Shown: positions 1-64,000 of the stretch, piece after piece | How positions within the stretch are numbered: position 1 is the first letter of the stretch | Layout: each line of letters opens with the position of its first letter | Assembly: GCA_022703645.1 (NCBI GenBank) | Contig: JAKLDG010000001.1 | Location: 338,814-402,813 of the forward strand | DNA length: 64,000 nt | From: Patescibacteria group bacterium | GTDB lineage: Bacteria; Patescibacteriota; JACPGU01 | Reading direction: 5' to 3' | The notes under the pieces: generated by a model | What the model was told of the DNA's origin: nothing | Databases searched by the model: none | Seen by the model: only the letters and a program-made list of their open reading frames with translations | Translations under genes and position numbers: made by a program

Positions 1-166
1 AAGGTAAAATTGAGTTATATTTAAAAATTTAGGGAGGGCGAGAATTAAAAATAACTAACAAAGGAATCTATACAATAAAATATATAGTAGGATTTCTTTG
101 TAAAGGAGAAATTTACGAAGTACTTGTAGGGAAATCTTCTAACGAAGATTTTGCGAAAAGTACGTA

Positions 167-601
167 GTGAATTTAGACGCCATGAATGAATTAGCAAAAA
201 GTCTTATGCTACCACAACAGTATTTTATCGCGTTTAATGTACTCTTGATTATTGCGCTTGTAATAATCCTTTTATTAAAGGGTTTAGCTCTTTGGAGATC
301 AGCAAGAAAAGGGCAAGTCGTTTGGTTCTGGATATTACTATTTGTTAACACATTGGGAATTTTAGAAATAATTTATCTTTTAATCAGCAAAGAAAAAGTT
401 GAAACGATTGATAGTGTTGAAGAATTGGATCAATTAAGCAAGAAAACAAAGAATCAAGAAATCAAAGAAGAAAAGACGGAGAAGGAAGAGAAAAAGGATG
501 GGAAAGTAGTTGAAGAGCCAAAGAAAGAAGAGATAAAAGAGAGTATAATGATTGAGCACGAAACTATTGAAGCACCACAAGAAGAGATAAAAAGCGAATA
601 A
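167..601 (+). CDS. hypothetical membrane protein with 2 TM helices and a Lys/Glu-rich C-terminal tail (GTG start)
   Basis: ORF track; hydrophobic N-terminal half, low-complexity KE-rich tail; followed by hairpin terminator. Confidence 0.5.
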   Translation: MNLDAMNELAKSLMLPQQYFIAFNVLLIIALVIILLLKGLALWRSARKGQVVWFWILLFVNTLGILEIIYLLISKEKVETIDSVEELDQLSKKTKNQEIKEEKTEKEEKKDGKVVEEPKKEEIKESIMIEHETIEAPQEEIKSE

Positions 602-620
602 GATTTAAAAGAATATAGAA

Positions 621-655
621 AAAACTGCTTTCATAAAAAGCAGTTTTTTTATTTT
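621..655 (+). terminator. rho-independent terminator (CTGCTTT-cata-AAAGCAG + T-run)
   Basis: perfect 7-bp stem followed by TTTTTTT directly after stop of 167..601. Confidence 0.6.
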
Positions 656-669
656 TTAAAAATGATACA

Positions 670-1221
670 ATGAAATCAAGAAAACAAAAAATCAATAAAA
701 CAACAAATCAAATGAGCATGCAAAAATTCTTTCCAAAAGGAAACCCAAAACCAATTTATGGTAAGATTGCAGATTATGTAAAACAAGAGAAAGAAGAAAG
801 AGGCCAAAAATTTCTTACGGTTTGTCCTAAATGTGGCGCTATCCGCGAGAAGAAAAGATGGTTTTGGGATTCTGAGATAAAAGAAAGTAAACGGGTAGAG
901 CATACCGAGGTACTATGCCCTGGTTGTGAAGCGATTGAAAATGAGTGGATTGAAGGTGAAATAACCCTAAAAAACAAGGTTTTACAAGTAGTCCCTTGGC
1001 AAATTGAGGAAATGATAAATGATATCGAGGAAAAAGAAAGGCATGTAGATACAAAGAATCGGGTTGTAAAAATTAGAAAATCCAAGACCTTTTGGAAAGT
1101 GTATACTGCGAGTGTTTTTTTGGCTGAGAGAATAGGAAAGGAACTTGATCATTCTTATAATGGCAAAACTCATTTTAAGTGGTCAAAAGGGGATAAATCC
1201 CTAAATGTTATCTGGGAATAG
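670..1221 (+). CDS. zinc-ribbon protein, NMD3-like (COG1499-type, common in CPR genomes)
   Basis: two CxxC pairs (CPKCG...CPGCE) in N-terminal half, Lys-rich; resemblance to NMD3 family N-terminal domain is by motif only. Confidence 0.4.
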   Translation: MKSRKQKINKTTNQMSMQKFFPKGNPKPIYGKIADYVKQEKEERGQKFLTVCPKCGAIREKKRWFWDSEIKESKRVEHTEVLCPGCEAIENEWIEGEITLKNKVLQVVPWQIEEMINDIEEKERHVDTKNRVVKIRKSKTFWKVYTASVFLAERIGKELDHSYNGKTHFKWSKGDKSLNVIWE

Positions 1222-1288
1222 CGAAAACCAGCAATAAATAGAGGCTCAATATACTCAGCTTTGAGTCTTTTTTTTTATGAAAAAAGTA

Positions 1289-1317
1289 TTGACATATTAT
1301 AATATTTATGATAAAAT
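1289..1317 (+). promoter_or_regulatory. sigma70-like promoter (TTGACA -17- TAAAAT) for 1352..2254
   Basis: TTGACA at ~1289, 17-nt spacer, TAAAAT; GGAGG Shine-Dalgarno 8 nt before ATG 1374. Confidence 0.45.
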
Positions 1318-1351
1318 TAAAGTATAAAAATAAATACCCTAAATATATATT

Positions 1352-2254
1352 TTGGGGATAGGAGGAATAAATATGAAAAGAAGCAACATAACAAAAAAAG
1401 TCGTTATTTTACTGGTTGCGATATCGGTCCTTTTTACTGTTTTTGGTACTTTTCCAAGTTATGCTGGAGCCGCAACTATATTGCCAAGCGATACTTTCAC
1501 GGTCGGGATATTAAATAAAGGTACTTACGGGTACCTTGGCGGAATTTCAAAGAACAGTTCAAAGTCGCTTTCTGCGCGAGTTTATAACTTTTCAACGGGT
1601 AAGATAGCTGATGACAGAAACATTACTTATAAATGGACTGCGGTTGCTCAAGACGCGTCATACAATGGAAGATTAATTTTTAATTTTACAAACCCAAATT
1701 CTCGTAATACAACTTTAAAGATCGTTGATGCCAGCAATATTGGAACAAACGCCAAAATAATCGTAACCGTTAAAGCATATAATTCAGGTGGTTTAATTGG
1801 TTCAGATAGTGGATATTTTGGTGTTTCAAAATTTACGGATAGTTATGACAAAACCCCAAAAACAATTGCCGTTCAAGTAAACAACATTGCTTATGCAAAG
1901 AATATGGTTGTGAATGTAGGTTATAAAGGAGATATCTTGATTGACGCAAGAGTTTTGAATGGTAGCTATAAAGATATGAGTTCCAACTATGACTATAGAG
2001 TTGAGATAACTAATAACCCAAAAGGGCTTGATCTCGATCCAAGAGATACAAAAACTTATGATGCAAAATTCCGAGTATATTCCGCAAATGTTCAAGACGC
2101 GCCGCTGACACTAAAAATTTATGCAGTTAGCAAGGTTGATCCATATCTATCAAAAACCAGTTATGCGTATATAAAAGTAAATGTATCTGGAGATGCTGAT
2201 ACTAAAAGAAGCATACCAAGTAAAATCAGTAAATGGTTTAAGAAAGTATTCTAA
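1352..2254 (+). CDS. secreted hypothetical protein (signal peptide, beta-rich, no recognised domain)
   Basis: ORF track; N-terminal signal peptide VAISVLFTVFGTFPSYAGA; probable true start at MKRSNITKK (1374). Confidence 0.5.
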   Translation: MGIGGINMKRSNITKKVVILLVAISVLFTVFGTFPSYAGAATILPSDTFTVGILNKGTYGYLGGISKNSSKSLSARVYNFSTGKIADDRNITYKWTAVAQDASYNGRLIFNFTNPNSRNTTLKIVDASNIGTNAKIIVTVKAYNSGGLIGSDSGYFGVSKFTDSYDKTPKTIAVQVNNIAYAKNMVVNVGYKGDILIDARVLNGSYKDMSSNYDYRVEITNNPKGLDLDPRDTKTYDAKFRVYSANVQDAPLTLKIYAVSKVDPYLSKTSYAYIKVNVSGDADTKRSIPSKISKWFKKVF

Positions 2255-2289
2255 GATCTAGAAAAACAAGTTATATTGAAATATAACAA

Positions 2290-2316
2290 AAAGAGTTCTA
2301 TAAGAACTCTTTTTGT
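2290..2316 (+). terminator. rho-independent terminator (AGAGTTCT-ataa-AGAACTCT + T-run)
   Basis: perfect 8-bp stem then TTTTTGTTTT after 1352..2254. Confidence 0.6.
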
Positions 2317-2382
2317 TTTGTGTAGATTCTGTTATAATAAGAACAATTAAACAAGAAAGAAAAAAAACAATAAAACAAGGAT

Positions 2383-3129
2383 ATGAATGAATGTAATCCG
2401 GGTTTGGTTAGATTAAATAAATTTTTATCAAAGAATAGTTTGATTTCAAGGAGAACTGCTGATAAGCTGATAATACAAGGTAAAATTACGGTAAATGGTG
2501 AAAAGATTAAAGAGCTGGGAATAAAGATTAATCCTGAAAAGGACAGTGTTTTTATTGACGGAAAAAAGATTAAAATTCAAGACGATAAAGTTTATTATAT
2601 TCTCAATAAACCTGTTGGGTATATCACAACTATGAGCGACCCAAGAGGAAGAAAAAAGGTAGTTGATCTAGTGCCGAAATACCCAAAAGTATACCCCGTA
2701 GGACGTCTTGACTATGATTCCAGTGGTCTGCTGATTCTTACAAACGATGGCGACCTAACATATAGACTAACTCATCCAAAGTTTGAAAAAGAAAAGTCTT
2801 ATGAGGTTAAATGCAGAATTATGAATTATGAATCAGGGATTATGAACGATAAAATAATTGTGGGGAAATTTTTAAAGGGAATAAGATTGAAAGAAGGGGT
2901 TGCGAAAGCAGATAATGTAAAAGTTTTAAGCCAGAAAGGCGATATAATAACATTTAATATAACACTTCATCAAGGCTGGAATAGGCAAATTAGACGCATG
3001 TGCGCTACTGTAGGTTTGGACGTGATTTCACTGAAAAGAGTAAGGATTGGTAAATTACTATTAGGAAATATAAAAGAGGGAATGTGGCAAAAAATAAATC
3101 CAAAAGACACAAAAAAGTATTTCGAATAA
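2383..3129 (+). CDS. pseudouridine synthase, RsuA/RluB/RluF family (S4 domain + catalytic domain)
   Basis: N-terminal S4 RNA-binding motif (LNKFLSKNSLISRRTADKLIIQGKITVNGEK), catalytic GRLDYDSSGLLILTNDG motif with Asp. Confidence 0.8.
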   Translation: MNECNPGLVRLNKFLSKNSLISRRTADKLIIQGKITVNGEKIKELGIKINPEKDSVFIDGKKIKIQDDKVYYILNKPVGYITTMSDPRGRKKVVDLVPKYPKVYPVGRLDYDSSGLLILTNDGDLTYRLTHPKFEKEKSYEVKCRIMNYESGIMNDKIIVGKFLKGIRLKEGVAKADNVKVLSQKGDIITFNITLHQGWNRQIRRMCATVGLDVISLKRVRIGKLLLGNIKEGMWQKINPKDTKKYFE

Positions 3130-4070
3130 GAAAAAGATATCTGCTACTATTAACATTATTAATAGTAGGTGGTTTTTGTATTTTTTCACGCGATAAAGCT
3201 TATTCCAGCGCTTCCGCCAAGATTTTTTATGGTGAAAGTTTTATGAAAGAAAACGGTTCCGAAACAAAACTATCGTCTGTCGATAGCGTCGAAATACCAT
3301 TTCAAAAAGAGGGCGCAAATGAACATGTTGCTATAAAAGCGCAAACTTATATTGCAGCTGATCGCGCGACTATGACGCCATTACTTGAAAAAGATGCTGG
3401 AAAAAAGGTCCAAATTGCCAGTATCACAAAATTGATGACCGCCGTTATCACGGTTGAAAACTCAAAACTGGATGATGTGGTTACGATTAACAGCACATTT
3501 AAAGACGCTCCGGATGGCAGAATGGGGCTTTACGTGACAGAAAAAATTACAGTTGAGAATATTCTCAATGGTTTGCTTATCTCTTCTTCAAATGATGCTG
3601 CTGAAGCTCTCGCATATTATATCGGGAAAGGTAATTATAAGTCTTTTATTCAAATGATGAATACAAAAGCGGCTGAAATTGGGATGAGTAATACGCGTTT
3701 TTCGAACGCTATGGGACTTGATAATGGCGAAAACTACTCAACTCCACAAGACCTGGTATATCTAGCAAATTATGCTTTAAAGAATGAATTTATTGCTAAA
3801 ACAGTTAAAACTCAAGAAAAGAGAGTAAAGAATATTGAAGGAACAAGCACTCATTACCTGAAAACTACCGACGAATTGCTCGCTGATAAAGACTTTGAAT
3901 TTTTGGGTTTGAAAACCGGTTCTACACCTGAAGCGGGGGAGTGCCTTCTATCTTTTGCGAAAACAAAAAACGGTCATGAAATCATAACCGTTGTGCTTGG
4001 TTCTATGGATAGGTTCGGTGAAACCAAAGAAATTGTAAAATGGGTAGATGCAAACATTACTTGGGAATAA
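3084..4070 (+). CDS. dacA: D-alanyl-D-alanine carboxypeptidase (serine-type, PBP5/6 / peptidase S11 family), membrane-anchored
   Basis: SxxK (SITKLMTA), SxN (SSSND) and KTG (KTGST) active-site motifs; N-terminal TM anchor; 46-nt overlap with upstream gene. Confidence 0.8.
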   Translation: MAKNKSKRHKKVFRIRKRYLLLLTLLIVGGFCIFSRDKAYSSASAKIFYGESFMKENGSETKLSSVDSVEIPFQKEGANEHVAIKAQTYIAADRATMTPLLEKDAGKKVQIASITKLMTAVITVENSKLDDVVTINSTFKDAPDGRMGLYVTEKITVENILNGLLISSSNDAAEALAYYIGKGNYKSFIQMMNTKAAEIGMSNTRFSNAMGLDNGENYSTPQDLVYLANYALKNEFIAKTVKTQEKRVKNIEGTSTHYLKTTDELLADKDFEFLGLKTGSTPEAGECLLSFAKTKNGHEIITVVLGSMDRFGETKEIVKWVDANITWE

Positions 4071-4434
4071 GGTTTTTCCGCAAGTTTTTCAGTATTCCTT
4101 TTATTGTCGCGGGGAGTGTAGTTTTGGTACAAGTATAGTCACAGTATCCTAATTTAAGTAGTTCTCCCCCCTTCTTTTCAAAGGATGTGGGTATAATAAT
4201 TCTTACTTTAGGGTTTTTTTCGCGGATTTTTTCAACTAATTCTTTATAACGAAATCCGCGAATAGCGTCCTTTGAGGTGTACTTCAAAACGATAATGTCA
4301 TACTTAAATTCTTCCAAAACGCTTATATCCTTATTACTTCTTTTGAAAAAGATATCATGTTCCTTTAGTGAGATTGCATAGTGGGCTCGATAATAGTCCT
4401 CTCGTTCAACAATCAAAATCCCTTTCTTTCTCAT
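4057..4434 (-). CDS. atypical receiver-like domain protein (CheY fold lacking phospho-acceptor Asp)
   Basis: (beta-alpha)5-like pattern ILIVERED...DIIVLKYTS...KVRIIIPTSFEKK; Lys in place of the conserved phospho-acceptor Asp. Confidence 0.4.
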   Translation of the reverse strand: MRKKGILIVEREDYYRAHYAISLKEHDIFFKRSNKDISVLEEFKYDIIVLKYTSKDAIRGFRYKELVEKIREKNPKVRIIIPTSFEKKGGELLKLGYCDYTCTKTTLPATIKGILKNLRKNLIPK

Positions 4435-4526
4435 AGATATTATACCCCCCTTGTTTTTTTTAAATGAGCATCAAATAAAAAATAAAAAACCAGCATTTTG
4501 GTTTTATTTGTGTTATGTAATTTATA

Positions 4527-5219
4527 TTACAGGTTTTCTTGCCAAATGTCAAGAGCAATCCTTGCTGCCTCCTGTTCCGCAGCTTGTTTTGAAGACCCGG
4601 TTCCATCGGCAATCTTTTTATCTTCAAGATAAACACCCATTACAAAAACTTTTGCATGGTCTGGGCCCGATTCTTTTTCAACCTTATAGATTGGTGTAAT
4701 ACCTACTTTTTCCTGGGCTATTTCCTGAAACTTCGATTTTGGATCATAGTAAAGTTCCTTTGAAATAATCTCCGGTAAATAGGGAATTAAATACTTTTTA
4801 ATAAATTTACCCGCTGCCTCATACCCTTGATCAAGATATATTGCGCCAAGTACTGCCTCAAAGGTATTAGCAAGTATTAACTCTCTTGCTTTTCCAGTAG
4901 ACCTTGATTCTCCGCGCGATAGGAGTAGGTGGCTTTCATAACCAAGTTCCTTTGCTATTTTTGAAATCATAGTTCCTCTTACCAATGCCGCGCGCCAGTT
5001 TGTCAATTCTCCTTCAGGATTTGGGTAATTATTGTATAAATAGTCTGTAACAATTAATTCCATACATGCATCGCCAAGAAATTCAAGCCTTTCATTATGA
5101 TCAAGCTTGAAATCTTTATTTTCATTCAAATAGGATCTATGTACAAAAGCCTGCTGGAGTAAATCTTGATTCTTAAATTTTATACCTATTTTCTTTTCTA
5201 TTTCATTTAAATTGCTCAT
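4527..5219 (-). CDS. rnc: ribonuclease III
   Basis: RNase III signature ERLEFLGDA, dsRBD-like C-terminus; 230 aa. Confidence 0.9.
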   Translation of the reverse strand: MSNLNEIEKKIGIKFKNQDLLQQAFVHRSYLNENKDFKLDHNERLEFLGDACMELIVTDYLYNNYPNPEGELTNWRAALVRGTMISKIAKELGYESHLLLSRGESRSTGKARELILANTFEAVLGAIYLDQGYEAAGKFIKKYLIPYLPEIISKELYYDPKSKFQEIAQEKVGITPIYKVEKESGPDHAKVFVMGVYLEDKKIADGTGSSKQAAEQEAARIALDIWQENL

Positions 5220-5306
5220 TTGAAATTCGCTTTGCTGAAATTCTAAGAAATTGAGGAAATTCTAATATCTAATTTCTCCAATTTCTTTTAATTTCTATTA
5301 ATTTTA

Positions 5307-6152
5307 TTATTTTAGTCTGCCGATATCTTCTACTGCCTTTTTGAATAAATCTACTAAGTTTGGATAATCTAGGTGATTCAAAACCTCTCCTTCTTCCACC
5401 CATTTAATTTCTTTAATATGAGCTTCCGGATTAATTATAGTATTTACCTGAGTAGTTCGTATAAGATAGAAGTGCACGCTTTTTTTGATAACCTCTTCGC
5501 CGCTTTTATCAGTAAATTTAATTTCGCCAACTTCACCAAGAATTTCAGCCTCAGTTATACCTGTTTCTTCTTGAATTTCTCTTACAGCTGCTTCTTGCCA
5601 AGTTTCTCCTTCTTCAACTTTACCTTTTGGAAAAGTCCATTTATCATAAGGGTTTTTGACAATTATAAAAAAGTTTTTCCCATTTTCTACGCGGTATATT
5701 ATTCCACCAGCGCTAATTATCAAGTTTTCTTCTTCATACTTACTACTTGCGCGGTAAATTGTTCCCAATACACCATTAATGAACTTACCACTGTTTTCTC
5801 CGCCAAATTCCTTACCAAGCTCCACAGCCTCATTAATAACCGCTTTTGGAGGCACTTCTGCATCATAAATCAACTCATAAATACCAATTCGCAATATAGA
5901 GCGGTCAATAGTGGCAATCTGTTCAAGAGGCCATTCGGGAGCAGTCTTTTTGATTAAGTCATTGATCTCTGATATTTTTTCCACCGTTCCTTTTATAATC
6001 TTACGGCAAAATTCCTCATCAACCTTAAAACCGGAATTTTCAATATTCCGTTTTAAAATTTCAGCAATATCTCTTTCTTCATCAAAATCCCACTCGTAAA
6101 GAGATTGTAAAACAACCATTCTTGACTGATGTCTAATAGATAGGTGAGACAT
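5307..6152 (-). CDS. nusB: NusB antitermination factor fused to a C-terminal Nudix hydrolase domain
   Basis: N-terminal ~137 aa NusB-like (LQSLYEWDF...INGVLGTIYR); C-terminal Nudix box GKVEEGETWQEAAVREIQEETGI. Confidence 0.75.
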   Translation of the reverse strand: MSHLSIRHQSRMVVLQSLYEWDFDEERDIAEILKRNIENSGFKVDEEFCRKIIKGTVEKISEINDLIKKTAPEWPLEQIATIDRSILRIGIYELIYDAEVPPKAVINEAVELGKEFGGENSGKFINGVLGTIYRASSKYEEENLIISAGGIIYRVENGKNFFIIVKNPYDKWTFPKGKVEEGETWQEAAVREIQEETGITEAEILGEVGEIKFTDKSGEEVIKKSVHFYLIRTTQVNTIINPEAHIKEIKWVEEGEVLNHLDYPNLVDLFKKAVEDIGRLK

Positions 6153-6160
6153 TTTATTAA

Positions 6161-6373
6161 TTATTTAGTTTTTGTTTTTACTTTACCGCTAGCAATACCG
6201 GGTTTCTTCATTTGTCTGCCATTATAAGTACCGCAAACTTTACACACTTGGTGTGATATTTTTGGTGACTTACATTTTGAACAAATAGAAACGCCTGCTA
6301 ATTTTACTTTGATATTCTGCCCTCTGCGACTCGCAGTACGGGACTTACTCATACGTTTTTTGGGTTCTGCCAT
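6161..6373 (-). CDS. rpmF: 50S ribosomal protein L32
   Basis: MAEPKKRMSKSRTASRRGQ...CSKCKSPKISHQVCKVCGTY: basic N-terminus plus CxxC...CxxC zinc ribbon typical of bL32. Confidence 0.75.
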   Translation of the reverse strand: MAEPKKRMSKSRTASRRGQNIKVKLAGVSICSKCKSPKISHQVCKVCGTYNGRQMKKPGIASGKVKTKTK

Positions 6374-6509
6374 AGCGTCAGGATCGCGTTAAACATTTCC
6401 AGCGATCTTATTCTCCTTGATTAAATTAATATTCTGTTAACTAATACATTTTACAATAAAATAAAACTTAAGTAAACCCCTTAGAATCCATTTGTATTTT
6501 ACGCTTTTA

Positions 6510-6545
6510 GTAAAAAAACCGCCTTTTGGGGCGGTTGGGGTTTTT
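6510..6545 (-). terminator. rho-independent terminator (AACCGCCCC-aaaa-GGCGGTT + T-run on minus strand)
   Basis: GC-rich stem with A-run/T-run flanks between transposase gene and rpmF. Confidence 0.55.
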
Positions 6546-6578
6546 AATTCCAATTTTCTCAAAACTATTTTACGTTTT

Positions 6579-7040
6579 CTAAGCTCTTTTTGCAATATTC
6601 TTAGGGTTATTCATATCCCGACCCCACGTTGATGGATTTGATTCTATATAAGAATAAATTTCATCGTAAGATTTTTCATTGCGGATAATGTGTTCATAAT
6701 AGTTGCGTTGCCAGATACGATTTTCAAATGGTATTAATATATTTTGTTTAACCCCATCAATGCATTTTTTCGTTGTTAGTGATTTAAAACGTTGAATTAT
6801 TTGCGGCAATGACAGTTGTTTTTCTGTAGGGGCAAACCCCCGTGTTTGCCCGTTTTTAATTGGGCGGACACAGGGGTCCGCCCCTACGATACAGATAATC
6901 AAATGTATATGATTTGGCATAACAGAAAATATATCTACCTCGATATTTGAATAATACTTTGGGATTTCTTCTATCGTTTGGAAAATTATTATCCCAATAT
7001 CATTCAATCTCATCCCTCCATCAACAATTTCTCCGAACAA
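6579..7040 (-). CDS. IS200/IS605-like tyrosine transposase with RAYT-like C-terminal motifs, N-terminally disrupted copy (nonsense at codon 2 of the full-length frame; TTG internal start)
   Basis: HxH motif (MPNHIHLI), C-terminal WQRNYYEHIIRNE...YIESNP resembling the RAYT tyrosine-helix motif; full frame extends to ATG ~7145 but codon 2 is TAA; paralog at 20626..21183. Confidence 0.6.
   Translation of the reverse strand: MFGEIVDGGMRLNDIGIIIFQTIEEIPKYYSNIEVDIFSVMPNHIHLIICIVGADPCVRPIKNGQTRGFAPTEKQLSLPQIIQRFKSLTTKKCIDGVKQNILIPFENRIWQRNYYEHIIRNEKSYDEIYSYIESNPSTWGRDMNNPKNIAKRA
6826..6887. repeat. REP-like doublet: GTAGGGG-[GGGCAAAC..GTTTGCCC]-spacer-[GGGCGGAC..GTCCGCCC]-CTAC, embedded in-frame in transposase ORF
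   Basis: two GC-rich 8-bp-stem hairpins bracketed by GTAGGGG/CCCCTAC inverted termini, ~60% GC in ~35% GC background; translated as ...VGADPCVRPIKNGQTRGFAP... Confidence 0.7.
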
Positions 7041-7160
7041 ACACCCTCTATCTTGTGTACATATTGTAATAAAATAATCTCCGGGTTCGGAATAATCATA
7101 ACCTTTTATTCGTATTGACCTTCTGTTTTTGTTTTCTTTTTACATTAGAACAATTGAGAA

Positions 7161-15849: not shown

Positions 15850-16347
15850 TTGCATAAAAATACTATGTATAAAAAAGAAAAAAAAGAGGTTGACAAAAAA
15901 TTACTTGCCGAAGATAGGGCTGGTGGTTTTAAATGTATTAACTGCGGACAGTGGGTAAACTTGGCCGACAGCATCGGCACGGCGCATCGCAACCACTGTC
16001 CATTTTGTTTTTGCTCCTGTCATGTTGACCGCGATAAAAGCGGGGATCGCAGATCTGATTGTTTTGGAAAAATGAAACCAATCGGATTAACTTTCAAAAA
16101 TGAAGGTTTTGATAAATATGGCAAAAAACGCCAAGGCGAGCTGATGTTTATTCATCAATGTACCAATTGCGGTAAAATATCAATTAACCGCATAGCGGGG
16201 GATGACGATGAGAAAGGGATTATGAGATTATTTGAAGAGTCGCAAAAAATAGATCCAAAGATTATTGGTGAAATAGAGAAGGAGGGGATTGTGGTTTTAC
16301 GCGAAAAAGATCGGCAAGCATTAATAAAACAATTGCCAAGTATATAA
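15850..16347 (+). CDS. RNHCP-domain zinc-ribbon protein (start possibly at second ATG 15865)
   Basis: conserved ...HRNHCPFC...CHVD... and second CxxC pair (CTNCG) resembling the RNHCP domain family by motif only; function unknown. Confidence 0.45.
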   Translation: MHKNTMYKKEKKEVDKKLLAEDRAGGFKCINCGQWVNLADSIGTAHRNHCPFCFCSCHVDRDKSGDRRSDCFGKMKPIGLTFKNEGFDKYGKKRQGELMFIHQCTNCGKISINRIAGDDDEKGIMRLFEESQKIDPKIIGEIEKEGIVVLREKDRQALIKQLPSI

Positions 16348-16378
16348 AAACCCTCGTAGTAATCCCACGAGGGTTTTT
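16347..16378. terminator. bidirectional terminator (CCCTCGT-loop-ACGAGGG + T5) between convergent genes
   Basis: 7-bp GC stem, A-run before and T-run after. Confidence 0.65.
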
Positions 16379-16391
16379 GAAACTTTATAGT

Positions 16392-17141
16392 TTAATTATT
16401 TAATCTGGTTCCTCCGACGACCCCATCAGAGTTAATTGTGGCTGAAGAAACTATTCTTGCAGTAGCGGTGTTAATAAGAAGGGCTGTGCTTGTTACATAT
16501 TTAGTTCCAACAATATAATCCCAGCCATCATTCTCATCGACTGTGTCGGTATTTCTGATGTAAACAATGCAATCATAATCTTTCTCTCTGACCGACTTTC
16601 GCGCGTAAGCGTAAGCTCTCGAAAAGGAATCGCTGTTGGAAGTTTTTGCTCTCTGATCCGCATTGGCCATAATCAAATAGATCTCATATTTTGAGTCAAA
16701 AACTACGGCATGATCTGCCCCTCTGATTTCAGCCTTGGTGGAAGCGGAAAAAGTTATAGCTCCGCTAGAGAGAAAAAATGGCGCCCTTCCCACAACATTA
16801 ACCCCGATTATTTTTGAATACTTGCCGGTGGTATAGTTGAGATAATAGACGCTAATTTGATCGTCCCAACTGGGAGACCCTGATTCGCGAAAGACGAAAA
16901 GCGCGTTTTTGCTCCCTGAAATCTTTAAGTCCGTTACTCCAAAACTACTCAGTCTTTCTTTTTCTGTTTCTTCAACAAATTGCGTATAAGGCTTGATAAA
17001 AGTTATTTGTTTCGCGCCATCGAACAGCTGCCAGAAACCGTTTCCGTCGCGTTTGCGTTCAAGCTTCGCTGATGAGCTGGTTGCGCAAGTGGTGATGAGC
17101 ACGATGACTGTAAGGACTGCAAATAACCATTTGCTTTTCAT
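16392..17141 (-). CDS. secreted hypothetical protein
   Basis: ORF track; signal peptide MKSKWLFAVLTVIVLITTCATSSSA; beta-rich. Confidence 0.5.
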   Translation of the reverse strand: MKSKWLFAVLTVIVLITTCATSSSAKLERKRDGNGFWQLFDGAKQITFIKPYTQFVEETEKERLSSFGVTDLKISGSKNALFVFRESGSPSWDDQISVYYLNYTTGKYSKIIGVNVVGRAPFFLSSGAITFSASTKAEIRGADHAVVFDSKYEIYLIMANADQRAKTSNSDSFSRAYAYARKSVREKDYDCIVYIRNTDTVDENDGWDYIVGTKYVTSTALLINTATARIVSSATINSDGVVGGTRLNN

Positions 17142-17231
17142 TATTATTGTCTCCTTTTTTAAGATTGCACGGGCTTTCCCGAATACATAAATATTAGCAA
17201 AAAATGGCTATAAATGCAAGTAAATTATAAA

Positions 17232-17270
17232 ATTAAAAGTGGCTTGACGTTTTGGCGTCAAGCCACCTAA
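17232..17270 (-). terminator. rho-independent terminator (GTGGCTTGACG-ttttgg-CGTCAAGCCAC)
   Basis: perfect 11-bp stem; T-rich run on minus strand. Confidence 0.7.
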
Positions 17271-17292
17271 GAACCGTGATAAAAAAATAAAT

Positions 17293-17886
17293 TTATTTTT
17301 CAAGATCATCAATCATTTTGTCGCATTCTTTTCTAATTAATTTGATACCATTATTGCCCTTAGTATTAAGGCAACGTGTGTCAACTTTGTAGGATGATTC
17401 GCAAATTGTAGCTGCACAACCAGAACCGAGTAAGTCGAAGGTCGGTTCTTCTTTGGAATTAAGGCAAAGGTCTATCTTTTTCATAAGCATATAAGCATTC
17501 TTGCAAGATGGCTCTACTCTGTACGCTATCGACACTGGCTTTTTTGCATTATTGCTCAAGTTTCTCAACATTTTAATGCTTTTATCTTGAGAATTCTTAA
17601 TCTGTTTTACCTTTCCGTTAATTTCTTTCGTAGTATTATATAATTCATCAATTTTCTGCGACTGTTCAGGCGTAAAACCTATGCCGAACATGCCCGTGCT
17701 AATGATATCATTACCATTATGCGTGATCCTGTTCATAATTTTACTATGCGCAATAAATGGTATCGCCGGAATCATCAAAATAAAAGCGATAATGACAATC
17801 AATGCTCCGATAGGAAACTTATTCATTTTCACCTCATTCACCTCTATGAGTAGAATTGTATCCTCCAACTGGAGGAGGCCAAACAT
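17293..17886 (-). CDS. hypothetical membrane-anchored protein with 6 Cys in ectodomain (true start probably MNKFPIGAL.. at ~17826)
   Basis: ORF track; TM anchor then Cys-containing soluble domain. Confidence 0.45.
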   Translation of the reverse strand: MFGLLQLEDTILLIEVNEVKMNKFPIGALIVIIAFILMIPAIPFIAHSKIMNRITHNGNDIISTGMFGIGFTPEQSQKIDELYNTTKEINGKVKQIKNSQDKSIKMLRNLSNNAKKPVSIAYRVEPSCKNAYMLMKKIDLCLNSKEEPTFDLLGSGCAATICESSYKVDTRCLNTKGNNGIKLIRKECDKMIDDLEK

Positions 17887-18087
17887 TTATATAAGCGAAA
17901 AAATCTTCGCGTTGAACTGATTGTTAGGGTACAAATGTTACACTCGTAATATTATCATTTTTATTTAACATTGTCAAGCCTTTCGTATAATATTCTCGAT
18001 CATATTGCATTATTCACTTATAATCCGCTTTTTGCTTGCGAACCGAACAGAAATATGAGATGATAAAAAGAAAACAAAAATTATAAA

Positions 18088-18507
18088 ATGAAATTCCACA
18101 GAACAAAATTAAACAAATTAGTTGGTAGCACATACCCTGAAGTTTACAGAAATTCACAAACCTTTTATAAGAAAATAGTAAGTAAATCAAAACGAAGACC
18201 TTATATTCGCTCAATATATTTTAATAAGGAGAAAATATTTTTAGGAATATTCTGGCCGCATTTATTTCAAAAAGTCGGATGGGGAGATAGAGAAAGACGG
18301 CTAAAATTATTCCCATGCGCAATAGATCTAATGCAAAATACAAAATTCAATCCAGAATCGAAAGATAACCCAAATAAAAAGTCTGAAATTTTACATCGAT
18401 TTTATGGAATCACTCCGGATGATGAAAAATTTTGTGTACAAGTCAAGGAGGATAAGAAAACCGATGAAAAATTTTTTGTTTCGGTATTCCCATACGATGA
18501 CAAATAA
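18088..18507 (+). CDS. hypothetical protein
   Basis: ORF track only; basic, no recognised motif. Confidence 0.35.
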   Translation: MKFHRTKLNKLVGSTYPEVYRNSQTFYKKIVSKSKRRPYIRSIYFNKEKIFLGIFWPHLFQKVGWGDRERRLKLFPCAIDLMQNTKFNPESKDNPNKKSEILHRFYGITPDDEKFCVQVKEDKKTDEKFFVSVFPYDDK

Positions 18508-18612
18508 AAAAGAATCTCCGCCCAAAAGTGTAGTGTATAAACTACGGCTGAAATTCTCTTTATGCGATAAGTATATATCAAATCTCAATTTTTGTCAACA
18601 ACTTTTTGTCAA

Positions 18613-18646
18613 ATAAAAAAGCATCGGATTTCTCCGATGCTTTTTA
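18613..18646. terminator. bidirectional terminator (GCATCGGA-tttc-TCCGATGC flanked by A6/T5)
   Basis: perfect 8-bp stem between convergent genes. Confidence 0.7.
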
Positions 18647-18665
18647 AAATTTAAAAAAATTAAAT

Positions 18666-19361
18666 CTATTTCGTCGGGATCACGCCGACCATGAAACCTG
18701 TTTCCAACGAATCGCCCTTCCTTTTCTGGAAATACGGTCCGACGTTGAAAATAAATCCGTCGGTTACGATAGCCCCTGTCATGCGGATATCCGTCGTATG
18801 ATTCTTGCTCCGGGATACTTCCACCAACGGCAATTTTTTGCCGGCATAGGAGAATCCGATAATCGAATCGTTCGCGCTTTTTTTCACGTCCATCGTGGAA
18901 AAAACTGTGAGACTGGTCAGAGCTTTCGGCGAATATCTACCCGTCACTCTTACCGTACCGCCTTTTTGCAGCGGCATCAAAACGCCGATACCCGCGCCGT
19001 TCGCGTGGTAATCAACCGCGGTCGTGTGTGTAATCACGGTCGGACCGCCCGTCACCTGCAGAGACATCGTGTAAATCGTCGCGTCCACGCGGCTTCCGAG
19101 CTTCGCGCTCAAAGAGATGTGGTTGCCGGAAAGCATGTCGCGGAAAACGTACTGTTTCACACCGACGCATGCTTTACCATTGAGTACATTCAGGTTCCCG
19201 AAGACGATTTTGCTGCCTCCGTCAGGAATCGAGTAGTACTGCACCAGCGAGGGCATTACTCTGTAGAAAGCCGTGGCGTCCGCTTCGTTGTAGGCGAACG
19301 CTTTCGCTGAAACGAAGAGCAATCCGAACACAAACAACATAAACAGCTTTTTCATAACCAA
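18666..19361 (-). CDS. secreted hypothetical protein (GC-rich gene, ~50% GC)
   Basis: signal peptide MVMKKLFMLFVFGLLFVSAKAFA; beta-rich; compositional outlier; the R-rich antisense ORF 18798..19310 is a GC artefact. Confidence 0.5.
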   Translation of the reverse strand: MVMKKLFMLFVFGLLFVSAKAFAYNEADATAFYRVMPSLVQYYSIPDGGSKIVFGNLNVLNGKACVGVKQYVFRDMLSGNHISLSAKLGSRVDATIYTMSLQVTGGPTVITHTTAVDYHANGAGIGVLMPLQKGGTVRVTGRYSPKALTSLTVFSTMDVKKSANDSIIGFSYAGKKLPLVEVSRSKNHTTDIRMTGAIVTDGFIFNVGPYFQKRKGDSLETGFMVGVIPTK

Positions 19362-19513
19362 TCTCCTTTGAAAGGTATTTTGTTAAACAACTTTGTTTGT
19401 CCTTGTGGACACCATAATAATAGCACATTTTTGGCTCTATGTCCAGACTTTTCCTCTCTTGCGCGGATTGTTGAAATGTTGTATATTACAAAAACAATAA
19501 ATAATAAATTCAT

Positions 19514-19837
19514 ATGGGAAATACAGACGAACAAAAAGATAGTATTATGGATGATGAAAAATTCATTAATTTCATGGAATCAAGAGATGAAAAACTTGTA
19601 GATTTTTTAACTACTAAATTCGGCGCAATCGATGGTAGATTTGAGAAAATCGAAGGACGTCTCGATAGAATCGAAACAACTATGGTTACAAAATCCTTTC
19701 TTACTGATGTAATGGCAAATTTCAGAGTTGAAACAAACGAAAAAGTATATAAAACCGTAGAGATTTTGAAAGAGAAGAAAGTTTTTGATGATAAAGATAT
19801 AAAGAGGGTAAAAGAGGCGGGCGTTGCAGTAAAATAG
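19514..19837 (+). CDS. hypothetical coiled-coil protein
   Basis: ORF track; heptad-like charged pattern. Confidence 0.4.
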   Translation: MGNTDEQKDSIMDDEKFINFMESRDEKLVDFLTTKFGAIDGRFEKIEGRLDRIETTMVTKSFLTDVMANFRVETNEKVYKTVEILKEKKVFDDKDIKRVKEAGVAVK

Positions 19838-19859
19838 ATTTTTGGGATATTTTTATTAA

Positions 19860-19900
19860 AAAAACAACCGCGAAGGCTAAAGCCTTCGCGGCGTTGTGTT
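19860..19900. terminator. terminator-like hairpin CCGCGAAGGC-taaa-GCCTTCGCGG between convergent genes
   Basis: perfect 10-bp GC-rich stem; flanking A-run. Confidence 0.55.
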
Positions 19901-19911
19901 TCAAGAGAAAT

Positions 19912-20508
19912 TTAGGGTTGATTCTGCTCGGGGTGGTCCCAATCCTTTCCGTAGATTTCCGCATTGGGAATGTTTGCGAAATTCTGCCCCTTGGGATAGC
20001 GGCGCGCCGCCATGAACTGCGAAATAGTCATCTTTGTGTTTATCGGTGTGGCATTTGATGACTTTCTCCAACGGTCCATCTCCGAAAAGTACTGCATTTG
20101 GACGCCAGAGAATTCCTCACTGTCGCCGGATCGCCATTTGCAGGTTACTCTGCCGTCTGGGATGGTTTCGCAGTCGTACGCGAGACCAACGGCAGTGAAA
20201 AGATCGTCTTTTGACAGAGATACTGTGAAATGGTGACCGCTCTCGATATCCTCTGCGCTGAGCGTGCGGGTCTTGCAGTGTTTGTTAAGTCCTATCCATT
20301 CGGGATCTTTCAGCCCGCAGTCAGACCCGACCAGAGTGTAGTAGTAGCGGCCGGTCTTGGGTGAATCCGTGCGTTCCATGGACTTTTCCGTTCTAATGAG
20401 CATCAGGACAACTAAAATTAAAATACCCGTAGCAAGCATGGAAAATAGCACTATTCGTTTCATTTCTTTCACCTCGATTTTTCCCATTTTTGGGAGATTT
20501 GCCCGCAT
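19912..20508 (-). CDS. secreted Cys-containing hypothetical protein (GC-rich; likely true start MKRIVLFSML at ~20463 preceded by GAGGTG)
   Basis: signal peptide after internal Met; ~50% GC. Confidence 0.5.
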   Translation of the reverse strand: MRANLPKMGKIEVKEMKRIVLFSMLATGILILVVLMLIRTEKSMERTDSPKTGRYYYTLVGSDCGLKDPEWIGLNKHCKTRTLSAEDIESGHHFTVSLSKDDLFTAVGLAYDCETIPDGRVTCKWRSGDSEEFSGVQMQYFSEMDRWRKSSNATPINTKMTISQFMAARRYPKGQNFANIPNAEIYGKDWDHPEQNQP

Positions 20509-20625
20509 AAATGCGGGGGATATTGCAGATTGTTATGGTGCAAAATAATACATTTATAATTATATCATAGATAACGCGATGTGTCAAGTACTTTTGTAGG
20601 TGTTGGCAATTATAAATTCATGGTA

Positions 20626-21183
20626 TTTTTCCTTAAAATATTCTTAGGATTATTGCTGTCTCGTTCCCACATTTGCGGATTGGATTCTATGTAACTATAA
20701 ATTTCATCGTACGATTTTTCATTGCGAATGATGTGTTCGTAATAGCCGCGTTGAAAAATGGGGTTGCCTGTTTTGTCTAAGATAATATTTATCTTTTTCG
20801 TTGATTGATATTTAAAATACCCAATTATTTGTCCTAATGTTGGTTTTTTATCCCGTAGGGGCGGGGTCTCCCCGCCCTGAATTAAATTGTTTTTGTTACC
20901 TACAAATATCGTTTTTCTCTTCTAATATCCGCAATATAAAATGAATATGATTTGGCATTATCTGAAAAATATCTAATTTTGTATTTGGGAAATGATTCGG
21001 AATTTCGTACCAACATTTTTCTGCAACATTTCCAATCTTATTTAATTCCATTTTCCCATCCACAATTTCCCCAAACAAACATTCTCTGTCTTTTGTGCAG
21101 ATCGTAACAAAATAATCTCCAGGTTCGGAATAATCATATTCTTTAATCCGTATCGATTTTCTATTTCGTTCGATTTTTGACAT
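20626..21183 (-). pseudogene. IS200/IS605-like tyrosine transposase with RAYT-like motifs, second copy, frameshifted: N-terminal part 20896..21183 intact, C-terminal part (~20626..20850) in +1 frame
   Basis: N-terminal 95 aa aligns with copy 1 upstream frame (..EPGDYFVTICTKDRECLFGEIVDG..HIHFIL); downstream DNA ~85% identical to copy 1 3' half encoding ...GYYEHIIRNEKSYDEIYSYIESNP; stop and REP hairpin intervene. Confidence 0.65.
20855..20877. repeat. REP-like single hairpin GGGGCGGGG-tct-CCCCGCCC preceded by GTAG, at the break point of the second transposase copy
   Basis: GC-rich palindrome with GTAGGGG terminus like other REP copies. Confidence 0.6.
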
Positions 21184-21352
21184 TTTTATTTTGATTATAG
21201 CATATTTTCATTTCCCTCTTGACAAACACTATGATTTTGTAGTAAAATAATGGCTATGTAGGCTATTTTTCGTTTACATGCACGACCCTTAAAAACATAT
21301 TGAGTCAAATACTGTCCTCCTTGAGGGGACTATCAAACAAGGAGGCAACACA

Positions 21353-22270
21353 ATGTCTGAAAACGGAAGGAAGGAAAGATTCGAGGAACTGATGGAAATG
21401 TACGTTGATTACTCAAATGTAGAATGTTTCCCAGAAAGGATAAGGCGGGAGCTTTCATCTACGGAACCTTATGACGAGGATCTTATAAAGTTTTTTAAAC
21501 AAAACTCGCCTGTGGCTGGAGAGATCGCAACAAACCCTGCAAGCGATTTCATAACTCGAACTGTTTACGCTTCTACTCTGCCACAGATGCCGCCTCGTTA
21601 TTCAATTGACGACCTGCTTGTTTATAGCCCTGGCGGCCGCGCACTATTTAACCGGTTGCCAGCCGCAAGTAAAATACTCGCAAAATGGATAACCGAACAC
21701 GAATCGTGCGACATAGTAGACCTCGGAGGCGGTTCCGGTTCTTACGCATTTAAGACAATAGAAATATTGTCAAAAATGAAAGGGTTCAATTCGATCGTCA
21801 AAAGGATTTCATGGACAAGCGTAGATATTGACTCCGGCGCAATCGAACTCGGTAAGGCACGGTCTAAAGCTGATGGACTTACGGGACAAGTTTTTTTCGA
21901 GGAAGGAAATTTTATGTCAAAAAAGTTTCCCACTATCGACGCAGACCTCGTAGTATTAATCGGTGTTCTATGTGGTATGACACCGGAGGTTGCGGTAACA
22001 TGCCTCGAAAAAGTGAGACGCTTTATCGAAACGCGTAACGGCGAAATTTACGCTGCTACACTTCTGACTAGGAGTTTTGAAGAGGATCCGATATGCTTCA
22101 GAATCTTCGCGAAACTCGGCTGGCATCTCAAACCGAAAACCGAGGAAGAGGTCAGAAAGGTCTTTAATGATGCCGGATACGAAATTATCGACATCCACAG
22201 TGAGCGCGACACGGAGACAGAAAGAGTCCCCGGGCAGTACGCAATTGTCAGAGCGCGTTTAAAAGCTTAA
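21353..22270 (+). CDS. class I SAM-dependent methyltransferase
   Basis: motif I DIVDLGGGSGSYAF; GGAGG Shine-Dalgarno; ~44% GC. Confidence 0.55.
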   Translation: MSENGRKERFEELMEMYVDYSNVECFPERIRRELSSTEPYDEDLIKFFKQNSPVAGEIATNPASDFITRTVYASTLPQMPPRYSIDDLLVYSPGGRALFNRLPAASKILAKWITEHESCDIVDLGGGSGSYAFKTIEILSKMKGFNSIVKRISWTSVDIDSGAIELGKARSKADGLTGQVFFEEGNFMSKKFPTIDADLVVLIGVLCGMTPEVAVTCLEKVRRFIETRNGEIYAATLLTRSFEEDPICFRIFAKLGWHLKPKTEEEVRKVFNDAGYEIIDIHSERDTETERVPGQYAIVRARLKA

Positions 22271-22343
22271 TACTAAAAAAACATCTTTTATTACAATCCC
22301 AACTTTGTTATAATTCTATTATAACTTAGGAGGGATTGTTTTT

Positions 22344-24521
22344 ATGTATTTGTATTTTGCATTTACAGGATTATTTAATGCTATAGTTAGCACTTTATTA
22401 GGTATTTTTGTATTTTTCAATAATTCAAAAAACAATATTAATCGCTCGTTTGCTCTTTTCTGTTTATTTTTTACGATGTGGTCTGCCGCATATATATTTT
22501 GGCCATTATCGCAAAACGCTGAAGGTACACTTTTGTCTTTTAGATTACTGCATATTGGCGCTGCTTATGTTTCTGTTGCTTATTTACATTTTGTTTGTAA
22601 TTTCCTGGATGTATATAAGCAAAAAAAAGTAATAGTTATAATTGGATATATTTTAGCATCTATACTAGTTCCATTTATTTTCACTCCATATTTTATTGCT
22701 GATATGGTTCCAATATTCTCAATGCGCTTTTGGGCAGTTCCTGGGATATTGTACCATTTTTATCTTGTGCACTTTTTTGGATATTTTGCATATTCGTCTT
22801 ATTTGTTATTTAAAAGTTATAAAAAATTATTGGGAGTAAAAAAGGTCCAAATTCTATATATTTTAGTTGGTTTTGTTTTGGCTTTTTTCGGGGGATCAAC
22901 AAACTATTTTTTATGGTATAAAATTAATATACCTCCTTATCTCAATATTCTTGCTTGTTCATTTGTAGTATTTACTGCCTACGCGATTGTAAAGACGCGG
23001 TTTTTAGACATCAAATTCGTTCTTCGTTCCTCTTTTGTTTACATTTCATCTCTTATTACAATTATTATCCCTGCAGTATTAATTAAGTTTATTGTTGGTG
23101 GGGAATCAGTTTTTAAAGCAACTGGATGGATTGATCTAATCATTGTTATTTTTGCCATTGCTGTATTTCCAAAAGTTAAAGAATATTTTTACAAAATCGC
23201 GAATAAGTATTTTTTCTCATCACTCTATGATAGCGCCGAAGTGATTGCAGACCTGTCTGATAAACTGCGATCAACCCTTGATATAAATAAAATTGATGAC
23301 TATATTACGAATGCTTTAATCCAAGCATTTCATTGCAAAGCGATTGGAATTTTGAATTATTCCAGAAGAACCGGGGACTACAACCTTGTCCATAATAAAG
23401 GGTTTGCGTTCAAGGGAAGAAAGAGATTTCTCGGCGATAAGGGATTGCACAAAAAATATGTTATGAAAGATGAACCTTTCCTGACATCCGAAATTAGAGA
23501 TAATCGCAAATATAAAAAGACGGTTTCTGTATTGGAAAAATTTGACGTAGAAGTTTTAACGCCGTTAAACGTTAAAGATAAGACAATCGGCCTTATCGCA
23601 ATCGGAGCAAAAGAATCCGGTGATTCATATAATCAACAGGATATTGAGCTTTTGGGAATTGTCAGCGCGCAGTCGGCAATTGCTATTGAAAACGCTATTT
23701 TATATGAAAAAACACGCAGATTTACAAAAACTCTGCAAGTAAAGGTTGATAATGCAACGGCTCAAATTCGCCACAAGAATGAAGAATTGAAAAAACTCGA
23801 TAAGCTCAAAGACGAATTTATTTCCGTCGCCAGCCATCAGCTGCGAACTCCGCTGACCGCCACGCGCTGGGCGCTGGAATTTCTGATTAAAGATAATAAA
23901 GGAAAACTCAACCGCAAACAGCTTGAGAGCGTTCATGAGCTGGAAGACACAAATTCAAAACTTATAAAACTCGTCAATTCACTTCTGAATGTCTCCCGTA
24001 TTGACGAGGGACGCCTTTCTATCACGCCAGTACCAACTGACATAGTTGCCGTGATGAAAGAAATCATGCATGAATTTGAACCGATTGCGCGCCACAAGAA
24101 TTTGAAAGTTATCACACACTATGATAAATTGCCAAAAATCAAATTTGATCCTGTTGTTATTAATAAAGCGATACATAACTTCGTTTCAAACGCGATAAAA
24201 TATAATAAAGACGAAGGCCGTCTTTGGATAAATGTCGAGAAATATGATAAAGATAATCTGGTTATCAAGGTTCGCGACGAGGGAATCGGAATACCAAAAG
24301 CCGAGCAGGCAAATCTATTTGCGAAATTTTACAGAGCATCTAATGCTGCTACTTCAAATACCGAAGGAACCGGACTTGGACTTTATATTGCCAAAAGCGC
24401 CGTAGAAAGCTCCGGAGGAAAGGTTTGGTTCGAATCAAAAGAAAATGAAGGGACAACTTTCTTTGTGACATTACCACTGAAAGGCAGTAGGGCGAAGAGA
24501 GGAGAAAAGAGCCTGGTCTAA
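22344..24521 (+). CDS. sensor histidine kinase: N-terminal polytopic membrane domain (~7 TM), GAF-like domain, HisKA, HATPase_c
   Basis: H-box FISVASHQLRTPLTA, N/G boxes (KYNKDEGRLWI, GTGLGLYIAKS); hydrophobic first 270 aa. Confidence 0.8.
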   Translation: MYLYFAFTGLFNAIVSTLLGIFVFFNNSKNNINRSFALFCLFFTMWSAAYIFWPLSQNAEGTLLSFRLLHIGAAYVSVAYLHFVCNFLDVYKQKKVIVIIGYILASILVPFIFTPYFIADMVPIFSMRFWAVPGILYHFYLVHFFGYFAYSSYLLFKSYKKLLGVKKVQILYILVGFVLAFFGGSTNYFLWYKINIPPYLNILACSFVVFTAYAIVKTRFLDIKFVLRSSFVYISSLITIIIPAVLIKFIVGGESVFKATGWIDLIIVIFAIAVFPKVKEYFYKIANKYFFSSLYDSAEVIADLSDKLRSTLDINKIDDYITNALIQAFHCKAIGILNYSRRTGDYNLVHNKGFAFKGRKRFLGDKGLHKKYVMKDEPFLTSEIRDNRKYKKTVSVLEKFDVEVLTPLNVKDKTIGLIAIGAKESGDSYNQQDIELLGIVSAQSAIAIENAILYEKTRRFTKTLQVKVDNATAQIRHKNEELKKLDKLKDEFISVASHQLRTPLTATRWALEFLIKDNKGKLNRKQLESVHELEDTNSKLIKLVNSLLNVSRIDEGRLSITPVPTDIVAVMKEIMHEFEPIARHKNLKVITHYDKLPKIKFDPVVINKAIHNFVSNAIKYNKDEGRLWINVEKYDKDNLVIKVRDEGIGIPKAEQANLFAKFYRASNAATSNTEGTGLGLYIAKSAVESSGGKVWFESKENEGTTFFVTLPLKGSRAKRGEKSLV

Positions 24522-24529
24522 AGTAAATT

Positions 24530-24563
24530 AAAAATTAAAAATCAAAATGTAAAATGACAGATG
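24530..24563. repeat. AT-rich inverted-repeat arm (R orientation) of IVS-like element; contains start codon of 24554 gene
   Basis: reverse complement CATCTGTCATTTTACATTTTGAT... identical over 23 nt to arm at 26941. Confidence 0.6.
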
Positions 24564-24919
24564 CAAATTTTAAAAATGAATTTAAGAAAAGATTGTACTC
24601 GTTCGTTTTACGATTAATTAAATATATAAATAGTCTCCCAAGATCACAATCAAACGATGTTATAGGAAAACAACTGTTAAGAAGTGGTACGAGTATATTG
24701 GCTAATTTTATAGAAGCTAATTCAGCCAGCAGTAAAAAAGATTTTACGAACTTTTTTAATCATAGCTTAAAATCTGCCAATGAATCAAAGGTTTGGTTAA
24801 CACTTTTCCGCGATACAAACCCTATAAACAATGAGAATGTTTTTTTGATAAAAGAACTTTGCGAGATTGCAAACATCTTAGCATCAAGTATATTAACTTT
24901 AAAAGGAAAAAAGAAATAA
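24554..24919 (+). CDS. four-helix-bundle protein (TIGR02436 / '23S rRNA intervening-sequence protein' family)
   Basis: family-typical LLRSGTSILANFIEANSASSKKDF...HSLKSANESKVWL; 121 aa. Confidence 0.7.
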   Translation: MTDANFKNEFKKRLYSFVLRLIKYINSLPRSQSNDVIGKQLLRSGTSILANFIEANSASSKKDFTNFFNHSLKSANESKVWLTLFRDTNPINNENVFLIKELCEIANILASSILTLKGKKK

Positions 24920-24980
24920 TTTTACATTTATTATATGTCATTTTGATTTTTGACATTTACATTTTACATTACATATTTTA
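24920..24980. repeat. AT-rich inverted-repeat arm (F orientation) of IVS-like element
   Basis: TGTCATTTTGATTTTTGACATTTACATTTTACATT, related to arms at 26941 and 30648. Confidence 0.55.
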
Positions 24981-25047
24981 ACCTTTAAATTATCGATAAA
25001 TTATGCTAATATTACTATAATTTACAAAAACTAAGCAAACCGACACT

Positions 25048-26397
25048 ATGATTAAAGTATATAATACACTTTCAAGGTCTAAAGAAGAATTCAAACCTAT
25101 CGAAGAAGGTGAAGTTGGCATCTATTCTTGTGGACCTACGGTTTACAACTTTGTTCACATTGGGAACTTAAGAGCATATATTTTTGCTGATATATTGCAC
25201 AGAACTTTCCTTTACAACGGATATAAGGTGAAACACATAATGAATATTACTGATGTTGATGATAAAACGATTCGTGATTCTCGATCCAATGGGTTGACAC
25301 TAAAAGATTTTACAGACAGATATACTACGAGTTTCTTTGAAGATTTAGAAAAATTAAATATTAATAAAGAAGAATATATCTTTCCACGCGCAACTGAAAA
25401 TATTGATGGTATGGTGAAACTAATCAAGAAGCTTTTGGATAAAGGGTTTGCTTATAAAGCAGAAGATGGATCAATATATTTTGCTATTTCGAAATTCAAA
25501 GACTATGGTAAACTGTCCGGTGTCGATTTTGAACGCGACACTAAATCGAGAATATCAAATGATGAATATGCAAAAGATGAGGCGCATGATTTTGCTCTTT
25601 GGAAGGCTTGGGACGAGAAAGATGGGGATGTTTTTTGGGAAACAGATATTGGTAAAGGTAGGCCCGGTTGGCACATAGAGTGTTCAGTAATGTCTGAGGA
25701 TAACCTTGGACAGCCCTTTGATATTCATACTGGTGGAATTGATCTTATATTCCCTCATCATGAGAATGAGATTGCGCAATCTGAAGCTGCTAATGAAAAA
25801 ACTTTTGTAAATTATTGGATGCACAATGAAATGTTAATGGTTGATGGACAAAAGATGAGCAAGTCACTAAAAAACGATTACCGACTGAATGATATTATTG
25901 AAAAAGGTTATGAACCCTTAGTTTTTCGCTATTTAATGCTTTTTACGGGATATAATCAGAAACTTAACTTTACCTGGGATGCTCTAGAAGCGGCAAAAAA
26001 TGGTCTGGGCAATCTAAAAAATAAGATTTTATTATTAGGAAATGATATAGGGGAGGTTAGCGCAAGTCTTGTTGATGATTTCAAAAATGAGATTAACGAT
26101 GATCTTAATACTCCGAAGGCTCTCGCAGTCCTACAGGAAGTCTTGAAATCAGATATTACAAATGCGGATAAGCTCGCAACGGTTCTTGATTTTGATAAAG
26201 TTTTAGGATTACGGCTCGATGAAGTAAAATCAGAAACCATCGATATTCCGGAGGATGTGATTAAATTTGCAGAAGATAGAAAAAATGCTAAACAGGAAAA
26301 AAACTTTGAGCTTGCAGATAGTCTTCGCGCAAAGATAAGCGAAGCCGGATATGAGGTAGAAGATACGAAAGATGGTTATAGGGTTGTGAGAAGATAG
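25048..26397 (+). CDS. cysS: cysteinyl-tRNA synthetase
   Basis: CGPTVYNFVHIGN (HIGH), KMSKS, Zn-binding Cys/His pattern; 449 aa. Confidence 0.9.
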   Translation: MIKVYNTLSRSKEEFKPIEEGEVGIYSCGPTVYNFVHIGNLRAYIFADILHRTFLYNGYKVKHIMNITDVDDKTIRDSRSNGLTLKDFTDRYTTSFFEDLEKLNINKEEYIFPRATENIDGMVKLIKKLLDKGFAYKAEDGSIYFAISKFKDYGKLSGVDFERDTKSRISNDEYAKDEAHDFALWKAWDEKDGDVFWETDIGKGRPGWHIECSVMSEDNLGQPFDIHTGGIDLIFPHHENEIAQSEAANEKTFVNYWMHNEMLMVDGQKMSKSLKNDYRLNDIIEKGYEPLVFRYLMLFTGYNQKLNFTWDALEAAKNGLGNLKNKILLLGNDIGEVSASLVDDFKNEINDDLNTPKALAVLQEVLKSDITNADKLATVLDFDKVLGLRLDEVKSETIDIPEDVIKFAEDRKNAKQEKNFELADSLRAKISEAGYEVEDTKDGYRVVRR

Positions 26398-26464
26398 ATA
26401 CATTTGTAATTTGTCATTCAAATCCATTATGCTATAATCAAGCTATTAGAAATAAACAAAAACT

Positions 26465-26857
26465 ATGCCAACAAAAACCATAAAGAAAAAAAAGAAAGTC
26501 GCCATACTTGAAGATGATAAAATGCTGAATAAATATCTTGCGGCGAGTTTTGCGAAAGAGGGGACTTATGATGTTTGCGCGGCGCTAAATGGGGAAGAGG
26601 GGATAGCGATGATAAAAAAAGAAATGCCTGATCTAGTGCTTTGTGATATCATAATGCCAAAGAAAAACGGTTTTGAGGTTCTTGAAGCGGCAAAAAAAGA
26701 CGCGAAAACGAAAAAAATAATTTTTATAATGTTATCAAATCTTTCCCAAGAATCTGACGTGAAACAAGCAAAAAAAATGGGGGCAAAAGATTTTTGGCTG
26801 AAAGTAGATTTCGATACGGAGGCGATAGTAAAAAAAGTTAAAGATATTTTAAAATAA
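26465..26857 (+). CDS. single-domain response regulator (CheY-like receiver)
   Basis: ILEDD..., phospho-acceptor D in DLVLCDIIMP, conserved Lys region; 130 aa. Confidence 0.8.
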   Translation: MPTKTIKKKKKVAILEDDKMLNKYLAASFAKEGTYDVCAALNGEEGIAMIKKEMPDLVLCDIIMPKKNGFEVLEAAKKDAKTKKIIFIMLSNLSQESDVKQAKKMGAKDFWLKVDFDTEAIVKKVKDILK

Positions 26858-26880
26858 CTTTTTTAACTTAAATAAAAAAT

Positions 26881-26985
26881 TAAAAATCAAAGTGCAAAAA
26901 ATTGGGGTTCCTGCGGAATGATATCTAATTTTTAATTTTACATCTGTCATTTTACATTTTGATATTTACATTTTACATTGCATGG
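26881..26985. repeat. IVS-like AT-rich inverted-repeat pair (R...F, ~35-bp spacer, 'empty' copy)
   Basis: AAAAATCAAAGTGCAAAAAATT ... CATCTGTCATTTTACATTTTGATATTTACATTTTACATT. Confidence 0.55.
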
Positions 26986-27020
26986 GATAATTATTAAAAT
27001 AAAAACAAAACTTTTTAATC

Positions 27021-28724
27021 ATGTTAATTGACGAGAAAAAACTAAAATCTATTCTAATAGACGCTGGAATAGTTGACGAGGCTGCTTGGGAAGATGTGAT
27101 AAAAAACGCTCACAGATTGGAGGTCTCTCCTGAAGATATACTCCGTCAGAAAGACATTATTTCCGGTCATCTTTATTATGAAATATTGGCGAAAGGCTTG
27201 GGAGTAAAATACGTAAACTTGAAGCGCCTCGAGGTTGATGAAGGAGTTCTCGATATTTTCAATGGCGACACTGTTAATAAGTACGGCGCTATTCCATTCG
27301 AGATTTCAAAAGAAAAAGGCTTGGGCAGAGCAAAACTGAAGGTTGCTTTTACCAAACAATGGGACAAGCAGATCTTAAGAACTTTGCAAATTAAAGCAAA
27401 AAGAAAAATCGAGCCTTATTTGACAGACGATATCAGTTTCCGCTCAATATTTGTTTATTACAAAAAAGAAGTCGCCGAAAAACTGAAAGTTCTTATTGAT
27501 AAAAAATCTCACGATCATACACAGTGCGAGGACTGTTTTGATCTTCTTATGGAATACTGCTACTACACCAGACCTTCCGACATTCATGTCGAAGAATTTG
27601 CAAATAGCGGTGTGGTAAAATTCCGTATCGACGGTTTTCTCCATGATGAATTTGAAATGGCGCCGCAATTGATTCAAAAGCTGGTTGAGATAATCAAAAA
27701 ATCTTCTGAAACCACTACCGACGAAGACAATCAAACTGACGACGGAAGATTTAGCGTAGAGGTATTCGATGAAGAATTAGCTTTCCGTGTTTCAATAATA
27801 CCGACTTATTTTGGTGAAAAAGTTTGTCTCAGAGTTCTTGATGATTCCAAACAAAAATTATCTTTGCACGATCTGGGTTTCAACGACTCGGATATTGTGA
27901 TGCTGAAAAAAGAATTCGAAAAACCTTATGGACTAATATTAATCAATGGTCCAACCGGCAGCGGCAAATCTACGACACTTTATTCTGTTTTGAAATTTTT
28001 GAATATTGAAGGCACCAGTATTGCGACAATCGAGGATCCGGTGGAATATCCGATCAAGCATATTAATCAAAGCCAAGTGGATGAGGAAAATGGGTTTACC
28101 TTTTCGCGAGGGTTGAAAGAGCTTCTACGCCAAGATCCTGATATTGTGGTGATTGGCGAAATACGCGACAATGAGACTGCTAGCATCGCCGTAAACGCCG
28201 CTCTGACGGGTCATATAGTGCTATCAACTATTCATTCGAATACTGCCGTAGGGACGATTTCAAGACTGGAGAATATGGGAATTCCAAACTATCTTCTATC
28301 CCCAACGCTCGACTTGGCGATTTCGCAAAGATTGATAAAGAAAATGTGTATTTATTGCCGGGAAAGTTTCACACCGGAGAAAAAATACCTTGATAAATTG
28401 GATCGCGATGTTGGGGTTTACGCATCTCTCGCAAAACTGAAAAAAATGGGGCTGATTAGTTATAAAACCTACAAAGACATTATTTTATTCAAAAACCATG
28501 GCTGTCCAAGATGCGGGGGCAAAGGTTTTACCGGTAGAATCGGTGTATTTGAAATTTTGAATAGCAACAAAGACATTCAAGAAATGATTTTGACCGGTAA
28601 AAGTGAATCACAGATCGCAAAACATGCCGAAAGCCAAGGAATGCTGACGATGTTTGAAGATGGACTTTTGAAGGCTCTAAACGGCATGACAACGATTGAA
28701 GCAGTAATAGATGTGGTCAGGTAA
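27021..28724 (+). CDS. GspE/PilB-family secretion/pilus assembly ATPase
   Basis: N-terminal T2SSE_N-like region, Walker A GPTGSGKST, Walker B/Asp box DPDIVVIGEIRD, His box, C-terminal tetracysteine zinc motif. Confidence 0.85.
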   Translation: MLIDEKKLKSILIDAGIVDEAAWEDVIKNAHRLEVSPEDILRQKDIISGHLYYEILAKGLGVKYVNLKRLEVDEGVLDIFNGDTVNKYGAIPFEISKEKGLGRAKLKVAFTKQWDKQILRTLQIKAKRKIEPYLTDDISFRSIFVYYKKEVAEKLKVLIDKKSHDHTQCEDCFDLLMEYCYYTRPSDIHVEEFANSGVVKFRIDGFLHDEFEMAPQLIQKLVEIIKKSSETTTDEDNQTDDGRFSVEVFDEELAFRVSIIPTYFGEKVCLRVLDDSKQKLSLHDLGFNDSDIVMLKKEFEKPYGLILINGPTGSGKSTTLYSVLKFLNIEGTSIATIEDPVEYPIKHINQSQVDEENGFTFSRGLKELLRQDPDIVVIGEIRDNETASIAVNAALTGHIVLSTIHSNTAVGTISRLENMGIPNYLLSPTLDLAISQRLIKKMCIYCRESFTPEKKYLDKLDRDVGVYASLAKLKKMGLISYKTYKDIILFKNHGCPRCGGKGFTGRIGVFEILNSNKDIQEMILTGKSESQIAKHAESQGMLTMFEDGLLKALNGMTTIEAVIDVVR

Positions 28725-28897
28725 GGGTCCAATTTTTAATTTTATAATTTTTAATTTTTAAAATTGTCTAAAAAAACACGTACCAAAACCAAAACTTCAA
28801 CCATAACTGGTGTTCAAATGGGGCTTCTCATTTCGACTATTTTTATTATAGTTGGACTTTTTTATGCTGTTTTTAGCTTTTTTCAATAAAATAACAG

Positions 28898-29383
28898 CTA
28901 ATTTAGAAATATTAGAGCTATATTAATCATGATCTCGTAAATAATAACTATCAGATAGGGGACTAAAAGCAGTTCTGCTATTTCTGATATTTTTGAAAAT
29001 TTATATATAGTTAACGCGATAAAAACCAATAAAAGAATTAGGATAATTAAGCTCGCTCCCAAGGATCCTGCGACAAATAGTGATAGCGCAACCATCATAT
29101 TCAGAACGAACTGAGCTATGAAATATGGCATTGCATGAGAAATCTCTTTTGATTTATGATTTTGAACTAAAACAAAAAACAGAGACAGTCCCATCATTAT
29201 GTATATCACAACCCAGATGGAACTCAACGCCCAAGCAGGAGGCATAAAAAATGGCGTATTAGTCTCAGCATACCAGGCGGCTCTATGCGGAATAGCAAAG
29301 ACCGCGCCAAAAAAGGCTGGTATTTGGCATATCAGCATGCTCGAGAGTAATTTTGTACCAATCATTAGCCGGCTATTTTCCAT
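28898..29383 (-). CDS. TspO/MBR-family-like polytopic membrane protein
   Basis: AWYAE...TPFFMPPAWALSSIWVVIYIMMG matches the W-Y..L.kP...PP...F..VW..LY..MG TspO signature. Confidence 0.5.
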   Translation of the reverse strand: MENSRLMIGTKLLSSMLICQIPAFFGAVFAIPHRAAWYAETNTPFFMPPAWALSSIWVVIYIMMGLSLFFVLVQNHKSKEISHAMPYFIAQFVLNMMVALSLFVAGSLGASLIILILLLVFIALTIYKFSKISEIAELLLVPYLIVIIYEIMINIALIFLN

Positions 29384-29422
29384 GTTCTGAAATATTACTG
29401 CTAATTAAACGAAAAGAAGACC

Positions 29423-29647
29423 TCATAAATCGAGGTCTTCTTCGTTGAATTTTAGTTGGAATGAACCTTCTTTTATAATTCTGCCACCGCCGTTTATGCC
29501 ACGAACTAATGTCGCATCATTTAGTTCGATATCGAATTGTTTGGGAGTCCAAGGATGATCTTCCCCAGTTAATTCAAGCGCAGCCTTCTTAATTGCTTCC
29601 CACCCAGGTTGAAATTCATCTTCTTTTTGGGTGTTAGTGTTTTTCAT
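29423..29647 (-). CDS. small hypothetical protein
   Basis: ORF track only. Confidence 0.35.
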   Translation of the reverse strand: MKNTNTQKEDEFQPGWEAIKKAALELTGEDHPWTPKQFDIELNDATLVRGINGGGRIIKEGSFQLKFNEEDLDL

Positions 29648-29668
29648 AGGCGTTCCTCCTAATTTTTT

Positions 29669-30085
29669 TTAACTCTTTGTTACCGGTCCATTTTGCAACT
29701 CAAATGGTAAAAATTCCTGTCCAAAAGGATCATTGTTACCAACTGATCCATTCAACCTCATATCTTGATTAATAGGCTTTTGCTCTCCAATAGTTACAGC
29801 GCCGCTTTTGATAACCATAAAGGCTATTGCGGCAATAACCATCAGAAGCACTACAAAACTTGCGATATTCGCCAAGATATTTTTGAATTTCAGCATTGAT
29901 AATCCCAAAAAAACGATCAGAATTGGCCAGAGCTTCCACCATTGGATATCGATATTGAGACTTAGCAAACCGGTGTTTTGTCCTAAAAGTATTAAACCGA
30001 TACCAATAATTAGGATACCGATCAACCATCTATTTGGTGAAAACCCACGATCATGATTACAATTTTCGTTGCATTGATGAGTCAT
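29669..30085 (-). CDS. LiaF/LiaI-like transmembrane protein (DUF5668-like)
   Basis: RWLIGILIIGIGLILLGQNTGLL...WWKLWPILIVFLGL pattern; directly downstream of PspC-domain gene. Confidence 0.45.
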   Translation of the reverse strand: MTHQCNENCNHDRGFSPNRWLIGILIIGIGLILLGQNTGLLSLNIDIQWWKLWPILIVFLGLSMLKFKNILANIASFVVLLMVIAAIAFMVIKSGAVTIGEQKPINQDMRLNGSVGNNDPFGQEFLPFELQNGPVTKS

Positions 30086-30089
30086 TTTT

Positions 30090-30548
30090 TTATTTTTTAA
30101 AAATAATTGCTACGCCTAATAAAATAATAATCAATGGAAGGAAGATATCCCAAATATTCCAATTAAGAAATTGCTGAAGGAGCAATCCCACACCAATAAA
30201 AATCAGTATAACTGCCACAATATTGCGAGTCTTGGAATAATCTATCTCGCGGTTTTGGGTTTTGATTTCTTTTGCTATATCATTCACTTTGTCTTTTACA
30301 TCCTGCCCAAAATCCTTCAGCTTTTCTTTGATTTCCGGTTCTTTCGCATCAACAGCATCTTCTTCCGGTACAAAAATCGCTAAAAGAATATAAATAATAA
30401 TTCCAACGCCACTAAATAATATTAATAAAACAAAAATGACACGAACCAAAGTTGAGTCCATGTCAAAAAATTCGGCTAATCCTCCGCAAACGCCTAAAAA
30501 AATTCGGTCTTTTTTACTGCGAAATAAAGTTTTCGATTCTTTTTTCAT
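30090..30548 (-). CDS. PspC-domain membrane protein
   Basis: LFRSKKDRIFLGVCGGLAEFFDMDSTLVRVIFVLL matches the PspC N-terminal domain. Confidence 0.7.
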   Translation of the reverse strand: MKKESKTLFRSKKDRIFLGVCGGLAEFFDMDSTLVRVIFVLLILFSGVGIIIYILLAIFVPEEDAVDAKEPEIKEKLKDFGQDVKDKVNDIAKEIKTQNREIDYSKTRNIVAVILIFIGVGLLLQQFLNWNIWDIFLPLIIILLGVAIIFKK

Positions 30549-30574
30549 AGTTTTATTATTATATCATAAAAACA

Positions 30575-30676
30575 TATCAAAATGCAAATATCAAAGTGTA
30601 AAATGACAAATTAAAATTAAAAATGTATAATATGCCAAAGGCATACCAAAATTTTACATTTTGATTTTTAAATTTT
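30575..30676. repeat. IVS-like AT-rich inverted-repeat pair (R...F, 'empty' copy) in divergent promoter region
   Basis: ATATCAAAGTGTAAAATGACAAATT ... AAATTTTACATTTTGATTTTT; central TATGCCaaaGGCATA palindrome. Confidence 0.55.
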
Positions 30677-30685
30677 AAATTTATC

Positions 30686-31450
30686 ATGAAGATTATTTCT
30701 TTCAATATTAACGGCATCAACTCGGCCATCAAATATGGTTTGCGGGATTTTATATCTCTAGAAAATGCCGATATCTACTTGTTCCAAGAAGTAAAAAATT
30801 CCTGGGATACTATTGATGACTCTTTGCGGAAAATTCCGGGTTACGAAACATATTTTTACCAAGCAGCAAAAAAAGGATATTCCGGACTTCTTGCATACGT
30901 GAAAACGAAGAACAAACCAATCGGATACAAGGAGGGTATAGGGTTTAGGGTTATAGACGAACAAGCGAGAGTGCAGACATTAGAATTCCAGGATTATTAT
31001 TTAGTTAATACCTATCTACCACATTCAGGAAGGGAACTTGAGAAACTTCCATTCAAACGTGAAGTAAACGAAAAATTCCTCGAATACTGTGAGTCTTTGA
31101 AAAAGAAAAAGCCACTTATAATTGCAGGGGATCTGAATGTTGCGCACAAAGATATTGATCTCGCCAATCCTCGCGCCAATATGGGAAACGCCGGATTTAC
31201 GACGGATGAGAGAGATTTTTTCGATAAATTCTTATCCCACGGATATATCGATACATTCCGCGAATTTGTAAAAGAAAATGGCCACTATACCTGGTGGAGC
31301 TGGCGGACAGGGGTACGCGAAAGAAATATCGGTTGGCGCATTGATTATTTTCTCGTCTCTGAAAATATTTCAAAACGAGTGAAAAAGAGTTGGATTCTGA
31401 AAGACATTCTCGGATCCGATCATTGCCCGATAGGATTAGAAATCCTGTAG
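30686..31450 (+). CDS. xthA: exodeoxyribonuclease III (AP endonuclease)
   Basis: MKIISFNINGI..., catalytic DLNVAHKDIDL, C-terminal SDHCPI; 254 aa. Confidence 0.85.
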   Translation: MKIISFNINGINSAIKYGLRDFISLENADIYLFQEVKNSWDTIDDSLRKIPGYETYFYQAAKKGYSGLLAYVKTKNKPIGYKEGIGFRVIDEQARVQTLEFQDYYLVNTYLPHSGRELEKLPFKREVNEKFLEYCESLKKKKPLIIAGDLNVAHKDIDLANPRANMGNAGFTTDERDFFDKFLSHGYIDTFREFVKENGHYTWWSWRTGVRERNIGWRIDYFLVSENISKRVKKSWILKDILGSDHCPIGLEIL

Positions 31451-31626
31451 GGGCGCAAAATTTTAAGCCCTTTTTTTGGGGCGTTATGTGTAGCATTCCT
31501 ACAAAACCGTTCTTTCTTTGGCTTTTATAACGTAAAATTAACCATGCGCTTTATATTGGACTTTTTTTAAATTTAGCATAGAATAGGAGATAAGAAAACA
31601 AAAAAGCAATAAATCAATAAATCAAA

Positions 31627-33006
31627 ATGTCTATGCCTAAAACGAATTTGAAATTTGTTTGTAATAATTGCGGGGCGGAGTTCCTTCGCTGGCAGGGGAA
31701 ATGCTCAGCATGTAATGAATGGGAAACCCTCGAAGAAATTAAAATTTCTTCTCGAGTTCAAAGTTCAAAGTTAAAAGTTCAAAGTGGCGGTGTTGCTGCG
31801 CAACTTATTTCTTTAGATAAAGTTGATAGTAAAAATTTTGAAAGAATCAAAACTAATATAAGTGAATTTGACCGCGTGCTTGGCGGGGGGATCGTACTCG
31901 GTTCGCTGGTTCTCTTAGGTGGAGATCCGGGGATAGGAAAGAGTACTTTGCTTCTCCAATCTCTCGTTGGAATTTCACAAAATAAAAGTCTGACGAAAAT
32001 TCTTTACGTCAGCGGCGAAGAATCAGCGCAACAAATAAAGCTTCGCGCGGAAAGACTGAAAATTAAAAATGAAAAGATATTTCTGCTTGCTGAAAGCGAT
32101 CTGGAATCAATCCTTGCAACTATTGAAATGGAAAAACCAAACCTGGTTATTATTGATTCTATTCAAACCGTATATTCCGATCAAATTGCTTCCGCGTCAG
32201 GCAGTATAGTACAGGTGAAAAACGCTACCGAGTCCCTGATGCGCGTTGCAAAAGCCACGAATGTGCCGATTTTTATTATCGGACATGTGACAAAAGATGG
32301 GGGGATAGCGGGTCCAAAAACGCTTGAGCATCTTGTTGATGTTGTTCTTTACCTCGAAGGAGACCGCTATCAATCTTTCCGAATCCTGCGCGGGATAAAA
32401 AATAGATTTGGCAAAACTTCCGAGGTTGGAATATTTGAAATGGAAGAAAATGGCATGACTGAAGTTGCAAATCCTTCAAAGGTTTTTCTCGAAGAACGTC
32501 TTGAAGGGGCGAGCGGTGTTGCAGTTAGTTCGATTATCGAGGGTAACCGTCCGTTTCTGGTTGAAATTCAAGCATTGTGTTCCAAGAGTTATTTTGGTTA
32601 TCCAAAAAGAACGTCTTCAGGAATCGATTTAAATAGATTGAATTTGTTAATTGCAATTATTGAAAAACGCGTGGGTGTGGATATGAGTCAATTTGATTGC
32701 TATCTCAATGTTGTTGGAGGCATCAGAATTCGTGAAAATTCAGTTGACTTGGCAGCTGCTTTATCGATAATTTCGGCGGCAAAAAACAAGCCAATAGACG
32801 ACCACACAGCCATTTTCGGAGAACTCGGGCTTTCGGGCGAAATTCGCTCTATTCCAAATCTGGAAAAAAGAATCGAGGAGGCAATCCGCATGGGGTTTGA
32901 CAAAATAGTCATTCCGAAGCAAAATAGTCAAAGCAAATTGAAGCCTGTGGGAAAAGTGAAATTTATTGAAGTAAGAACGCTAAAAGAGTCAATGGGAAGG
33001 GTATAG
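31627..33006 (+). CDS. radA: DNA repair protein RadA/Sms
   Basis: N-terminal C4 zinc finger CNNCGAEF..CSACNEW, Walker A GGDPGIGKST, KNRFG motif, Lon-like C-terminal domain. Confidence 0.9.
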   Translation: MSMPKTNLKFVCNNCGAEFLRWQGKCSACNEWETLEEIKISSRVQSSKLKVQSGGVAAQLISLDKVDSKNFERIKTNISEFDRVLGGGIVLGSLVLLGGDPGIGKSTLLLQSLVGISQNKSLTKILYVSGEESAQQIKLRAERLKIKNEKIFLLAESDLESILATIEMEKPNLVIIDSIQTVYSDQIASASGSIVQVKNATESLMRVAKATNVPIFIIGHVTKDGGIAGPKTLEHLVDVVLYLEGDRYQSFRILRGIKNRFGKTSEVGIFEMEENGMTEVANPSKVFLEERLEGASGVAVSSIIEGNRPFLVEIQALCSKSYFGYPKRTSSGIDLNRLNLLIAIIEKRVGVDMSQFDCYLNVVGGIRIRENSVDLAAALSIISAAKNKPIDDHTAIFGELGLSGEIRSIPNLEKRIEEAIRMGFDKIVIPKQNSQSKLKPVGKVKFIEVRTLKESMGRV

Positions 33007-33025
33007 GGGATAGGGTTTAGAAAAT

Positions 33026-33343
33026 ATGGACAAAATTAGTTTTCCAATAATAATTATTATTACAACGATAGTTTCCTATATATTTATTAGGAAATATTTT
33101 AAGATGAACCCAAAATACCTTACTTACGCTGTAATTGGAATTTTCTTCGGGCTCATCTTTGGCCTGACTGTCGGCTGGCCTGCTCCCGCAATACTTGGCG
33201 CTTATGGAATGGTGATAGCGCCATATATAATGGGGATTGTTTTGATGGGTTTTGTAGAATTTTTTATAATTGATGGTGGTGGAATATTAAAATATCTTAA
33301 AAAGAAAATAGCTTCAAATGATCACAATTCTTTAATAGTTTAA
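33026..33343 (+). CDS. small polytopic membrane protein
   Basis: ORF track; three hydrophobic helices. Confidence 0.4.
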   Translation: MDKISFPIIIIITTIVSYIFIRKYFKMNPKYLTYAVIGIFFGLIFGLTVGWPAPAILGAYGMVIAPYIMGIVLMGFVEFFIIDGGGILKYLKKKIASNDHNSLIV

Positions 33344-33361
33344 TAATAATAAATATAAAAA

Positions 33362-33838
33362 ATGAAAACAAAAACACATTATTGGGCGGTTCCTTTGGCT
33401 GTCATAGCCGTAGCAGTGCTGGGCTCACTGGCAACGAATGTTGGAATGAGCTGGTATTATTCACTAAATACTCCGGACTTAACGCCACCGGGAAGCTTTA
33501 TCGGCACAATGTGGACGATAATTTTTACGCTTTCCACTATCGCGCTGATTCTTTTTTATAACTCCAAAACGCTATCCAAAGACAAAAACAAAGCATTATA
33601 TTCGGATGCCTTTATTACCAATGCCGTTTTGAATGTATTATGGAGTGTGCTTTTCTTTGGTCTTAATTCACCATTCATGGGGCTGGTTTGTATCCTGTTA
33701 TTAGAAGCTTCAAATATTTGGATAGAGGTGATATTATGGAAAAAGAATAAAATTGCTTTCGCGCTTTGGTTGGTTTATACCGCATGGGTGTTAGTAGCGA
33801 CTTATTTCAATTTTATGATATGGATACTAAATAAATAA
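33362..33838 (+). CDS. TspO/MBR family tryptophan-rich sensory protein
   Basis: [37 protein letters not shown] matches TspO signature; 158 aa, 5 TM. Confidence 0.65.
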
Positions 33839-33857
33839 TACCATTAAATTTAACTGT

Positions 33858-34400
33858 ATGTCTAAAACTCTCGCAATCATTTTCGTGCTAATAATTGGCG
33901 CCGGAATTATCATCGGCTACTTAGCTCTGAATAGTAAAAAAGTTCCTGAAGTAAAAAAAGAAGCAGTAAACAATACTGTTGCTTTGAACCCTGTTGAAGA
34001 AGAGGAACCAACTGATGATACTACAGTAGAAGAAGAGACTGCAACGACTGATTCTGATACCGCAGCAGAAGCAACGGAATTAAAAATCGAGGTGTTGAAA
34101 CAAGGGACAGGGGATGAAGTTACAAAGGTTGGCGACGGTGTCAGCGTTAATTATACCGGCACACTGGTTGATGGAACAAAATTCGATTCTTCTTATGATC
34201 GTGGAACGCCATTCAAATTCGATCTTGGGGCTGGACAGGTAATAAAAGGCTGGGACCAAGGGTTGATCGGTATGAAAGTAGGGGAGATAAGAAAACTTAC
34301 AATACCGCCTTCACTTGGTTATGGTGCAACTGGAGCAGGAAGCAAAATCCCACCAAACGCCACTTTAATATTCGAAGTTGAATTGATGGAGATAATTTAG
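33858..34400 (+). CDS. FKBP-type peptidyl-prolyl cis-trans isomerase, membrane-anchored with acidic linker
   Basis: FKBP core [54 protein letters not shown]. Confidence 0.8.
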
Positions 34401-34422
34401 GAAAGAATTATATAAATATACC

Positions 34423-34458
34423 GGAGAAAGTCAATATTTCTATTGACTTTCTTTTTAA
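34423..34458 (+). terminator. rho-independent terminator (AGAAAGTCAATA-tttc-TATTGACTTTCT + T-run)
   Basis: perfect 12-bp stem after FKBP gene. Confidence 0.7.
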
Positions 34459-34524
34459 TTTATGTTAGAATTATTCTATTCGCATATTGTGCGCGAACAT
34501 TAAATTTTATAGAAAAAGGAGAAA

Positions 34525-35982
34525 TTGAAAATGCCACTTTCTAAACTTAGAAAACACTTTGCGCAGTTTTGGCCGCATGAGGTGGTTATAGCGATTTTTC
34601 TGCTTGCGATTCTTATGGTTATCACTTTTCGTGACAAAGGATGCAATCAGTCTCCTCGGGAGCAAAAAGTGATTCTACCGCGGTATTTTACCTCGGACTA
34701 TCCGGTTAAGTTCAGCAAAGAGAATTTGATTGCCGGGGCTATCAAAACTTACGATCCGATTATTTTCAATGTAAAAAGAAATGGCGGGCCGCAGGCAATG
34801 ATGGAACGAATCGATCAATACGACTTGGCTATTAATGCTGCAGCCAACAAACACGGCGTCGATGCGCTGACGCTTAAAGGAATTATTTATCTTGAAAGCG
34901 GCGGGGATATTTACGCGCTTTCCGGGTCATCTTGCGCAGGAATTGCGCAGTTTTCTCCCTCCACGGCACGCGGATACGGACTGAAAGTGGCGGGAAACTG
35001 GTATCGATTTTACCTCCGGTTTAAAAAAAGCGGCGCAGATAAGGACGCCATCACGCTTTCACGCATCGATGAACGCTTTGATCCCATAAAAGCAATTGGT
35101 GCTCAAGCCGCGTACATAGCTTCCTTACAGCAAAAATATGGCGAGGTCGATTTCGCGGTTGCGGGATACCATATGGGTGGAAGCAATTTGAGTAATGTTA
35201 TCAGAGAATATCGAGCCGGTTGGCAATCACCCGAAAAAATTACTTGGGAAGATATCGTTTTTGACGCTTCTCCTTCAAAACACCCCAAGACCCATCGGCT
35301 GCTTTTCCATGAGTTGGAAGATTACTCGTGGTCCTACTATTTTCGCGTCCGCTCAGCTATGAAGGCTAGATCTCTTTGGAAAATGGACAAGGCTGTCTTT
35401 GCGCAAAAAGTAGAGCAGCTAAATAATCCAATTCGCAGAACTCAACTGGTAACTGAAACCATCTGGTATCCGGAAGAAAAAATGCCACAATATACAATGG
35501 CGCAGGTAGAGAGGTGGGCTCAGTCGGGACTTTTTGCAAAAATAGAACCCAGTGATTTTCTAAACATCCAGCTTAATAAAGTCAGCGCGCCATATCTGTC
35601 CCAGAATGCTGCCGGCGTGCTTTACCATCTTGCTGGTCAGATGAGGCAAGTAACCGGACACGGAATTACGGTAAATTCTGCTCTGCGCACATACGAAAAG
35701 CAGATACAGTTAGTTCGCCAGGGACTTTCTCCTTCGGTCTATTCATCGCATCTCTGGGGAGAAGGTATTGATATCGATCCTTACAATTCCGACAAGTTGA
35801 ACGATCAGTTGTCATGGTTTCTTGATCAGCTGAAATGGCGCGGCGATATCGTCTGGTATAGAGAAGGCAATCATTTTCACATTACTGTCGCGCCAAATGA
35901 GAAATTCGTTACCCTCGCTAGCAGAGCGATCTTGAACCTTCATGTAAAACAAGCGGAGGAATCTCGTTTCGCCAGCAAGTAA
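34525..35982 (+). CDS. bimodular peptidoglycan hydrolase: SLT-type lytic transglycosylase domain + M15 (VanY-like) peptidase domain
   Basis: SLT motifs YLESGGD...AGIAQF; C-terminal SALRTYEKQ...SSHLWGEGIDID...HFHITV (H-x-D/H-x-H Zn ligands of LAS peptidases). Confidence 0.6.
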   Translation: MKMPLSKLRKHFAQFWPHEVVIAIFLLAILMVITFRDKGCNQSPREQKVILPRYFTSDYPVKFSKENLIAGAIKTYDPIIFNVKRNGGPQAMMERIDQYDLAINAAANKHGVDALTLKGIIYLESGGDIYALSGSSCAGIAQFSPSTARGYGLKVAGNWYRFYLRFKKSGADKDAITLSRIDERFDPIKAIGAQAAYIASLQQKYGEVDFAVAGYHMGGSNLSNVIREYRAGWQSPEKITWEDIVFDASPSKHPKTHRLLFHELEDYSWSYYFRVRSAMKARSLWKMDKAVFAQKVEQLNNPIRRTQLVTETIWYPEEKMPQYTMAQVERWAQSGLFAKIEPSDFLNIQLNKVSAPYLSQNAAGVLYHLAGQMRQVTGHGITVNSALRTYEKQIQLVRQGLSPSVYSSHLWGEGIDIDPYNSDKLNDQLSWFLDQLKWRGDIVWYREGNHFHITVAPNEKFVTLASRAILNLHVKQAEESRFASK

Positions 35983-36000
35983 CCAATTCAAATTAACTCT

Positions 36001-36034
36001 TCAAGCCGTTCTGGTAAAGAACGGCTTTTTTGTT
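36001..36034 (+). terminator. rho-independent terminator (AAGCCGTTCT-ggta-AAGAACGGCTT + T6)
   Basis: 10-bp stem after 34525..35982. Confidence 0.7.
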
Positions 36035-36047
36035 TATAATTATATCC

Positions 36048-36707
36048 ATGAAATTAAAAAGATCATTTTTTAATCGCGATACAAATATAGTTGCGCAAGA
36101 GCTTCTCGGCAAAAAAATTGTCCGGGTTCTGCCTGATGGCAGTAGAATTGAGGCTATTATAACCGAAACCGAAGCTTATCATGGATTTGATGATAAAGCC
36201 TCTCACGCAAGCCGCGGTAAAACTGAAAGGAATAAAGTGATGTTCGATAAGGCAGGGTTGGTTTATGTTTATTTAATCTATGGAATGCACTATTGTTTGA
36301 ACTTTACAACAATGGGAAAAGGGTTTCCAGCAGCAGTACTGATTCGAGCTGTTGCTCTCAAAATCCCAAATCATAAATCCCAATGTCCAAACAAATCTCA
36401 AACCCGAAATTCCAAGTTTAAAAATTTAGATTTTGAAAATTATTTAAAAATTACAAAATTAAAAATTAAAAACTTAACTCAAATAAACGGTCCTGGCAGA
36501 ACCTGTAAAGCGCTCCAAATTGATAAATCTCTTTATGGCGAAGATTTGGTTGCCAGTAATCATATTTGGATCGAACCTGTAGAAACACAGATTCGTGTGT
36601 CTAAAAAAATTATCTCATCAAAACGTATAGGAGTTGATTATGCGGGTGAATGTAAGAACTGGGAATGGAATTATAAAGTAGATGCGAAAGCGATAATATT
36701 GTGCTAA
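36048..36707 (+). CDS. DNA-3-methyladenine glycosylase (Mpg/AAG family) with a low-complexity internal insertion
   Basis: FFNRDTNIVAQELLGKKIV...ETEAYHGFDDKASHASRGKTERNKVMFDKAGLVYVYLIYGMHYCLN matches Mpg family; start moved from 36030 to ATG 36048 because 36030 lies inside the terminator. Confidence 0.7.
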   Translation: MKLKRSFFNRDTNIVAQELLGKKIVRVLPDGSRIEAIITETEAYHGFDDKASHASRGKTERNKVMFDKAGLVYVYLIYGMHYCLNFTTMGKGFPAAVLIRAVALKIPNHKSQCPNKSQTRNSKFKNLDFENYLKITKLKIKNLTQINGPGRTCKALQIDKSLYGEDLVASNHIWIEPVETQIRVSKKIISSKRIGVDYAGECKNWEWNYKVDAKAIILC

Positions 36708-36739
36708 AATAAAATTATAAAAAGTAATATATTTCAAAT

Positions 36740-37165
36740 ATGAATAATGAACAAAATAATATGTCAAAACTGAATGTTTCGGAAATAAAAAAGAGGATGG
36801 CTTCAAGAGAAGGCTTTACTGAAGTTTCGGATAAGATCAAGAAATTTGGTGAGCTCGGGCTGAATATAAGAGAACATCATAGTATTTATAGTACGCCACC
36901 TGGCGATCTGATTCGTAGAATAAAATGCAAAGAAGACGAGGATAAGACTCTTGGGGAGCTAATGAGCGATGAGGAGATATTGGAACGTTTGGATTATTCG
37001 ATAAAATTTTATAATTATTTTAAAGATGATATAATTGATAACCTGCCTGATGATGTAGCTAAAGATACGGTAATGGGCGTCAGAGAAAATCTACCAAAAG
37101 ATATAGCCTACCTTCGCTCAATAGGGCGTCTTCCGGAAAAATACCGTGATTTTCTAAAAGAATAA
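36740..37165 (+). CDS. hypothetical protein
   Basis: ORF track only. Confidence 0.35.
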   Translation: MNNEQNNMSKLNVSEIKKRMASREGFTEVSDKIKKFGELGLNIREHHSIYSTPPGDLIRRIKCKEDEDKTLGELMSDEEILERLDYSIKFYNYFKDDIIDNLPDDVAKDTVMGVRENLPKDIAYLRSIGRLPEKYRDFLKE

Positions 37166-37193
37166 TATTGTTAATGTAAAAAAGGAGGGGATT

Positions 37194-37613
37194 TTGAAGA
37201 AACTTTGGAAGTGTCCGAAATGCAAAAGGGAGTTCAAAAACCAGAATCAATCACATTCTTGTGTTAAATTTCCTTTGGAAAAACATTTTAAAAATAAAGA
37301 ACTTGCCAAAGAACTATTTTTACACCTGAAAGATGAAATAGAAAAAAATATTGGCAAAGTAAAGATTGAATCTCCGCCTTGCTGCATTCACTTTGTTAGT
37401 AATTACACTTTTGGCGCGGTTTTTCCGATGAAAGATCGGATTAGAATTGATTTTAGAACTGATTTTGAAATCAAAAGTAAAAAAACATGGAAGATGGTAA
37501 AGATCTCAAAAAACCGCTATCTTTATTACCTAGATATTAAGGATAAAAAAGAAATTGACAAAGAACTTATTGGCTGGATCAAAAAAGCTTACTGGATGAA
37601 TAAAGATGAATAA
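37194..37613 (+). CDS. hypothetical protein with N-terminal zinc-ribbon-like WKCPKC...NQSHSC motif (DUF5655-like); TTG start
   Basis: AAGGAGGGG Shine-Dalgarno 5 nt upstream of TTG; motif resemblance only. Confidence 0.4.
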   Translation: MKKLWKCPKCKREFKNQNQSHSCVKFPLEKHFKNKELAKELFLHLKDEIEKNIGKVKIESPPCCIHFVSNYTFGAVFPMKDRIRIDFRTDFEIKSKKTWKMVKISKNRYLYYLDIKDKKEIDKELIGWIKKAYWMNKDE

Positions 37614-37636
37614 AATCCGCAAAAGCGGATTTTATT
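37610..37636 (+). terminator. rho-independent terminator (AAATCCGC-aaaa-GCGGATTT)
   Basis: 8-bp stem after 37194..37613. Confidence 0.55.
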
Positions 37637-37713
37637 GTCTCATTGAATATTTTTTTAATTTGACGGGATAAATGCTATAATGGATTTGATTTTAATATTA
37701 ATAAAATTTTTCT

Positions 37714-38025
37714 ATGAAAAAAATGAGCCTGTATCTGCAAGGTCTTATCAACGCGGTTTTGGCAGCGGCCTATGTCTCTCTTATAGCATTAATTATGTCT
37801 CATGGTGAGAACATTTTTGGCAAAGAGGATGGTTTTTTGGTGCCATTTATCATGCTACTTATTTTCGTTCTTTCCGCTGCTGTTATGGGAATTCTAGTCT
37901 TTGCTAAACCGATAATGTTATACATCGACGGACAGAAAAAAGATGCTGTCAAATTACTTGGTTATACTGTTGGATGGATTTCTGTAGTTATCATTATTAC
38001 TATCCTACTAAAAATTGCGATATAA
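37714..38025 (+). CDS. small membrane protein (3 TM)
   Basis: ORF track; hydrophobic. Confidence 0.4.
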   Translation: MKKMSLYLQGLINAVLAAAYVSLIALIMSHGENIFGKEDGFLVPFIMLLIFVLSAAVMGILVFAKPIMLYIDGQKKDAVKLLGYTVGWISVVIIITILLKIAI

Positions 38026-38126
38026 ATATGCGCTATTAATGTTTGCAGGGTGGTTCAATATGAAAATTTCAATAGAGTTGTATGATGCCTCTCGACAAGG
38101 TTTTCGACAAGTGATATTATGCGTTT

Positions 38127-38657
38127 ATGGAAAATAAATCAAATAAATTCGTAATTCTTTTCGCTGGCGCAGTAGGCAGTTCCAAAAGCCCGATTGCGAC
38201 TTATCTCAGTTTCAAACTTGATCTGCCGATTTTTATTCATGACGTCATCCGCACGGAAGTGAAGGAAGACTTGGGGAAAATGGACGTGAATGAATATGCA
38301 AAGCGCAGAGATGAGAGGCTGCGAGAGATTATTGCAAAAGGAGATTCTTTTATTTATGATGCGAGCGTGGATCGGTCTTGGGAGATGAGAAAAGCGCAGC
38401 TGTTGGCTGCCGGGTATAAATATTGCATTGTCAGTCTTGATCTTTCTATTTCATTTCTAGAACAATTATGTAAGATAAAAAACTATACCGAAACATTGAC
38501 AGTCATTGATAATTTTGTTTTGGAACACAATACTTTTTTGAATAGGTTTAAAGACGACGTCATAGTGCATATTACGGATGAAACTTTTCCCAGCCGTCTG
38601 AATATCGCTTATAACGCAGTGAAAAAATGGATTGACGAAAATAGTAAATTAATATAG
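38127..38657 (+). CDS. P-loop NTPase-like protein (putative small kinase)
   Basis: degenerate Walker A GAVGSSKS near N-terminus. Confidence 0.4.
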   Translation: MENKSNKFVILFAGAVGSSKSPIATYLSFKLDLPIFIHDVIRTEVKEDLGKMDVNEYAKRRDERLREIIAKGDSFIYDASVDRSWEMRKAQLLAAGYKYCIVSLDLSISFLEQLCKIKNYTETLTVIDNFVLEHNTFLNRFKDDVIVHITDETFPSRLNIAYNAVKKWIDENSKLI

Positions 38658-38680
38658 TAATATTATTAACATAAAAACAA

Positions 38681-38890
38681 ATGGTAAAAAAAGACGAAAA
38701 ATGTGAATGCCGCTGTCATCATAAAAAGATGGGCGGTGGATGGAGTGTTTACAGTTTAGGATTTATAGGCGCAGCGGTTTATTACATTGGAACCGCGGCA
38801 ACTTTTTGGATTGGAGTTTTGGGATTTTTGAAAGCGGTTGTTTGGCCGGCACTTCTGGTTTATACATTGATGCAATATATTGGAATGTAG
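38681..38890 (+). CDS. small membrane protein with CxC/HH motif
   Basis: ORF track. Confidence 0.3.
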   Translation: MVKKDEKCECRCHHKKMGGGWSVYSLGFIGAAVYYIGTAATFWIGVLGFLKAVVWPALLVYTLMQYIGM

Positions 38891-38931
38891 AAGACTAATA
38901 TTATATTAGAAATATTAGTAAAAATAAAAAT

Positions 38932-39333
38932 ATGGCAAAAGGATTTAACGCAAACATCGAGAAGGATACTCTCGAGAACTCTAATTTTCGCAAAGTGCTT
39001 TATACGGCAAAGCATTCACAATTGGTTTTGATGGCTTTAAAACCAAGCGAAGACATCGGGATGGAAGTGCATCCTGATAATGATCAGTTTTTTCGTTTTG
39101 AAGCAGGCGTAGGCAAAGCAATTATTGATGGCAATGAATATGAATTGGCAAACGGATCTGTGATCATCGTTCCAGCCGGAGCGCAGCACAATATTATAAA
39201 TACTTCTGCAACCGATGAATTGAAATTGTACACTATTTACTCTCCAGCTCACCACAAAGATAGGGTGGTCAGAGCTACAAAAGCAGAAGCTGAGGCTGAC
39301 AGTCCTGAATTTGACGGGGCAACAACCGAGTAA
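38932..39333 (+). CDS. cupin-domain protein
   Basis: cupin motifs G(x)5HxH-like (GMEVHPDND) and second motif G..IIVPAGAQHNIIN. Confidence 0.6.
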   Translation: MAKGFNANIEKDTLENSNFRKVLYTAKHSQLVLMALKPSEDIGMEVHPDNDQFFRFEAGVGKAIIDGNEYELANGSVIIVPAGAQHNIINTSATDELKLYTIYSPAHHKDRVVRATKAEAEADSPEFDGATTE

Positions 39334-39347
39334 AAAAATCATGAAAA

Positions 39348-39380
39348 ATAAAACCTCCGGAAATTTCGGAGGTTTTTCAA
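39348..39380. terminator. bidirectional terminator (AACCTCCG-gaaattt-CGGAGGTT + T-run) between convergent genes
   Basis: 8-bp stem, A-run before, T-run after. Confidence 0.65.
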
Positions 39381-39396
39381 TTTGTAAATTGAAGTT

Positions 39397-40479
39397 TTAA
39401 AGTAAATTGAGTACAGAATTGAGCGTTGATCCGATAACCAGCGACATATCAACATCTTTTATCAATCCGCCCGTACTTTTCTCGTATGAACGATAGATAG
39501 TATTGCCGCCGAAAATATGAGTGTACGGAGAATTATCAGTGATATTTCGGCGCCAGCCGGGCGAGAGTACCAAGTGTGTAACTGCGAGGTAGAGTTCCGC
39601 TACGCCCATTTCACGATACCAACGCCCGCGCATTGCTGCTGTTCCGCCGGTATCCAGCTCATCTTCCCGTGAAATTACGACGCTTCCGGAAACCAAATCC
39701 GGCTTCATTAATACTGATTCAACGCCATAATCCTGTTTGACTTTTTTAATTAATGACAGAATCTGTTCGTCAGCCTCTTTATCCATAGTGATTTTGCCTG
39801 TTTGGGATCGTGTCTTAAATTTCTTTAAGTCGAACAATATCGGCAAATTCAGCTCTTTCGCCAAGCTTGCCGCGCGCGGTATAGAACCTTTATCTGGAGC
39901 ATCAATAAATGTCGGGATCAATTCGCCCCGCAGCCGAGAAACCAGATCAAACATTGCCTTTGCGTAAGCTGGAGTCGGATCTACATTGAAAAAAACCAGA
40001 TCGATTTTTTCGGCATTTTTTCTGGTCTGATCCGAATGAACATCGCAAACTATTAGACGGTCAACCCCATTTGCTTTTAGCATCTCCATAAACCAGAGAT
40101 TGCGGTGAATCTCATGTGTTACTTCAGGATGGTCCTGTCTGCGGTAGGACATGAAAGGCATCACGACCGTGAGGCTCTCCGCTTTATATTGGCGCTTGAT
40201 AGCCCACATCAGTTGCAGCGCTTGGGTTACTAAAGGAGTGGTAGAACAGTTGACAAAAAGAACCGCGTGTCTGCCGCTAATTTTAGCCGGAGTGGCAATG
40301 CGGTCGTCCGGCTCGCCATCGCTCCAAAAACCAAAATTAATATTAGAAAGATTAAGGTCTTTTTCTCCGGGACGCGAATTATTGACATTGCGCAACACCA
40401 GATTTGCGAGGCGATTGACCCTGCCCGCGCCGCAAAAAACCACGATTTTTTCCGATCCAGCCATTTTTATACCCTCCAT
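39397..40479 (-). CDS. prs: ribose-phosphate pyrophosphokinase (PRPP synthetase) family protein, divergent and extended (360 aa)
   Basis: HAVLFVNCSTTP...VVMPFMSYRRQDH resembles Prs N-domain/flag region; PRPP-binding loop EDELDTGGTA. Confidence 0.55.
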   Translation of the reverse strand: MEGIKMAGSEKIVVFCGAGRVNRLANLVLRNVNNSRPGEKDLNLSNINFGFWSDGEPDDRIATPAKISGRHAVLFVNCSTTPLVTQALQLMWAIKRQYKAESLTVVMPFMSYRRQDHPEVTHEIHRNLWFMEMLKANGVDRLIVCDVHSDQTRKNAEKIDLVFFNVDPTPAYAKAMFDLVSRLRGELIPTFIDAPDKGSIPRAASLAKELNLPILFDLKKFKTRSQTGKITMDKEADEQILSLIKKVKQDYGVESVLMKPDLVSGSVVISREDELDTGGTAAMRGRWYREMGVAELYLAVTHLVLSPGWRRNITDNSPYTHIFGGNTIYRSYEKSTGGLIKDVDMSLVIGSTLNSVLNLL

Positions 40480-40654
40480 TTTGATTTTTTAAAAAACACG
40501 CAGAATATTCAGATTTAATAATTAAATAATAGTACAAATAAGAGTTTTTTTCAATGCCTTTTGCATTTTATTATTTATGCTATAATGAAAAAATAGATGT
40601 ATTTCTTAAAATATTATTTAACCAAGAAAAAATTTATGCCAGATTATTTGGTAT

Positions 40655-40689
40655 GATTTTTTCTTAAAAGGAGGATTTTCACGAAAGCT
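40655..40689 (+). promoter_or_regulatory. conserved 35-nt 5' leader motif GATTTTTTCTTAAAAGGAGGATTTTCACGAAAGCT (copy 1, upstream of mscL), immediately after an extended -10 (TGGTATGAT)
   Basis: 32/35 identical to 59302..59335 upstream of nusA; both directly downstream of -10 boxes. Confidence 0.5.
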
Positions 40690-40723
40690 TACGGAGAATA
40701 AAACTGAAATTTTTTTCTCAAAA

Positions 40724-41056
40724 GTGGGAGTGGAATTACGACGGGTGGAAGGTTTTATTAATTTTATTAAAGAGCAGGGGGTTGTCGGGTTAGCTGTTGG
40801 TTTTATTCTCGGCGGCGCAGTATCAAAAGTTGTTTCGGCTCTCGTAACAGATATTATTAATCCATTTATTGGGTTAGGGCTCGGTGCGGTAGGGGATATT
40901 AAATCCGCTTCTTTTTCCGTAGGTTCGGCTACGATTCTTTATGGAGATATGATTGGCGTGGTTATTGATTTTCTTGTAATCGCGCTCGTTGTGTATTTTG
41001 GAGTTAAGATATTTCGCTTTGACAAGCATGATAAAAAGCCGGTTAAGGCAAAGTAA
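40724..41056 (+). CDS. mscL: large-conductance mechanosensitive channel (GTG start)
   Basis: GFINFIKEQGVVGLAVGFILGGAVSKVVSALVTDIINPFIG closely matches MscL TM1 region. Confidence 0.8.
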   Translation: MGVELRRVEGFINFIKEQGVVGLAVGFILGGAVSKVVSALVTDIINPFIGLGLGAVGDIKSASFSVGSATILYGDMIGVVIDFLVIALVVYFGVKIFRFDKHDKKPVKAK

Positions 41057-41084
41057 TTTTGTGTTATACTTATTATATTAAACC

Positions 41085-42788
41085 ATGACTCAAGCTGATG
41101 CTCTCAAAATTTTGAAATCCGGAGCTAATGTTTTTATTACCGGAGAACCGGGATCTGGGAAGACTTACACGATTAACCAATATGTGGCATATCTGCGTTC
41201 TCACGGAATTGAACCGGCGATCACTGCTTCAACCGGAATTGCTGCTACGCATATTGGTGGGATGACAATTCATTCCTGGTCTGGTATTGGAATCAAAAAT
41301 CATCTAAGCAAATCGGATTTTCATAACATTATCACGAACGATTATATCGAGAAAAGAGTGGGGGAGGCCAAAGTCTTGATTATTGATGAGATATCCATGC
41401 TCCCTCCCGAAACTTTACAAATGGTAGACGCGATTTGTCGTGGGGTTAAGAAAAACCAAGCTCCATTTGGCGGTATGCAGGTGGTTCTGGTAGGAGATTT
41501 TTTTCAGCTTCCGCCTATCAAAAAAAATGAGTTTAGTGGATATTTACAGGATAACCTTTTTGACGAAGGAGCGCCCGCGCGCTTTGCATATGATTCACGC
41601 ACCTGGCGCGATATGGAATTTATCGCTTGCTATATTGATGAGCAGTACCGTCAGGATGATTTTGAACTTGTTAATCTTTTATCGAAAATCCGTTCCAATT
41701 CTTTTGGAGTTAATGAGTTAGCTCTTATTCAAAGACGACGGGTAGATGCGGTAAAGGCTCCTGATCATGCGCCAAAACTATTTTCGCATAATATCGATGT
41801 GGACACTGTTAATAATCAGATGTTAGAAAAAATTCGCGAGCCAAAACAGAGCTTTCCCATGATTACAAAAGGTCATGAAGCGCTGGTTGCCATAATGAAA
41901 AAAGGTTGTTTATCACCGGAAAATCTGGAATTAAAAATCGGCGCTGCCGTCATGTTTACCAGAAATAATCCGAAAGACGGATATGTAAATGGAACTTTGG
42001 GAGTAGTTGATTCATTCAACCATGATAATGGAATGCCGATTGTAAAATTGAGAAACGGACGTAAAATCGAAGTTTCTTACGCGGATTGGACGGTTGAGGA
42101 AGATGGTAAAGTGAAAGGACGCCTCACACAGATTCCTCTAAGGTTAGCTTGGGCGATAACGGTGCATAAAAGCCAGGGGATTTCGCTCGATGAAGCGGTT
42201 ATTGATCTTTCGAGCGTATTTGAATTCGGCCAAGGGTATGTGGCATTATCACGTGTGCGCAGATTACGCGGAATCTACATTCTAGGATGGAATGATAAAT
42301 CCTTTCAAGTTGACCCTGAAGTACTGAAAAAAGATCAAGAGTTTCGACGCGACTCAAAAGAAGCCGAAGCTTTTTTCTCGCGTTTTTCCGAGCAAGAGTT
42401 AGTAAAAACACAGAATGATTTCATTATATTTTGTGGCGGTGCAATAAATACCGAAGACGTCATTCCAAAGAAAAAAGGTAAAAAAACGCATACGATTAAC
42501 GAAACATTGAAGCTTTGGAAGGAAGGGAAGGGGATTACCCAAATTGCCGAAATCCGCGCCTTGAGTGAAAATACTGTTTTTTCACATATTGAAAGATTGG
42601 TTGAGAAAGGAAAAGTGGAACGCAAGGAACTAATGCGTCTTGCAAGCACAGACCTGAAACGCGCGCTGCCAAAAATTGAAAAGGCTTTTAAAGATTTAAA
42701 AACTAGAAAGCTAACTCCGGTTTTTGAGTATTTTAAGGGCAGACATTCTTATGACGATTTGAGATTAGCACGAATGATAAATAGTTAA
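41085..42788 (+). CDS. PIF1/RecD-like ATP-dependent DNA helicase with C-terminal HTH domain
   Basis: Walker A GEPGSGKTYT, DEISML, VLVGDFFQLPPI, motif V AITVHKSQG; C-terminal HTH. Confidence 0.8.
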   Translation: MTQADALKILKSGANVFITGEPGSGKTYTINQYVAYLRSHGIEPAITASTGIAATHIGGMTIHSWSGIGIKNHLSKSDFHNIITNDYIEKRVGEAKVLIIDEISMLPPETLQMVDAICRGVKKNQAPFGGMQVVLVGDFFQLPPIKKNEFSGYLQDNLFDEGAPARFAYDSRTWRDMEFIACYIDEQYRQDDFELVNLLSKIRSNSFGVNELALIQRRRVDAVKAPDHAPKLFSHNIDVDTVNNQMLEKIREPKQSFPMITKGHEALVAIMKKGCLSPENLELKIGAAVMFTRNNPKDGYVNGTLGVVDSFNHDNGMPIVKLRNGRKIEVSYADWTVEEDGKVKGRLTQIPLRLAWAITVHKSQGISLDEAVIDLSSVFEFGQGYVALSRVRRLRGIYILGWNDKSFQVDPEVLKKDQEFRRDSKEAEAFFSRFSEQELVKTQNDFIIFCGGAINTEDVIPKKKGKKTHTINETLKLWKEGKGITQIAEIRALSENTVFSHIERLVEKGKVERKELMRLASTDLKRALPKIEKAFKDLKTRKLTPVFEYFKGRHSYDDLRLARMINS

Positions 42789-42919
42789 TATTTTATCGAA
42801 CTGAAAAAAACAAAAAATAAGATATAAAGTACCTTGTTTATATTTCAATTTATAGTATATTTTAATAGACCGATATTTAACTGTGGATATCTTTATTTTC
42901 GTATAGATAAAAAGCCCTC

Positions 42920-45001
42920 ATGATAATAAAAAAGAAAGTAAAAAATGAATTTTTCTTCGGATTTATTTCTGTTGCTGTTCTTGTTCTTTTTTTGGGAATG
43001 CTTTCCATGTTTGCCGCCAGTAATGTCGATACCACGGTTAATATAATTTCAGCTGCTCCGGCAATTACTTTTTTTACTGCGACGCCAACATCTGTGAATT
43101 CGGGGGATTCATCGCTATTAACATGGAATTCTACTAATACAACATCTTGCAATAGTAGTGATTTTGCAACAGGCGGCGCGATTAGCAACTTGATCGGTGT
43201 TCCAACTGGCGCGTTAACCACTGCAACTACCTTTACTATTACTTGTTCTGGTCCTGGAGGTCCTGACGCAACTAGTAGCGTTACGGTAACAATCTCCGCG
43301 GGTGGCGGACCATCTTATACTTCTACCCCCCCAACTCCAACTGTTCCAAAAATTACTTCTTTTATTGCGACGCCAGCTCTAGTTGATTCTGGCGGATCAT
43401 CCGTGCTTTCGTGGACTTCGCAGGATGCCACTTCTTGTAGCAGTCCTGATTTTTCAGTTGGATCAAGCTCAAATACAAACGGTTCTATTACATTAAATAA
43501 TATTACTTCAAATAAAATATTTAATCTAATTTGCACTGACGGAATCAGCTCAGACATGGCTAGCGTGGAGGTAAAGATTAATGTGGTTCCAATATTAATC
43601 GCAAATAAGACTTTGGTTGCCCCAGGTGATAGCATTTCTTTGAGCTGGACTGCGGCCGGGGCTGCAGTATGTACCGCTTCGGGAGTTGCTGGTTGGTCCG
43701 GTAGCAAATTTGTTCCAAGCGGAGCGCAAGATGTGGTTTTACCAAGTTCCCCGGGTATTTATGTTTATACACTAACTTGCGATGAAAGTTCAACTTTTGT
43801 AACGATAAACGTTGGATTGCCGCCGGTTTTTATCAGTTTTAATTCAAATAAAACTACTACTGCTCCCAGTGATACCGCATCACTCGCTTGGGATGTAACC
43901 GGAGCTGACACCTGCGAGGCTTCCGGAGCATCTGATTGGAGCGGAAACAAATCTTTATCTGGTACAAGTAGTATAACTTTACCAGACACTATTGGGTTTT
44001 TCTCATATAAATTAAGCTGTTCAAATGTATTTGGCTCTATCAGCCGTACGATCAATATCAATGTTTCAACTGCTGAAAAACCTCCAATTGAAGAACAACC
44101 TCCAATGCCAATTACTAACCCAATAGAAGTTACTAAACCAACTGAAGAAACATTTGGCGGCGCAGGCGGCGGTATTGAAGTAACGATGACAACCGAAAAT
44201 CCTCAGATAGAAATTGGGGCATTGGGAACAACCAAAATATCCTGGACTTCCAAAGGAGCTGATAGCTGCAGCGCTTCGGGTGTTGACGGCTGGGCAGGAA
44301 ACAAGCCAGTTAATGGAAGTGAAACTGTTACAGTTCCGGCTGAAACCGGAATCTATACTTATGTATTGACTTGTGAAAATCAAAAAGGACAAAAAACAGT
44401 TGCTTATGCTAAGATTACCGTAACCGAACCAAATAAAATTGAGGGTTTTTTCAACATCATAGAATCAGAAATCATTCCGGAAGCAGCGGTAACGTCTGGT
44501 GAAGTTTTGCAATATGTTCCAACCCCATCTGAAATAATAGACAAGCTAGGCCTGACGGAAGCTTTTTTGATTTCTGGTCCGCCAAAAACATTTGCGCAGA
44601 ATGTTTTATCCACTATCATTGCCGCTTTGTTGTTGTTGATGGTCCTTTACTTATCGATTTTATACTATAAAAATTCCAAAAACTGGGGTTATATCTTTGA
44701 TGCAGATTCAGGTCGCGCCATATCGGACGCAAAAATTGAAATCCGCAAAGCGTCCAATGGCGAGATACTCCAAACGACTTTATCCGACCATAAAGGAAAG
44801 TTCAGATTTATTTTAAAGAATCTTAAAGATGGGGATTATATTGTTGCGGTTGAAAAAAGAGGGTATCTTTTTCCATCCAAAGTTTTTGGAAGAAAGACTA
44901 CAATACCAAAATTAGTCTATCTCGGAAGAAAAACTAAATTGATTATTAAAAAAGGATTTAAGATGAAAATTCCTATCGACCCAATATCAAAACAAATATG
45001 A
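42920..45001 (+). CDS. secreted multi-repeat surface protein (5-6 Cys-containing Ig-like repeats, Pro-rich linker, C-terminal TM + carboxypeptidase-regulatory-like beta-sandwich)
   Basis: repeats of ..SGDSSLLTWNSTNTTSC.. type; TM (IIAALLLLMVLYLSILYY) followed by NWGYIFDADSG...GDYIVAVEKRGY. Confidence 0.6.
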   Translation: MIIKKKVKNEFFFGFISVAVLVLFLGMLSMFAASNVDTTVNIISAAPAITFFTATPTSVNSGDSSLLTWNSTNTTSCNSSDFATGGAISNLIGVPTGALTTATTFTITCSGPGGPDATSSVTVTISAGGGPSYTSTPPTPTVPKITSFIATPALVDSGGSSVLSWTSQDATSCSSPDFSVGSSSNTNGSITLNNITSNKIFNLICTDGISSDMASVEVKINVVPILIANKTLVAPGDSISLSWTAAGAAVCTASGVAGWSGSKFVPSGAQDVVLPSSPGIYVYTLTCDESSTFVTINVGLPPVFISFNSNKTTTAPSDTASLAWDVTGADTCEASGASDWSGNKSLSGTSSITLPDTIGFFSYKLSCSNVFGSISRTININVSTAEKPPIEEQPPMPITNPIEVTKPTEETFGGAGGGIEVTMTTENPQIEIGALGTTKISWTSKGADSCSASGVDGWAGNKPVNGSETVTVPAETGIYTYVLTCENQKGQKTVAYAKITVTEPNKIEGFFNIIESEIIPEAAVTSGEVLQYVPTPSEIIDKLGLTEAFLISGPPKTFAQNVLSTIIAALLLLMVLYLSILYYKNSKNWGYIFDADSGRAISDAKIEIRKASNGEILQTTLSDHKGKFRFILKNLKDGDYIVAVEKRGYLFPSKVFGRKTTIPKLVYLGRKTKLIIKKGFKMKIPIDPISKQI

Positions 45002-46476
45002 AAAAAACAACGTTTAAAAAAATAGCCTACTTATTTTTGTCCACATTGATTTTTTGCGCTCTGATGACGCCTTTTAGCAGCTATGCGGCTGATTTGGCCA
45101 AAAAAAGCGGCAACAATTTTGGTATTACAAGAATTTCTATCGCGGATACTGATTATCCTTTAACTATTTCTATTTCTTCGGATAAAAATATAGTATTTAA
45201 TAATGGTTTAGACATAGCAAATTTAAAAGTTAGAATCGCAAATAGTAAAAAACAAGGCATTTCTGGAATTAATATTAAATTCAGTTCAGGCGGTAGGGAT
45301 ATAATTAATCCACCGGAAAATACCACAGACAATAATGGCATTGCATATTTCAAAGTCAGTTCTACCCAAGAGCATATCTCCAATTTTCAATTTAGCCTTA
45401 GAGACCCTACCAGCGGTGAGATTTATTCAAGTAATGTGGTAGCAATAAAGTTTTTGAGCCAAAGCCGCTTTAGTATGACCGTTAACTCTATCGCGGATTT
45501 CAAAAATAATACCGCCACAAAAGAGGCTGCTGCTTATGTTGTCGCTCCTGCGGCTACAGCTGTAATCGCCGTAAGCGCCTTTTCTCCAATTATTAATTTA
45601 TTAAGTTCTATTTTCCCATATTTGAATTACCTATTTAACGTAATATTACAGTTTTTTGGTATCAGAAGAAAACAAAAACCTTGGGGAATACTTTATGACA
45701 GCATGACAAAAGAGCCGATTGATCTTGGCACTGTCAGATTATTTGACGCAAAAACAAAAAATATCGTTCAAACCGCAACAACCGATAAGTCCGGAAGGTT
45801 TGGTTTTCCACCTTTATCAGGCAAATACTATTTAACAGCTGCTAAATACCAGTTTGGGTTTCCTTCAAAATTACTAAAAGGAGCGGTAGTTGACGGTAAA
45901 TATCACGGTTTATATTTCGGAGATAAGTTTAATTTAAAAAAGAATCAAAAACTTACTATTTCTGTACCAATTGACTTAGCAACCGCGGTAACTGCTCGGT
46001 TAAGATTGATAGACAGACTAAAAGCATTTTCAGAAAAGATATCGCGTCCTTTTTTGGTGGTAAGTCTGATGGTCACGTTGGTTATGCTTTGGATAAATAC
46101 AACCCTATATAATGAAATATTGATCATACTATATATATTGATGATTCTTACTATGAGGCGCATTCGCACATCAGCCATTATTCCATGGGGTATTATTTAT
46201 GATTCAAAGACTAAAAAACCGCTCAAGAGTATGCCGATTAAAGTATTTGATAAAAAATACAATAAATTGTTGGAAACGCGCGTCAGCGATGAAGCTGGCA
46301 GATTTACTTTCATATTACCGAAAGGGGAGTATTATTTCAAAATTGCTGATTTTCATTATCAGATAGATTTAAAAGCAAAAGAGTTAGGCGGCAATAAAAA
46401 CTATCATGGCGAGATTTTCAAGGTAGAAGAGAATGAGGTTTTAAGGTTTAATATTCCATTAAAAAGTTTAAAATAG
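44998..46476 (+). CDS. surface protein: signal peptide, Big_1-like Ig domain, then two TM/basic/WGI(L/I)YDS/carboxypeptidase-regulatory-like modules
   Basis: TTDNNGIAYFKVSST (invasin-like Ig motif); repeated RRKQKPWGILYDS.. and RRIRTSAIIPWGIIYDS.. modules; 4-nt overlap with upstream gene. Confidence 0.55.
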   Translation: MKKTTFKKIAYLFLSTLIFCALMTPFSSYAADLAKKSGNNFGITRISIADTDYPLTISISSDKNIVFNNGLDIANLKVRIANSKKQGISGINIKFSSGGRDIINPPENTTDNNGIAYFKVSSTQEHISNFQFSLRDPTSGEIYSSNVVAIKFLSQSRFSMTVNSIADFKNNTATKEAAAYVVAPAATAVIAVSAFSPIINLLSSIFPYLNYLFNVILQFFGIRRKQKPWGILYDSMTKEPIDLGTVRLFDAKTKNIVQTATTDKSGRFGFPPLSGKYYLTAAKYQFGFPSKLLKGAVVDGKYHGLYFGDKFNLKKNQKLTISVPIDLATAVTARLRLIDRLKAFSEKISRPFLVVSLMVTLVMLWINTTLYNEILIILYILMILTMRRIRTSAIIPWGIIYDSKTKKPLKSMPIKVFDKKYNKLLETRVSDEAGRFTFILPKGEYYFKIADFHYQIDLKAKELGGNKNYHGEIFKVEENEVLRFNIPLKSLK

Positions 46477-46500
46477 CATGAGCAATAAAAACAAAAAAAT

Positions 46501-49500
46501 ATGATTGTGGTAAAGAAAAAGAAAATACCTTTAAGACCGTTTTTAATCCTCTTAGTGTTAATAGCTGGGTTTACTTTGAGTTTGGGTTTAAAACCAAATG
46601 AAAAAATAAAAGCGGCTTATTCTAATCCTTGCAAGACAGCTGGCACGTATGCTGGTTATGTAGTTGACGCGAATCTTAATGTTATTATTCCGGCTTACAA
46701 TAATGCTGTGTTTGGTGACACTTTCTATGATAGTACCAGCAAAGAAATTCATTGTAAAAGCATAACGATAGAAACGGGAGCGACTTTAGATATATCGCCA
46801 AAAACTACCGGTGCAAGTAAAACAGGCGGCACAAATTATAGAAGATTGGTTCTTGATGGTGATTTGAATATCGCAAGCGGTGGAACGCTAAATCTATATG
46901 GCGGCAATATATATAATACCGGCGGACTCAATGGCACTGGGATAACAAATGATGGAAAAGGATATGGTATGAATGTTATGGTTGGTGGAAATGTTTTGGT
47001 TGAATCCGGCGGATGGATATCAGCTGATGGCAAAGGGTATGAACATAGTAAGGGGCCGGGAGCAGGTGTGGCTGAACCCGGTTCACAAGGCGCTGCATAT
47101 GGTGGGGCTGGTCCGGATGGAACCAATTGTTATGGGAAATATTACGGTTCGGTTTCTGACCCGATAGAACTCGGCAGCGGCAGTAGTTTGGGAGTAGGAG
47201 GCGGAGTAGTTGATATAACTGCCGCGGGAACAATATTAATTCGCGGCGTAGGCAAAATTACGGCAAACAGCATTGGAGAGGGATCGGGCGGTTCAGTAAG
47301 ACTCAGCGCCAATACTATTAGTAGTACAATTGACGGCGTAAATATACCTTCTATTACAGCAAATGGCGGTAGTGGGTCTTATTACAGTGGCGGCGGCAGA
47401 ATCGCGCTTTTTTATAATTCATCAAATTTTGGCGGTGATATCAAAGCTATTGCTAACGCCTATGGAGGAGCTGGCACTGTATTCAAGAAAAAAAATATCG
47501 AGGCTTATGGTGATTTAATTATTACAAATAATTATCAGGATCATACCGATAACCCTCCGGACTATACTCCATATGCATATACAAAAATTGGCAAAACAAA
47601 AATCGATTCTGGCACATATAAGAATATCACAGTTAATAAAAGAGCAAACGCTATTATTGAATCTAGTAATATAGTAAACATCAATGGTGGTACTTTTGAA
47701 GTAAATAATTCCAAACTTGAAAATAAAGGCACTTTAGCTTCACAGACTTCCGCAGAAAAATTTCTGGCGAAAAATACCGCTCGGATACTTAATAGCGGTA
47801 CAGGGTTATTTAGCCTGTCCGCGAACTCAAACGCTATATTTGACGGCATAGACACTTATTTTGAGAACCAAAATAATATTATCCAAAATTTCGCCAATTT
47901 AACTATCTCTAACGGGGCTGTCATGAGCCATGCCGTCAATGATGCTACCGGTGTGACAAATTGTCTTAGGAATTCAATTGATAATCCAGTTGGCGGCGCG
48001 ATCCCTCCTTGCGAATATAAGGATTGGGGTGATGGCTATGGGAAACATTGGAATCAAAAATATACCTTAAGGATAAATGCCACAAGTGTTAATATTGATA
48101 ACAAAAGTTCGATAGATGTTTCACAAAAGGGATTTCAAACATTACCTGGAACATCAGGTTTTGGGCCGGGAGGGTCAAGTACGGCTTACTCAATCGGTGG
48201 TTACGCGGGAGGTTCTTATGGTGGCAGAGGTGGTAACGATAATACTGGGGGAGTAAGCGCAGATATTTATGGCGACTCGGATGGAGACCTGAATAATCCA
48301 AATGATCTGGGAAGCAGCGGTGATACCGGCTATACTGCCGGAGGATTAGTAAGAATAACAGTTTTGGGCGATATTGTTAATAATGGCTCTATATTATCAA
48401 ATTCAGGTACGGTTTCAAATGGTTTTGCCGGTGGGTCAGGAGGAGGCATAAGATTGGATGCAGACCGGATTCTCGGAGCTGGAAAAATTTCTGCCAACGG
48501 CATGCCCGGAACGATAGATCTTGCGAAAGGCGGCGGAGGAGGCGGAAGGATCGCGATCACATACAAAACCACAAAAGATTTTTATGGTCCAATTACCGCT
48601 TATGGAGGGTCTACTGATGGGGGACCCGGTACGATACTTTTTGCAAACAATAGCTCGGGAGCCTTAATTGATAAAGAACTTGTTATTTCTAATTCAGTTT
48701 TAAACGACAATCCAACCAAAATAGGAGGCGGTACGTATAAAAATATTACCGTAAAGAATACCTCGCCAACTCTTACTGACCTGACTTTAGCCGCAATCGT
48801 TTCTGGACAATCCGTTGTCATGCAAGATGGTGGGAATTTTGAAGTTAACCAAACTAATTTAACTAATAGCGGAACTATTTCTTTATTAGCCGGAACGTCA
48901 AATTTAGTTATAAAGGGAAAATCAAATTTTATTAATATCGGACCTACCGCCTCTCCTGGCATTAACGCGAATAGTACTTCTAAAGTTATTTTGGACAATG
49001 CCAATTTTGAAAATAAGAATAATATTGAACAGAATTTTGGCAATCTTTATATCCAGAATGGAGCAATATTAACGCATACTCAAAATGATTACTTAACGGT
49101 AAATTGCGTGAATACTTCCTGTACCAACCAAGACCTGGGTGATGGCAATGGAATGCATTACAATCAGGCTTATACATTAAGAATACATGCAAACAATGCT
49201 TTAATTGATAAATTTAGCGCTATTAATGTTGATGGCAAGGGCTATGACATGGGTAGAGGACCGGGTAATAATGGGTCTGCTAATTCTGCCGGAAGTTATG
49301 GCGGAGCTGCGTCAAGCGGCGACAGTACCTATGGTTTAGCGGATAACCCTAATGATTTGGGCAGTGGAGGTTATTCCGGTAGTTATGGTGATAATACCGG
49401 CGGCGGTTTAGTAAGAGTTAGGGCAGACGGTAATATAACAGTTGATGGCTTTATTTCTTCGGATACAACATCTGCCGGATCTTTTGACGGCGCTTCAGGA

Positions 49501-52500
49501 GGCGGTATAAAATTAATAGCAAATAGTATTCTTGGCTCCGGTTCTATTTCCGCTAGTTCTAATTTGACAAGCGGGAATATTGGCGGAGGTGGCAGAATAT
49601 CTCTCATAGCTACGCAAAAAAATTACAGCGGCACCGTCTCTGTGAATAGAGGTGGAACTGGAGCGAATTACGGTACTATTTATGATTCTCTGGCTATCCC
49701 TACGACTTATGGTCCGAGCGCAACACCATTAACTTATAATACAAAATTAAGTAATAATACTCCATATATAAAAGCCGATAGTTCAGCAACAACGATAGGT
49801 GTTGATGAAGGCAATGCAGTTAGCACTGGATATACTCCAGATTCTGATACCTCACTTCTTTTGAAAATGGATAACTGGGGAGATGGTCTTATTTATGATT
49901 CTTCCGCAAAATCAATACCTGTTATTAAATATGGCACAACTTCCTTCTCTGATACTGTTTTGAAAACTGGAACGCATTCACTATTATTTAATGGTTCCAC
50001 AGGTCGTTTAATACCTGATGGTACTTTTACATCAAATTTCCAGTATGGCACCGGAGCTTTTACTATTGATACTTGGATTTATCCAAAATCTGTTACGACA
50101 CTTCAAACAATTTATTCTCAAAAAAATAGCGCGACACCAACAACTAATGCATCATCATTACAAATTACTACTACCGGTCAGCTAAAATATACTGAAAATG
50201 GAGTTTCTATTATTTCTCCTGTCAGTACTATAAAACTAGGCAGTGATGTCGGATGGCAACATGTTGCTTTAGTTAGAGATAATTTAGGGGTTGAAAGATT
50301 ATTTTATAATGGTTCCGTAGTAGGAACACAGTCGTCTACATACTCCAAATTCAGCGATGTCGGTATCGGATGTTTATACCAGTCTACTAATACATTATTT
50401 TATAATGGCTATATGGATGAGTTCCGTATCAGTAAAGGAGTGGCGCGCTGGACCTCTGATTTTATTCCATTATCTGATGATGGCAACTGGGAAAAATTAA
50501 ATTTGAGAGCAACAAGGACTAACCCTAGCTCCGATACTAAGCTTTTGCTTCATCTCGATGGAACAAATGGATCAACTACCTATACTGACAGTTCTCCTTC
50601 AAACCATACAATATTGCGTTACAACACACCAACAATTTCCACTAACACTAGTAAATTTGGCGGCGCGTCAGGCGCTTTCCCGAGAGTAACCTCTCCATAC
50701 TTTGATTATATTTATGCTAATGATAATGTTAATGATTGGACTTTTGGCGCGGGTGATTTTACGATAGATTTTTGGGCTAACTTTTCAGATAATGTCAGGC
50801 AAGGTGTTCTTGCCATCGGCTCCGGCGCTTATGCTCCAATTGCTTTTGAAGTAGTAAGCAACAATCTTAACGTCTACATGACTAGTAATGGTAGCAGTTG
50901 GGATATCGCTAGCGGTCAACCAGTTGGCCAAACATTTGGTCCGGTAACACCAGGCGTTTGGGTACATTATGCGCTAACAAGGAATGGAAATACTTTTTAT
51001 CTTTTTGTTAATGGTACTACTGTAAACTCTTTTATGTCATCATTAAGTTTATGGAATAATAGCGGCGCTTTATATATAGGGCAATATTTTGGGTCTGTTA
51101 CAGCCTTTAAGGGCTATCTGGATGAATTTAGAATTATAAAGGGAAGAGCGGCTTGGAGTAATAATTTTACTCCTTCTACAACTCCCTATGAAATTTATGA
51201 TGACCCGTCTTTCAATGGAACGGTAGATATTGGCATAATAGATAATCTTGCAGGTGAATATGTTTTTTCCGGCTGCAACGGAGCGAACTGTACTTTTTCA
51301 GATTCAAAAGTTACAGCGAGATTCATAAATGGTATTGCTAATTTAGCAGTAAAAGTAAAAGACAAAAGAGATGGGCAGATAAAGCATCACGGTTTTTCAG
51401 GGCTAAAAATTAACTCCGTTTCAAATGTATCTTATATAAATAATAATCAAATAACCGGAGCTATCGAAATTCAAGATAGAACCCCAGAAAGATCAATACC
51501 ATCAGGTCCTGCCCCCGCAGGAAGTATTACTAAAGGAACTGCTGGCGCTACTATTTTTCCAATGGGAGCCGGTTTTAGTATTATAAATAATTCCAAAGGA
51601 ACCAGTCAGAGCCAACAAGATTTGGGTGGTAATTTAGTGGTTCGAGGTCCATTAGCATCCGCGCCATATCGTCTTTACCTTGATAAAAACATAATGTATA
51701 AAAGAGGTGATTATTTGAATAGCGACGGAACTATTAGCAGCGTGGCAACAGATTATCAAGTGGTTTGTGTTAATACAGCGGACTATACCCAAACAAAAAT
51801 AAGATGTAATGATGATCTGAGCACCAGCGCTATTCCATCAGGATTGCGAAATTATGGTATATATACATTTAATAAAACTTATAATTTCTATACCCAGAAC
51901 GAAACCTCTAATTATTCAGCGCCTTCAATATCTCAAGTTCTTATACCAGCTAGCAACCCAACTGTGCCTGTTATTTCTCCTTTAACAATAACTCCGACTA
52001 ACGGAAAATTAAATCTCAGCTGGAATAATCCAATTGATAATATCGGGCAAACAAAAACTTTGATCGTTAGAGGTATCGATAGTATTCCTACTTTCGTTCC
52101 AAGTGATGGGACGGATTATAATACCTGGTCAAATACTACTGTAACCGGAGAAGAGATGATCTATGACAGCACTAATGTCGGGGCGGGAAGTGAAGTAAAA
52201 AACTTTGACGATGCCAATGTATTTTTTGGAACCAGATACTGCTATACAATCTATGCTCAATATATTGGTTATATTTATTCGGTAGGGACTTCTGCTTGCA
52301 GCACTCTAACATCAATTATTGATCCGCCAGTCAACCCAACTATCACGATTCAAGGAATGATGATAAATATCGGATGGACAGCGCCACCTTCCGGCAATCC
52401 TGATAATTACCTGATTGTTAGAAAAAAAGGCACAACAGAACCAAACTGGAATCCAACCGGGGAAACTGCTGACTATAATATTGGTGATACGGTTGGCGAT

Positions 52501-55500
52501 GGTGTTGTTGTCTGTAAAGGATTTTCATGCACTGATCAAAATGTAAATGTAAATACTTTGCCAACCCAGTATTATTATAAAATTTATGCTCAGTATGGAA
52601 CCGCGGCTCCCTTCAGTTATTCTGTCGGTTCAACGGCAGTAAGCGGAAATCCTAACCCGGAAAACCCCCAAAAGTTTGATAATACCAATGAAGCAACACC
52701 AAGTGTAACACTGGACAATCTATCAGGACCTTACACGCCTCTTAATACATTTAAGATTGCAAATTATCTTGTCTGGAAAGCAACAACTCCGGCTGATTGC
52801 TCAGGGGCTTGGACGCCAACCAATGGAGCTGACTATTCAGGAGTGCAAGGAACTGGAAATATCATTTACAAAAACCCAGCAGCGCCAATATCATATATTG
52901 ATACTGCAGTTACAAATGGCGTTGGTTATTGTTACAAAATCTTTGTCCAATATAATGGTGAAACAATCAATACTACTGATCTAATGTATTCTTCTGGATT
53001 AAGTCTTTGGACTCAACCGCCAAATCATAATCCAACAATTAGCGTAAATAGCATCACCCAAACGATCGGCACGGATAATGTGGTAATTAACTTTAATGTA
53101 AATGATATTGATCCATCTGATAATGGCAAGCTTTCTGTTGGCTTTGCTGTTACAAATCCGGTTTCAGGATGCAGTATTAGCACTTTAACCGGACCAATAA
53201 CTAACCTCGGTGTCGGAGCTCATAGCGTTACTTGGACCGCCACTACCACTAATGGAACCGCGGGGGATTGTCCAGGCGTAGAAATGTTAGCCGGTTCTGC
53301 TCAACTGACAGCCACTGTTTCCGATTTTATCGGAGCCACCGGTACCGCTAGTCCAACTTTCTCTCTTGACACCAAAGCTCCCATTGCAAGTTCCAGCCTT
53401 ATTTTGTCCTCCAAAAACAGCAACTCCATTACTGTCGCTACCGGAGCTACCGGGGCTACTGATGGAAACATAAAAACTACCGCTGCCTATAAAGTCTATT
53501 ACAAGCAAGGATCAACGGTAGACGAAGTAAGCGGTACGCAAATACTACCAAATATTAATAGTTATGTTGCGGGACAGATATTTACTGCTTCCTCGCTAAT
53601 AACTAACCAGCAATATTCATTTAATATCTGGGCTTATGATAACTATGGACATAAAACTGCTGCTACGGTATTAAATGTCAGCACAAAAGGAAAATCTGTT
53701 ACAGGATTTACAGCTATAGTTCAAGGTATGAGAGTCCATCTGAGTTGGGACGCAATGCTGCCGGCGCCAGATAAGCATCTGGTTATTCGTAAGAAAGGAA
53801 CATCCGCGTCTACTTGGACGCCAACAGATGGTATTGGAATATATGCTGCTGGCAACACGGTAGATGCAGATACGATAGTAGTTTACCATGGCACAGGCGT
53901 CACTCTGGATGATGATGCAGTTGATGGAGCAGCCTATACCTATACTATCTTTGCCAACTATTCTGGAAATCTATATTCAGAGGGGGTTTCAGCTCCATCG
54001 ATAACACCGAATGCTCTGAACGCGTCGTTATCTGCTCCTGCCTATATACCAAATGGATCAAATTATGATATCGCACTCAACTGGGTAGCCCCCACACCAA
54101 GTTACAGTTTACAAAAATATGTAGTAGTTAGAGAAGTTGGGTCTCCTACTTGTTTAATCGAATGGACGCCAACCAAGGATAATAACTATAATGCATTAGA
54201 TCCAACCGGCTTTACTAATGAAGAAATTATCTATTCCGGAACCGGAACCACTACTACTGATAATATGGGAGGAACGGGAGTTTCTTCTGGTACAAATGTT
54301 TGCTATAAGATCTTTACTCAATATCTGGGAGATGATTTAGCGGTTCCAACAAACTTAGTTTATTCCGCTGGAATTGCCGCTACCTATGTACCGCCAAATC
54401 TGCCTCCAGAGATAGAGATTGGTTCAGTCACAGCGCTACAAACTACCGGAACTGAAAATATTGTTATAGCTTACCGTGTTAGAGATTCCGACTCAACCAA
54501 TTTGAATATTACATTTAGCATGATTGATCCGGGAGGCTCCACTTGCCAAATGAATTTAACTGATAATTTGGCGGGGATTGATGGCACTTACTATACTCAT
54601 ACCGCTACTTGGAATGCAGGGCTGGCAGGAGAGTGCCCGGGATTTGAAGTAACAAATGCTGTTATCCAAGTAACTGCCAGCGATAGTCTTAATTCTGTTT
54701 CGCAAAACTCCGCTCCATTTCTGCTTGATACTCTATCCCCAAGGCTTCCAACTCCAACTGTTTCTAACTTTAATTTAACTAATTTTTCATCAACAGGAGA
54801 TAAGATATTCTTCAATCTAGGATCTAATTCAACAACTGATACTAATGCGCTTAACTACAAGATATACTATGCTTCTGGGGGAAGTGTTGATGAAACAGGA
54901 ATACTCATAACAGGAGCTCCTATAGCATTTACTCCTGGAGCTGCATATTCGGTAACCGGATTAACACCGGGACAAAACTATACATTTAATATTTGGGCTT
55001 ATGATAAATATGGGCATAAAACTTCTGCGACTTCCGTAACATATTCAACTATTGTGCCTGCTCCGGCAAGCTTCTCTGTAACTCCGCATGGAATGAGATT
55101 ATCACTTACTTGGACGGCTCCTGTCGGTGGAACCCCAGACTATTATCTGATAGTTAGAAAAGCTAATTCAGATCCAATAATAGCTCCCGCTAATGGTTCT
55201 ACATACAACCTGGGGGATATTTTGAGCGGGGGAATGGTAGTCTACAATTCAACCGGGACAAGCCTTGACGATGATAATATTGATGACGGTCCTTACTATT
55301 ACCGAATTTATGCGCATTATTCAAATGGCAATTTCTCACCAGCCTTGGCTGGCAATGCGATTGCAGTGGCGGAAGGACCAAATACATTCAGCGCAACCTC
55401 AAGCCCAGCGCCAGTAGTCACATACATAGACACTCCACCAACAAATAATTTCAGTTTCGAGAACTATCTTATTTGGAAGAAAGAACAACCTAGCTGTACT

Positions 55501-57534
55501 ACTGATGGCAATCTGGTAGACGGTACGGTATATAATTATCTTGATTCAGTAGATGGGGGAACGATTATTTATAAATCAAACATTGATCCTAATGGTATGT
55601 CTGATATCTCAACTACAATAACTGGCCATACTTACTGCTACAAGATGTTCGTAGAGTATAATGGAGAAACTACTAATACTATCTATTCTAATGAAATGTA
55701 CTTTCAAATCACTCCTCCAAATAATCCTCCGACTCTTTCCGCTCTTTCTGTTGTTCAAACAATAGGTAGTGACGATGTTGTAATCGGATTTACTATTAAT
55801 GATCCGGATGGAATTGACGCTGGCAATCTCTCAGTCGCTTTATCAATTGTTAACCCTCCAGAAGGATGCAGTATCGGTACAATATCTGGTTCTTTGACTG
55901 GTTTATCAAATGGTAGTTATTCGGTTACTTGGACTGATGCCGATACTACTTGCCCTGGGCTTGAATTATCTAATGCTGGTTTAGAGTTTATTGCTCACGA
56001 CCTGATAGATTATTCATCTGCGCAGATAAGCAGTTTTTTACTCGACACTAAAGCGCCTACACTAATAGAGGGGCTAACATATGACCCACCAACCGCAGAT
56101 ACTATTGTAGTACGCCTAAGCACCAATACATTCTTCTTAAATCCTTTGAGTGTTGATCAAAATCTAAAAGGAGGAGGAAATAGCTTTAAGATTTACTACA
56201 AACAAGACAGTACCGTTTCAGAATCCGATACACAATTAGCTGCCTTTGATAATTATATCTTAGGGCAAGACTATACGGCCACACCATTAGGATCTAATTC
56301 ACAATATTCATTTAATATCTGGGCTTATGATAACTATGGACATAAGACAGCATATACTGATCCAGTCAAGCCAACTACCAGCGGTCTCAACGGACCACCA
56401 GTAGTACAATATGTTGCTCAACCAGTCCAAGCTGCTGGTACTGGTAATATCAATTTCAGTTTTGAAGTAAAAGATCCAGACTCGGATGGTTTAACTATCA
56501 CATTCTCACTAATTAATAATCCAGTCGGTTGCAGTATCTCTGGCGTTACTGGGTTTACCAATCCTGTATCCTCCACCAGTACTTTTGCAACAATTATCTC
56601 CAGCTGGAATGCGAAATTAACTTGTGATGGAGCGGATCAGTCTGACCTCAAGATCAGAATTAGCGCGGATGATGGAAACGGACATACAGCAACTATTGAT
56701 TCAGATCCATTTACTATCGATACGAAAAATCCTGTCTCTCCAGGAAACCTATCATTCCCAGCAGGAACTACTTTTGCGAATCAGGTTAGTGTAAAGACAA
56801 ATACTATTTCCGGTAGCGATACTAATGCCGATGATTGGCATGTATATAGGGTTGATGGAAATACTTTCCCAACGGATCCATTCTCTCCTGCTCTAACTCC
56901 AATTAAATTATATGATCCTTATATACCAGATGACGTATTTATTGATTCGGGGTTAACGCCAGATTCTGATTATACTTATAATATCTGCCTGCATGATACT
57001 TTTATGAACTTTACCTGCGCAACATCGCAAACTATTCATACACCAGCTTCAATATTAAGCTTTAATATTCTTGGTATTGCCAGTGGAATATCGGTTGGAG
57101 TTGAAACAACTAATATCACTACTACTTCTACAACAATTCCTTTTGGCAGTACTACAGTAGGGGATACAAAGGTTGGAGCGCTTGATCTACAAGGCACAAC
57201 AAATCTGGTTAATGGATATACTATTGATATCAGACAAGACCAAGATTTAACATCAGGAGGCAACACTATTCCTGCCCTTACCTCTACTAACGCTAGTCCG
57301 CAAGTATGGCCACCAACTCCAATTAGTTCTTTCTTTGGATATTCATCAATCAATCTTTCCAGATTTTCAAATGGCGTTAATTGGGCAGGATTAACTTTGT
57401 CTGACCTACCGATAGTAACACAGATAAACGGGACTCATGATGATGATGTTTTATTCAAATTATCCACCAAGAGTCCTCAACCAGCAGGAACTTATCAAAA
57501 CACCATTACTTTCTCAATAATGGCGAATCCGTAG
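46501..57534 (+). CDS. giant (3,677 aa) adhesin-like surface protein: N-terminal TM/signal, Gly-rich beta-helix-like region, two LamG/ConA-like lectin domains, ~7 FN3-like and ~5 Ig-like repeats
   Basis: LamG signatures (GAFTIDTWIYPKS...YMDEFRISKG; GDFTIDFWANFS...YLDEFRIIKG); FN3-like units with WTAP...CYKI(F/Y)xQY; Ig-like units ending F(S/L)LDTKAP; Gly-rich GGYAGGSYGGRGGN. Confidence 0.75.
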   Translation: MIVVKKKKIPLRPFLILLVLIAGFTLSLGLKPNEKIKAAYSNPCKTAGTYAGYVVDANLNVIIPAYNNAVFGDTFYDSTSKEIHCKSITIETGATLDISPKTTGASKTGGTNYRRLVLDGDLNIASGGTLNLYGGNIYNTGGLNGTGITNDGKGYGMNVMVGGNVLVESGGWISADGKGYEHSKGPGAGVAEPGSQGAAYGGAGPDGTNCYGKYYGSVSDPIELGSGSSLGVGGGVVDITAAGTILIRGVGKITANSIGEGSGGSVRLSANTISSTIDGVNIPSITANGGSGSYYSGGGRIALFYNSSNFGGDIKAIANAYGGAGTVFKKKNIEAYGDLIITNNYQDHTDNPPDYTPYAYTKIGKTKIDSGTYKNITVNKRANAIIESSNIVNINGGTFEVNNSKLENKGTLASQTSAEKFLAKNTARILNSGTGLFSLSANSNAIFDGIDTYFENQNNIIQNFANLTISNGAVMSHAVNDATGVTNCLRNSIDNPVGGAIPPCEYKDWGDGYGKHWNQKYTLRINATSVNIDNKSSIDVSQKGFQTLPGTSGFGPGGSSTAYSIGGYAGGSYGGRGGNDNTGGVSADIYGDSDGDLNNPNDLGSSGDTGYTAGGLVRITVLGDIVNNGSILSNSGTVSNGFAGGSGGGIRLDADRILGAGKISANGMPGTIDLAKGGGGGGRIAITYKTTKDFYGPITAYGGSTDGGPGTILFANNSSGALIDKELVISNSVLNDNPTKIGGGTYKNITVKNTSPTLTDLTLAAIVSGQSVVMQDGGNFEVNQTNLTNSGTISLLAGTSNLVIKGKSNFINIGPTASPGINANSTSKVILDNANFENKNNIEQNFGNLYIQNGAILTHTQNDYLTVNCVNTSCTNQDLGDGNGMHYNQAYTLRIHANNALIDKFSAINVDGKGYDMGRGPGNNGSANSAGSYGGAASSGDSTYGLADNPNDLGSGGYSGSYGDNTGGGLVRVRADGNITVDGFISSDTTSAGSFDGASGGGIKLIANSILGSGSISASSNLTSGNIGGGGRISLIATQKNYSGTVSVNRGGTGANYGTIYDSLAIPTTYGPSATPLTYNTKLSNNTPYIKADSSATTIGVDEGNAVSTGYTPDSDTSLLLKMDNWGDGLIYDSSAKSIPVIKYGTTSFSDTVLKTGTHSLLFNGSTGRLIPDGTFTSNFQYGTGAFTIDTWIYPKSVTTLQTIYSQKNSATPTTNASSLQITTTGQLKYTENGVSIISPVSTIKLGSDVGWQHVALVRDNLGVERLFYNGSVVGTQSSTYSKFSDVGIGCLYQSTNTLFYNGYMDEFRISKGVARWTSDFIPLSDDGNWEKLNLRATRTNPSSDTKLLLHLDGTNGSTTYTDSSPSNHTILRYNTPTISTNTSKFGGASGAFPRVTSPYFDYIYANDNVNDWTFGAGDFTIDFWANFSDNVRQGVLAIGSGAYAPIAFEVVSNNLNVYMTSNGSSWDIASGQPVGQTFGPVTPGVWVHYALTRNGNTFYLFVNGTTVNSFMSSLSLWNNSGALYIGQYFGSVTAFKGYLDEFRIIKGRAAWSNNFTPSTTPYEIYDDPSFNGTVDIGIIDNLAGEYVFSGCNGANCTFSDSKVTARFINGIANLAVKVKDKRDGQIKHHGFSGLKINSVSNVSYINNNQITGAIEIQDRTPERSIPSGPAPAGSITKGTAGATIFPMGAGFSIINNSKGTSQSQQDLGGNLVVRGPLASAPYRLYLDKNIMYKRGDYLNSDGTISSVATDYQVVCVNTADYTQTKIRCNDDLSTSAIPSGLRNYGIYTFNKTYNFYTQNETSNYSAPSISQVLIPASNPTVPVISPLTITPTNGKLNLSWNNPIDNIGQTKTLIVRGIDSIPTFVPSDGTDYNTWSNTTVTGEEMIYDSTNVGAGSEVKNFDDANVFFGTRYCYTIYAQYIGYIYSVGTSACSTLTSIIDPPVNPTITIQGMMINIGWTAPPSGNPDNYLIVRKKGTTEPNWNPTGETADYNIGDTVGDGVVVCKGFSCTDQNVNVNTLPTQYYYKIYAQYGTAAPFSYSVGSTAVSGNPNPENPQKFDNTNEATPSVTLDNLSGPYTPLNTFKIANYLVWKATTPADCSGAWTPTNGADYSGVQGTGNIIYKNPAAPISYIDTAVTNGVGYCYKIFVQYNGETINTTDLMYSSGLSLWTQPPNHNPTISVNSITQTIGTDNVVINFNVNDIDPSDNGKLSVGFAVTNPVSGCSISTLTGPITNLGVGAHSVTWTATTTNGTAGDCPGVEMLAGSAQLTATVSDFIGATGTASPTFSLDTKAPIASSSLILSSKNSNSITVATGATGATDGNIKTTAAYKVYYKQGSTVDEVSGTQILPNINSYVAGQIFTASSLITNQQYSFNIWAYDNYGHKTAATVLNVSTKGKSVTGFTAIVQGMRVHLSWDAMLPAPDKHLVIRKKGTSASTWTPTDGIGIYAAGNTVDADTIVVYHGTGVTLDDDAVDGAAYTYTIFANYSGNLYSEGVSAPSITPNALNASLSAPAYIPNGSNYDIALNWVAPTPSYSLQKYVVVREVGSPTCLIEWTPTKDNNYNALDPTGFTNEEIIYSGTGTTTTDNMGGTGVSSGTNVCYKIFTQYLGDDLAVPTNLVYSAGIAATYVPPNLPPEIEIGSVTALQTTGTENIVIAYRVRDSDSTNLNITFSMIDPGGSTCQMNLTDNLAGIDGTYYTHTATWNAGLAGECPGFEVTNAVIQVTASDSLNSVSQNSAPFLLDTLSPRLPTPTVSNFNLTNFSSTGDKIFFNLGSNSTTDTNALNYKIYYASGGSVDETGILITGAPIAFTPGAAYSVTGLTPGQNYTFNIWAYDKYGHKTSATSVTYSTIVPAPASFSVTPHGMRLSLTWTAPVGGTPDYYLIVRKANSDPIIAPANGSTYNLGDILSGGMVVYNSTGTSLDDDNIDDGPYYYRIYAHYSNGNFSPALAGNAIAVAEGPNTFSATSSPAPVVTYIDTPPTNNFSFENYLIWKKEQPSCTTDGNLVDGTVYNYLDSVDGGTIIYKSNIDPNGMSDISTTITGHTYCYKMFVEYNGETTNTIYSNEMYFQITPPNNPPTLSALSVVQTIGSDDVVIGFTINDPDGIDAGNLSVALSIVNPPEGCSIGTISGSLTGLSNGSYSVTWTDADTTCPGLELSNAGLEFIAHDLIDYSSAQISSFLLDTKAPTLIEGLTYDPPTADTIVVRLSTNTFFLNPLSVDQNLKGGGNSFKIYYKQDSTVSESDTQLAAFDNYILGQDYTATPLGSNSQYSFNIWAYDNYGHKTAYTDPVKPTTSGLNGPPVVQYVAQPVQAAGTGNINFSFEVKDPDSDGLTITFSLINNPVGCSISGVTGFTNPVSSTSTFATIISSWNAKLTCDGADQSDLKIRISADDGNGHTATIDSDPFTIDTKNPVSPGNLSFPAGTTFANQVSVKTNTISGSDTNADDWHVYRVDGNTFPTDPFSPALTPIKLYDPYIPDDVFIDSGLTPDSDYTYNICLHDTFMNFTCATSQTIHTPASILSFNILGIASGISVGVETTNITTTSTTIPFGSTTVGDTKVGALDLQGTTNLVNGYTIDIRQDQDLTSGGNTIPALTSTNASPQVWPPTPISSFFGYSSINLSRFSNGVNWAGLTLSDLPIVTQINGTHDDDVLFKLSTKSPQPAGTYQNTITFSIMANP

Positions 57535-57575
57535 AAACAATTAATCAAGAAAACAAAAAAAACAACAAATCAAAT

Positions 57576-58289
57576 ATGCTAAAAAAAATATCTACAACCC
57601 TTCTCATTACTGCTTCCATATTAATATTCTCCAACCAAGCCTTGGCGCAAGAAACTACTAACACTATCAGCTCTTCTGTTTCTCCAGCGTTAATTAGTCT
57701 CAAATTAGATAAAGGAGAAACTAAAAGCTCTTCTTATGAGTATGTCAATGGTACTGATGATAATCTTATAATTACTATTAGCACTAGAGCCTTTGCTCCT
57801 AGTAATGGGGAACATGGAACCCCGCTATTTATAGACAAAGATGGAAAAAAGGTTACTTCACCCTTAACCAGTTGGATTAAATTAAATGAGAGTAGTATGA
57901 GTGTTAAGAAAGGGGAGAAAGCAACTGTAAACTTTCAGATTAATGTTCCTTCTGATGCAAAAGAAGGCAAATACTTTGCAGCTATATTTAATACAGAAAC
58001 TGATGGGGGGTCAGATAGCGGTTCATTAGTAAAGAAAGAGTTGGGAGTTACTCTGGTTGTTGAAGTTCTCGCCCCCAAACCAATACCAGGCACTACTACA
58101 ACCACATGGCAGAAAGACAATCTTCTTTCCTATATTATTTTTGGTGCTGCGTTATTGGCATTACTATTATTAATTGCTGCGATATTTAAGAGGAAAAAGA
58201 AAACTCCAAAATTCTTCCCGGAAGAGGAAAGGAAAGAGTTAGTAAAGAAAGTAAAACGAAAAGTAAAAATCACCAAAAATAAAAAATAG
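57576..58289 (+). CDS. cell-surface protein with signal peptide, beta-rich ectodomain, C-terminal TM anchor and Lys-rich cytoplasmic tail
   Basis: signal peptide ...SNQALA; C-terminal LLSYIIFGAALLALLLLIAAIFKRKKK. Confidence 0.5.
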   Translation: MLKKISTTLLITASILIFSNQALAQETTNTISSSVSPALISLKLDKGETKSSSYEYVNGTDDNLIITISTRAFAPSNGEHGTPLFIDKDGKKVTSPLTSWIKLNESSMSVKKGEKATVNFQINVPSDAKEGKYFAAIFNTETDGGSDSGSLVKKELGVTLVVEVLAPKPIPGTTTTTWQKDNLLSYIIFGAALLALLLLIAAIFKRKKKTPKFFPEEERKELVKKVKRKVKITKNKK

Positions 58290-58321
58290 CTCTAATTCGC
58301 TCTAAATGATATAATATAGCA

Positions 58322-59179
58322 ATGAGCAATCAAGACGATGTCCGCATAAATATTTTAGGAATTCCTATCGATCGGGTAGGTTATATTGATGTTTTAGATA
58401 AGATTGAATACTATATAAAAAAAGGCGGGTATCACTATATCGCAACGGTTAATCCAGAGTTTATTATGCACGCGGCGCAAGATAGCGAGTTTAAAAAAGC
58501 ACTACAAAATTCGAACTTAAATACAGCTGATGGCGTCGGAATCGTATGGGCAAGTAAATATCTTGCGAAAACTCAAAAATCAAATCTCAAATCTCAAAAT
58601 TTAAGCATCACTTCGCGATTTATTTATAAAATCAAAAAGATATTCTGGTTGAAAATTTCTTTGTTCTCAATTTTATTTAACCGTCGTTGGCTCTATTCTG
58701 AAATTCCGGAGCGTGTTACCGGAGCAGACCTGATCTGGAAAATAGCAAAAAAAGCGCAAGATGAAGGCTGGAAAATTTTCCTACTTGGAGCAGGGGAGGG
58801 AGTCGCGGGAAACGTTGCGGGAAAATTGAAATCAAAATTCCCGAAAATTAATATTGTCGGTACTTATTCAGGCCGCCCGGAAGAAGAGGGGATTGCTGAT
58901 AGAGTTGCCGGATATGAACCGGATATTTTGTTTGTTGCTTTTGGCTCTCCTCGACAGGAAAAATTCATTTATAACAATTTGGATAAGCTCAATGCAAAAG
59001 TTGTTATTGGAGTCGGTGGAACATTTGATTTTATTGCTGGGCTAGCAAGAAGAGCGCCAAGATTTATGAGGAGATTCGGAATTGAATGGTTATGGAGACT
59101 TGTCTGCCAACCATTTCGAATCGGCAGAATTATCAACGCTTTTCCAAAATTTGTCTGGAAAGTTTGGAGGGGTAAATAA
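58322..59179 (+). CDS. WecB/TagA/CpsF-family glycosyltransferase
   Basis: INILGIPIDRVGYIDVLDKI...YHYIATVNPEFIMHA matches WecG/TagA N-terminal signature. Confidence 0.8.
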   Translation: MSNQDDVRINILGIPIDRVGYIDVLDKIEYYIKKGGYHYIATVNPEFIMHAAQDSEFKKALQNSNLNTADGVGIVWASKYLAKTQKSNLKSQNLSITSRFIYKIKKIFWLKISLFSILFNRRWLYSEIPERVTGADLIWKIAKKAQDEGWKIFLLGAGEGVAGNVAGKLKSKFPKINIVGTYSGRPEEEGIADRVAGYEPDILFVAFGSPRQEKFIYNNLDKLNAKVVIGVGGTFDFIAGLARRAPRFMRRFGIEWLWRLVCQPFRIGRIINAFPKFVWKVWRGK

Positions 59180-59218
59180 TTTGACAAGTAAATTTGGATG
59201 TTGTAAAATAGAAATATA

Positions 59219-59245
59219 ATAGAGTAGAAATACTCTGTTTTTTTG
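59219..59245 (+). terminator. terminator-like hairpin AGAGTA-gaaa-TACTCT + T8
   Basis: 6-bp stem and long T-run after tagA-like gene. Confidence 0.5.
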
Positions 59246-59301
59246 TTTTTAAAATTAATACGAAGAAAAAATCTATACCAATAATTAATATACTATAATA
59301 G

Positions 59302-59335
59302 GATTTTTTCTTAAGAGGAGGAATTTTACGAAAGC
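59302..59335 (+). promoter_or_regulatory. conserved 35-nt 5' leader motif (copy 2, upstream of nusA) immediately after TATAAT (59294..59299)
   Basis: GATTTTTTCTTAAGAGGAGGAATTTTACGAAAGCT; see copy 1 at 40655. Confidence 0.5.
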
Positions 59336-59393
59336 TGGAGCAAACAAAATTTTTTAAATTTTGGATGCGAAAGTGAGAGTAAAATTGTGACGA

Positions 59394-60602
59394 ATGAACG
59401 AAGAATTTATTTCCGCTCTCGAACAAATCGCTGAAGAGAAAAAAATTAGCAAAGAATCTATTCTGGAGGCTACTGAATCAGCCCTAGCGGCAGCATACCG
59501 TAAAGATTATGCAAAGCCGTCCCAGACAATCAGATGTAAAATCGACCCCGTAAAAGGTACTACAGAATTCTGGTTGGAGAAGAAGATTGTCGAAGAAGTT
59601 GCCGACGAAAACGCAGAAATATTGCTTGCTGACGCGCTAAAAGAAGACAAAGATGCGGTTATCGATGGTGTTATCAAATACCCGCTGCCAACCAAAGAAG
59701 ATTTTGGCAGAATAGCAGCGCAGACTGCAAAGCAGGTTATTATCCAGAAGCTTAAGGAGGTTGAGCGCGAAGTTGTATTTGATGAATACAAAACACTTGA
59801 AGGCAAACTTTTAAATGGAGTTGTCCAACAGATTGAAGGCGGAAATATTATTGTTGATTTGGGAAGAGCAAATGGCGTTATGTTTCCATCAGAACAAATC
59901 ACCGGTGAAAATTACCGGGTGGGACAAAGAATAAAAGTACTACTTCTACGAGTTGAACAAACAAACAAGGGTCCGCAAATTATGGTTAGCCGCGCGGCTG
60001 ATGATGTTATTAAATATTTATTTATGATTGAAGTTCCAGAAATTGAAGCTGGGTCAGTCGCTATAATGGGAATCGCAAGAGAAGCGGGGGTAAGAACAAA
60101 AATGTCAGTGCGAGCGCTTCAGGAAGGTGTTGACCCAGTTGGATCTTGCGTTGGACAACGTGGCACACGCGTACAAGCAGTTCTTGGTGAAATTGGCAAC
60201 GAAAAAATAGACATTGTGCTCTGGAATGAAGAACCGGAAACATATATTGCAAATGCATTATCTCCGGCCAAAATAGATAGTGTTAAATTAAATAAGAGAG
60301 CAAAAGAAGCTTTAGTTATTGTAAACCCAGACCAATTATCTTTAGCAATCGGTAAAAACGGACAAAACGTTCGCCTTGCCGCTAGATTAACTGATTGGAA
60401 AATAGATGTTATTGAAGTTGGTTCTGAGGCGGCAAAAAGTTTTAAAGAAGATAAAGATGAAGAACAAGAAAAGAAGAAAGTAAAAAAAGAAGAAAGTAAA
60501 AAGAAAAAGAAAAATATAAAGGAGGGAAAAGAGAAAGAACCGGAGAAAAATAAGAAAGAGAAAAAGTCTGCAACAAAGAAAAAAGAAACTGAGAAAAAAT
60601 AA
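59394..60602 (+). CDS. nusA: transcription termination/antitermination factor NusA with Lys/Glu-rich C-terminal tail
   Basis: NusA N-domain, S1 (GKLLNGVVQQIEGGNIIVDLG) and two KH domains (GSCVGQRGTRVQAV...; ALSPAKIDSV), KE-rich tail. Confidence 0.9.
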   Translation: MNEEFISALEQIAEEKKISKESILEATESALAAAYRKDYAKPSQTIRCKIDPVKGTTEFWLEKKIVEEVADENAEILLADALKEDKDAVIDGVIKYPLPTKEDFGRIAAQTAKQVIIQKLKEVEREVVFDEYKTLEGKLLNGVVQQIEGGNIIVDLGRANGVMFPSEQITGENYRVGQRIKVLLLRVEQTNKGPQIMVSRAADDVIKYLFMIEVPEIEAGSVAIMGIAREAGVRTKMSVRALQEGVDPVGSCVGQRGTRVQAVLGEIGNEKIDIVLWNEEPETYIANALSPAKIDSVKLNKRAKEALVIVNPDQLSLAIGKNGQNVRLAARLTDWKIDVIEVGSEAAKSFKEDKDEEQEKKKVKKEESKKKKKNIKEGKEKEPEKNKKEKKSATKKKETEKK

Positions 60603-60629
60603 AACACTATAAAAGGAGGTTACCTTTTA

Positions 60630-60851
60630 ATGGCGTATTTTAACATCGCGCTATTTTTGAAAGCATTTGTACCTGCGTGTGTGATTGCCAGTGCTTATGA
60701 TTTTTTATTTATATGGATATATAGAAAAAAGGAAAAAGATGTAAAATATCTGAGGTCATACATCTATGTAATCCTAATCTTCGCAGCGGTTTTTCTTGTT
60801 AGTTATTGGGTTAATTCCGACATAACGGTTTTTACGGATAGTTTAAAATAA
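60630..60851 (+). CDS. small membrane protein
   Basis: ORF track; AGGAGG Shine-Dalgarno; 2 TM. Confidence 0.35.
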   Translation: MAYFNIALFLKAFVPACVIASAYDFLFIWIYRKKEKDVKYLRSYIYVILIFAAVFLVSYWVNSDITVFTDSLK

Positions 60852-60872
60852 ACCGAAAAATTAGAATAGGAG

Positions 60873-61091
60873 GTGGTTGCTATCGATATCAATCTATATC
60901 TTATATTTATTTTTATTGCCGCCTTTCCCGCCTCATATATCGGATTATTAATTAAGAATTATATAGATTATAAAGAAAAAAGAGGGTGGCAGTGGAAGGC
61001 AGCACACCTTCTAATTGATCTTACTGTCTGGGCGCTATTTTTCTTGATTATTCAATTTATTGCAATCCATATTTTTAAATTAAAAGTCTGA
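60873..61091 (+). CDS. small membrane protein
   Basis: ORF track; AGGAGG Shine-Dalgarno; 2 TM. Confidence 0.35.
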   Translation: MVAIDINLYLIFIFIAAFPASYIGLLIKNYIDYKEKRGWQWKAAHLLIDLTVWALFFLIIQFIAIHIFKLKV

Positions 61092-61111
61092 GATTCAAAG
61101 ATATAATTTCC

Positions 61112-61141
61112 TTAGCCGCTTTAAAGCGGCTTTTTATTTTT
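61112..61141 (+). terminator. rho-independent terminator (AGCCGCTTT/AAAGCGGCT palindrome + T-run)
   Basis: perfect 9-bp stem followed by TTTTTATTTTT. Confidence 0.7.
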
Positions 61142-61151
61142 CAATGAAATA

Positions 61152-61180
61152 TTGACAAATATTTTGCGTATTTATATAAT
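61152..61180 (+). promoter_or_regulatory. consensus sigma70 promoter TTGACA -17 nt- TATAAT for clpC
   Basis: exact -35 and -10 hexamers with 17-nt spacer; CIRCE begins 5 nt downstream. Confidence 0.75.
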
Positions 61181-61184
61181 AGAG

Positions 61185-61211
61185 TTAGCACTCAACAGGA
61201 CAGAGTGCTAA
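61185..61211 (+). promoter_or_regulatory. CIRCE element (HrcA operator) TTAGCACTC-N9-GAGTGCTAA
   Basis: perfect match to the CIRCE consensus inverted repeat with 9-nt spacer, positioned at the predicted transcription start of clpC. Confidence 0.85.
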
Positions 61212-61219
61212 AGCACTCT

Positions 61220-61292
61220 AAATAACCAATACCCAATTGAATATTGAAAAATTGGATATTGATTGGATATTGGTCATTGGATATTAAACATT
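61220..61292. repeat. CCAATA/TATTGG palindromic repeat cluster (copy 3) in clpC 5' leader
   Basis: AACCAATACCCAATTGAATATT...AATTGGATATTGATTGGATATTGGTCATTGGATATT. Confidence 0.6.
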
Positions 61293-61362
61293 TTTATTCA
61301 AACAAAGTATTACTTAAATAAAATTTATATAGTAAGATTATAACTACAGGAGGATTAATTAT

Positions 61363-64000: not shown

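Follow-up and report, generated by a model that had tools for sequence, protein, structure and literature searches.

A NusB-Nudix fusion in Patescibacteria hints at a link between rRNA transcription and RNA 5′-end or alarmone chemistry

NusB is among the best-studied bacterial transcription factors, and to our knowledge no enzymatic or ligand-binding appendage of this protein has been described, nor do we know of any Nus factor that is coupled to RNA 5′-end chemistry or to alarmones. That a NusB fold can direct an enzyme fused to it towards rRNA has a precedent in RsmB/Sun, in which a NusB-like N-terminal domain is joined to a 16S rRNA m5C methyltransferase, but this NusB-like part is a paralogue and not the housekeeping NusB. 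In the rrn antitermination complex of Escherichia coli an enzyme fold is also present as a subunit: SuhB, which has the inositol-monophosphatase fold, is integral to the complex (PMC6614797).

The Nudix proteins of most relevance here are the asymmetrical Ap4A hydrolases (e.g. Aquifex aq_158, 3I7U; Thermus Ndx1, 1VC8; the Caenorhabditis elegans enzyme, 1KTG; human NUDT2, 3U53; and Chlamydia CT771), which are stand-alone proteins of approximately 130-150 residues. Their P1-phosphate site is formed by His/Lys, Lys, Tyr and Lys, and the adenine is sandwiched between a loop-5 Tyr, located approximately 17 residues past the Nudix box, and a second Tyr or Phe (PMC4734340; PMC2425470). Human NUDT2 turns PPP-RNA into P-RNA (PMC8616924), and Np4 caps are removed by RppH, ApaH and YqeK (PMC7044304, PMC8833179, PMC13010140). 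In other Nudix modules, such as those of NrtR and CFIm25 (NUDT21), the pocket is kept for binding of a ligand or RNA, the catalytic glutamates are lost and the module is coupled to nucleic-acid binding. CFIm25, which lacks two of the catalytic glutamates, belongs to an RNA-processing complex and binds Ap4A at 2.4 µM with no hydrolysis (PMC2425470).

Here we describe a protein that, unlike any characterised NusB, carries a C-terminal Nudix domain of 140 residues. Our literature search found no paper on a NusB-Nudix fusion, in Patescibacteria or otherwise. In a sizeable, little-understood section of the bacterial tree, NusB is joined to, or encoded beside, an Ap4A-type Nudix domain, always directly upstream of RNase III, and thousands of database entries called only “NusB” conceal this second domain. 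If the linkage is functional, it would connect antitermination complexes as RNA chaperones with non-canonical 5′ caps and 5′-end-dependent decay and with Ap4A alarmone signalling, and would do so in organisms whose regulatory repertoires are minimal. The fused, split, absent, intact and degenerate forms represent a natural comparative series.

The fusion gene, its neighbours and its distribution

The complete nusB-nudix gene occupies positions 5307..6152 (-) of the window, by which we mean the whole 64,000-nucleotide stretch of DNA analysed. Both the list of open reading frames and direct reading of the DNA give an ATG start and no internal stops over 281 codons plus the stop codon, and the product is identical to HRY60333.1 (NCBI), which is named only “NusB”. 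The all-helical NusB domain with its seven helices comprises residues 1-137 (5742..6152 (-); Pfam, TIGR01951, PDB matches, Foldseek and AF2) and is followed by a linker at residues 138-143 (KYEEEN; 5724..5741 (-)), delimited by AF2 secondary structure and a dip in pLDDT. The Nudix domain, of the asymmetrical Ap4A/ApnA-hydrolase type according to Pfam, the 3i7u match and Foldseek, extends over residues 144-281 (5310..5723 (-)). Its Nudix box GKVEEGETWQEAAVREIQEETGI (residues 177-199; 5556..5624 (-)) is canonical at all specified positions. The first-pass annotation had described a single uninterrupted reading frame with a NusB-like and a Nudix module, and this is what we find, with both domains intact and a perfect box. 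The JGI call for the same gene starts at Met12 and gives a product of 270 residues; we favour the ATG at 6152 because the N-terminal R7-H8-x-x-R11 is nearly invariant in the family.

The fusion is confirmed as real, far beyond chance or error. In a search for the NusB plus NUDIX architecture in other genomes, 119 of the 120 top-scoring public homologues, with identities down to 37%, had both Pfam domains. When representatives of 50%-identity clusters were ranked, approximately 55-60 of the first 150 proved to be full-length fusions. The same junction is shared by more than 100 clusters of fusions formed at 90% identity and by dozens formed at 50%. That a missed stop or a frameshift in sequencing or assembly joined two adjacent genes has virtually no likelihood. 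We found nothing to support such an artefact, although some relatives have genuinely separate genes; it is ruled out by the identical 281-residue product in independent NCBI, JGI, ENA and Logan assemblies and by the more than 100 homologous fusions that share the junction. In addition, beyond Met12 the gene sequence offers no ATG codon as a possible start for a separate Nudix protein. The stop codon between the domains that was envisaged earlier is absent from this genome but occurs naturally in some relatives, which argues for a functional linkage of NusB and Nudix and not against it.

The segment equivalent to the linker varies from 3 to 54 residues across the fusion family. The AF2 model of the fusion protein has a pLDDT of 94 (about 95 for the seven-helix NusB fold), with a dip to 85-88 at residues 131-150, and a pTM of 0.59. 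Since a pLDDT of 94 is accompanied by this low pTM and the linker length is variable, the model points to a flexible tether, and the linker in this protein is probably short and flexible.

The rpmF-nusB-rnc neighbourhood noted previously is borne out. The rpmF gene (ribosomal protein L32; 6161..6373 (-); Pfam Ribosomal_L32p, 60.5 bits) lies 8 nt upstream of the fusion and rnc (RNase III; 4527..5219 (-); Pfam Ribonucleas_3_3 and dsrm) lies 87 nt downstream. The spacer between nusB-nudix and rnc contains a 22-bp A/U-rich hairpin (5237..5295 (-); ΔG −17.8 kcal/mol, z = −3.08) that lacks a U-tract and is separated by 22 nt from the start codon of rnc; it is possible that this hairpin is an RNase III target or processing site. 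By a crude test, a structured region upstream of rnc (z < −2) is present in 24 of 73 related loci. An Rfam scan of the window returned zero matches to an rRNA operon, tRNA or leader. No significant boxA of the E. coli type occurs in the window, where the one site with a single mismatch (40764-40776(-)) is fewer than expected by chance, and sigma-70 promoters around the operon are at chance level (13 found versus 11.9 expected).

In Patescibacteria rpmF is the conserved upstream neighbour of nusB, and nusB, with or without nudix, is adjacent to rnc in nearly all of 80 related loci. The cluster is found in three states: nusB and nudix are fused, they are split so that a separate Nudix gene lies between nusB and rnc, or the Nudix is lacking. 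The Nudix lies between nusB and rnc in all 34 fused and all five split loci, and the ±6 kb flanks contained no Nudix gene at any other place, with 0 of 41 for the unfused loci in which a stand-alone nusB occupies the same rpmF-nusB-rnc context. This fused/split pattern is a classic Rosetta-stone signal and therefore argues for functional linkage of the two domains. NusB function does not depend on the Nudix domain, since around half of the Patescibacteria species sampled are without it. The module is old and widespread in this group: fusions are spread over many of its branches (Microgenomates, CPR2, Komeilibacteria and Paceibacterota-type groups), and Saccharimonadia-type genomes encode nusB and nudix as two adjacent genes. 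The suggestion that the fusion is a lineage-specific strategy does not survive this distribution. A close but stand-alone relative of the Nudix domain (P0190) was also encountered on a 920-bp contig, with a degenerate Nudix box, an upstream reading frame that is not nusB, and rnc as the next gene; it serves only as one more example of degeneration.

The NusB and Nudix halves

The NusB half matches Pfam NusB (PF01029) over residues 8-134 with 118.2 bits (profile positions 1-133 of 133), far above the gathering cut-off, and scores 131 bits against the nusB equivalog model TIGR01951 of NCBIfam (cut-off 88.35). It aligns with NusB of Thermotoga maritima (1tzt, E=1e-27) and E. coli (E=3e-19), and Foldseek returns 1tzv and 3r2c with TM(target) scores of 0.86 and 0.87 and an rmsd of 1.9 Å. 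The AF2 helices span residues 6-135, and the full-length helical fold is that of NusB from E. coli (3D3B, 6TQN), T. maritima (1TZT) and Aquifex (3R2C). RsmB models are also among the NCBIfam matches to the fusion protein. The aromatic position of E. coli Tyr18 is kept as Tyr19, whereas Asp118 of the E. coli protein is replaced by Asn, a substitution also present in T. maritima. The motifs DRxxLR, NEAxELxK and KF(I/V)NGVL are invariant or nearly so, and R7, R11, D83, R88, F124 and G127 are 94-100% conserved across the fusion family; we take the conserved residues of this half to make the S10 or boxA contacts. As judged from its sequence and gene order, the fusion carries the organism's orthologous housekeeping NusB. 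It occupies the same genomic position as the stand-alone nusB of sister lineages, and orthology follows from the neighbours, as rpmF precedes and rnc follows the gene whether or not the locus is fused.

In the Nudix half, Pfam NUDIX (PF00293) matches residues 156-261 with 71 bits (cut-off 21.1), and the box fits GX5EX7REUXEEXGU exactly and lies inside an alpha/beta/alpha Nudix fold, as in members of the superfamily. The Aquifex Ap4A hydrolase 3i7u aligns over the full length with 33% identity (E=2.6e-15), and its structure is returned by Foldseek with a TM(target) of 0.91 at 1.7 Å, similar to Ndx1 (0.91 at 1.6 Å); across the asymmetrical Ap4A hydrolases the TM scores are 0.86-0.91 at 1.6-1.7 Å. 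The top PDB matches by phmmer and Foldseek are 3i7u, 1vc8, 1kt9/1ktg, 9cxx and 4mpo. Sequence and predicted fold therefore place the domain with the small asymmetrical Ap4A/ApnA hydrolases, with which it has in common the canonical box, a W-T-x-P-K-G motif before the box and counterparts of Lys36, Lys83 and Tyr121. It differs from these stand-alone enzymes in being joined to, or encoded beside, NusB.

More specifically, W172, K176, K224 and Y263 align with W32, K36, K83 and Y121 of the Caenorhabditis elegans Ap4A hydrolase, positions that match the P1-phosphate site and the adenine-stacking residues reported for Ap4A hydrolases (PMC4734340; PMC2425470). In the C. elegans enzyme Tyr76 and Tyr121 are presumably the adenine-site residues. 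K171, K176, K224 and Y263 are at the positions expected for the P1-phosphate and adenine sites and are 88-96% conserved. The loop-5 stacking Tyr of the Ap4A hydrolases is not strictly kept in the fusion family: it aligns with Thr214, and the adjacent Phe213 is offset by one residue, at a position that is aromatic in 56% of the family and aliphatic in many catalytically intact members. On these alignments the catalytic box of this genome's protein is canonical and its adenine/phosphate pocket appears intact. With a pI of ~5.1 in this protein and a median of 5.4 in the family, the Nudix domain is acidic. Among close relatives it is 70-75% identical versus ~80% for the NusB half, which indicates constraint.

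Comparison with other Nudix families gave weaker or partial likenesses. RppH (E. coli NudH; Bacillus subtilis YtkD, 4JZU; Bdellovibrio 3EES) shares the fold and box, but the similarity is weak (E 1e-5 to 1e-6), RppH is basic where the fusion Nudix is acidic, and the NCBIfam RppH models give 21-38 bits against cut-offs of 116-259 (the best, NF001936, 38.3 versus 118; TIGR02705 (YtkD), 36.9 versus 154.4). Membership of the RppH, MutT, MutT1, NudC and NudE equivalogs was rejected, as all scores are far under the cut-offs. RNA-binding Nudix enzymes tend to be basic, although NUDT2 is acidic too. Mycobacterial MutT1/Rv2985 (9CXX, 5GG5) ranks high among the matches through its Nudix domain (E ~1e-10; Foldseek E=2e-10) and also combines a Nudix of the Ap4A-hydrolase type with a second domain, but this partner is a C-terminal histidine-phosphatase and not NusB; the MutT1 model NF052459 aligns only with the Nudix part (residues 146-268) at 58.8 bits (cut-off 475). 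No winged-helix DNA-binding domain, the criterion for NrtR, follows the Nudix domain, since the protein ends at residue 281 inside the last Nudix helix. The layout of Dcp2, where the Nudix decapping domain comes after a helical N-domain, is similar, with the likeness of the helical part being analogy only. A two-domain Foldseek match to Dcp2 (230-250 columns) was discarded as evidence of whole-protein homology because its rmsd is 12-15 Å.

Residue conservation, counted across 208 fusions, revealed that the nucleotide-binding pocket is better kept than the catalytic glutamates. W172, K176, W251 and Y263 are conserved in 97%, 96%, 97% and 94% of the fusions, and the catalytic E192 in 69%. All four glutamates are intact in 62% of fusions, including the one from this genome, whereas at least one is lost in 38%, through at least 22 independent changes, and of the 38 members that have lost two or more, 31-35 still have the pocket residues. 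About a third of the family thus departs from the asymmetrical Ap4A hydrolases in lacking the full glutamate set and resembles NrtR and CFIm25 in its pattern of conservation. The partners of these modules differ (a winged-helix domain in NrtR, CFIm68/59 for CFIm25, NusB in the fusion), as do the ligands, and the present protein, unlike the non-catalytic NrtR and CFIm25 modules, keeps all catalytic residues.

Possible functions of the fusion

Our preferred reading, held tentatively and with the thought that it is somewhat more apt to be wrong than right, combines sequence, model and analogy: the protein would be a NusB-tethered reader and hydrolase of nucleoside-5′-polyphosphate groups at rRNA transcription complexes, with binding as its core and hydrolysis added. 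NusB, together with S10, would bind boxA in the nascent rRNA leader and ride on RNA polymerase, thereby placing the Nudix pocket beside the 5′ region of the transcript. The pocket could recognise the end of the nascent RNA, either as a 5′-triphosphate or as a cap derived from Np4N, or it could recognise free Np4N, which if left alone would prime transcription. The Nudix domain of this genome may hydrolyse that nucleoside-5′-polyphosphate group with Mg2+ to give a 5′-monophosphate leader, which could be cleared after the precursor has been cut by RNase III, the product of the neighbouring gene. Members with lost catalytic glutamates, roughly one-third of the family, would retain the binding step alone. 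As these members keep binding, binding at the transcription complex would be the conserved core and hydrolysis an addition that this lineage retains.

The activity proposed here, removal of 5′ pyrophosphate or Np4 caps from RNA, is that of RppH (PMC8833179, PMC7044304), and the fusion Nudix may work in an RppH-like manner though it is no member of that family. The preferred reading is weakened by the acidity of the domain, its 38 bits against 118 for the RppH model, the offset of the loop-5 Tyr, with an aliphatic residue at the Phe213 position in many intact members, and the absence of the domain from about half of the species sampled. The first-pass annotation had suggested RppH-like decapping, or clearance of (p)ppGpp or Ap4A, tethered to the transcription and translation machinery. 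The kinship with asymmetrical Ap4A/ApnA hydrolases in sequence and fold upholds the Ap4A/RppH-like group of these activities, and nothing points to (p)ppGpp. A purely enzymatic tethering model misfits the family as a whole, because catalysis is lost repeatedly (at least one glutamate in 38% of members) while the pocket is kept; with at least 22 changes, hydrolysis cannot be the universal role.

The same pattern fits a nucleotide sensor, in which the Nudix domain would bind Ap4A or a related alarmone and alter NusB antitermination assembly, so that stress would feed into rRNA synthesis; versions with an active catalytic site, such as the one described here, would in addition remove the signal and thereby return to their resting state. 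This alternative, which we regard as rather doubtful, draws on the retention of the domain through the repeated losses of catalysis, on the contrast between the pocket residues and E192 and the persistence of the former after loss of two or more glutamates, on the NrtR Nudix domain (3gz8) among the fold matches and on the precedent of CFIm25 as a non-hydrolysing Ap4A binder (PMC2425470). However, the intact glutamates here and in 62% of the family indicate that hydrolysis is under selection in most lineages, and a variable, flexible linker between separable domains makes tight allosteric coupling less obvious. Those features of the linker, and the natural split forms in which the domains are workable apart, instead suit an independent housekeeping enzyme, the cell's Ap4A/NpnN hydrolase for free dinucleoside polyphosphates, fused to its neighbour by loss of a stop codon with no coupling. 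The closest relatives are small-molecule Ap4A/Ap6A hydrolases, the domain is acidic, and the compact Patescibacteria genomes, with overlapping genes seen in related loci, favour accidental fusion. We nevertheless consider this unlikely, as the nusB-nudix-rnc order is held across deeply diverged lineages with the Nudix never elsewhere in the ±6 kb flanks, and a catalytically dead hydrolase would be expected to be deleted from streamlined genomes, yet domain and pocket are retained. Retention without catalytic residues could also be explained if the Nudix fold were a protein-protein scaffold in the rRNA antitermination complex, its nucleotide chemistry being incidental, by analogy with SuhB as an enzyme fold turned complex subunit (PMC6614797). 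This is very unlikely, given that the most conserved residues line the nucleotide pocket of Ap4A hydrolases and not some obvious alternative surface, and that half of the sampled lineages are without the domain.

In a broader form of the tethered reader and hydrolase reading, which for Patescibacteria at large we consider rather doubtful and put forward with corresponding reserve, the protein would be an antitermination-complex reader and, where catalytic, eraser of 5′-terminal nucleoside polyphosphates or Ap4A-type alarmones. If this is true, RNA 5′-end chemistry or stress alarmones would directly gate both antitermination and the processing of rRNA by RNase III.

The Nudix insertion in LeuRS

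A second Nudix module had been reported inside LeuRS, and it is indeed present, 1 kb away: the gene (7161-10070 (-)) carries a NUDIX insertion at residues 407-506 (46.9 bits), which splits the editing-domain match and has a canonical Nudix box at 8757-8825. An origin of the two modules in one recent acquisition is contradicted by their identity of 30% and by the LeuRS of several relatives with a NusB-linked Nudix, which is without the insertion. For comparison, the NusB-fused domain is 33% identical to the Aquifex Ap4A hydrolase, which is about the same level. Recent duplication as the source of both modules was likewise rejected on the 30% identity and on the matches of the LeuRS insert, which are weak and generic Nudix/PDB matches only. 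A fragment of the insert run against an index of 5.8 billion proteins gave 25 candidates and one match, an uninformative result. From these sequence comparisons, the LeuRS insertion is real, but it is unrelated in origin to the NusB-fused domain and much rarer.

A two-domain form of NusB

The nusB-nudix gene (5307-6152, minus strand) is a single uninterrupted ORF of 281 amino acids with an ATG start, encoding a complete NusB domain (aa 8-134, 118 bits, Pfam PF01029) followed by a NUDIX domain (aa 156-261, 71 bits, PF00293). The protein scores 131 bits against the NCBIfam nusB equivalog TIGR01951 (cut-off 88.35), and its Nudix box GKVEEGETWQEAAVREIQEETGI (aa 177-199, nt 5556-5624) fits GX5EX7REUXEEXGU at all specified positions. 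The first-pass annotation had described just such a single NusB and Nudix ORF within an rpmF-nusB-rnc neighbourhood, and this description is borne out, as Pfam matches place the end of rpmF (L32) 8 nt upstream and the start of rnc (RNase III) 87 nt downstream. There is no ATG in the ORF beyond Met12, and the Nudix half therefore has no obvious start codon of its own; there is practically no chance that the fusion is an artefact. Public databases name the two-domain protein as NusB alone: HRY60333.1 at NCBI (281 aa, ATG at 6152), with which the product shares 100% identity, is labelled only “transcription antitermination factor NusB”. In the JGI call (P0001, 270 aa) the protein begins at Met12, which leaves out the N-terminal basic motif R7-H8-x-x-R11 (affected segment 6119-6152, minus strand), but the near invariance of this motif supports the longer form.

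The NusB half matches the NusB proteins of Thermotoga maritima (E=1e-27) and E. coli (E=3e-19) over its whole length and superposes on 1tzv and 3r2c with a TM score of about 0.87 (Foldseek). Tyr19 aligns with E. coli Tyr18, the KF(I/V)NGVL motif is intact, and hallmark NusB positions are 94-100% conserved across the fusion family. We read the AlphaFold model (mean pLDDT 94.1, pTM 0.59) as two domains, each rigid, whose orientation to one another is not fixed, in agreement with a linker that varies from 3 to 54 aa across the family.

A homologue search of a 5.8-billion-protein index gave a best 120 matches ranging from 100% down to 37% identity, of which 119 contain both PF01029 and PF00293; in the remaining one, P0110, the Nudix half is degenerate. 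Microgenomates, CPR2 and Komeilibacteria are among the source names, and the architecture is thus not lineage-specific as had been supposed. When 50%-identity representatives were searched exhaustively, full-length fusions made up roughly 55-60 of the top 150. The literature searched contained no mention of the NusB-Nudix architecture, and we regard this two-domain NusB as genuine, ancient, widespread and hitherto uncharacterised. Six other NusB homologues of 214-298 aa (P0146, P0167, P0182, P0191, P0194 and P0226) match the query only in the NusB half and so appear to bear other C-terminal extensions; Patescibacteria NusB may carry further appendages.

A scan of GTDB species representatives sampled at least 80 loci, all from Patescibacteria MAGs. 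The search for this architecture in other genomes, suggested in the first-pass annotation, found it fused in 34 of the 80 loci listed (ORF about 290-336 aa). Five Saccharimonadia-type loci among the 80 (L008, L041, L044, L049 and L071) represent a natural split form, in which nusB comes first, a separate Nudix gene with a canonical box lies behind it in a different frame, and rnc is third; here the NusB C-terminus forms a low-complexity tail rich in Lys, Pro, Ala and Ser, which is longest in L044, at about 90 aa. The other 41 listed loci have a stand-alone nusB (about 142-190 aa), with an rnc match directly downstream in 37 and no homologous Nudix gene within ±6 kb. Since nearly all listed loci have rnc after nusB or nusB-nudix, and most have rpmF ahead, the fused gene and ordinary nusB are orthologues. 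Together, the fusion and its split counterpart are a textbook Rosetta-stone case, which speaks for a functional linkage of nusB and Nudix. On a neighbour-joining tree of NusB domains the three states group by clade, with at least six changes. A stand-alone Nudix protein of 140 aa, 52% identical to the fused domain, is encoded at 342-764 of a 920-bp ENA contig (L081); its box is degenerate (RKVRSALG), the start of rnc follows and an unrelated ORF, not nusB, precedes it. The locus may have been rearranged, or this short contig may be chimeric.

The Nudix pocket and its catalytic residues

The Nudix half superposes on the Aquifex Ap4A hydrolase (TM 0.91, 1.7 Å, 33% identity) and Thermus Ap6A hydrolase Ndx1 (TM 0.91, 1.6 Å), with further Foldseek superpositions on the Caenorhabditis elegans and human Ap4A hydrolases, Chlamydia CT771 and the Nudix domain of mycobacterial MutT1/Rv2985; phmmer ranks these relatives identically. 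NCBIfam models for the RppH, MutT, MutT1, NudC and NudE families all score far below their cut-offs. The domain is therefore best described as an asymmetrical Ap4A/ApnA-hydrolase-type Nudix outside the curated RppH families. W172, K176, K224 and Y263 align with W32, K36, K83 and Y121 of the C. elegans enzyme, and positions of this kind make up the P1-phosphate site and adenine-stacking pair of Ap4A hydrolases (PMC4734340, PMC2425470). The loop-5 Tyr, which aligns with Thr214 (adjoined by Phe213), is the weak point of this predicted correspondence.

In an alignment of 208 fusion proteins the pocket positions are strongly conserved (W172 97%, K176 96%, K/R224 97%, W251 97%, Y263 94%), whereas catalytic E192 is kept in only 69%. 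All four Nudix-box glutamates are present in 129 proteins (62%), at least one is lost in 79 (38%) and two or more in 38 (18%); pocket residues are still present in 31-35 of these 38 most degenerate fusions. A neighbour-joining tree implies at least 22 changes in catalytic state, including in P0017 and P0022 from the window's own clade, which retain about 81% identity to the window protein in the NusB half but only about 50% in the Nudix half. Catalytically intact close relatives show 70-75% identity in the Nudix half versus about 80% for NusB. This near-NusB constraint, together with the conservation pattern, indicates that the Nudix domain is under selection. The predicted binding pocket, rather than hydrolysis, is the feature kept everywhere, and predicted hydrolysis appears selected in most lineages, including that of the window.

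Possible roles of the fused domain

NusB and S10 bind boxA of nascent rRNA leaders and travel with RNA polymerase, within the rrn antitermination complex (for which see below). A flexibly tethered pocket of the Ap4A hydrolase type would thereby be placed by NusB beside the 5' region of the transcript. To our knowledge, every known class of Ap4A hydrolase is also active on RNA 5' ends. For example, NUDT2 converts PPP-RNA to P-RNA (PMC8616924), and Np4 caps are removed by RppH and ApaH (PMC7044304, PMC8833179) and by YqeK (PMC13010140); the antitermination complex itself is described in PMC6614797. Because known Ap4A hydrolases act on RNA 5' ends, we tentatively favour, at somewhat short of an even chance, a reader and hydrolase that NusB would bring to nascent boxA RNA, with 5'-triphosphate or Np4 caps (or local Np4N) as its targets. 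Hydrolysis of the 5' end would ready the leader for clearance once RNase III, encoded next door, has cleaved it. No support was found for the (p)ppGpp clearance also proposed in the first-pass annotation.

The conserved pocket with repeated catalytic loss favours a ligand sensor after the manner of NrtR or CFIm25, the latter of which binds Ap4A without hydrolysis (PMC2425470), although we regard such a role as unlikely. It is rather improbable that the domain is a housekeeping Ap4A hydrolase, unrelated to the role of NusB, that became fused by chance within a compact operon: its acidic pI of about 5 and the natural split forms speak for this, but the retention of catalytically dead domains argues against it. 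A structural accessory resembling SuhB seems very unlikely. The parts are ordinary; their new combination, the conserved place before rnc and the kept pocket with lost catalysis provide a concrete and testable lead.

The LeuRS insert and the surrounding window

The LeuRS gene (7161-10070, minus strand) also carries a Nudix insert, with the canonical box GGIEEGEDVVTAAKREVAEETGF at 8757-8825, located inside the CP1/editing-domain match. That two Nudix modules occur within 5 kb is correct, but they are independent and not the common strategy previously envisaged: the insert is 30% identical to the NusB-fused domain, has only weak generic Nudix matches in the PDB, and occurs in the LeuRS of L001 and L008 but not in that of L041 or L071, both of which have a NusB-linked Nudix. 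ApnA comes mainly from aminoacyl-tRNA synthetases (PMC4734340), so a shared Ap4A theme is conceivable, and an on-board Nudix is intriguing in LeuRS, as a member of an enzyme class that makes Ap4A.

Within the 87 nt that separate nusB-nudix from rnc, an A/U-rich hairpin of 22 bp is predicted (5237-5295, minus strand; dG -17.8 kcal/mol, z = -3.1); it lacks a U-tract and ends 22 nt ahead of the first codon of rnc. Rather than acting as a terminator, the hairpin may be a site for RNase III autoregulation or processing; by a crude test, 24 of 73 related loci are structured upstream of rnc. Between leuS and rpmF, an ORF of 153 aa (6579-7040, minus strand) with a weak match to IS200-like Y1 transposases (Pfam Y1_Tnp, 28.6 bits) breaks the leuS-rpmF-nusB-rnc order of relatives (e.g. 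L001, L008 and L041), and is separated from rpmF by a bidirectional terminator-like hairpin (6517-6536). No further Nus factor gene was detected in the 64-kb window, and Rfam at gathering thresholds (1-64000) gave no tRNA, rRNA, riboswitch, leader or other RNA family. The sole near match to boxA in the window, TGCTCTTTAATAA (40764-40776, minus strand; one mismatch to the E. coli consensus), falls within 600 bp of intergenic DNA upstream of a PRPP-synthetase-like gene and is probably fortuitous, as there are fewer matches overall than chance would give.

The window is otherwise an ordinary Patescibacteria chromosome segment of about 33-44% GC, which also encodes a pseudouridine synthase, D-Ala-D-Ala carboxypeptidase, methyltransferases, a histidine kinase, CysRS, a PilB-type ATPase, RadA, ClpB/C and giant surface proteins. 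ORFs lacking Pfam matches encode a 125-aa protein just downstream of rnc (4057-4434, minus strand) and, at 670-2254 (plus strand), a Cys-rich protein of 183 aa and a secreted-looking one of 300 aa. An ORF of 3677 aa (46501-57534, plus strand), preceded by two ORFs (42920-46476) with Ig-like, CarboxypepD_reg and SpaA-type domains, probably encodes a giant surface or adhesin protein.

Follow-up and report, generated by a model that had tools for sequence, protein, structure and literature searches.

A REP doublet translated within a RAYT/TnpA_REP family gene that carries a nonsense second codon in a Patescibacteria genome

The DNA analysed here (the window, 64,000 nucleotides of the genome of a Patescibacteria group bacterium) contains a transposase-like reading frame, referred to as copy 1, between leuS (7161..10070) and rpmF (6161..6373); all three lie on the minus strand. 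The second codon of copy 1 is a stop codon and a palindromic doublet is translated as part of the frame. The locus therefore raises the question of which kind of enzyme was encoded, whether the doublet is a chance insertion or belongs to the gene and whether the gene still functions. A preliminary description of the window had taken copy 1 for a RAYT-like gene into which a REP doublet had been inserted adventitiously.

The reading frame of copy 1 and its family

Copy 1 was read on the minus strand. After the TAA at codon 2 no further stop codon was met until the TAG at 6581-6579, and the first canonical in-frame start 3' of the TAA was the TTG at 7040. The ATG at 7145-7143, the TAA that follows it and the truncated ORF 6579..7040, for which only a TTG start is available, had all been given in the preliminary description and were recovered unchanged. 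The features of the locus are as follows.

6579..7145, minus strand: RAYT/TnpA_REP-like frame of copy 1, 188 codons plus stop, with the codon-2 stop as its sole interruption
7143..7145, minus strand: putative ancestral ATG start codon of copy 1, at the position equivalent to the paralog starts
7140..7142, minus strand: TAA nonsense codon at codon 2 of copy 1 (minus-strand read)
6579..7040, minus strand: residual TTG-started ORF of 153 aa, which begins at family residue 34 and does not contain strand β1 or the N-terminal conserved motif
6903..6914, minus strand: NHIH, putative HUH metal-binding motif at the end of strand β3, which fits the subclass 2.4 signature NH[IFV]H
6675..6713, minus strand: WQRNYYEHIIRNE, WQ...EH...R motif, aligned with the region of E. 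coli TnpA_REP that recognises GTAG (4er8 alignment and paper)
6633..6650, minus strand: YIESNP, putative catalytic tyrosine motif (translation, family alignment and published signature)
6517..6536, minus strand: terminator-like hairpin plus T-run, 3' of copy 1

The conceptual translation of 6579-7145 includes MPNHIH, WQRNYYEHIIRNE and YIESNP, and the product ends 19 residues beyond the NP of the last of these motifs. Copy 1 is probably transcribed, because it is placed between leuS and the terminator.

Copy 1 was matched by Pfam PF01797 (Y1_Tnp) with 28 bits, above the cut-off of 23. The best NCBIfam match was REP_Tyr_transpos (NF047646, an equivalog model) with E = 4e-16, but its 59.2 bits lie below the curated cut-off of 80; this model was assumed to be centred on other subclasses. 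The NCBIfam model transpos_IS200 (NF033573) gave E = 2.6e-4 and 21.2 bits against a cut-off of 55. In a protein search more than 5598 relatives were found, spread over many phyla, and several carry the name 'REP element-mobilizing transposase RayT' in their source. When a profile of 33 family members was searched against the PDB, the best match was 4er8 (E. coli TnpA_REP) with E = 2.6e-5, compared with 4e-3 for ISDra2, and the segment WQrnyyEHiiRn of the family profile was aligned to WQPRFWEHAIRN of 4er8. The AlphaFold (AF2) model of the protein (pLDDT 84, pTM 0.79) matched Y1 HUH transposases only; among these, 4er8 came first in TM-score (0.56, query-normalised) and had the smallest r.m.s.d. 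(3.3 Å). By its sequence and its modelled fold copy 1 is assigned to the RAYT/TnpA_REP family, the class 2 Y1 HUH nuclease genes. The earlier identification of a RAYT-like tyrosine transposase is in this way confirmed by PF01797, by the profile and fold matches to 4er8 and by the signatures of one published subclass.

That subclass, TnpA_REP subclass 2.4, was defined by Quentin, Siguier, Chandler & Fichant (2018, BMC Genomics 19:475; PMC6006769) and corresponds to RAYT group 4 of Bertels, Gallie & Rainey (2017, GBE 9:2110; PMC5581495). It is described by the motifs NH[IFV]H, WQ and YIxNNP, a median length of 194 aa and the absence of a tail domain; its REPs are either 'long' (three G–C pairs at the foot) or 'double foot' (GTAG...CTAC), and REPs in frame within the genes, between HuH and Y, are unique to it and predominant in it (PMC6006769). 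Copy 1 comprises 188 codons with NHIH, WQ and YIESNP, the last with one deviation from YIxNNP (S for N), and has an insertion of in-frame REP sequence, variable in length across the family, between β3 and αC. The three-G–C foot is present in copy 1 as GTAG-GGGC...GCCC, and a double-foot REP, GTAGGGGCGGGTTTGAAACCCGCCCCTAC, in an intact paralog of the same genome (P0044). The association with REPs expected of a RAYT gene was found in the form of GT[AG]G-footed hairpins, which are internal to copy 1 and repeated elsewhere in the genome. IS200/IS605 (subclass 1.1) membership was not indicated: the motifs differ, NF033573 stays below its cut-off and the genes next to copy 1 are leuS and rpmF and not tnpB. 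It is very probable that membership of TnpA_REP subclass 2.4 is the best explanation of the whole, the placement having been made by the published signatures.

The REP doublet and its counterparts in the family and the genome

The doublet of copy 1 (62 bp, 6826-6887) is an inverted pair of GTAG-footed hairpins that directly follows the HxH motif and is read in frame as VGADPCVRPIKNGQTRGFAPT. Its extent, place and frame had been noted before and stand, now with GTAG feet on both arms and with other copies in the genome. It is made up of the following parts.

6862..6887, minus strand: left REP, GTAGGGGCGGACCCCTGTGTCCGCCC, with a GTAG foot, an 8-bp stem and a 6-nt loop; translated VGADPCVRP
6852..6861, minus strand: AT-rich spacer of 10 nt between the two REPs, AATTAAAAAC
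6826..6851, plus strand: right REP, inverted, GTAGGGGCAAACCCCCGTGTTTGCCC on the plus strand and GGGCAAACACGGGGGTTTGCCCCTAC on the minus strand; translated GQTRGFAPT on the gene strand

The right REP has a GTAG foot, an 8-bp stem and a 6-nt loop like those of the left arm. The two arms are 81% complementary, and each occurs once in the window (0 expected by chance). Folded as single-stranded DNA, the doublet formed one long hairpin of -23.9 kcal/mol (z = -5.7). A role of the REP as an intragenic terminator was considered and rejected: a hairpin followed by a T-run is found only on the antisense (plus) strand and no plus-strand gene reads into it. The REP-encoded residues 85-110 form a coil of low pLDDT in the AlphaFold model, where the peptide would appear to be a tolerated peripheral surface loop. 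For translated REPs Quentin et al. had come to this view from a model of their own (PMC6006769).

The phase of the feet is fixed (GTA GGG GC... / ...GCC CCT AC), and the elements of copy 1 (62 nt), P0112, a second intact paralog (59 nt), and P0044 (29 nt) are all 2 mod 3 in length. The preliminary description had stated that deletion of the 62 bp would break the frame; the arithmetic is correct (62 mod 3 = 2), but the idea that the insert holds the frame open by accident is contradicted by the fixed foot phase and by the family-wide presence of the element.

When 33 family members from many phyla were aligned, the segment encoded by the REPs proved nearly invariant at its two ends, V-G-A on the left and A-P-T on the right, whereas the inner residues and the length varied, the latter from 0 to more than 70 residues. 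For a scan of the genes themselves, 80 homologous loci were fetched from species-representative genomes and 79 were scanned. At least one GT[AG]G-footed, G+C-rich hairpin was found within the gene, right after MPNHxH, at 60 of the 79 loci. Codon usage was then read from 41 genes that had been chosen on the peptide VGA only, so that their codons were free to vary: Val was encoded by GTA and Gly by GGG in 40 of them. Of the 41, 34 had a stem of 7 bp or more without mismatches, whereas composition-matched shuffles had 0.2 on average, and the inner stems occurred in 21 different complementary versions, i.e. they showed covariation. Because the codons, the perfect stems and the complementary stem versions agree in this respect, what is constrained in the in-gene element is the DNA (foot and stem) and not the peptide. 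At 19 of the 32 loci that had REPs both inside and outside the gene, one outside lay within two mismatches of the in-gene REP, compared with 2.1% of cross-genome pairs; the in-gene REPs therefore belong to the REP population of their own genome.

REPs were also located elsewhere in the genome. The sequence GTAGGGGC occurs six times in the window, where 0.57 occurrences would be expected, and two further doublets lie in or at the end of unrelated genes.

14563..14617: REP doublet in the rlmD/rumA-like methyltransferase ORF 13604..14923 (minus strand), in frame and read as VGAGLAPAKKGQPQGLPLQ
31447..31502, plus strand: decayed REP doublet, whose GTAG foot provides the xth-like ORF 30686..31450 with its TAG stop codon

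Outside the window, mnmA contains another in-frame doublet (L006:533-590). Both arms of the doublet at 14563-14617 are identical to the internal arms of P0112, and the spacer alone differs. At the same codon position, close CPR orthologs of the rlmD-like gene have a different doublet (P0126), a single REP (P0124) or none (P0125 and P0129). The corresponding linker of the rlmD-like protein is variable in the PDB alignment, and the status of the REP as an insertion is shown by these close orthologs instead. A metagenome scan shows that the 24-nt REP arm GTAGGGGCRACCCTTGCGGTYGCC is widespread: it was found on at least 120 unrelated contigs with GC contents of 34-70%, and 114 of the matches listed had no RAYT on the locus.

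Flanking REPs are usual for REPtrons. A GTAG-hairpin scan of the window found none flanking copy 1 or copy 2, its paralog in the window, and no REPtron arrangement; the clustering of REPs within about 200 bp of these genes that the preliminary description had suggested was not seen, the REPs being inside the genes. A target motif shared 5' of the GTAG foot (ATATT, or a CT cleavage dinucleotide) was sought by eye in the sequences of the paralogs and rlmD orthologs; it was inconsistent and is not claimed.

It could be argued that copy 1 is an IS200/IS605-like transposase gene that was hit by a recent, private insertion of a REP doublet and whose frame stayed open by chance. In-frame insertion does appear possible in this genome, as doublets of the same population are in frame in the unrelated rlmD-like ORF and mnmA and the element is missing from rlmD orthologs. 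For copy 1, however, this account is very unlikely. An element with nearly invariant VGA and APT ends lies at the same codon position in those 60 of 79 homologs, across many phyla, and all four paralogs of the genome (53-61% identical) hold a REP or its remnant at that site. Moreover, copy 1 does not have the IS200 signatures DH[VI]H, W[TS] and Y[IV]ENQ, its NF033573 score is 21 against a cut-off of 55, and neither a tnpB gene nor subterminal hairpins were seen next to it. The doublet is, as judged by alignment, an element typical of the family and not a private insertion, and the earlier view of it as an adventitious insert has to be given up. A different objection is that VGAxPxxxP...GQxxGxAPT is conserved as a structural or binding motif of the protein and that the palindromic DNA is a by-product. 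The near-invariance of three residues on each side, and the fact that the segment is always in frame in intact genes, would be as expected of such a motif. A peptide motif would not, however, fix synonymous positions (GTA GGG in 40 of 41 genes) or let its variable residues change as complementary codon pairs, as they do in the 21 stems. Nor would it be expected to range from 0 to more than 70 residues as a low-confidence coil, or to occur also outside genes of the same genomes and in non-RAYT genes; this explanation is scarcely credible.

With the doublet read as a family-typical element, a mechanism may be outlined by analogy. TnpA_REP binds a folded single-stranded REP together with GTAG, cuts at a nearby CT or CA through a 5'-phosphotyrosine and can rejoin the strands; cleavage and strand transfer on single-stranded DNA have been demonstrated for enzymes of groups 2 and 3 only (PMC8266576). 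By extension from these groups, a group 4 enzyme would bind the GTAG-footed hairpin and cut and rejoin the adjacent single-stranded DNA. REPs of the substrate type habitually lie inside the gene in subclass 2.4, where they are translated as a loop between strand β3 (HUH) and helix αC, and the doublet of copy 1 is held at the nucleotide level through its GTAG foot and the G–C base of its stem.

Rather than a tolerated passenger, the in-gene REP pair might be a fixed slot that acts as a heritable home copy of the genome's REPs or as an operator that would let the enzyme sense the gene or mRNA encoding it; this is a tentative proposal, and a doubtful one. The data are compatible with a functional slot. 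Several observations fit it: the position does not change from one phylum to another, whereas the hairpin sequence turns over in step with the other REPs of the genome (19 of 32 loci versus 2%), the doublet arms of P0112 are identical to those in rlmD and the rlmD site likewise holds different REPs in different species. If true, it would account for REPs and enzyme staying together through horizontal transfer.

The codon-2 stop, copy 2 and the intact paralogs

The preliminary description had left room for an assembly error at codon 2. An independent megahit assembly of another sample (L001, ENA ERZ27257455) showed 100% identity to the window along 6462 bp, with ATGTAA included, so that the TAA passed this check; since the same sequence was likewise present in independent assemblies at the T-run of copy 2 (see below), assembly error was ruled out at both sites. 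Reassignment of TAA was ruled out as well, TAA being the main stop codon of the window, where it terminates 19 of the 31 longest ORFs. A single substitution would yield TAA from either of the codons found at this position in two of the paralogs, TCA in copy 2 and CAA in P0044.

The NCBI MAG (a contig of 867,473 bp, Patescibacteria group bacterium) is annotated at copy 1 with the 153-aa product HRY60335.1 only, and the 153-aa ORF alone was called by the gene callers at two sources. In the AlphaFold model strand β1 comprises residues 20-28, upstream of the TTG start, and a TTG-started product would be without the invariant R..IR...YDY..G.Y..T.C block as well as β1. Because this strand and the conserved N-terminal motif are missing, the 153-aa product is most likely non-functional.

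In the 33-member alignment, copy 1 has kept all 27 of the 27 invariant family residues, HxH and the catalytic Tyr included. Since everything but codon 2 is intact, its inactivation would seem to be recent: a single substitution would have turned codon 2 into TAA, and copy 1 is probably a young pseudogene with the codon-2 stop as its only lesion. Copy 1 would then no longer yield active enzyme.

The retention of all 27 residues also fits a copy 1 that is still expressed from a non-canonical start. Functional protein with β1 might be made by initiation past the TAA, for example at ATA, or by readthrough of the TAA. In favour of this are the single lesion, the complete set of invariant residues with HxH and the catalytic Tyr, the probable transcription between leuS and the terminator, and the presence of two ATA codons that are preceded by an SD-like purine run, AGAAGG. 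ATA is, however, a very rare start codon in bacteria; the ATA-started product would still be without the invariant R6, I9 and R10, TAA is the commonest stop codon in the window and no ORF other than that of 153 aa was called at either source. Continued function of copy 1 is thus unlikely, and a young pseudogene remains the preferred reading.

The genome holds four RAYT paralogs with mutual identities of 53-61%. One of them, copy 2, is also in the window.

~20610..21183, minus strand: copy 2, RAYT pseudogene paralogous to copy 1 (identity 58%)
20904..20906, minus strand: TTT run directly 5' of the GTAGG foot of copy 2; same sequence in five assemblies
20855..20877, plus strand: the REP that copy 2 retains, GTAGGGGCGGGGTCTCCCCGCCC on the plus strand

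The first two codons of copy 2 are ATG TCA. Its ORF 20896..21183 (95 aa) ends at a TAA that is made by a +1 frameshift, and removal of one T from the run restores an ORF of 184 aa (…DIVGNKNNLIQGGETPPLRDKKPTLGQIIGYFK…). The left hairpin has been lost, the partner arm consisting of GTAGG followed by AT-rich sequence, and the invariant Trp has been replaced by Phe (FQRGYYEH). Because of these two losses copy 2 is judged from its sequence to be the older wreck, a paralog that died independently of copy 1. The preliminary description had used copy 2 as its comparator; this holds for the TCA at codon 2, but copy 2 does not serve as an intact reference, given the extra T at the REP foot and the lost Trp. 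Programmed +1 frameshifting in copy 2 (AUU UGU AGG UAA) was considered and rejected, as P-site re-pairing is implausible and the Trp is also Phe.

The other two paralogs, P0044 (175 aa, L002) and P0112 (191 aa, L006), are intact. A comparison with intact paralogs elsewhere in the genome had been proposed in the preliminary description; such paralogs do exist, each with its own internal REPs. The REP of P0044 is a textbook double-foot element, GTAGGGGCGGGTTTGAAACCCGCCCCTAC, translated as IVGAGLKPAPT. P0044 and P0112 presumably supply any remaining activity on the small REP population of the genome.

Significance and comparison with known systems

A palindrome translated inside the transposase is the published hallmark of one RAYT subclass and is already known, and such palindromes should not be flagged as novel insertions or assembly artefacts. 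What the present locus adds is the documentation of a RAYT/REP system in a strongly reduced genome of the Patescibacteria, with four divergent paralogs of which two appear freshly dead, each one nucleotide from an open frame. Codon invariance and stem covariation give quantitative support to a constraint at the level of the DNA rather than the peptide. In this streamlined genome REP doublets are also in frame in essential RNA-modification genes (rlmD and mnmA), and REPs turn over at a site that is itself conserved; this offers a practical way to study the movement or replacement of REPs by group 4 RAYTs.

The TnpA proteins of the IS200/IS605 group (IS608, ISDra2) share the fold and the HUH/Tyr chemistry with copy 1. 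They differ in their motifs (DH[VI]H, W[TS], Y[IV]ENQ), and copy 1 has neither left- and right-end subterminal hairpins nor tnpB. E. coli TnpA_REP (4er8, RAYT group 2) resembles copy 1 in the Y1 HUH fold, in the aligned WQ...EH..R and in cognate repeats that consist of a 5' GTAG foot and then a hairpin. It is, however, only 20% identical to copy 1, and the E. coli REPs have bulged stems, are extragenic and flank the gene as BIMEs; the E. coli gene contains no translated REP.

Intragenic GTAG REPs have been described as short palindromes, often dimers encoding 20-30 residues, that are in frame in functional genes and whose GTAG feet can donate TAG stop codons (Di Nocera et al., 2013, BMC Genomics 14:522; PMC3733652). 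The in-frame dimers in the rlmD-like ORF and in mnmA and the TAG stop of the xth-like ORF are similar to these REPs and to the Rickettsia palindromic elements (Di Nocera et al.; Ogata et al.). In contrast, the REP of the RAYT gene is located in the presumed mobilising enzyme, at a position that is conserved in the family and not sporadic.

With respect to subclass 2.4, copy 1 differs in having YIESNP instead of YIxNNP and a stop at codon 2, and neither copy in the window has flanking REPs. The host is a member of the Patescibacteria with a genome of about 0.87 Mb, whereas the published description stresses Cyanobacteria and Bacteroidetes among various phyla. The points of agreement are the motifs, a length of about 190 aa without a C-terminal extension, the variable β3-αC insertion, both long and double-foot REPs, REPs in frame between HuH and Y, several distant copies per genome and an occurrence in many phyla.

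REP elements within and beside other genes

Seven REP loci were located in ~85 kb of the genome; four lie within RAYT genes, two sit inside RNA-modification genes with the frame kept, and one is situated at a gene end. The elements outside the RAYT genes are listed below, together with a palindrome returned by the search for GT[AG]G-footed hairpins.

Window 14563-14617: in-frame REP doublet, VGAGLAPAKKGQPQGLPLQ, inside the rlmD/rumA-like 23S rRNA methyltransferase ORF 13604-14923 (minus strand).
L006:533-590 (locus of the same genome, outside the window): in-frame REP doublet in mnmA (tRNA 2-thiouridylase), translated VGAGISPARIKGRPQGSPLR.
Window 31447-31502: decayed REP doublet, GTAGGGGCGCAAAATTTTAAGCCC-T7-GGGGCGTTATGTGTAGCATTCCTAC.
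Window 17239-17266: perfect GTGG...CCAC palindrome, double-foot-like, GTGGCTTGACGTTTTGGCGTCAAGCCAC.

Both arms of the doublet in the rlmD-like gene are identical to those of the doublet in the RAYT paralog P0112 (L006:5298-5356), the spacer alone being different. At exactly the same codon position, rlmD-like orthologs from related CPR genomes carry another doublet, one REP or none. The REP-free ortholog sites read GTT GGA or CTG GGG ... CAA or GAG and faintly resemble a REP foot.

The decayed doublet overlaps the end of the xth-like exonuclease III ORF 30686-31450, the stop codon of which is the TAG within the GTAG foot. The stem of the palindrome at 17239-17266 is unrelated in sequence to the GTAGGGGC family.

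REP sequences shared with other organisms

At least 120 metagenome contigs, ranging in GC content from 34% to 70%, carried the exact 24-nt REP arm GTAGGGGCRACCCTTGCGGTYGCC, and thus one REP sequence is common to very different organisms. Among the matches listed, a RAYT homolog was absent from the fetched locus in 114 of 120 contigs carrying this arm. The double-foot REP of the intact paralog P0044 (L002:5277-5305, a further locus of the same genome), GTAGGGGCGGGTTTGAAACCCGCCCCTAC, exactly matches, in one orientation or the other, REPs that lie within or close to RAYT homologs in a Chloroflexi MAG and a Dehalococcoidia MAG.

Context and motif of the RAYT paralogs

Two Nudix fusions are encoded within 5 kb beside RAYT copy 1, as assigned in both cases from the precomputed Pfam list: the 969-residue LeuRS product (window 7161-10070, minus strand) has a NUDIX (PF00293) match amid its synthetase domains, and the nearby 281-residue protein (window 5307-6152, minus strand) is a NusB-NUDIX fusion.

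The P0044 gene lies 20 bp downstream of a co-oriented phage-integrase/XerC-type recombinase gene, and the two adjoin a HaeIII-type restriction-modification pair (L002:4160-5528). In the second intact paralog, P0112 (L006:5001-5576), the almost invariant His of the WQRNYYEH motif is replaced by Glu (FWQRNYYEEIIKNE); in E. coli TnpA_REP the His position of this motif has been implicated in GTAG recognition (PMC6006769).

Follow-up and report, generated by a model that had tools for sequence, protein, structure and literature searches.

How does a transposase gene come to lie in two reading frames at a REP hairpin, and is the hairpin the lesion? The question is raised by positions 20610 to 21183 of a 64 000-nucleotide stretch of Patescibacteria DNA (GCA_022703645.1). 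This whole stretch is called the window, and all positions are counted from its first letter. The original prediction, made from the sequence alone, described the locus as the second of two decayed RAYT-like copies, broken at a REP-like hairpin and marking the edge of a GC-elevated island. The locus (copy 2) was compared with the other RAYT gene of the window (copy 1), with a third copy on the same contig and with homologous loci of other genomes.

Anatomy of copy 2

The following parts were distinguished in copy 2:

20896..21183, minus strand: N-terminal part of the RAYT gene, 95 codons and TAA, ending ...EEKNDICR and stop
20900..20903, minus strand: GTAG foot kept from a lost 5' REP stem-loop, from the DNA alignment with locus L108 (the gene of protein P0121)
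20878..20898, minus strand: AT-rich spacer of the former REP doublet, taacaaaaacaatttaattca, from alignments
20855..20877, minus strand: surviving 3' REP unit, from the hairpin scan, alignment and folding
20610..20854, minus strand: C-terminal part in the +1 frame, from translation, profile match and alignment

The N-terminal ORF (minus strand, 20896..21183) runs from MSKIERNRKSIRIKEYDYSEPGDYF to IMPNHIHFILRILEEKNDICR, its product ending in ...PNHIHFILRILEEKNDICR. It was described correctly as intact over residues 1-95 and then stopped, the TAA lying at 20898..20896. It carries the HuH motif NHIH at 20952..20941 (PNHIHFI), which fits the NH[IFV]H of TnpA_REP subclass 2.4.

The hairpin announced at 20855..20877 was also recovered, with its GTAG foot and a perfect stem. 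On the coding strand it reads GGGCGGGG-aga-CCCCGCCC (20877..20859), followed by a CTAC foot (20858..20855); on the plus strand it reads GTAG (20855..20858), followed by GGGCGGGG-TCT-CCCCGCCC at 20859..20877. The 8-bp stem is made entirely of G/C pairs and lies 21 nt beyond the TAA. Folded as single-stranded DNA, the hairpin had an energy of -13.5 kcal/mol (z = -4.1).

The rest of the gene lies in the +1 frame, as predicted. This frame is free of stops from 20921 to a TAA at 20612..20610 (103 sense codons), a stretch with a probability of about 1e-4 by chance at the local base composition; the coding part thus ends at 20610 and not at 20626, as first reported. In the +1 frame the spacer is translated as NKNNLIQ, homologous to DKENILIQ of P0121. 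Downstream follow helix alphaC (PTLGQIIGYFKYQSTKK), then FQRGYYEHIIRNEKSYDEIYSYIESNPQMW, FQRGYYEH at 20756..20733 and the Tyr motif YIESNP at 20693..20676. YIESNP agrees with the alignment consensus YIxxNP and was scored as a match to YIxNNP of subclass 2.4. No start codon was found in the open frame before codon 83, i.e. beyond the Tyr motif, so the C-terminal part is not translatable alone.

A scan for promoters and terminators around copy 2 gave no enrichment over shuffled sequences. As a separate observation, contig L004 diverges from the window at 20553/20554, just 3' of copy 2. The point of departure comes right after a perfect TTGACA-17-TATAAT promoter consensus and hints at strain variation there.

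Family assignment

Two features of copy 1 are needed for comparison:

6579..7145, minus strand: RAYT copy 1, with ATG at 7145..7143, TAA at 7142..7140, then 186 open codons
6826..6887, minus strand: REP doublet of copy 1, 62 nt, GTAG-hairpin-spacer-hairpin-CTAC, read in frame as VGADPCVRPIKNGQTRGFAPT

Copy 1 matched the Pfam model Y1_Tnp (PF01797) with 28 bits for a cutoff of 23. Of the NCBIfam models, REP_Tyr_transpos fitted copy 1 and each half of copy 2 best, at a score below its equivalog cutoff (59 vs 80 bits); the N-terminal fragment of copy 2 matched it with E = 1.1e-4. Two protein searches each yielded over 7,000 homologues, spread across many phyla and often named 'REP element-mobilizing transposase RayT'. 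A PDB search with the family profile gave a single match, 4ER8 (E. coli TnpA_REP). The same structure was the top Foldseek match of the AlphaFold model of copy 1 (mean pLDDT 82), ahead of IS200/IS605 transposases. The RAYT-like identity proposed at the outset is borne out by Y1_Tnp, REP_Tyr_transpos and 4ER8. The closest named relatives of copy 2 are the intact Patescibacteria proteins P0121 (64% identity), P0122 and P0123.

Subclass 2.4 of TnpA_REP (Quentin, Siguier, Chandler and Fichant, 2018) corresponds to RAYT group 4 of Bertels et al. (2017) (PMC6006769, PMC5581495). Its members have the motifs NH[IFV]H, WQ and YIxNNP, a median length of 194 aa, a variable insert between beta3 and alphaC, and REPs placed in frame within tnpA_REP between the HuH and Tyr motifs (PMC6006769). 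The cognate REP is a long hairpin with three bottom G-C pairs and a 5' GT[AG]G foot; 'double foot' REPs (GT[AG]G...C[TC]AC) are also described, and a large majority of members have flanking REPs within about 1 kb, in a REPtron-like arrangement (PMC6006769). Biochemical data on single-stranded DNA cleavage and strand transfer exist for groups 2 and 3 only (PMC8266576). Members of subclass 2.4 would be HUH/Tyr single-strand DNA endonucleases that carry their own GTAG-footed REPs, either single or as inverted doublets, in a surface loop that follows the HuH strand and precedes helix alphaC.

On sequence grounds, the RAYT genes studied here are assigned to this HUH/Tyr subclass 2.4, i.e. RAYT group 4. 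They share with it NH[IFV]H, YIxxNP, a length of about 175-200 aa and an in-frame GT[AG]G-footed REP insert between beta3 and alphaC. Double-foot REPs (copy 3) and inverted doublets (copy 1 and, presumably, the ancestor of copy 2) are likewise shared, as are several distantly related copies per genome and a patchy distribution across phyla. The REPs themselves are of the cognate type: copy 2 has GGGCGGGG/CCCCGCCC with CTAC and an orphan GTAG, copy 1 an inverted doublet and copy 3 a double foot.

Some features differ from those of the subclass. Copy 2 is out of frame and has lost one hairpin, and F stands for the W of WQ in copy 2 and its nearest Patescibacteria relatives. The host is a member of the Patescibacteria with about 0.87 Mb (longest contig), a group that is not named in the taxonomic summary of the paper on the subclass (PMC6006769). 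The REPtron-like flanks are lacking. Apart from the intragenic ones, copies 1 and 2 have no GTAG-footed hairpin within 1 kb, and copy 3 has over that distance only one AT-rich GTAG-footed stem about 0.8 kb downstream, which is not of the GC-rich REP type. Missing flanking REPs do not exclude membership, the trait being frequent and not universal.

At the position of the WQ motif, copy 2 reads FQRGYYEH. In alignment A2, which comprises copy 1 and 35 homologues (36 sequences), the W never varies; F is found in the intact P0121-P0123 and represents a variant of the consensus motif in this sublineage. The N to G change in the same segment is the only one private to copy 2 with respect to P0121-P0123, and it is also present in P0128. 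Both changes were considered as signs of decay and rejected, FQ being found also in the three closest intact relatives.

Two better known families resemble these genes more remotely. E. coli TnpA_REP (4ER8; group 2, subclass 2.2) has the same HUH/Tyr fold and, by analogy, may share the substrate logic of a hairpin with a 5' GTAG guide. It is only about 20% identical, its gene has no intragenic REP, and its REPs are bulged and flank the gene. IS200/IS605 TnpA (subclass 1.1; 2A6M, 2XMA, 2F4F) also shares the HUH/Tyr fold and, as far as the analogy holds, recognition of hairpins in single-stranded DNA; its own features are DH[VI]H, Y---Q, subterminal hairpins at the IS ends, often tnpB, and near-identical copies within a genome, none of which is seen here. 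An IS200/IS605 identity was rejected for the genes studied here: they have NHIH and YIESNP, the transpos_IS200 model gave 21 bits for a cutoff of 55, and copies 1 and 2 are 66-70% identical in DNA.

The hairpin as a normal part of the gene

In alignment A2, homologues that have a segment directly after the HuH strand show the pattern 'VGAxPxxxP ... GQxxGxAPT', sometimes repeated and very variable in length. The DNA that encodes these peptides consists of GTAG-footed hairpins. To characterize them, 45 intragenic segments were taken from 80 genome loci, chosen on their 5' 8 nt only (GTAGGGGC). In 38 of the 45 a stem begins at the foot and is perfect over 7 bp or more, with 14 different stems in all, against 0.4 in the shuffled control. 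The stems covary while the encoded peptide changes (AD/VC, AG/AC, AT/GC etc.), and the codon phase of the REP feet differs between sublineages. Selection acts on the DNA hairpin, the protein tolerating whatever the hairpin encodes.

All three copies have the insert at the same position, as do the homologous loci examined; copies 1 and 3 read it in frame, and copy 2 does not. In the model of copy 1, the REP-encoded residues form a loop that joins the HuH strand to helix alphaC and has a pLDDT below 50. Over the whole window, eight GTAG-footed perfect hairpins were counted for 0.75 expected from first-order Markov simulations (maximum 4 in 200), so footed hairpins exceed simulation. Five of the eight are of the GC-rich GTAGGGGC type. 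An Rfam scan of the whole window gave no match.

How copy 2 broke

Copy 2 was aligned at the DNA level (alignment A4) with L108, the locus of P0121, its closest intact Patescibacteria homologue. Exactly 20 nt are absent from copy 2, and they correspond to the 5' stem-loop of the REP doublet. The junction reads tGTAGG-GGCGGGGTTCCCCCGCCCGA-TAAGGAAAACATTTTAATTCAGGGCGGGGAGACCCCGCCCCTACGG in L108, the last part beginning TAAGG..., and tGTAGG-TAACAAAAACAATTTAATTCAGGGCGGGGAGACCCCGCCCCTACGG in copy 2, the last part beginning TAACA.... The gap falls between 20899 and 20898. On its 3' side the spacer is 22 nt long in both loci, and copy 2 is identical to L108 over a 34-nt stretch that includes the 3' REP unit.

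The frames can also be followed in the proteins. In the P0121/P0122/P0123 sublineage the foot is in phase xGT-AGG (Cys-Arg), and the doublet reads ...D-CRGG-VPPP...ILIQGGETPPLR..., followed by KPTLGQ...FKYQSTK...IFQRNYYE. The homologous frames of copy 2 are DICR in the N-terminal part and NKNNLIQGGETPPLR in the +1 frame, which reads NKNNLIQGGETPPLRDKKPTLGQ; both halves are in the frame homologous to P0121-P0123, which places the shift after GTAGG and before the spacer. A stem-loop directly follows GTAGG in all sublineage relatives. Since all of them keep the 5' hairpin, the gap is most parsimoniously taken as a deletion in copy 2. Its length of 20 nt is 3n+2, which accounts for both the frame shift and the TAA at the junction.

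The ancestor of copy 2 would thus have carried a doublet of the form tGTAGG-stem-loop, AT-rich spacer, stem-loop-CCTAC, read as ...D(I)CRGG...IQGGETPPLR.... We infer this junction from paralogous or xenologous relatives, no orthologue exceeding 66% identity. A 20-nt deletion would then have taken exactly the 5' stem-loop and left the GTAG foot behind. The outcome would be a 95-aa fragment with the HuH motif and without the catalytic Tyr, while the part bearing the Tyr has no start codon. Copy 2 shows a break of frame relative to an intact homologue, the break is reproducible and the downstream part is untranslatable. It is very probably a pseudogene of a TnpA_REP/RAYT gene of subclass 2.4 (RAYT group 4), produced by the 20-nt loss of an intragenic hairpin. 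The description 'broken at a REP hairpin' therefore holds insofar as the gene is disrupted at its REP segment; the hairpin that remains is not the cause, and what happened is the loss of one of two normal hairpins.

Characterized TnpA_REP enzymes cut at CT/CA flanking the unit of foot plus hairpin (PMC8266576). Such flanking cuts would not leave the foot, which favours slippage. The deletion was probably caused by hairpin-promoted replication slippage and not by RAYT cleavage.

The break had first been placed elsewhere, in the A5 run at 20916..20912 or the T3 run at 20906..20904, both within the 23-nt overlap between the frames; once L108 and L110 had been aligned, this placement was reduced to a rival. 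According to it, 1 nt was inserted in a run upstream of GTAG, and copy 2 was always GTAGG-spacer-hairpin-CTAC, never with a 5' hairpin. Removal of one nucleotide in 20899..20921 does restore an uninterrupted ORF (...EEK(T/N)DI(F)VGNKNNLIQGGETPPLRD...), and most family members read GTA-GGx as Val-Gly, 45 of 50 feet being in that phase. However, the sublineage of copy 2 (P0121-P0123) reads xGT-AGG, the same phase as the N-terminal part of copy 2 (DICR). An insertion is also hard to reconcile with a gap relative to L108 that is exactly a stem-loop, with the conserved spacer length and with a stem-loop in all sublineage relatives. We consider it improbable.

The same overlap could in principle be a site of programmed +1 frameshifting or slippage, giving low levels of a protein of about 190 aa and throttling the transposase. 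The frames overlap, a single +1 shift joins them without a stop and the C-terminal part is open over 103 codons. Candidate sites are A AAA AC and AGG-TAA; in the latter the stop codon would occupy the A site, as it does at known +1 sites such as prfB. Yet an open C-terminal part is expected anyway after a recent deletion, no Shine-Dalgarno-like stimulator and no fitting slippery P-site codon are present, and AGG to GGU cannot re-pair. Recoding is not a trait of the family: HuH and WQ are in one frame without stops in 69 of the 80 homologous genome loci, and no change of frame was seen in the other 11 when the motifs were relaxed. In the closest relatives the gene is in frame, with the 20 extra nucleotides at exactly this point. 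Frameshifting at copy 2 is very unlikely.

The deletion leaves a 95-codon ORF with its own start codon in a genome that also has an intact paralogue, P0063. A HuH-only product might act as a REP-binding regulator or a dominant-negative partner of this paralogue, which would make the break adaptive. No homologue of about 95 aa was seen among the matches listed, and the promoter scan around copy 2 stayed at the level of shuffled sequences. Judging from the model, a fragment without alphaC, the last strand of the sheet and the Tyr helix would probably not fold, and a function for it is extremely unlikely.

GC-rich palindromes are difficult templates, and the original prediction had itself named a continuous ORF on resequencing as the result that would overturn it; a hairpin skipped by the polymerase or the assembler in a gene that is really continuous is nevertheless hardly conceivable, given four loci from different samples and assemblers (the contigs being named in the manner of MEGAHIT, SPAdes and JGI) that agree to 100% along 701 nt spanning the break, and equally stable hairpins that were assembled intact 25 nt away, in copy 1 and in rlmD.

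The truncated 95-aa product was found on at least 10 contigs, and no intact allele of copy 2 was present in the protein collection searched (best match, 66% identity). With respect to its relatives, the N-terminal part of copy 2 is 63-67% identical and the C-terminal part 64-72%, i.e. the halves are equally similar. Since neither half is further damaged, the deletion should be young relative to the divergence from homologues. The sequences compared indicate a break that is fixed in the sampled population and recent on that scale.

The other two copies

The motifs NHIH, WQ and YIESNP are intact in copy 1, whose only defect is the TAA at codon 2. Two damaged paralogues had been announced, and both are indeed damaged; copy 1, though, is not frameshifted at its hairpins, its doublet being in frame. 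A nucleotide alignment of copies 1 and 2, proposed originally for mapping the indel, gave 66% identity in the N-terminal part and 70% in the C-terminal part (20626..20850), not about 85%; the gap was mapped against L108 instead. The REPs of copies 1 and 2 are read in different frames.

The third copy, P0063 (175 aa), is intact, and the system cannot simply be called 'once-active' as it had been. Some 70 kb separate this copy from copy 2 on their common 206.8-kb contig, and it adjoins obg and a gene for a xerC-like integrase. Its motifs are NHIH, WQ and YIESNS, and it has a perfect double-foot REP, GTAGGGGCGGGTTTGAAACCCGCCCCTAC, read as VGAGLKPAPT. RAYT genes of two MAGs, one from the Acidobacteriaceae and one from the Dehalococcoidia, contain the identical 29-nt REP. 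At the protein level the three copies share 58-61% identity, and they fall into different sublineages. They are old or were acquired independently, in agreement with what has been published on subclass 2.4.

REPs in other genes

Two further REP doublets, one of them tentative, were noted in the window:

14563..14617, minus strand: REP doublet of 55 nt in an rlmD-like gene, in frame as VGAGLAPAKKGQPQGLPLQ in the methyltransferase gene 13604..14923
31447..31503, plus strand: probable decayed REP doublet, a tentative call

The rlmD doublet has the same architecture as the RAYT doublets and is absent from several orthologues. Comparison with close orthologues thus settled that this segment is an insertion. 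Other orthologues have different REPs at the same codon site, namely a different doublet in L111 and a single unit in L112. A doublet nearly identical to that of the window lies at another site of the L111 gene. Further REP-like peptides are found at other sites in aligned rlmD orthologues, several of them named CPR or Patescibacteria. The GTAG foot of the element at 31447..31503 may supply the TAG stop of an xthA-like ORF (30686..31450).

Intragenic GTAG REPs are known in other genes (Di Nocera et al., 2013, PMC3733652). Together with the Rickettsia palindromic elements (RPE), they share with the present ones the presence of short in-frame palindromes in housekeeping genes, often as dimers encoding about 20-30 aa, of which the rlmD doublet is an example. 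The elements of the window differ in being few, strikingly GC-rich against a background of 37.6% and, for two of the four, inside RAYT genes. REPINs (Bertels and Rainey, 2011, PMC3116915) also consist of two inverted REPs and a spacer that can fold into one long hairpin, and the doublets of copy 1 and L108 fold in this way. REPINs are presumed to be mobilized by a RAYT (PMC3116915). In contrast to the doublets described here, classical REPINs are extragenic, occur in hundreds of copies and are tied to single-copy RAYTs of group 2 or 3.

A broader reading is that the REP array in group-4 RAYT genes serves as a gain/loss switch and that REPs colonize essential genes in frame at preferred codon sites. 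We regard it as speculative and unlikely. If it were true, the gain or loss of a unit of 3n±1 nt would turn a paralogue off, and possibly on, making transposase dosage self-limiting; each RAYT would also carry its cognate REP within its own ORF as a 'seed' when moving between phyla.

The GC-rich neighbourhood

The block 18650..22280 around copy 2 has a GC content of 0.420, higher than in any other 3.6-kb stretch of the window (mean 0.378, sd 0.020). Three ORFs stand out in it:

18666..19361: GC-rich ORF, GC 0.51
19912..20508: GC-rich ORF, GC 0.49
21353..22270: GC-rich methyltransferase ORF, GC 0.45

The block is a mosaic in which these ORFs are split by AT-rich stretches, and copy 2 (GC 0.32) is one of the latter. 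The atypical composition noticed earlier is real at that size; copy 2 lies inside the mosaic and does not mark its edge.

A metagenome scan with the neighbouring histidine kinase returned distant relatives only (best segment at most 57%), among which L092 alone was informative. In L092 a homologous methyltransferase (38.5% identity) lies directly upstream of the homologous histidine kinase; its GC content is 0.56, where the surrounding DNA has 0.36-0.40, and there is no RAYT in the vicinity. Because L092 keeps this GC-rich gene beside the kinase without a RAYT, at least the methyltransferase of the 'island' is a long-standing, conserved neighbour. Of the relatives with synteny the nearest is L112, found via rlmD, in which radA is 1.2 kb from ykuD-rlmD, compared with 16 kb in the window. 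Absence of the island from a sister genome cannot be claimed from L112: cysS lies within the intervening DNA, and there are rearrangements elsewhere between the genomes.

Meaning of the finding

Copy 2 is in itself an ordinary pseudogene of an already described kind, one more dead transposase-like gene. It is also a clean natural example of how an intragenic REP segment fails, by loss of a palindrome whose length is not a multiple of three. For annotation, a hairpin inside a group-4 RAYT gene is to be taken as normal and not as a lesion, and REP segments as prone to indels. GC-rich 'VGAxPxxxP/GQxxGxAPT' peptides in CPR proteins are to be read as translated REPs.

The literature searched contained no report linking RAYTs or REPINs with Patescibacteria. 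The original prediction had called a REP/RAYT system untypical of reduced CPR-like genomes. For this lineage that view does not hold: intact Patescibacteria relatives of copy 2 exist, and rlmD genes named CPR or Patescibacteria carry REP or REP-like insertions. The system is documented here in a Patescibacteria genome of about 0.87 Mb, with one intact and two damaged RAYT paralogues and a REP doublet in rlmD. The part that deserves attention is the colonization of essential genes, as well as of the RAYT genes themselves, by in-frame REPs in a tiny CPR genome.

Lesion of the first RAYT gene and a third paralogue

In copy 1 of the REP-associated tyrosine transposase (RAYT) genes, a TAA codon directly follows the ATG (7140..7145), at the position where copy 2 has TCA. 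Beyond this second codon, 186 codons are open and every motif is intact. The lesion of copy 1 is a one-base nonsense change, not a frameshift at its hairpins. A third paralogue, P0063, was found outside the window on the 206.8-kb contig that also carries copy 2, approximately 70 kb from it (L005:6001-6528). It is intact, encodes 175 aa and has obg and a xerC-like integrase gene as neighbours. RAYT genes of two MAGs, one from Acidobacteriaceae and one from Dehalococcoidia (L069, L078), contain exactly the same 29-nt double-foot REP as this paralogue.

Surroundings of the second RAYT gene

The following features lie near copy 2:
18666..19361, minus strand, GC-rich ORF (GC 0.51)
19912..20508, minus strand, GC-rich ORF (GC 0.49)
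20559..20587, minus strand, perfect sigma-70 consensus (TTGACA, 17-nt spacer with TG, TATAAT)

The consensus directly adjoins the 3' side of copy 2, with the second ORF downstream of it. Right after the consensus, at 20553/20554, a contig from another sample (L004) parts from the window; structural variation between strains or a chimeric end of the contig could account for this. The local rise in GC comes mainly from the two ORFs. No Pfam match was obtained for either; one has a hydrophobic stretch at its N-terminus, a possible signal peptide or membrane anchor. A class I methyltransferase gene (21353..22270) is also GC-rich (0.45) and adjoins an AT-rich histidine-kinase gene. The same adjacency is kept around its homologue in a distant relative (L092:4319-5236); this homologue has a still higher GC (0.56, versus 0.36-0.40 around it), and the contrast between the two genes persists from the window to this relative.

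REP elements and palindromes in and between genes

The rlmD-like 23S rRNA methyltransferase ORF (13604..14923) contains a REP doublet; REP elements were also located in rlmD genes of other genomes:
14563..14617, minus strand, 55-nt REP doublet, in frame
L111:900-957 and L111:1491-1545, REP elements
L112:6307-6330, REP element

The window doublet reads VGAGLAPAKKGQPQGLPLQ. At the same codon site, the orthologues of two other genomes carry REPs that differ from it, and the L111 gene has a near-identical doublet at another site. Further in-frame REP-like peptides were found in related rlmD orthologues, several of which are CPR or Patescibacteria by name.

The xthA-like ORF (30686..31450) probably carries a decayed REP doublet at its 3' end (31447..31503); the TAG of the doublet's GTAG foot serves as the stop codon of the ORF. 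An intergenic perfect 11-bp palindrome (17239..17266), GTGGCTTGACG-N6-CGTCAAGCCAC, ends in GTGG/CCAC. It could act as a terminator in both directions or represent a further double-foot REP type.

The priA coding region of another Patescibacteria genome (L108:4452-4536; L108 also carries an intact relative of copy 2) contains a GTAG-footed inverted doublet with a different sequence, GTAGAGACGCGC... / GTAGAGACACAC.... Its position is in line with the published preference of intragenic REPs for replication and repair genes.

Follow-up and report, generated by a model that had tools for sequence, protein, structure and literature searches.

Element A, a discrete cassette of about 450 bp at about 24522-24971 of the window (the whole 64,000-nucleotide stretch of Patescibacteria DNA that was analysed), is a member of a widespread class of self-contained palindromic cassettes in which a PF05635 gene lies between two inverted heptamer arms of about 55 nt. 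It consists of an A-rich left arm, an ORF encoding a four-helix-bundle (4HB) protein and a T-rich right arm, which repeats the left arm in inverted orientation. The main structural feature of these elements, absent from the first-pass annotation of this DNA, is that their arms consist of heptanucleotides repeated in tandem, a property shared throughout the protein family. Two further elements, B (26866-26979) and C (30568-30683), have the same arms without the ORF and measure about 115 bp each; all three lie within 6.2 kb, and none occurs in the remaining 58 kb of the window. Element A is an IVS-type cassette outside rRNA and, in effect, the non-rRNA counterpart of an ORF-bearing 23S rRNA intervening sequence (IVS). 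The parts of the three elements are as follows.

24522-24553, plus strand: non-coding part of the element A left arm, A-rich with a 7-nt period (nhmmer left-arm profile, E 2.5e-07)
24554-24919, plus strand: 4HB gene (PF05635 / TIGR02436), 121 aa
24920-24975, plus strand: element A right arm, T-rich with a 7-nt period, starting at the stop codon
26866-26903, plus strand: element B left arm, 86% identical to 24519-24554
26904-26925, no strand: element B centre, with a short G+C-containing hairpin tip (ttcc-tgc-ggaa) at 26908-26918
26926-26979, plus strand: element B right arm, holding a 23-nt exact reverse complement of 24541-24563 (nhmmer E 1.2e-05)
30568-30630, plus strand: element C left arm (nhmmer E 3.7e-05 and 7.2e-04)
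30631-30645, no strand: element C centre, a small hairpin (tatgcc-aaa-ggcata)
30651-30683, plus strand: element C right arm, 94% complementary to 24525-24555

The neighbours of element A are a histidine-kinase gene and cysS. The left arm begins directly after the histidine-kinase stop codon (24519-24521), and its outer end is also where homology starts with three related loci (L006, L155 and L156), to which the arm is 85% identical and the upstream flank 19%. Inward, it runs on into the gene, the first ~12 codons of which (24554-24590) double as inner left arm. The right arm is an inverted repeat of the left arm plus codons 1-11, and its identity among relatives is 82-87%, with 34% in the downstream flank; it lies about 70 nt from the start of cysS and contains a promoter-like TTGACA-16-CATATT facing that gene (24950-24977).

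The segment 24541-24563 (ATCAAAATGTAAAATGACAGATG), which spans the ATG and codons 2-3, matches 26941-26963 exactly in reverse complement, in agreement with the 23/23 match claimed earlier for the left arm; the 64-kb window has no exact inverted 23-mer pair other than this A-B pair. Exact inverted matches of at least 18 nt all join A to B or A to C, such as the 21-mer 24535-24555 / 30651-30671. Over longer stretches, A is 87% complementary to B across 47 nt (24529-24575 versus 26929-26975) and 94% complementary to C across 31 nt (24525-24555 versus 30651-30681), while its own arms are 74% complementary across 42 nt (24529-24570 versus 24918-24959). The inverted arm pairs reported at three loci are real: nhmmer profiles of each arm, derived from other genomes only and then run on the window, matched A (E 2.5e-07 to 3e-03), B (1.2e-05) and C (3.7e-05), with nothing better than E 0.02 elsewhere. 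The arms also beat shuffled controls, contrary to the possibility that they are generic AT-rich DNA matching no better than shuffled sequence. The 35-nt consensus offered for them fared less well, occurring as such only once (26945-26979; chance expectation none), with the other copies being diverged relatives; the AAAATGACA motif is present in both arms because the arms are palindromic. Other palindrome families with a 7-nt period and without a 4HB gene are present in the window (10104-10200, 15735-15849 and 61221-61298; 10492-10607; 11562-11690), and the arm profiles did not match them.

Element B lies between a response-regulator gene (end 26857) and a T2SSE ATPase gene (start 27021), with its hairpin tip in the place occupied by the ORF in element A. 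Element C lies between divergent genes, of the PspC family (minus strand, start codon 30548) and Exo_endo_phos (plus strand, start 30686), at gaps of 2 nt and 19 nt from the divergent start codons; its right arm stops 2 nt short of the ATG of the downstream gene, and its left arm contains a vestigial 5' end of the 4HB gene (GTG TAA AAT GAC AAA TTA AAA TTA AAA ATG, from 30596). The arms of B and C are separated by about 20-35 nt, consistent with the ~35 bp described before, whereas the vestigial 'MTDV' frame read in B proved to be the right arm in reverse. Both elements have the size and form of MITEs, being shorter than 300 bp, non-coding, bounded by terminal inverted repeats and present in multiple copies per genome, and the homology of their arms with the arms of the 4HB cassette extends to its first ~10 codons.

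The identification of a 121-aa four-helix-bundle gene between the arms of element A was supported by profile HMMs, as the ORF exceeded the curated cut-offs of both PF05635 (E 2.8e-18, 66.5 bits, cut-off 33.8) and TIGR02436 (E 2e-22, 79.4 bits, cut-off 24). It is a member of the 23S-rRNA-IVS protein / Avd superfamily. The predicted monomer has an up-down four-helix-bundle fold like that of structures 2RLD, which has five chains per entry, and 2GSC. A helix-2 motif conserved in PF05635 proteins, R-x3-S-x3-N-x2-E (PMC3936711), is represented by R43, S47, N51 and E54, and among 42 homologues the last three residues are invariant and R43 is nearly so. The N-terminus is altered (MTDANFK where relatives have MQNDKAKFK) owing to a CAA-to-TAA change at ancestral codon 2 and a net gain of 1 nt, with an internal ATG serving as the present start; the ancestral ATG (24547-24549) sits in the left arm and is now directly followed by an in-frame TAA (24550-24552). 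A recombinase or transposase domain was not detected in the protein, which matched only PF05635 and related four-helix-bundle models. No PADLOC defence model matched it, and viral contigs queried with the protein and with the alignment contained no relatives.

Comparison with 69 loci from other genomes that carry relatives of the window 4HB gene revealed arms of ~55 nt with 7-nt periodicity, and nearly all of these loci have A-rich heptamer arrays upstream of the gene and complementary T-rich arrays downstream. The best autocorrelation lag was 7 in A (including its left arm), B, C and 94/114 arms of related loci, with values at this lag of 0.52-0.55 versus 0.37 in shuffled sequence, as is the case for tandem 7-nt units of the STRR type. 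In the CPR-type subfamily, the left arm covers the start codon and first ~10 codons and the right arm starts at the stop codon. The same cassette layout was found in at least six bacterial phyla, among them CPR bacteria, Planctomycetota, Cyanobacteria, Chloroflexota and Bacteroidota. On plasmids of Nostoc, Gloeocapsa, Planktothrix, Anabaena, Chlorohelix and Bernardetia, homologues with 33-42% amino acid identity sit between complementary heptamer arrays whose sequences are unrelated to the window heptamers; the Nostoc homologue lies between exact (AATTCGT)x4 and (TTACGAA)x4 arrays. Where one genome holds several paralogues, each of them has a heptamer unit of its own. Arm identity over all distant locus pairs is barely above the shuffled baseline, and clear conservation is confined to the close clade.

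Arms from the same locus match each other specifically in inverted orientation. The mean own-arm alignment score was 23.5, versus 17.0 in parallel orientation (p = 2.5e-10), 14.8 for 7-mer block shuffles and 18.9 for arms of other loci, and duplex energies were -34.8 kcal/mol for cognate, -29.5 for non-cognate and -22.5 for shuffled arms. One locus (L044) has a perfect 36-bp inverted repeat over codons 1-11. A 45-bp helix imposed by hand on 20 aligned elements was 74.5% paired, versus 42-65% in slid registers, and contained 16 pairs changed on both sides versus 11.0 +/- 1.6 in shuffles (1/500), with about half of the sequences pairing at variable heptamer positions; pairing in one ungapped register fixed by the ATG and stop codon did not succeed, as periodic arms can anneal in many different registers. 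An RNA-specific signature is missing, and this counts against an RNA model: G·U-type mismatches in the arms were not in excess over A·C-type mismatches (151 vs 168, p = 0.37), sense and antisense duplexes were equally stable (-34.8 vs -34.5 kcal/mol, p = 0.54), RNAalifold returned no consensus structure for 20 mini-elements, and single-sequence RNA folds were weak, A/U-rich stems (z for A, B and C = -0.99, -0.02 and -2.2). Arm complementarity is strand-symmetric.

Neighbours of 4HB loci are co-directional in 106/112 cases (95%), at a median gap of 26 nt upstream and 57 nt downstream; the arms fill this spacer, and their outer ends typically lie directly against the stop codon of the gene upstream and the start codon of the gene downstream. 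In a T4SS-like operon (L055), five consecutive junctions carry one element each within 4.2 kb. Relatives sharing 80-89% amino acid identity are found in four unrelated genomic contexts, and homology among close relatives covers the ORF and arms and stops at the outer arm ends (nucleotide identity of 82-87% in the arms, 50% at third codon positions and 19-34% in the flanks), which fits a moving unit. ORF-bearing and ORF-less forms coexist in other genomes, with four ORF-less copies in L055, two of them sharing an identical junction, and others in L053, L067 and L073. These copies are mostly similar to the arms of the 4HB copy in their own locus and, because they keep its first ~10 codons, they look like MITE-like deletion derivatives of the cassette. 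The earlier proposal that an ORF was gained or lost within a mobile element is in line with the coexistence of both forms and the varied contexts, although presence/absence polymorphism was not observed, five contigs of this organism being identical to the window. Metagenome cysS orthologues used in the search for an orthologous empty site were without synteny at their closest (69-79% amino acid identity, L075-L078), and no 4HB gene was present in 80 cysS loci (853 kb). Target-site duplications were not seen at the borders of four aligned L055 copies, where low-complexity borders make the evidence weak, and no recombinase genes accompany the cassettes.

Like the 23S rRNA IVSs of Leptospira and of Coxiella burnetii, the latter with the S23p ORF, element A places a PF05635 gene within stem-forming terminal inverted repeats that enclose insert and ORF, and it shares with them the existence of ORF-less versions and a sporadic distribution suggesting horizontal transfer (PMC4990558). 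Unlike these IVSs, which occupy helix 9, 25 or 45 of 23S rRNA, element A resides in a protein-gene spacer, outside any 23S or 16S rRNA helix, and its arms are heptanucleotide tandem arrays that overlap the first ~10 codons. PF05635 ORFs also occur in CPR rRNA insertions (10.1101/2024.02.27.582315), and a PF05635 gene is wedged between cmr3 and cmr2 (PMC3936711). RNase III excision of the stem has been shown for an ORF-bearing IVS (PMC4990558), and we infer by analogy that element A may be processed likewise. Scanning the window with Rfam and for tRNAs gave neither an rRNA nor a tRNA gene, and conserved rRNA motifs were absent from 162 loci; together with the true ORF-less homologues B and C, this supports the first-pass annotation in its view of an IVS-like cassette outside rRNA, between protein genes. 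No published description of this type of element was found.

The explanation that we prefer, at slightly better than even confidence, joins the cassette structure to read-through expression, an RNase III stem, arm-based DNA propagation and a 4HB protein acting in trans. The gene is probably expressed through read-through of the host operon, because neither a Shine-Dalgarno sequence nor a promoter placed for the ORF is seen in element A and most related loci are without a visible Shine-Dalgarno sequence. In the transcript, the arms would pair into a long imperfect stem, looping out the ORF and drawing the flanking host RNA together. This stem would be a substrate of RNase III, as in rRNA IVSs, and cleavage would free the cassette RNA from the host RNA, making insertion tolerable in operons and in rRNA. 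Propagation would take place at the DNA level, via the arms, because arm conservation exceeds that of synonymous sites and ORF-less pairs multiply in the genome. The 4HB protein is a likely trans-acting factor that would recognise its own heptamer arrays, since its nearest characterised homologue, Avd, is an RNA- and reverse transcriptase (RT)-binding pentamer.

Element C does not fit the read-through hairpin model because it lies between divergent genes that start 2 nt and 19 nt away; it more likely carries promoters for both. A near-consensus promoter-like ATGACA-17-TATAAT (11/12 positions) is present at 30603-30631, and each of the three elements has more promoter-like hexamer pairs than expected (13 vs 2.8, 7 vs 1.9 and 6 vs 2.3). 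The elements were rejected as intrinsic terminators, as a terminator scan gave no site in A or B and one marginal minus-strand site in C.

We know of no function for the 23S rRNA IVS-encoded protein since 1993, and bacterial heptanucleotide repeats such as STRRs have, to our knowledge, gone unexplained for equally long. The conserved cassette, with its paralogue-specific inverted heptamer arms and the ORF-less copies that it apparently sheds into operon junctions, would recast the rRNA IVS as one setting in which a general element occurs and would link a protein family to a repeat class. The long-unexplained PF05635 family would thereby become accessible to experiment in cultivable hosts; carriers include Nostoc punctiforme, Gloeocapsa PCC 7428, where the locus reads DUF1156 | 4HB | Swt1-HEPN, and Bacteroides thetaiotaomicron (BT_0352). 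For annotation, ORF-less palindromes of ~115 bp in CPR genomes are recognisable elements that break assemblies.

An alternative that is possible, though on balance unlikely, is a DNA system resembling REP/RAYT, in which the 4HB protein recognises its flanking heptamer arrays in duplex DNA or in the form of hairpins, extruded or single-stranded, and maintains or mobilises them, while ORF-less pairs are REPIN-like non-autonomous copies and the RNA stem is incidental. As in REP/REPIN systems with their RAYT, a single-copy gene lies within its own inverted cognate repeats, gene-less doublets are intergenic and the repeats are specific to each paralogue. The strand symmetry of arm complementarity and the conservation of arm sequence far beyond synonymous sites speak for such a system, and the perfect inverted repeats of L044 (36 bp) and Nostoc (4 x 7 nt) suggest templated homogenisation of both arms. 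ORF-less copies resemble the arms of the 4HB copy in their locus and lie within a few kb of it, and ORF-less arm matches (E < 0.01) were found in 14/69 4HB-centred loci versus 4/80 cysS-centred loci, although this comparison is confounded because the genomes behind the 4HB-centred loci were also those used to train the arm profiles. However, RAYT is a Y1 HUH transposase of known catalytic mechanism, whereas the 4HB protein is a plain four-helix bundle without a known catalytic site or a transposase-like or nuclease motif, and its characterised homologue Avd acts as an RNA- and reverse transcriptase-binding adaptor rather than as a recombinase. REPs are short G+C-rich palindromes, in contrast to heptamer arrays with ORF-less copies that retain gene codons. 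The lack of target-site duplications and recombinase genes also argues against this alternative, and a purely DNA-level element would have no need of 95% co-directionality with its neighbours.

A bolder proposal, which we regard as rather doubtful, is that PF05635 4HB proteins are the missing trans partners of heptanucleotide palindromes (STRRs and their relatives), forming a self-maintaining or mobile element without a transposase. ORF-less copies may then be seeded nearby in operon junctions, with the rRNA IVS as one niche, and propagation could even proceed via an RNA intermediate, if Avd and its reverse transcriptase are taken as the model. Cyanobacterial STRRs (TAACTGA repeats, PMC4679880) and the heptanucleotide and octanucleotide paired sites of Geobacter (PMC2700814) resemble the arms described here in being intergenic tandem units, 7-nt in the heptanucleotide case, often just 5' of start codons and sometimes in inverted pairs. 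They differ in that the present arrays bracket PF05635 genes specifically, with mutually complementary flanks; the searchable literature contained no tie between STRR or Geobacter heptamer repeats and a protein family.

It is improbable that the host already had the palindromic heptamer arrays, as STRR- or REP-like elements that perhaps serve as divergent-promoter or mRNA-punctuation modules, with the 4HB ORF as a lodger entering their loops or being swapped from one to another and empty copies as unoccupied targets. The 7-nt-period palindromes of the window that lack a 4HB gene would be accommodated by this idea, as would the enrichment of promoter-like sites in the arms and the requirement that C serve two divergent genes, and in Geobacter metallireducens IS110-family insertions often interrupt paired tandem-repeat sites (PMC2700814, supplementary file 5). 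Nevertheless, ORF-less copies keep the gene's own first ~10 codons, homology between genomes takes in both ORF and arms and goes no further than the outer arm ends, arm profiles match A, B and C rather than the other palindromes of the window, each paralogue has its own arms, and no insertion machinery is encoded. Chance resemblance among AT-rich intergenic or promoter DNA, for which one might cite AT-rich spacers in a genome of 33-44% G+C and unimpressive single-sequence fold z-scores, can hardly be credited at all, as it is already refuted by the sole exact inverted 23-mer pair, by cross-genome profiles that match these sites only, by arms that far outscore shuffled, block-shuffled and parallel-orientation controls, and by arm identities of 82-87% against 19-34% in the flanks.

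Several other known systems bear comparison with these elements. Correia (NEMIS) elements of Neisseria are intergenic palindromes of ~100-150 bp that are co-transcribed with their neighbours, may carry promoters and form hairpins that RNase III cleaves. Elements B and C resemble these and other bacterial MITEs as small intergenic palindromes; Correia elements differ in having TA target duplications and no 4HB-encoding master copy, while the window elements have heptamer substructure and no detectable duplication. The window protein is not the accessory Avd of DGRs (PDB 4DWL, 8UB7), as its NF033474 score of 17.7 bits falls below the cut-off of 80 and a reverse transcriptase, template or variable repeat is not adjacent; no RVT-family gene was present among ten scanned neighbours or the genes called in the 20-kb locus. 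TIGR arrays have much longer repeat units and a Tas protein, and the 7-nt arm period led to rejection of TIGR-Tas. Integron attC sites were rejected as well, the neighbours being housekeeping genes rather than a cassette array.

The identical 121-aa protein was found on 11 metagenome contigs; five of these were compared with the window at the nucleotide level, and all five are 100% identical to it. Within element B, one metagenome contig of this organism breaks off.

Element A (24522-24971) is an intervening-sequence (IVS)-type palindromic cassette in a non-rRNA setting, accompanied by two MITE-like derivatives that lack its open reading frame (ORF), elements B (26866-26979) and C (30568-30683). 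The encoded protein matches PF05635 (23S_rRNA_IVP; E = 2.8e-18) and TIGR02436 ('four helix bundle protein'; E = 2e-22), and AF2 models it (pLDDT 90.4) as a four-helix bundle (4HB), to which 2RLD, 2GSC and the DGR protein Avd are the closest structures. It scores far under the cut-off of the Avd equivalog model and matches none of the defence-system models. Neither rRNA nor tRNA genes lie in the 64-kb window, which bears out the first-pass annotation's placement of the cassette between protein-coding genes.

22344-24521, plus strand: histidine-kinase gene, upstream neighbour of the 4HB gene
24554-24919, plus strand: 4HB gene, 121 aa, with PF05635 and TIGR02436 matches
25048-26397, plus strand: cysS, downstream neighbour of the 4HB gene
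24529-24575 and 26929-26975: arm match between A and B, 47 nt, 87% complementary
24525-24555 and 30651-30681: arm match between A and C, 31 nt, 94% complementary
Element A, its own two arms: 42 nt, 74% complementary

The layout of inverted arms is as the first-pass annotation described, but the 35-nt 'consensus' offered there is merely the B copy. The 23/23 match that it reported holds at every position, with 24541-24563 reverse-complementary to 26941-26963; this is the sole exact inverted 23-mer pair in 64 kb, and all exact inverted matches of at least 18 nt in the window are A-B or A-C. Because nhmmer arm profiles trained exclusively on other genomes find A, B and C in the window, where nothing else scores better than E = 0.02, the supposed empty copies B and C are indeed homologues of the cassette arms, and the other palindromes of the window are not. 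The arms consist of heptanucleotide repeats: for 94 of 114 arms, as well as for A, B and C, autocorrelation is highest at lag 7.

Comparison of the flanks of 69 loci from GTDB genomes showed relatives of the gene to be bracketed in the same way. Upstream, an A-rich array of ~7-nt units continues into ATG CAA AAT GAC AAA G.A AAA TTY AAA (MQNDKxKFK); its reverse complement, a T-rich array, follows the stop codon immediately. In the window copy this 5' end has been remodelled: next to the ancestral ATG (24547-24549) stands TAA, a codon that is CAA in relatives, and a net gain of 1 nt brings the internal ATG at 24554 into frame. Left arms scored against the reverse complement of their own right arms gave a mean of 23.5, compared with 17.0 in the parallel-orientation control (p = 2.5e-10), 18.9 for arms from other loci, 14.8 after 7-mer block shuffling and 11.0 after mononucleotide shuffling. 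When a 45-bp helix was imposed on 20 aligned 'mini-elements' (arms plus a short linker), 74.5% of it was paired, falling to 42-65% when the register was slid by 1-3 columns, and both sides had changed in 16 pairs, compared with 11.0 +/- 1.6 in shuffles (1/500). In locus L044 the inverted repeat is perfect over 36 bp and takes in codons 1-11; in L011 codon 3 has changed synonymously from AAT to AAC, and the right arm mirrors this (TGTCATT to TGTCGTT).

The cassette relocates as a discrete unit. Four close relatives, window copy included (80-89% amino acid identity), occupy four different contexts: histidine kinase and cysS in the window, neighbours matching neither of these in L006, a gene of no known identity and RuvX in L155, and two MacB genes in L156. 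Their alignment is homologous from ~24522 to ~24971. Mean pairwise identity is 85% in the left arm and 82-87% in the right, compared with 50% at third codon positions of the ORF and 19% and 34% in the upstream and downstream flanks; thus, the non-coding arms are under purifying selection and travel with the ORF. In L156, the cassette has a MacB/FtsX permease gene on either side, and a DGR-type pair (bAvd and reverse transcriptase genes, 1345-2728) lies 1.3 kb upstream of it.

Neighbouring genes are co-directional with the 4HB gene in 106 of 112 cases (95%). Median distances are 26 nt from the upstream stop codon to the 4HB ATG and 57 nt from the 4HB stop to the downstream start codon; because the left arm extends ~30 nt into the ORF, both arms measure ~55 nt and fill the spacer between neighbours. 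No rRNA motifs were found in the loci examined. PF05635 ORFs have been recorded in CPR rRNA insertions (10.1101/2024.02.27.582315), and one wedged between cmr3 and cmr2 (PMC3936711) is consistent with the intergenic lodging seen here. An exception to the orientation rule is an Anabaena cylindrica plasmid (L168), where the gene sits in antisense orientation, with cas2 and cas1 as neighbours, and the arms have reversed polarity, T-rich upstream and A-rich downstream. In L015 (4509-4983), a left-arm-like segment precedes the 4HB ORF by ~400 nt, with a 117-codon ORF in between, and a similar sequence directly precedes the 4HB gene of L020; cassettes may be able to take up extra cargo.

Cognate arms form a stabler duplex (RNAduplex, -34.8 kcal/mol) than non-cognate (-29.5) or shuffled (-22.5) ones. 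No RNA signature was found in the arm complementarity: G·U-type mismatches (151) were not in excess over A·C-type (168; p = 0.37), sense and antisense duplex energies were equal (p = 0.54), single-sequence z-scores were weak and RNAalifold found nothing. That some members carry perfect arrays suggests DNA-level homogenisation of the two arms. Dependence of the cassette on host transcription is pointed to by co-directionality, by the lack of a visible Shine-Dalgarno sequence ahead of the ATG in most loci, by element A having no promoter positioned for transcription of the ORF and by the IVS precedent, in which RNase III excision of the homologous rRNA element was shown experimentally (PMC4990558). 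The anatomy, the protein's family membership, selection on the arms and relocation of the unit are established by the data; RNase III processing, a trans-acting role of the protein and the way of spread are inferred. All three elements show a 3-5-fold enrichment of promoter-like hexamer pairs. Element C, which occupies a divergent spacer and carries ATGACA-17-TATAAT (11/12 matches), complicates any single model.

ORF-less arm pairs are also present in the other genomes compared, namely in L055 (four copies), L053, L067 and L073. Each comprises a left arm, the first ~10 codons (e.g., ATGCAAAACAACAACGAAAAATTCAAAAG), a few bases and a right arm; their relation to the 4HB cassette is that of a MITE to its coding parent. 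Two L055 copies share an identical junction in different flanks. In a T4SS-like operon there (VirB4-like ATPase etc.; 3600-8700), an element lies at each of five consecutive intercistronic junctions; the 4HB gene is present in one of these elements, and the other four are ORF-less. ORF-less copies usually come closest in sequence to the arms of the 4HB copy at the same locus, which ranked 1-4 among 58 in 8 of the 13 cases. A, B and C all fall in a 6.2-kb stretch, and the remaining 58 kb of the window has no such element; since the sampled loci were gene-centred, such clustering near a 4HB copy is suggestive only. Arm-profile matches also lie directly upstream of cysS, as element A does, in distant CPR genomes whose CysS is 50-51% identical to the window's, as paired ORF-less arms (L153 1165-1317; L154 6835-6987) or a single overlapping left/right match (L143 2074-2140; L144 6832-6898); this position could be coincidence or a preferred site. 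A metagenome contig of this organism (L003, corresponding to window 14554-26974) stops within element B's right arm, indicating that these elements break short-read assemblies.

The identical 121-aa protein occurs on 11 metagenome contigs, and its homologues number >4000, in several CPR classes at 70-89% identity and in MAGs labelled Planctomycetota, Omnitrophota and Actinomycetota at 51-66%; none was found in the viral contigs searched. On plasmids, tblastn retrieved homologues at 33-42% identity in 30 records, 10 of which were inspected for flanks. These genes likewise lie between co-directional genes (DUF1156 / 4HB / Swt1-HEPN; helicase / 4HB / N6-methylase), flanked by inverted tandem heptamers unrelated in sequence:

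Nostoc flagelliforme: (AATTCGT)x4 ... ATG; TAA (TTACGAA)x4
Nostoc N6: (AATTCGC)x4; (TTGCGAA)x4
Gloeocapsa: TTTTAGATTTTAGATTT; TCTAAAATCTAAAATCC
Planktothrix: AATCGTA units; CGATTTA units
Chlorohelix: GAAGGATGAAGGATGAGCGATGAATT; AATTCATAATTCATCTTTCATC
Bernardetia: TTAGTGA units; TCACTAA units

The flank duplex was stabler than the shuffled mean, by 1.9 to 9.7 sd, in 8 of 10 plasmid loci. Repeats are present at the Treponema and Pseudanabaena loci but show no clear inversion. Paralogues of one genome each possess their own heptamer unit, complementary between both flanks (L058, L059, L035, L040). The cassette family is present in at least six phyla (Patescibacteria, Planctomycetota, Omnitrophota, Cyanobacteriota, Chloroflexota and Bacteroidota), and its defining, previously unremarked feature is the paralogue-specific pair of inverted heptanucleotide arrays; no published description of this architecture was found within the literature searched.

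Other repeats occur in the window. A second palindrome family with a 7-nt period and CCAAT / ATTGG units (e.g., TTGGATATTGGTCATTGG), present in at least three copies (10104-10200, 15735-15849, 61221-61298), is not matched by the 4HB-arm profiles, and among 154 loci ATTGGTCATTGG was found in this organism alone. Further intergenic palindromes of other periodic units lie at 10492-10607, 11562-11690, 5220-5306 and 28725-28775 (with 36443-36479), with a best lag of 7, or 10 at 5220-5306; that at 10492-10607 has T-rich-first polarity and, as in element C, a small G+C hairpin tip (gctatcgc-aaa-gcgatac). A-rich, G-poor arrays of ~8-nt period (AAATCAAGAAAACAAAAAATCAATAAAACAACAAATCAA; 643-727, 2318-2382, 31573-31626, 57538-57589) directly precede start codons, have neither partner arm nor Shine-Dalgarno sequence, and may be unstructured translation leaders. 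Two regions of ~550 bp, 14 kb apart (6594-7146 and 20637-21184), share duplicated stretches of 71-153 bp that are 72-82% identical and overlap minus-strand ORFs (6579-7040 and 20896-21183). Finally, within a 3677-aa ORF (46501-57534), a 106-nt stretch recurs every ~1.3-1.4 kb (53555, 54920, 56246).

What the first reader, a model, noticed from the sequence alone, without database searches (positions are those of the whole stretch)
42920..58289. Four-gene surface-protein operon centred on an 11-kb adhesin-like gene
Four consecutive plus-strand genes, with a 4-nt overlap between the first two and short gaps after, encode proteins of 693, 492, 3,677 and 237 aa. They share signal peptides or anchors, Ig/FN3-like repeats, two LamG lectin domains, a Gly-rich beta-helix-like N-terminus in the giant, and C-terminal TM anchors. 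A TagA/WecG glycosyltransferase lies immediately downstream. In a reduced, probably episymbiotic genome, 15 kb devoted to one surface apparatus is a strong candidate for host attachment. The combination of LamG lectin domains with a transmembrane-anchored partner set is not a named system.
Basis: partly seen in the sequence, partly recalled or inferred. Interest (0 to 1): 0.6.

Follow-up and report, generated by a model that had tools for sequence, protein, structure and literature searches.

The report
Giant adhesin on a pilus-type anchor
A tiny symbiotic (Patescibacteria) bacterium encodes a 3,677-residue sugar-binding surface protein whose tail is a pilus-subunit-type domain, next to a membrane-anchored pilus-chaperone-like partner; this makes it a giant-adhesin variant of the just-described CPR "Pam" pilus system and a relative of the Gram-positive WxL surface-display clusters.

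Summary
The four plus-strand genes exist exactly as described (693, 492, 3,677 and 237 aa), and so do the two LamG domains and the downstream WecG/TagA gene. The giant has no C-terminal membrane anchor, and its "beta-helix" is untested.

- **Giant's tail.** The last ~180 residues form a conserved domain, nearly always at the extreme C-terminus, with 286 cluster representatives in proteins of 94-4,319 aa. Relatives match NCBIfam "CPR_Pam_pilin_C" (65 of 76). A confident model (pLDDT 94) resembles donor-strand fibre subunits (TasA, FimA/G, PapA, Csu).
- **The 237-aa protein.** It is a signal peptide, one PapD-like/DUF916 domain and a C-terminal membrane helix. Its family is homologous to Firmicute WxL-interacting proteins (hhalign 98.9%, E 3.6e-17). 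A family member lies next to the tail-bearing gene in 13 of 17 loci examined.
- **Conservation.** All four genes recur together in a second genome, in the order A-B-D-C, and B, C and D recur in a third. WecG does not recur.

Best reading: a usher-less, chaperone-assisted donor-strand system that holds a giant lectin adhesin on the cell surface. It is a new variant of the Pam pilus (2026 preprint) and WxL kinds, so "not a named system" no longer holds. The strand exchange itself is inferred.

The parts
42920..45001 (+). Gene A (693 aa). Signal/anchor (aa 15-33), about five or six Cys-containing Ig-like repeats, TM helix (aa 562-580, nt 44603-44659), then a CarboxypepD_reg-like domain (aa 590-649, nt 44687-44866).
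   Evidence: ORF. TM. Pfam CarboxypepD_reg E 1.2e-7. Full-length orthologue in L016 (29% id, E 6e-63). Shares the 'TM - basic - (P/N)WG - CarboxypepD_reg' module with B (E 5e-12).
44998..46476 (+). Gene B (492 aa). Signal peptide and Big_1 ectodomain (aa 57-139, nt 45166-45414). Then a conserved ~310-aa membrane module (aa 177-492, nt 45526-46473): TM region - GIRRKQKPWG - CarboxypepD_reg - TM hairpin - IIPWG - prealbumin-like domain.
   Evidence: Pfam Big_1 1.3e-9, CarboxypepD_reg 5.1e-11, SpaA 8.5e-9. TM. Homologues directly downstream of pilin-like and D-like genes in L008/L009/L013 (E ~1e-50) and L011 (4e-21), and in L004 and L016 (E 2e-55, 4e-146). Alignment.
46501..57534 (+). Gene C (3,677 aa), the giant adhesin-like protein. 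N-terminal signal/anchor (aa 14-32). Gly-rich duplicated region (aa 40-1080). Two LamG domains (aa 1105-1330 and 1334-1560). Unique region (aa 1560-1830). FN3-like modules and three ~450-aa super-repeats (aa 1945-2395, 2404-2850, 2859-3286) plus a partial fourth. C-terminal pilin-type domain.
   Evidence: Relatives have modular N-termini. L004 (1,326 aa) has LamG but no Gly-rich part. L016 (2,463 aa) has the Gly-rich part but no match to C's LamG region.
49813..51180 (+). Two tandem LamG / concanavalin-A-like lectin domains of C (aa 1105-1330 and 1334-1560).
   Evidence: Pfam Laminin_G_3, two stretches, E 9.9e-26. Internal duplication at 29% identity.
57055..57087 (+). Conserved strand LSFNILGIASG (C aa 3519-3529), just upstream of the NCBIfam-defined pilin C-domain. 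It is a candidate 'linker' donor strand.
   Evidence: Family consensus LSFxIxGVxSG (alignment A3). Beta-strand E20-26 with pLDDT ~98 in the model. It lies N-terminal of where NF058581 starts to align. The role is inferred from the PamA/B description.
57124..57531 (+). Pam-pilin-type C-terminal domain of C (aa ~3542-3677), ending at the stop codon (...PAGTYQNTITFSIMANP*).
57576..58289 (+). Gene D (237 aa). Signal peptide, one PapD-like / DUF916 (WxLIP_PGBD) domain (aa ~30-165, nt 57663-58070), C-terminal TM helix (aa 186-204, nt 58131-58187) and a Lys/Arg-rich tail. It lacks the second (DUF3324-like) domain found in most family members.
   Evidence: Pfam WxLIP_PGBD E 2e-5 (25.1 bits against a 27.3 cut-off). 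Its two homologues score 9e-4 and 9.3e-6. 11 of 16 family members hit it (best 1.9e-8). hhalign of the family against WxLIP: 98.9%, E 3.6e-17. The best PDB sequence hit of the family profile is EfmWxLIP1 9i25/9i1y, E 2.7e-5. Model pLDDT 67.6; Foldseek finds PapD-like/ASH domains and CsuC, PapD, FimC, FaeE and Caf1M. Domain loss is visible in alignment A6.
58322..59179 (+). Gene E, a WecG/TagA-family glycosyltransferase. It is adjacent but not a conserved member of the cassette.
   Evidence: Pfam Glyco_tran_WecG 4.6e-55 and NCBIfam wecG_tagA_cpsF 1.5e-40. Different genes follow the cassette in L004, and none follows in L016.

Best explanation
This is a chaperone-assisted, usher-less donor-strand surface-display system of a monoderm Patescibacteria bacterium. 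It is built around a giant adhesin rather than a small pilin.

**Shown**
- C is a Sec-type exported 3,677-aa protein with two LamG lectin domains.
- C ends in a domain of the Pam-pilin C-domain superfamily, an incomplete-Ig pilin-type fold.
- D is a type-I membrane protein whose ectodomain is a PapD-like/DUF916 domain homologous to WxL-interacting proteins.
- CTD-bearing genes and D-family genes are neighbours across Patescibacteria, Saccharibacteria and Dojkabacteria, and in one soil contig of unknown taxon.
- A, B, C and D travel together.

**Inferred**
- After export, the free C-terminal pilin-type domain of C is captured at the outer face of the membrane by D. D supplies a beta-strand to the domain's groove (donor-strand complementation), as PapD/FimC do for pilins and as predicted for PamC/D with Pam pilins and for WxLIP with WxL.
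- C then follows one of two routes. It may stay tethered to the membrane through D, or through the N-terminal strand of A or B acting like the PamR anchor. Alternatively, it may use its own conserved linker strand (LSFNILGIASG) to join further subunits.
- Either way, the Gly-rich and LamG parts project about 3,500 residues outwards to bind glycans on a host cell.
- A and B carry a conserved 'TM - PWG - transthyretin-like' membrane module. They are accessory anchor or platform proteins of unknown mechanism.
For: - **CTD family and position:**
- **Link to the Pam pilin C-domain:**, with the paper.
- **D is PapD-like/DUF916 plus a TM helix:**
- **D family is homologous to WxLIP:** hhalign 98.9%, E 3.6e-17 over both domains. 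The best PDB sequence hit is EfmWxLIP1. tblastn finds proteins annotated 'DUF916' and 'DUF916 and DUF3324'.
- **Adjacency:** CTD genes and D-family genes are adjacent in 13 of 17 loci.
- **Cassette conservation:** B homologues follow in L008, L009, L011 and L013. All four genes are conserved in L016, and B-C-D in L004.
- **Other anchoring routes excluded:** no LPXTG, type IV prepilin motif or W-x-L motif, and no C-terminal TM in C.
Against: - No complex could be modelled, so strand donation by D, A or B is untested.
- The window CTD's own hit to NF058581 is weak and partial (22.3 bits against a 55-bit cut-off, profile positions 2-58 of 148).
- D's model has only moderate confidence (pLDDT 67.6, from 3 sequences).
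- D lacks the second chaperone domain, so it may be an anchor rather than a chaperone.
- Four loci with CTD proteins, including two with giants, show no D-like gene within the flanks available (L024-L027).
- The AF2 monomer places the linker strand in cis, so the domain might be self-complemented and need no donor.
- No binding target is known.
Confidence: 0.6

Rival explanations
1. C is the tip adhesin of a true Pam-type pilus whose shaft pilins are encoded elsewhere in the ~0.87-Mb genome. It would be the FimH/PapG analogue, with lectin part and pilin domain. D only chaperones it until it is handed to the first shaft subunit.
For: The lectin-plus-C-terminal-pilin-domain layout matches FimH, PapG and CupB6. 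Their pilin domains are among the fold hits. The Pam model has tip, shaft and anchor subunits. 34 of the best 150 family members are longer than 1,000 aa. In L025 a 344-aa pilin-like gene sits just upstream of a 4,319-aa CTD giant.
Against: No other CTD-bearing ORF occurs in the 64-kb window or in the cassettes of L004 and L016. C keeps the linker-like strand, which the described tip pilin PamT lacks. The rest of the genome could not be searched.
Confidence: 0.22
2. This is WxL-type non-covalent cell-wall anchoring. The C-terminal domain of C binds peptidoglycan, as the WxL domain of 'large WxL' adhesins is proposed to. D (the DUF916 'peptidoglycan-binding domain') stabilises it on the wall, and no filament forms.
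For: D's family is homologous to WxLIP. The layout matches WxL clusters: a large multidomain adhesin with its anchoring domain at the extreme C-terminus, next to a TM-anchored DUF916 protein. Examples are the 1,514-aa E. mundtii WxL protein next to WxLIP and the Bacillus cluster with an L-type lectin protein. Single-domain WxLIPs exist (EfmWxLIP2).
Against: The CTD has no Pfam WxL hit. hhalign of the CTD family against 12 WxL domains gives Prob 1.5%. No W-x-L motif occurs anywhere in A-D. Only one CTD protein is present, whereas a WxL cluster needs at least two WxL proteins. Peptidoglycan binding was never tested here, and for WxLIP it rests on docking.
Confidence: 0.13
3. This is a generic secreted giant or S-layer-like protein with unrelated neighbours, and the apparent system is coincidental gene clustering.
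For: Large repetitive surface proteins are common in CPR genomes (general knowledge). Some CTD giants lack a D-like neighbour. D also has a weak NCBIfam hit to a 'putative S-layer protein' model (E 1.8e-4).
Against: Four-gene synteny is kept at 29-46% protein identity in L016, and three genes are kept in L004. CTD and D-family genes are adjacent in 13 of 17 loci across several CPR classes. The CTD sits strictly at the C-terminus.
Confidence: 0.05

Closest known systems
Pam pilus system of CPR bacteria (PamA/B/E pilins, PamT tip, PamC/D TM-anchored chaperones, PamR anchor; Troman et al., bioRxiv 2026, doi 10.64898/2026.03.03.709456; NCBIfam NF058581, NF058579)
   Same: - The lineage is CPR, a monoderm.
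- The C-terminal pilin-type acceptor domain belongs to the same superfamily, and a conserved strand sits just before it.
- The neighbouring partner has a PapD-like fold and a C-terminal TM helix.
- There is no usher.
- All components carry Sec signals.
   Different: - The ~150-300-aa pilin N-domain is replaced by about 3,500 residues: Gly-rich region, 2x LamG, FN3-like super-repeats.
- Only one CTD gene is present, and there is no PamT-like gene.
- The chaperone-like protein has one domain instead of two.
- Two extra conserved membrane proteins (A, B) with CarboxypepD_reg domains are not mentioned in the preprint.
- All NF058581 scores are below the curated cut-off.
- There is no evidence of a filament.
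WxL / WxLIP (DUF916-DUF3324-TM) surface-protein clusters of Lactobacillales and Bacillales (Siezen 2006; Brinster 2007; Galloway-Pena 2015; Hassan & Williamson 2022/2023, PMC9772566, PMC10599100)
   Same: - D's family is homologous to WxLIP (hhalign 98.9%).
- The anchoring domain lies at the extreme C-terminus of a large multidomain adhesin encoded beside the TM-anchored DUF916 protein.
- A strand from DUF916 is predicted to complete the partner's sandwich.
- Lectin-type and beta-helix-type passenger domains also occur in WxL clusters.
   Different: - There is no detectable WxL domain or W-x-L motif.
- There is one anchoring-domain protein instead of at least two.
- D lacks DUF3324.
- There is no LPXTG protein or sortase.
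- The phylum is different.
Classical, alternate and archaic chaperone-usher pili (Fim, Pap, CFA/I, Csu) and their two-domain tip adhesins (FimH, PapG, CupB6)
   Same: - The CTD has the fold class of these pilins, and D has the fold class of their chaperones.
- The 'lectin part plus C-terminal pilin domain' logic matches the tip adhesins.
- The free C-terminus is conserved.
   Different: - There is no outer membrane and no usher.
- The chaperone is membrane-anchored and has a single domain.
- There is no sequence similarity.
- The passenger is about 20 times larger.
TasA / TasA-like (TLP) and archaeal donor-strand fibres
   Different: - There is no sequence relationship.
- TasA has no dedicated PapD-like chaperone.
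- TasA subunits are single-domain.

Membership tests
Pam pilus system (CPR) | The pilin carries the C-terminal truncated-Ig acceptor domain and scores above the curated cut-off of NCBIfam NF058581 (55 bits). | tested here: not met
   The window CTD scores 22.3 bits, E 1.1e-4, covering profile positions 2-58 of 148. Relatives reach 34-36 bits with full profile coverage, still below the cut-off.
Pam pilus system (CPR) | Superfamily-level homology of the C-terminal domain to the Pam pilin C-domain, with a pilin-type (donor-strand) fold. | tested here: met
   65 of 76 family members hit NF058581 (best 6e-12), and 5 hit PamT. The AF2 pLDDT-94 model matches TasA, Fim, Pap, Cfa and Csu subunits.
Pam pilus system (CPR) | [quoted passage not shown] | tested here: inconclusive
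   The N-domain is replaced by a ~3,500-aa multidomain region. A conserved linker-like strand is present. Its exchange could not be tested.
Pam pilus system (CPR) | PapD/FimC-like chaperone with two beta domains and a C-terminal TM helix, encoded in the operon. | tested here: inconclusive
   D has a PapD-like fold (moderate-confidence model) and a C-terminal TM helix. It has only one domain. Two-domain relatives sit beside pilin-like genes in L007-L015. No NCBIfam model matched any D-family member.
Pam pilus system (CPR) | Tip pilin (PamT) and additional shaft pilins in the same operon. | tested here: not met
   C is the only ORF in the 64-kb window that matches the CTD profile.
Pam pilus system (CPR) | Membrane anchor/terminator (PamR: FnIII domains, C-terminal TM, N-terminal donor strand). 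| not testable with these tools
   A (Ig-like repeats plus TM) and B (Big_1 plus TM module) are architectural candidates only. No complex prediction was possible.
Pam pilus system (CPR) | Assembles into an extracellular helical filament. | not testable with these tools
   This needs microscopy or biochemistry.
WxL gene cluster | At least one WxLIP (DUF916 + DUF3324 + TM helix). | tested here: inconclusive
   DUF916 scores 25.1 bits against a 27.3 cut-off, but family-level homology to WxLIP is strong. The TM helix is present. The DUF3324 domain is absent from D.
WxL gene cluster | At least two WxL-domain proteins (small and large) with the dual W-x-L motif. | tested here: not met
   There is no Pfam WxL hit. 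hhalign of the CTD against WxL gives Prob 1.5%. A-D contain no W-x-L tripeptide. There is a single CTD protein.
Chaperone-usher pili | Outer-membrane usher and a soluble periplasmic two-domain chaperone. | tested here: not met
   No usher family was hit in A-E. D is TM-anchored and has one domain. [quoted passage not shown]
Sortase-assembled / LPXTG-anchored adhesins and type IV pili | LPXTG sorting signal, or a class III prepilin signal. | tested here: not met
   Regex search of A-D found none.

The most novel reading that the evidence does not exclude
The cassette may be one form of a widespread, ancient monoderm donor-strand display machinery that unites CPR Pam pili with the WxL/DUF916 clusters of Firmicutes, Actinobacteria and Deinococcus. 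Three points would follow:
- Giant adhesins (up to more than 4,000 aa) are mounted directly on a pilin-type C-domain.
- These adhesins may even polymerise through their own linker strand into a fibre with huge lectin-tipped side arms.
- The conserved B-type 'TM hairpin - PWG - transthyretin-like' membrane protein is the hitherto missing assembly or anchoring platform, a cytoplasmic-membrane counterpart of the usher.
Probability: 0.2. Interest if true: 0.8.

Novelty: new variant of a known kind. Interest (0 to 1): 0.6.

Why it matters
How ultra-small CPR episymbionts hold on to their hosts is largely unknown. The Pam pilus was recognised only in 2026, by cryo-EM of one Saccharibacterium.

This locus shows that the same pilin-type C-domain is also used as a mounting module for giant lectin-bearing adhesins. 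34 of the best 150 family representatives are longer than 1,000 aa. In a small clade it comes with a minimal, conserved four-gene set.

Two further observations are absent from the preprint:
- The Pam-type membrane-anchored chaperone family is homologous to the WxL-interacting proteins of Gram-positive pathogens and commensals.
- A conserved multi-pass protein with transthyretin-like domains accompanies pilin and chaperone pairs in several Patescibacteria.

Both give directly testable hypotheses. One is donor-strand complementation between defined 150-180-aa domains. The other concerns the glycan specificity of the LamG pair. Both also bear on how WxL clusters work.

Tried and rejected
1. **WxL lead.** My first lead was that the giant's tail (...GTYQNTITFSIMANP*) is a WxL domain. 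I rejected it: no Pfam WxL hit, hhalign Prob 1.5% against 12 WxL domains collected from plasmid loci, and no W-x-L motif. No WxL chain is in the PDB for a fold comparison.
2. **CTD against the word-indexed protein database.** A single-sequence search found nothing, not even the protein itself. A 3-sequence profile found 3 small proteins. The exhaustive search was needed.
3. **GTDB species representatives.** A scan with B found nothing. Alignments A3 and A4 were too divergent for pattern scans. A1 gave 8 loci.
4. **Metagenome scan with the D family.** It gave only 2 loci, one of them already known. The single-domain-D cassette is rare.
5. **Libraries and job limits.** The afdb50 fold library was unavailable.
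6. **PDB sequence searches.** There were no significant hits for the CTD, alone or as a profile, or for D alone. PamA/B entries were not found.
7. **Gly-rich region.** It has no Pfam or PDB sequence hit, so 'beta-helix' remains a guess.
8. **Promoter and terminator scan.** The counts are close to those of shuffled sequence, so it gives no usable operon boundaries.
9. **Co-variation idea.** I asked whether CTDs ending in -N(P/L/Y) pair with single-domain D proteins. Too few informative contexts were available.
10. **Population variability.** Three other samples carry 100% identical sequence, so nothing can be said about hypervariability within the population. Between genomes, the giant's N-terminal content is highly modular.

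Full report
**Observation.**
- A: 42920-45001, 693 aa.
- B: 44998-46476, 492 aa, with an ATGA overlap onto A.
- C: 46501-57534, 3,677 aa.
- D: 57576-58289, 237 aa.

The gaps are 24 and 41 nt. A 285-aa WecG/TagA glycosyltransferase follows 32 nt downstream (Pfam 4.6e-55).

All four proteins begin with a hydrophobic signal or anchor segment. C carries two Laminin_G_3 stretches (E 9.9e-26). Its first ~1,000 residues are 17.4% glycine and internally duplicated.

Three details of the description do not hold or could not be checked:
- C has no C-terminal transmembrane segment.
- B is a multi-pass protein, and A's helix is followed by a further 113-aa domain.

Databases name the source a Patescibacteria group MAG. 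The same sequence occurs at 100% identity in three other assemblies.

**The giant's tail is a pilin-type domain.**
The last ~180 residues of C hit nothing in Pfam or by sequence in the PDB.

An exhaustive HMMER search over 1.84 billion cluster representatives found 286 proteins at E<=1e-3. In 126 of the 127 members that cover most of the query, the domain ends within three residues of the C-terminus. The best 150 host proteins range from 94 to 4,319 aa: 81 are 450 aa or shorter and 34 exceed 1,000 aa.

Pfam has no model for this domain. In NCBIfam, 65 of 76 short members match NF058581 'CPR_Pam_pilin_C' (best 6e-12), and five match 'PamT'. The window copy itself matches weakly and partially: 22.3 bits, E 1.1e-4, cut-off 55. 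All relatives I tested also stay below the curated cut-off, although with full profile coverage. This is therefore a superfamily relation, not curated membership.

A 28-sequence alignment gave an AlphaFold2 model with pLDDT 94 and pTM 0.86.
- Foldseek's best PDB matches are donor-strand fibre subunits: the TasA fibre, FimA/FimG/FimF, CfaB, PapA, CsuA/B and the CupB6 tip adhesin.

**What the Pam system is.**
The NCBIfam names led to a 2026 preprint (Troman et al., doi 10.64898/2026.03.03.709456). It reports cryo-EM of filaments from the Saccharibacterium Ca. Mycosynbacter amalyticus and describes these components:
- The tip pilin PamT has only the C-domain.
- The chaperones PamC and PamD are PapD/FimC-like but carry a C-terminal TM helix.
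- The RbmA-like anchor PamR has a TM helix.
- There is no usher.

In the family alignment a conserved segment (consensus LSFxIxGVxSG; C 3519-3529 LSFNILGIASG) lies just before the point where NF058581 starts to align. It is a confident strand in the model. I take it as the candidate linker strand. The monomer model places it in cis, which cannot distinguish self-complementation from exchange.

**D is a PapD-like/DUF916 membrane protein homologous to WxLIP.**
- D and its only two close homologues each hit Pfam WxLIP_PGBD (DUF916) just below threshold: E 2e-5, 9e-4 and 9.3e-6, over almost the whole profile.
- A model from three sequences has moderate confidence (pLDDT 67.6). Its best PDB matches are PapD-like/ASH domains (CEP192, HYDIN), followed by genuine pilus chaperones: CsuC, PapD, FimC, FaeE, Caf1M and SfaE (E about 2e-5, TM about 0.5).
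- Related loci supplied 13 more family members. They are ~310-560 aa (most 310-440) and have two domains before the first C-terminal TM helix.
- D and its closest relatives (P0002, P0003, L016 g212) lack the second domain.
- 11 of 16 members hit WxLIP_PGBD (best 1.9e-8), and none hits an NCBIfam Pam model.
- tblastn with a two-domain member finds proteins annotated 'DUF916' or 'DUF916 and DUF3324' in Lactiplantibacillus, Streptomyces and Cellulosimicrobium, plus Deinococcus hypothetical proteins.
- Profile-profile comparison with five Firmicute WxLIPs gives 98.9% probability, E 3.6e-17, across both domains.
- The family profile's best PDB sequence hit is EfmWxLIP1, entries 9i25 and 9i1y (E 2.7e-5).
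- D's Lys/Arg-rich tail after the TM helix fits an N-out, C-in orientation in the bacterium's own membrane. This is an inference from the positive-inside rule.

**Gene context.**
In every one of the eight genome loci recovered with the CTD, each CTD gene has a D-family gene adjacent or one gene away. These loci come from Patescibacteria, Dojkabacteria, Saccharibacteria and one MAG labelled Gammaproteobacteria. The same adjacency holds in the soil contig L007.

Counting the window, L004, L016 and L028, 13 of the 17 loci examined show this adjacency. L024-L027 do not within the flanks available, and two of those hold giants.

B homologues (E ~1e-50) follow the pilin-like and D-like genes in L008, L009 and L013, and more distantly in L011. 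Their conserved core is a ~310-aa membrane module: TM region - GIxxKxxPWG - CarboxypepD_reg - TM hairpin - KPWG - CarboxypepD_reg. It sits behind variable Ig-like ectodomains. A carries half of this module.

The whole cassette recurs in other genomes:
- L016 has A-like (738 aa, 29% identity over the full length), B-like (46%), D-like (212 aa, 39%) and a 2,463-aa giant, in the order A-B-D-C.
- L004 has B-like, a 1,326-aa giant and D-like.

The giants share the C-terminal modules and the CTD (41-43% identity) but differ at the N-terminus:
- Window: Gly-rich part and LamG.
- L016: Gly-rich part only.
- L004: LamG only.

WecG does not recur. A further metagenome scan found essentially no additional instances, so this particular cassette is confined to a narrow clade.

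**Mechanism.**
Shown:
- Export signals are present on all four proteins.
- C has lectin domains.
- C has a pilin-type C-terminal domain with a strictly free C-terminus.
- D is a TM-anchored PapD-like/WxLIP-family neighbour.
- The synteny is conserved.
- LPXTG, a prepilin signal, a W-x-L motif and a C-terminal TM helix in C are all absent.

Inferred:
- D captures the C-domain of C at the membrane surface by donor-strand complementation. This follows the established logic of chaperone-usher chaperones, and the predictions made for PamC/D with pilins and for WxLIP with WxL.
- C then either stays tethered or joins further subunits through its linker strand. Tethering could be on D, or on the N-terminal strand of A or B acting like PamR.
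- The LamG and Gly-rich parts point outwards.

I put about 0.6 on this general mechanism. Within it, I cannot decide between direct display and 'tip adhesin of a pilus whose shaft genes lie elsewhere'. Only 64 kb of a roughly 0.87-Mb genome were visible, and C is the only CTD gene in that stretch.

**Comparison with known systems.**
The locus works like a Pam pilus or chaperone-usher system. It fails strict membership tests for Pam in four respects:
- The NF058581 score is sub-threshold.
- There is no pilin N-domain.
- There is no tip or shaft pilin.
- The chaperone-like protein has one domain.

It shares a homologous partner protein and the overall layout with WxL clusters. However, the CTD is not detectably a WxL domain (hhalign 1.5%; no motif).

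The preprint does not mention WxL, DUF916, giant proteins, adhesins, LamG or carboxypeptidase-like proteins. [quoted passage not shown] The chaperone-side homology to WxLIP and the giant-adhesin architecture therefore go beyond what is described in the literature I could search.

**Verdict.**
The feature is real and the four-gene unit is conserved. The best description is a new variant of a known kind: a giant lectin adhesin mounted on a Pam-type pilin domain, with a minimal WxLIP/PapD-like membrane partner and two conserved accessory membrane proteins. Interest is 0.6. The key mechanistic step, strand donation, is untested and can be tested directly.

Noticed in passing
L008:7050-9791, L009:11610-14360, L013:9907-12426, L011:6499-8211 (and window 44998-46476): A multi-pass membrane protein family recurs as the third gene after pilin-like and chaperone-like genes in several Patescibacteria. 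Its conserved module is 'TM - GIxxKxxPWG - CarboxypepD_reg - TM hairpin - KPWG - CarboxypepD_reg'. The basic residues after each TM suggest that the transthyretin-like domains are cytoplasmic, which would be unusual.
   Followed up: partly
L019 (Deinococcus sp. NW-56 plasmid NZ_CP026517.1, locus 4944-10517): A DUF916-like protein is the best plasmid hit of a CPR D-family member (E 8e-8). It sits between small secreted proteins with pilin-like C-terminal strands (...GGYLFDMTFTALALP*) and a 1,013-aa protein with SdrD_B/CarboxypepD_reg domains. This may be a diderm counterpart of the cassette, with an usher-like partner.
   Followed up: partly
L024:1-27038 (Logan SRR6007447): Three consecutive giant genes (>6,000, 3,739 and 2,577 aa; LamG/DUF2341/Beta_helix). 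At least two end in the same pilin-type C-domain. No D-like gene lies within 8 kb.
   Followed up: partly
L007:384-1962 (soil metagenome, 51% GC) and the P0104 contig (neighbours DUF222, LigD Prim-Pol, VanW): CTD-family proteins occur on higher-GC contigs whose neighbours look actinobacterial or otherwise non-CPR. In L007 the CTD-family protein is paired with a DUF916-like TM protein. This questions the claim that Pam-type pilins are exclusive to CPR. The taxonomy of these contigs was not established.
   Followed up: partly
L012:8573-10498 (MAG labelled Gammaproteobacteria, 40% GC): One 642-aa ORF carries a D-like N-terminal domain, a TM segment and a CTD at its end. It is either a fusion or two genes merged by my ORF caller or by a sequencing error. 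The contig may be mis-binned CPR DNA.
   Followed up: no
L014:12988-13512 (Saccharibacteria pam-like locus): A ResA/DsbE-like thiol-disulfide oxidoreductase gene sits in a locus with two CTD pilin-like and three D-family genes. This fits the paired cysteines reported in Pam pilins.
   Followed up: no
L022:2026-6570 (E. mundtii pQY182) and L023:2443-4716 (Bacillus tropicus plasmid): Firmicute WxL clusters also hold a 1,514-aa adhesin ending in a WxL domain directly after WxLIP, and an L-type lectin-domain protein. This parallels the 'lectin giant plus DUF916 partner' layout of the window.
   Followed up: partly
window 61363-63876: The 837-aa ORF after NusA is a ClpB/ClpC-type AAA+ protein according to the Pfam hits recorded for the same gene in L001.
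   Followed up: no
window 47576-64000 compared with L001, L002, L003: Assemblies from three different samples (ENA ERZ27257455, ENA ERZ795055, JGI 3300009771) are 100% identical to the window over 3.6-16.4 kb, including the 3' part of the giant gene. The same strain appears in several datasets, with no variation in this locus.
   Followed up: yes
window 57576-58289 (D aa 76-85) and alignment A6: The most conserved stretch of the D family, the loop around G-E-(E/H)-G (NGEHGTPLF in D), is predicted with pLDDT below 50 in the monomer model. This is reminiscent of the WxLIP hairpin, which is said to become ordered only on binding WxL. It is a candidate donor element.
   Followed up: no
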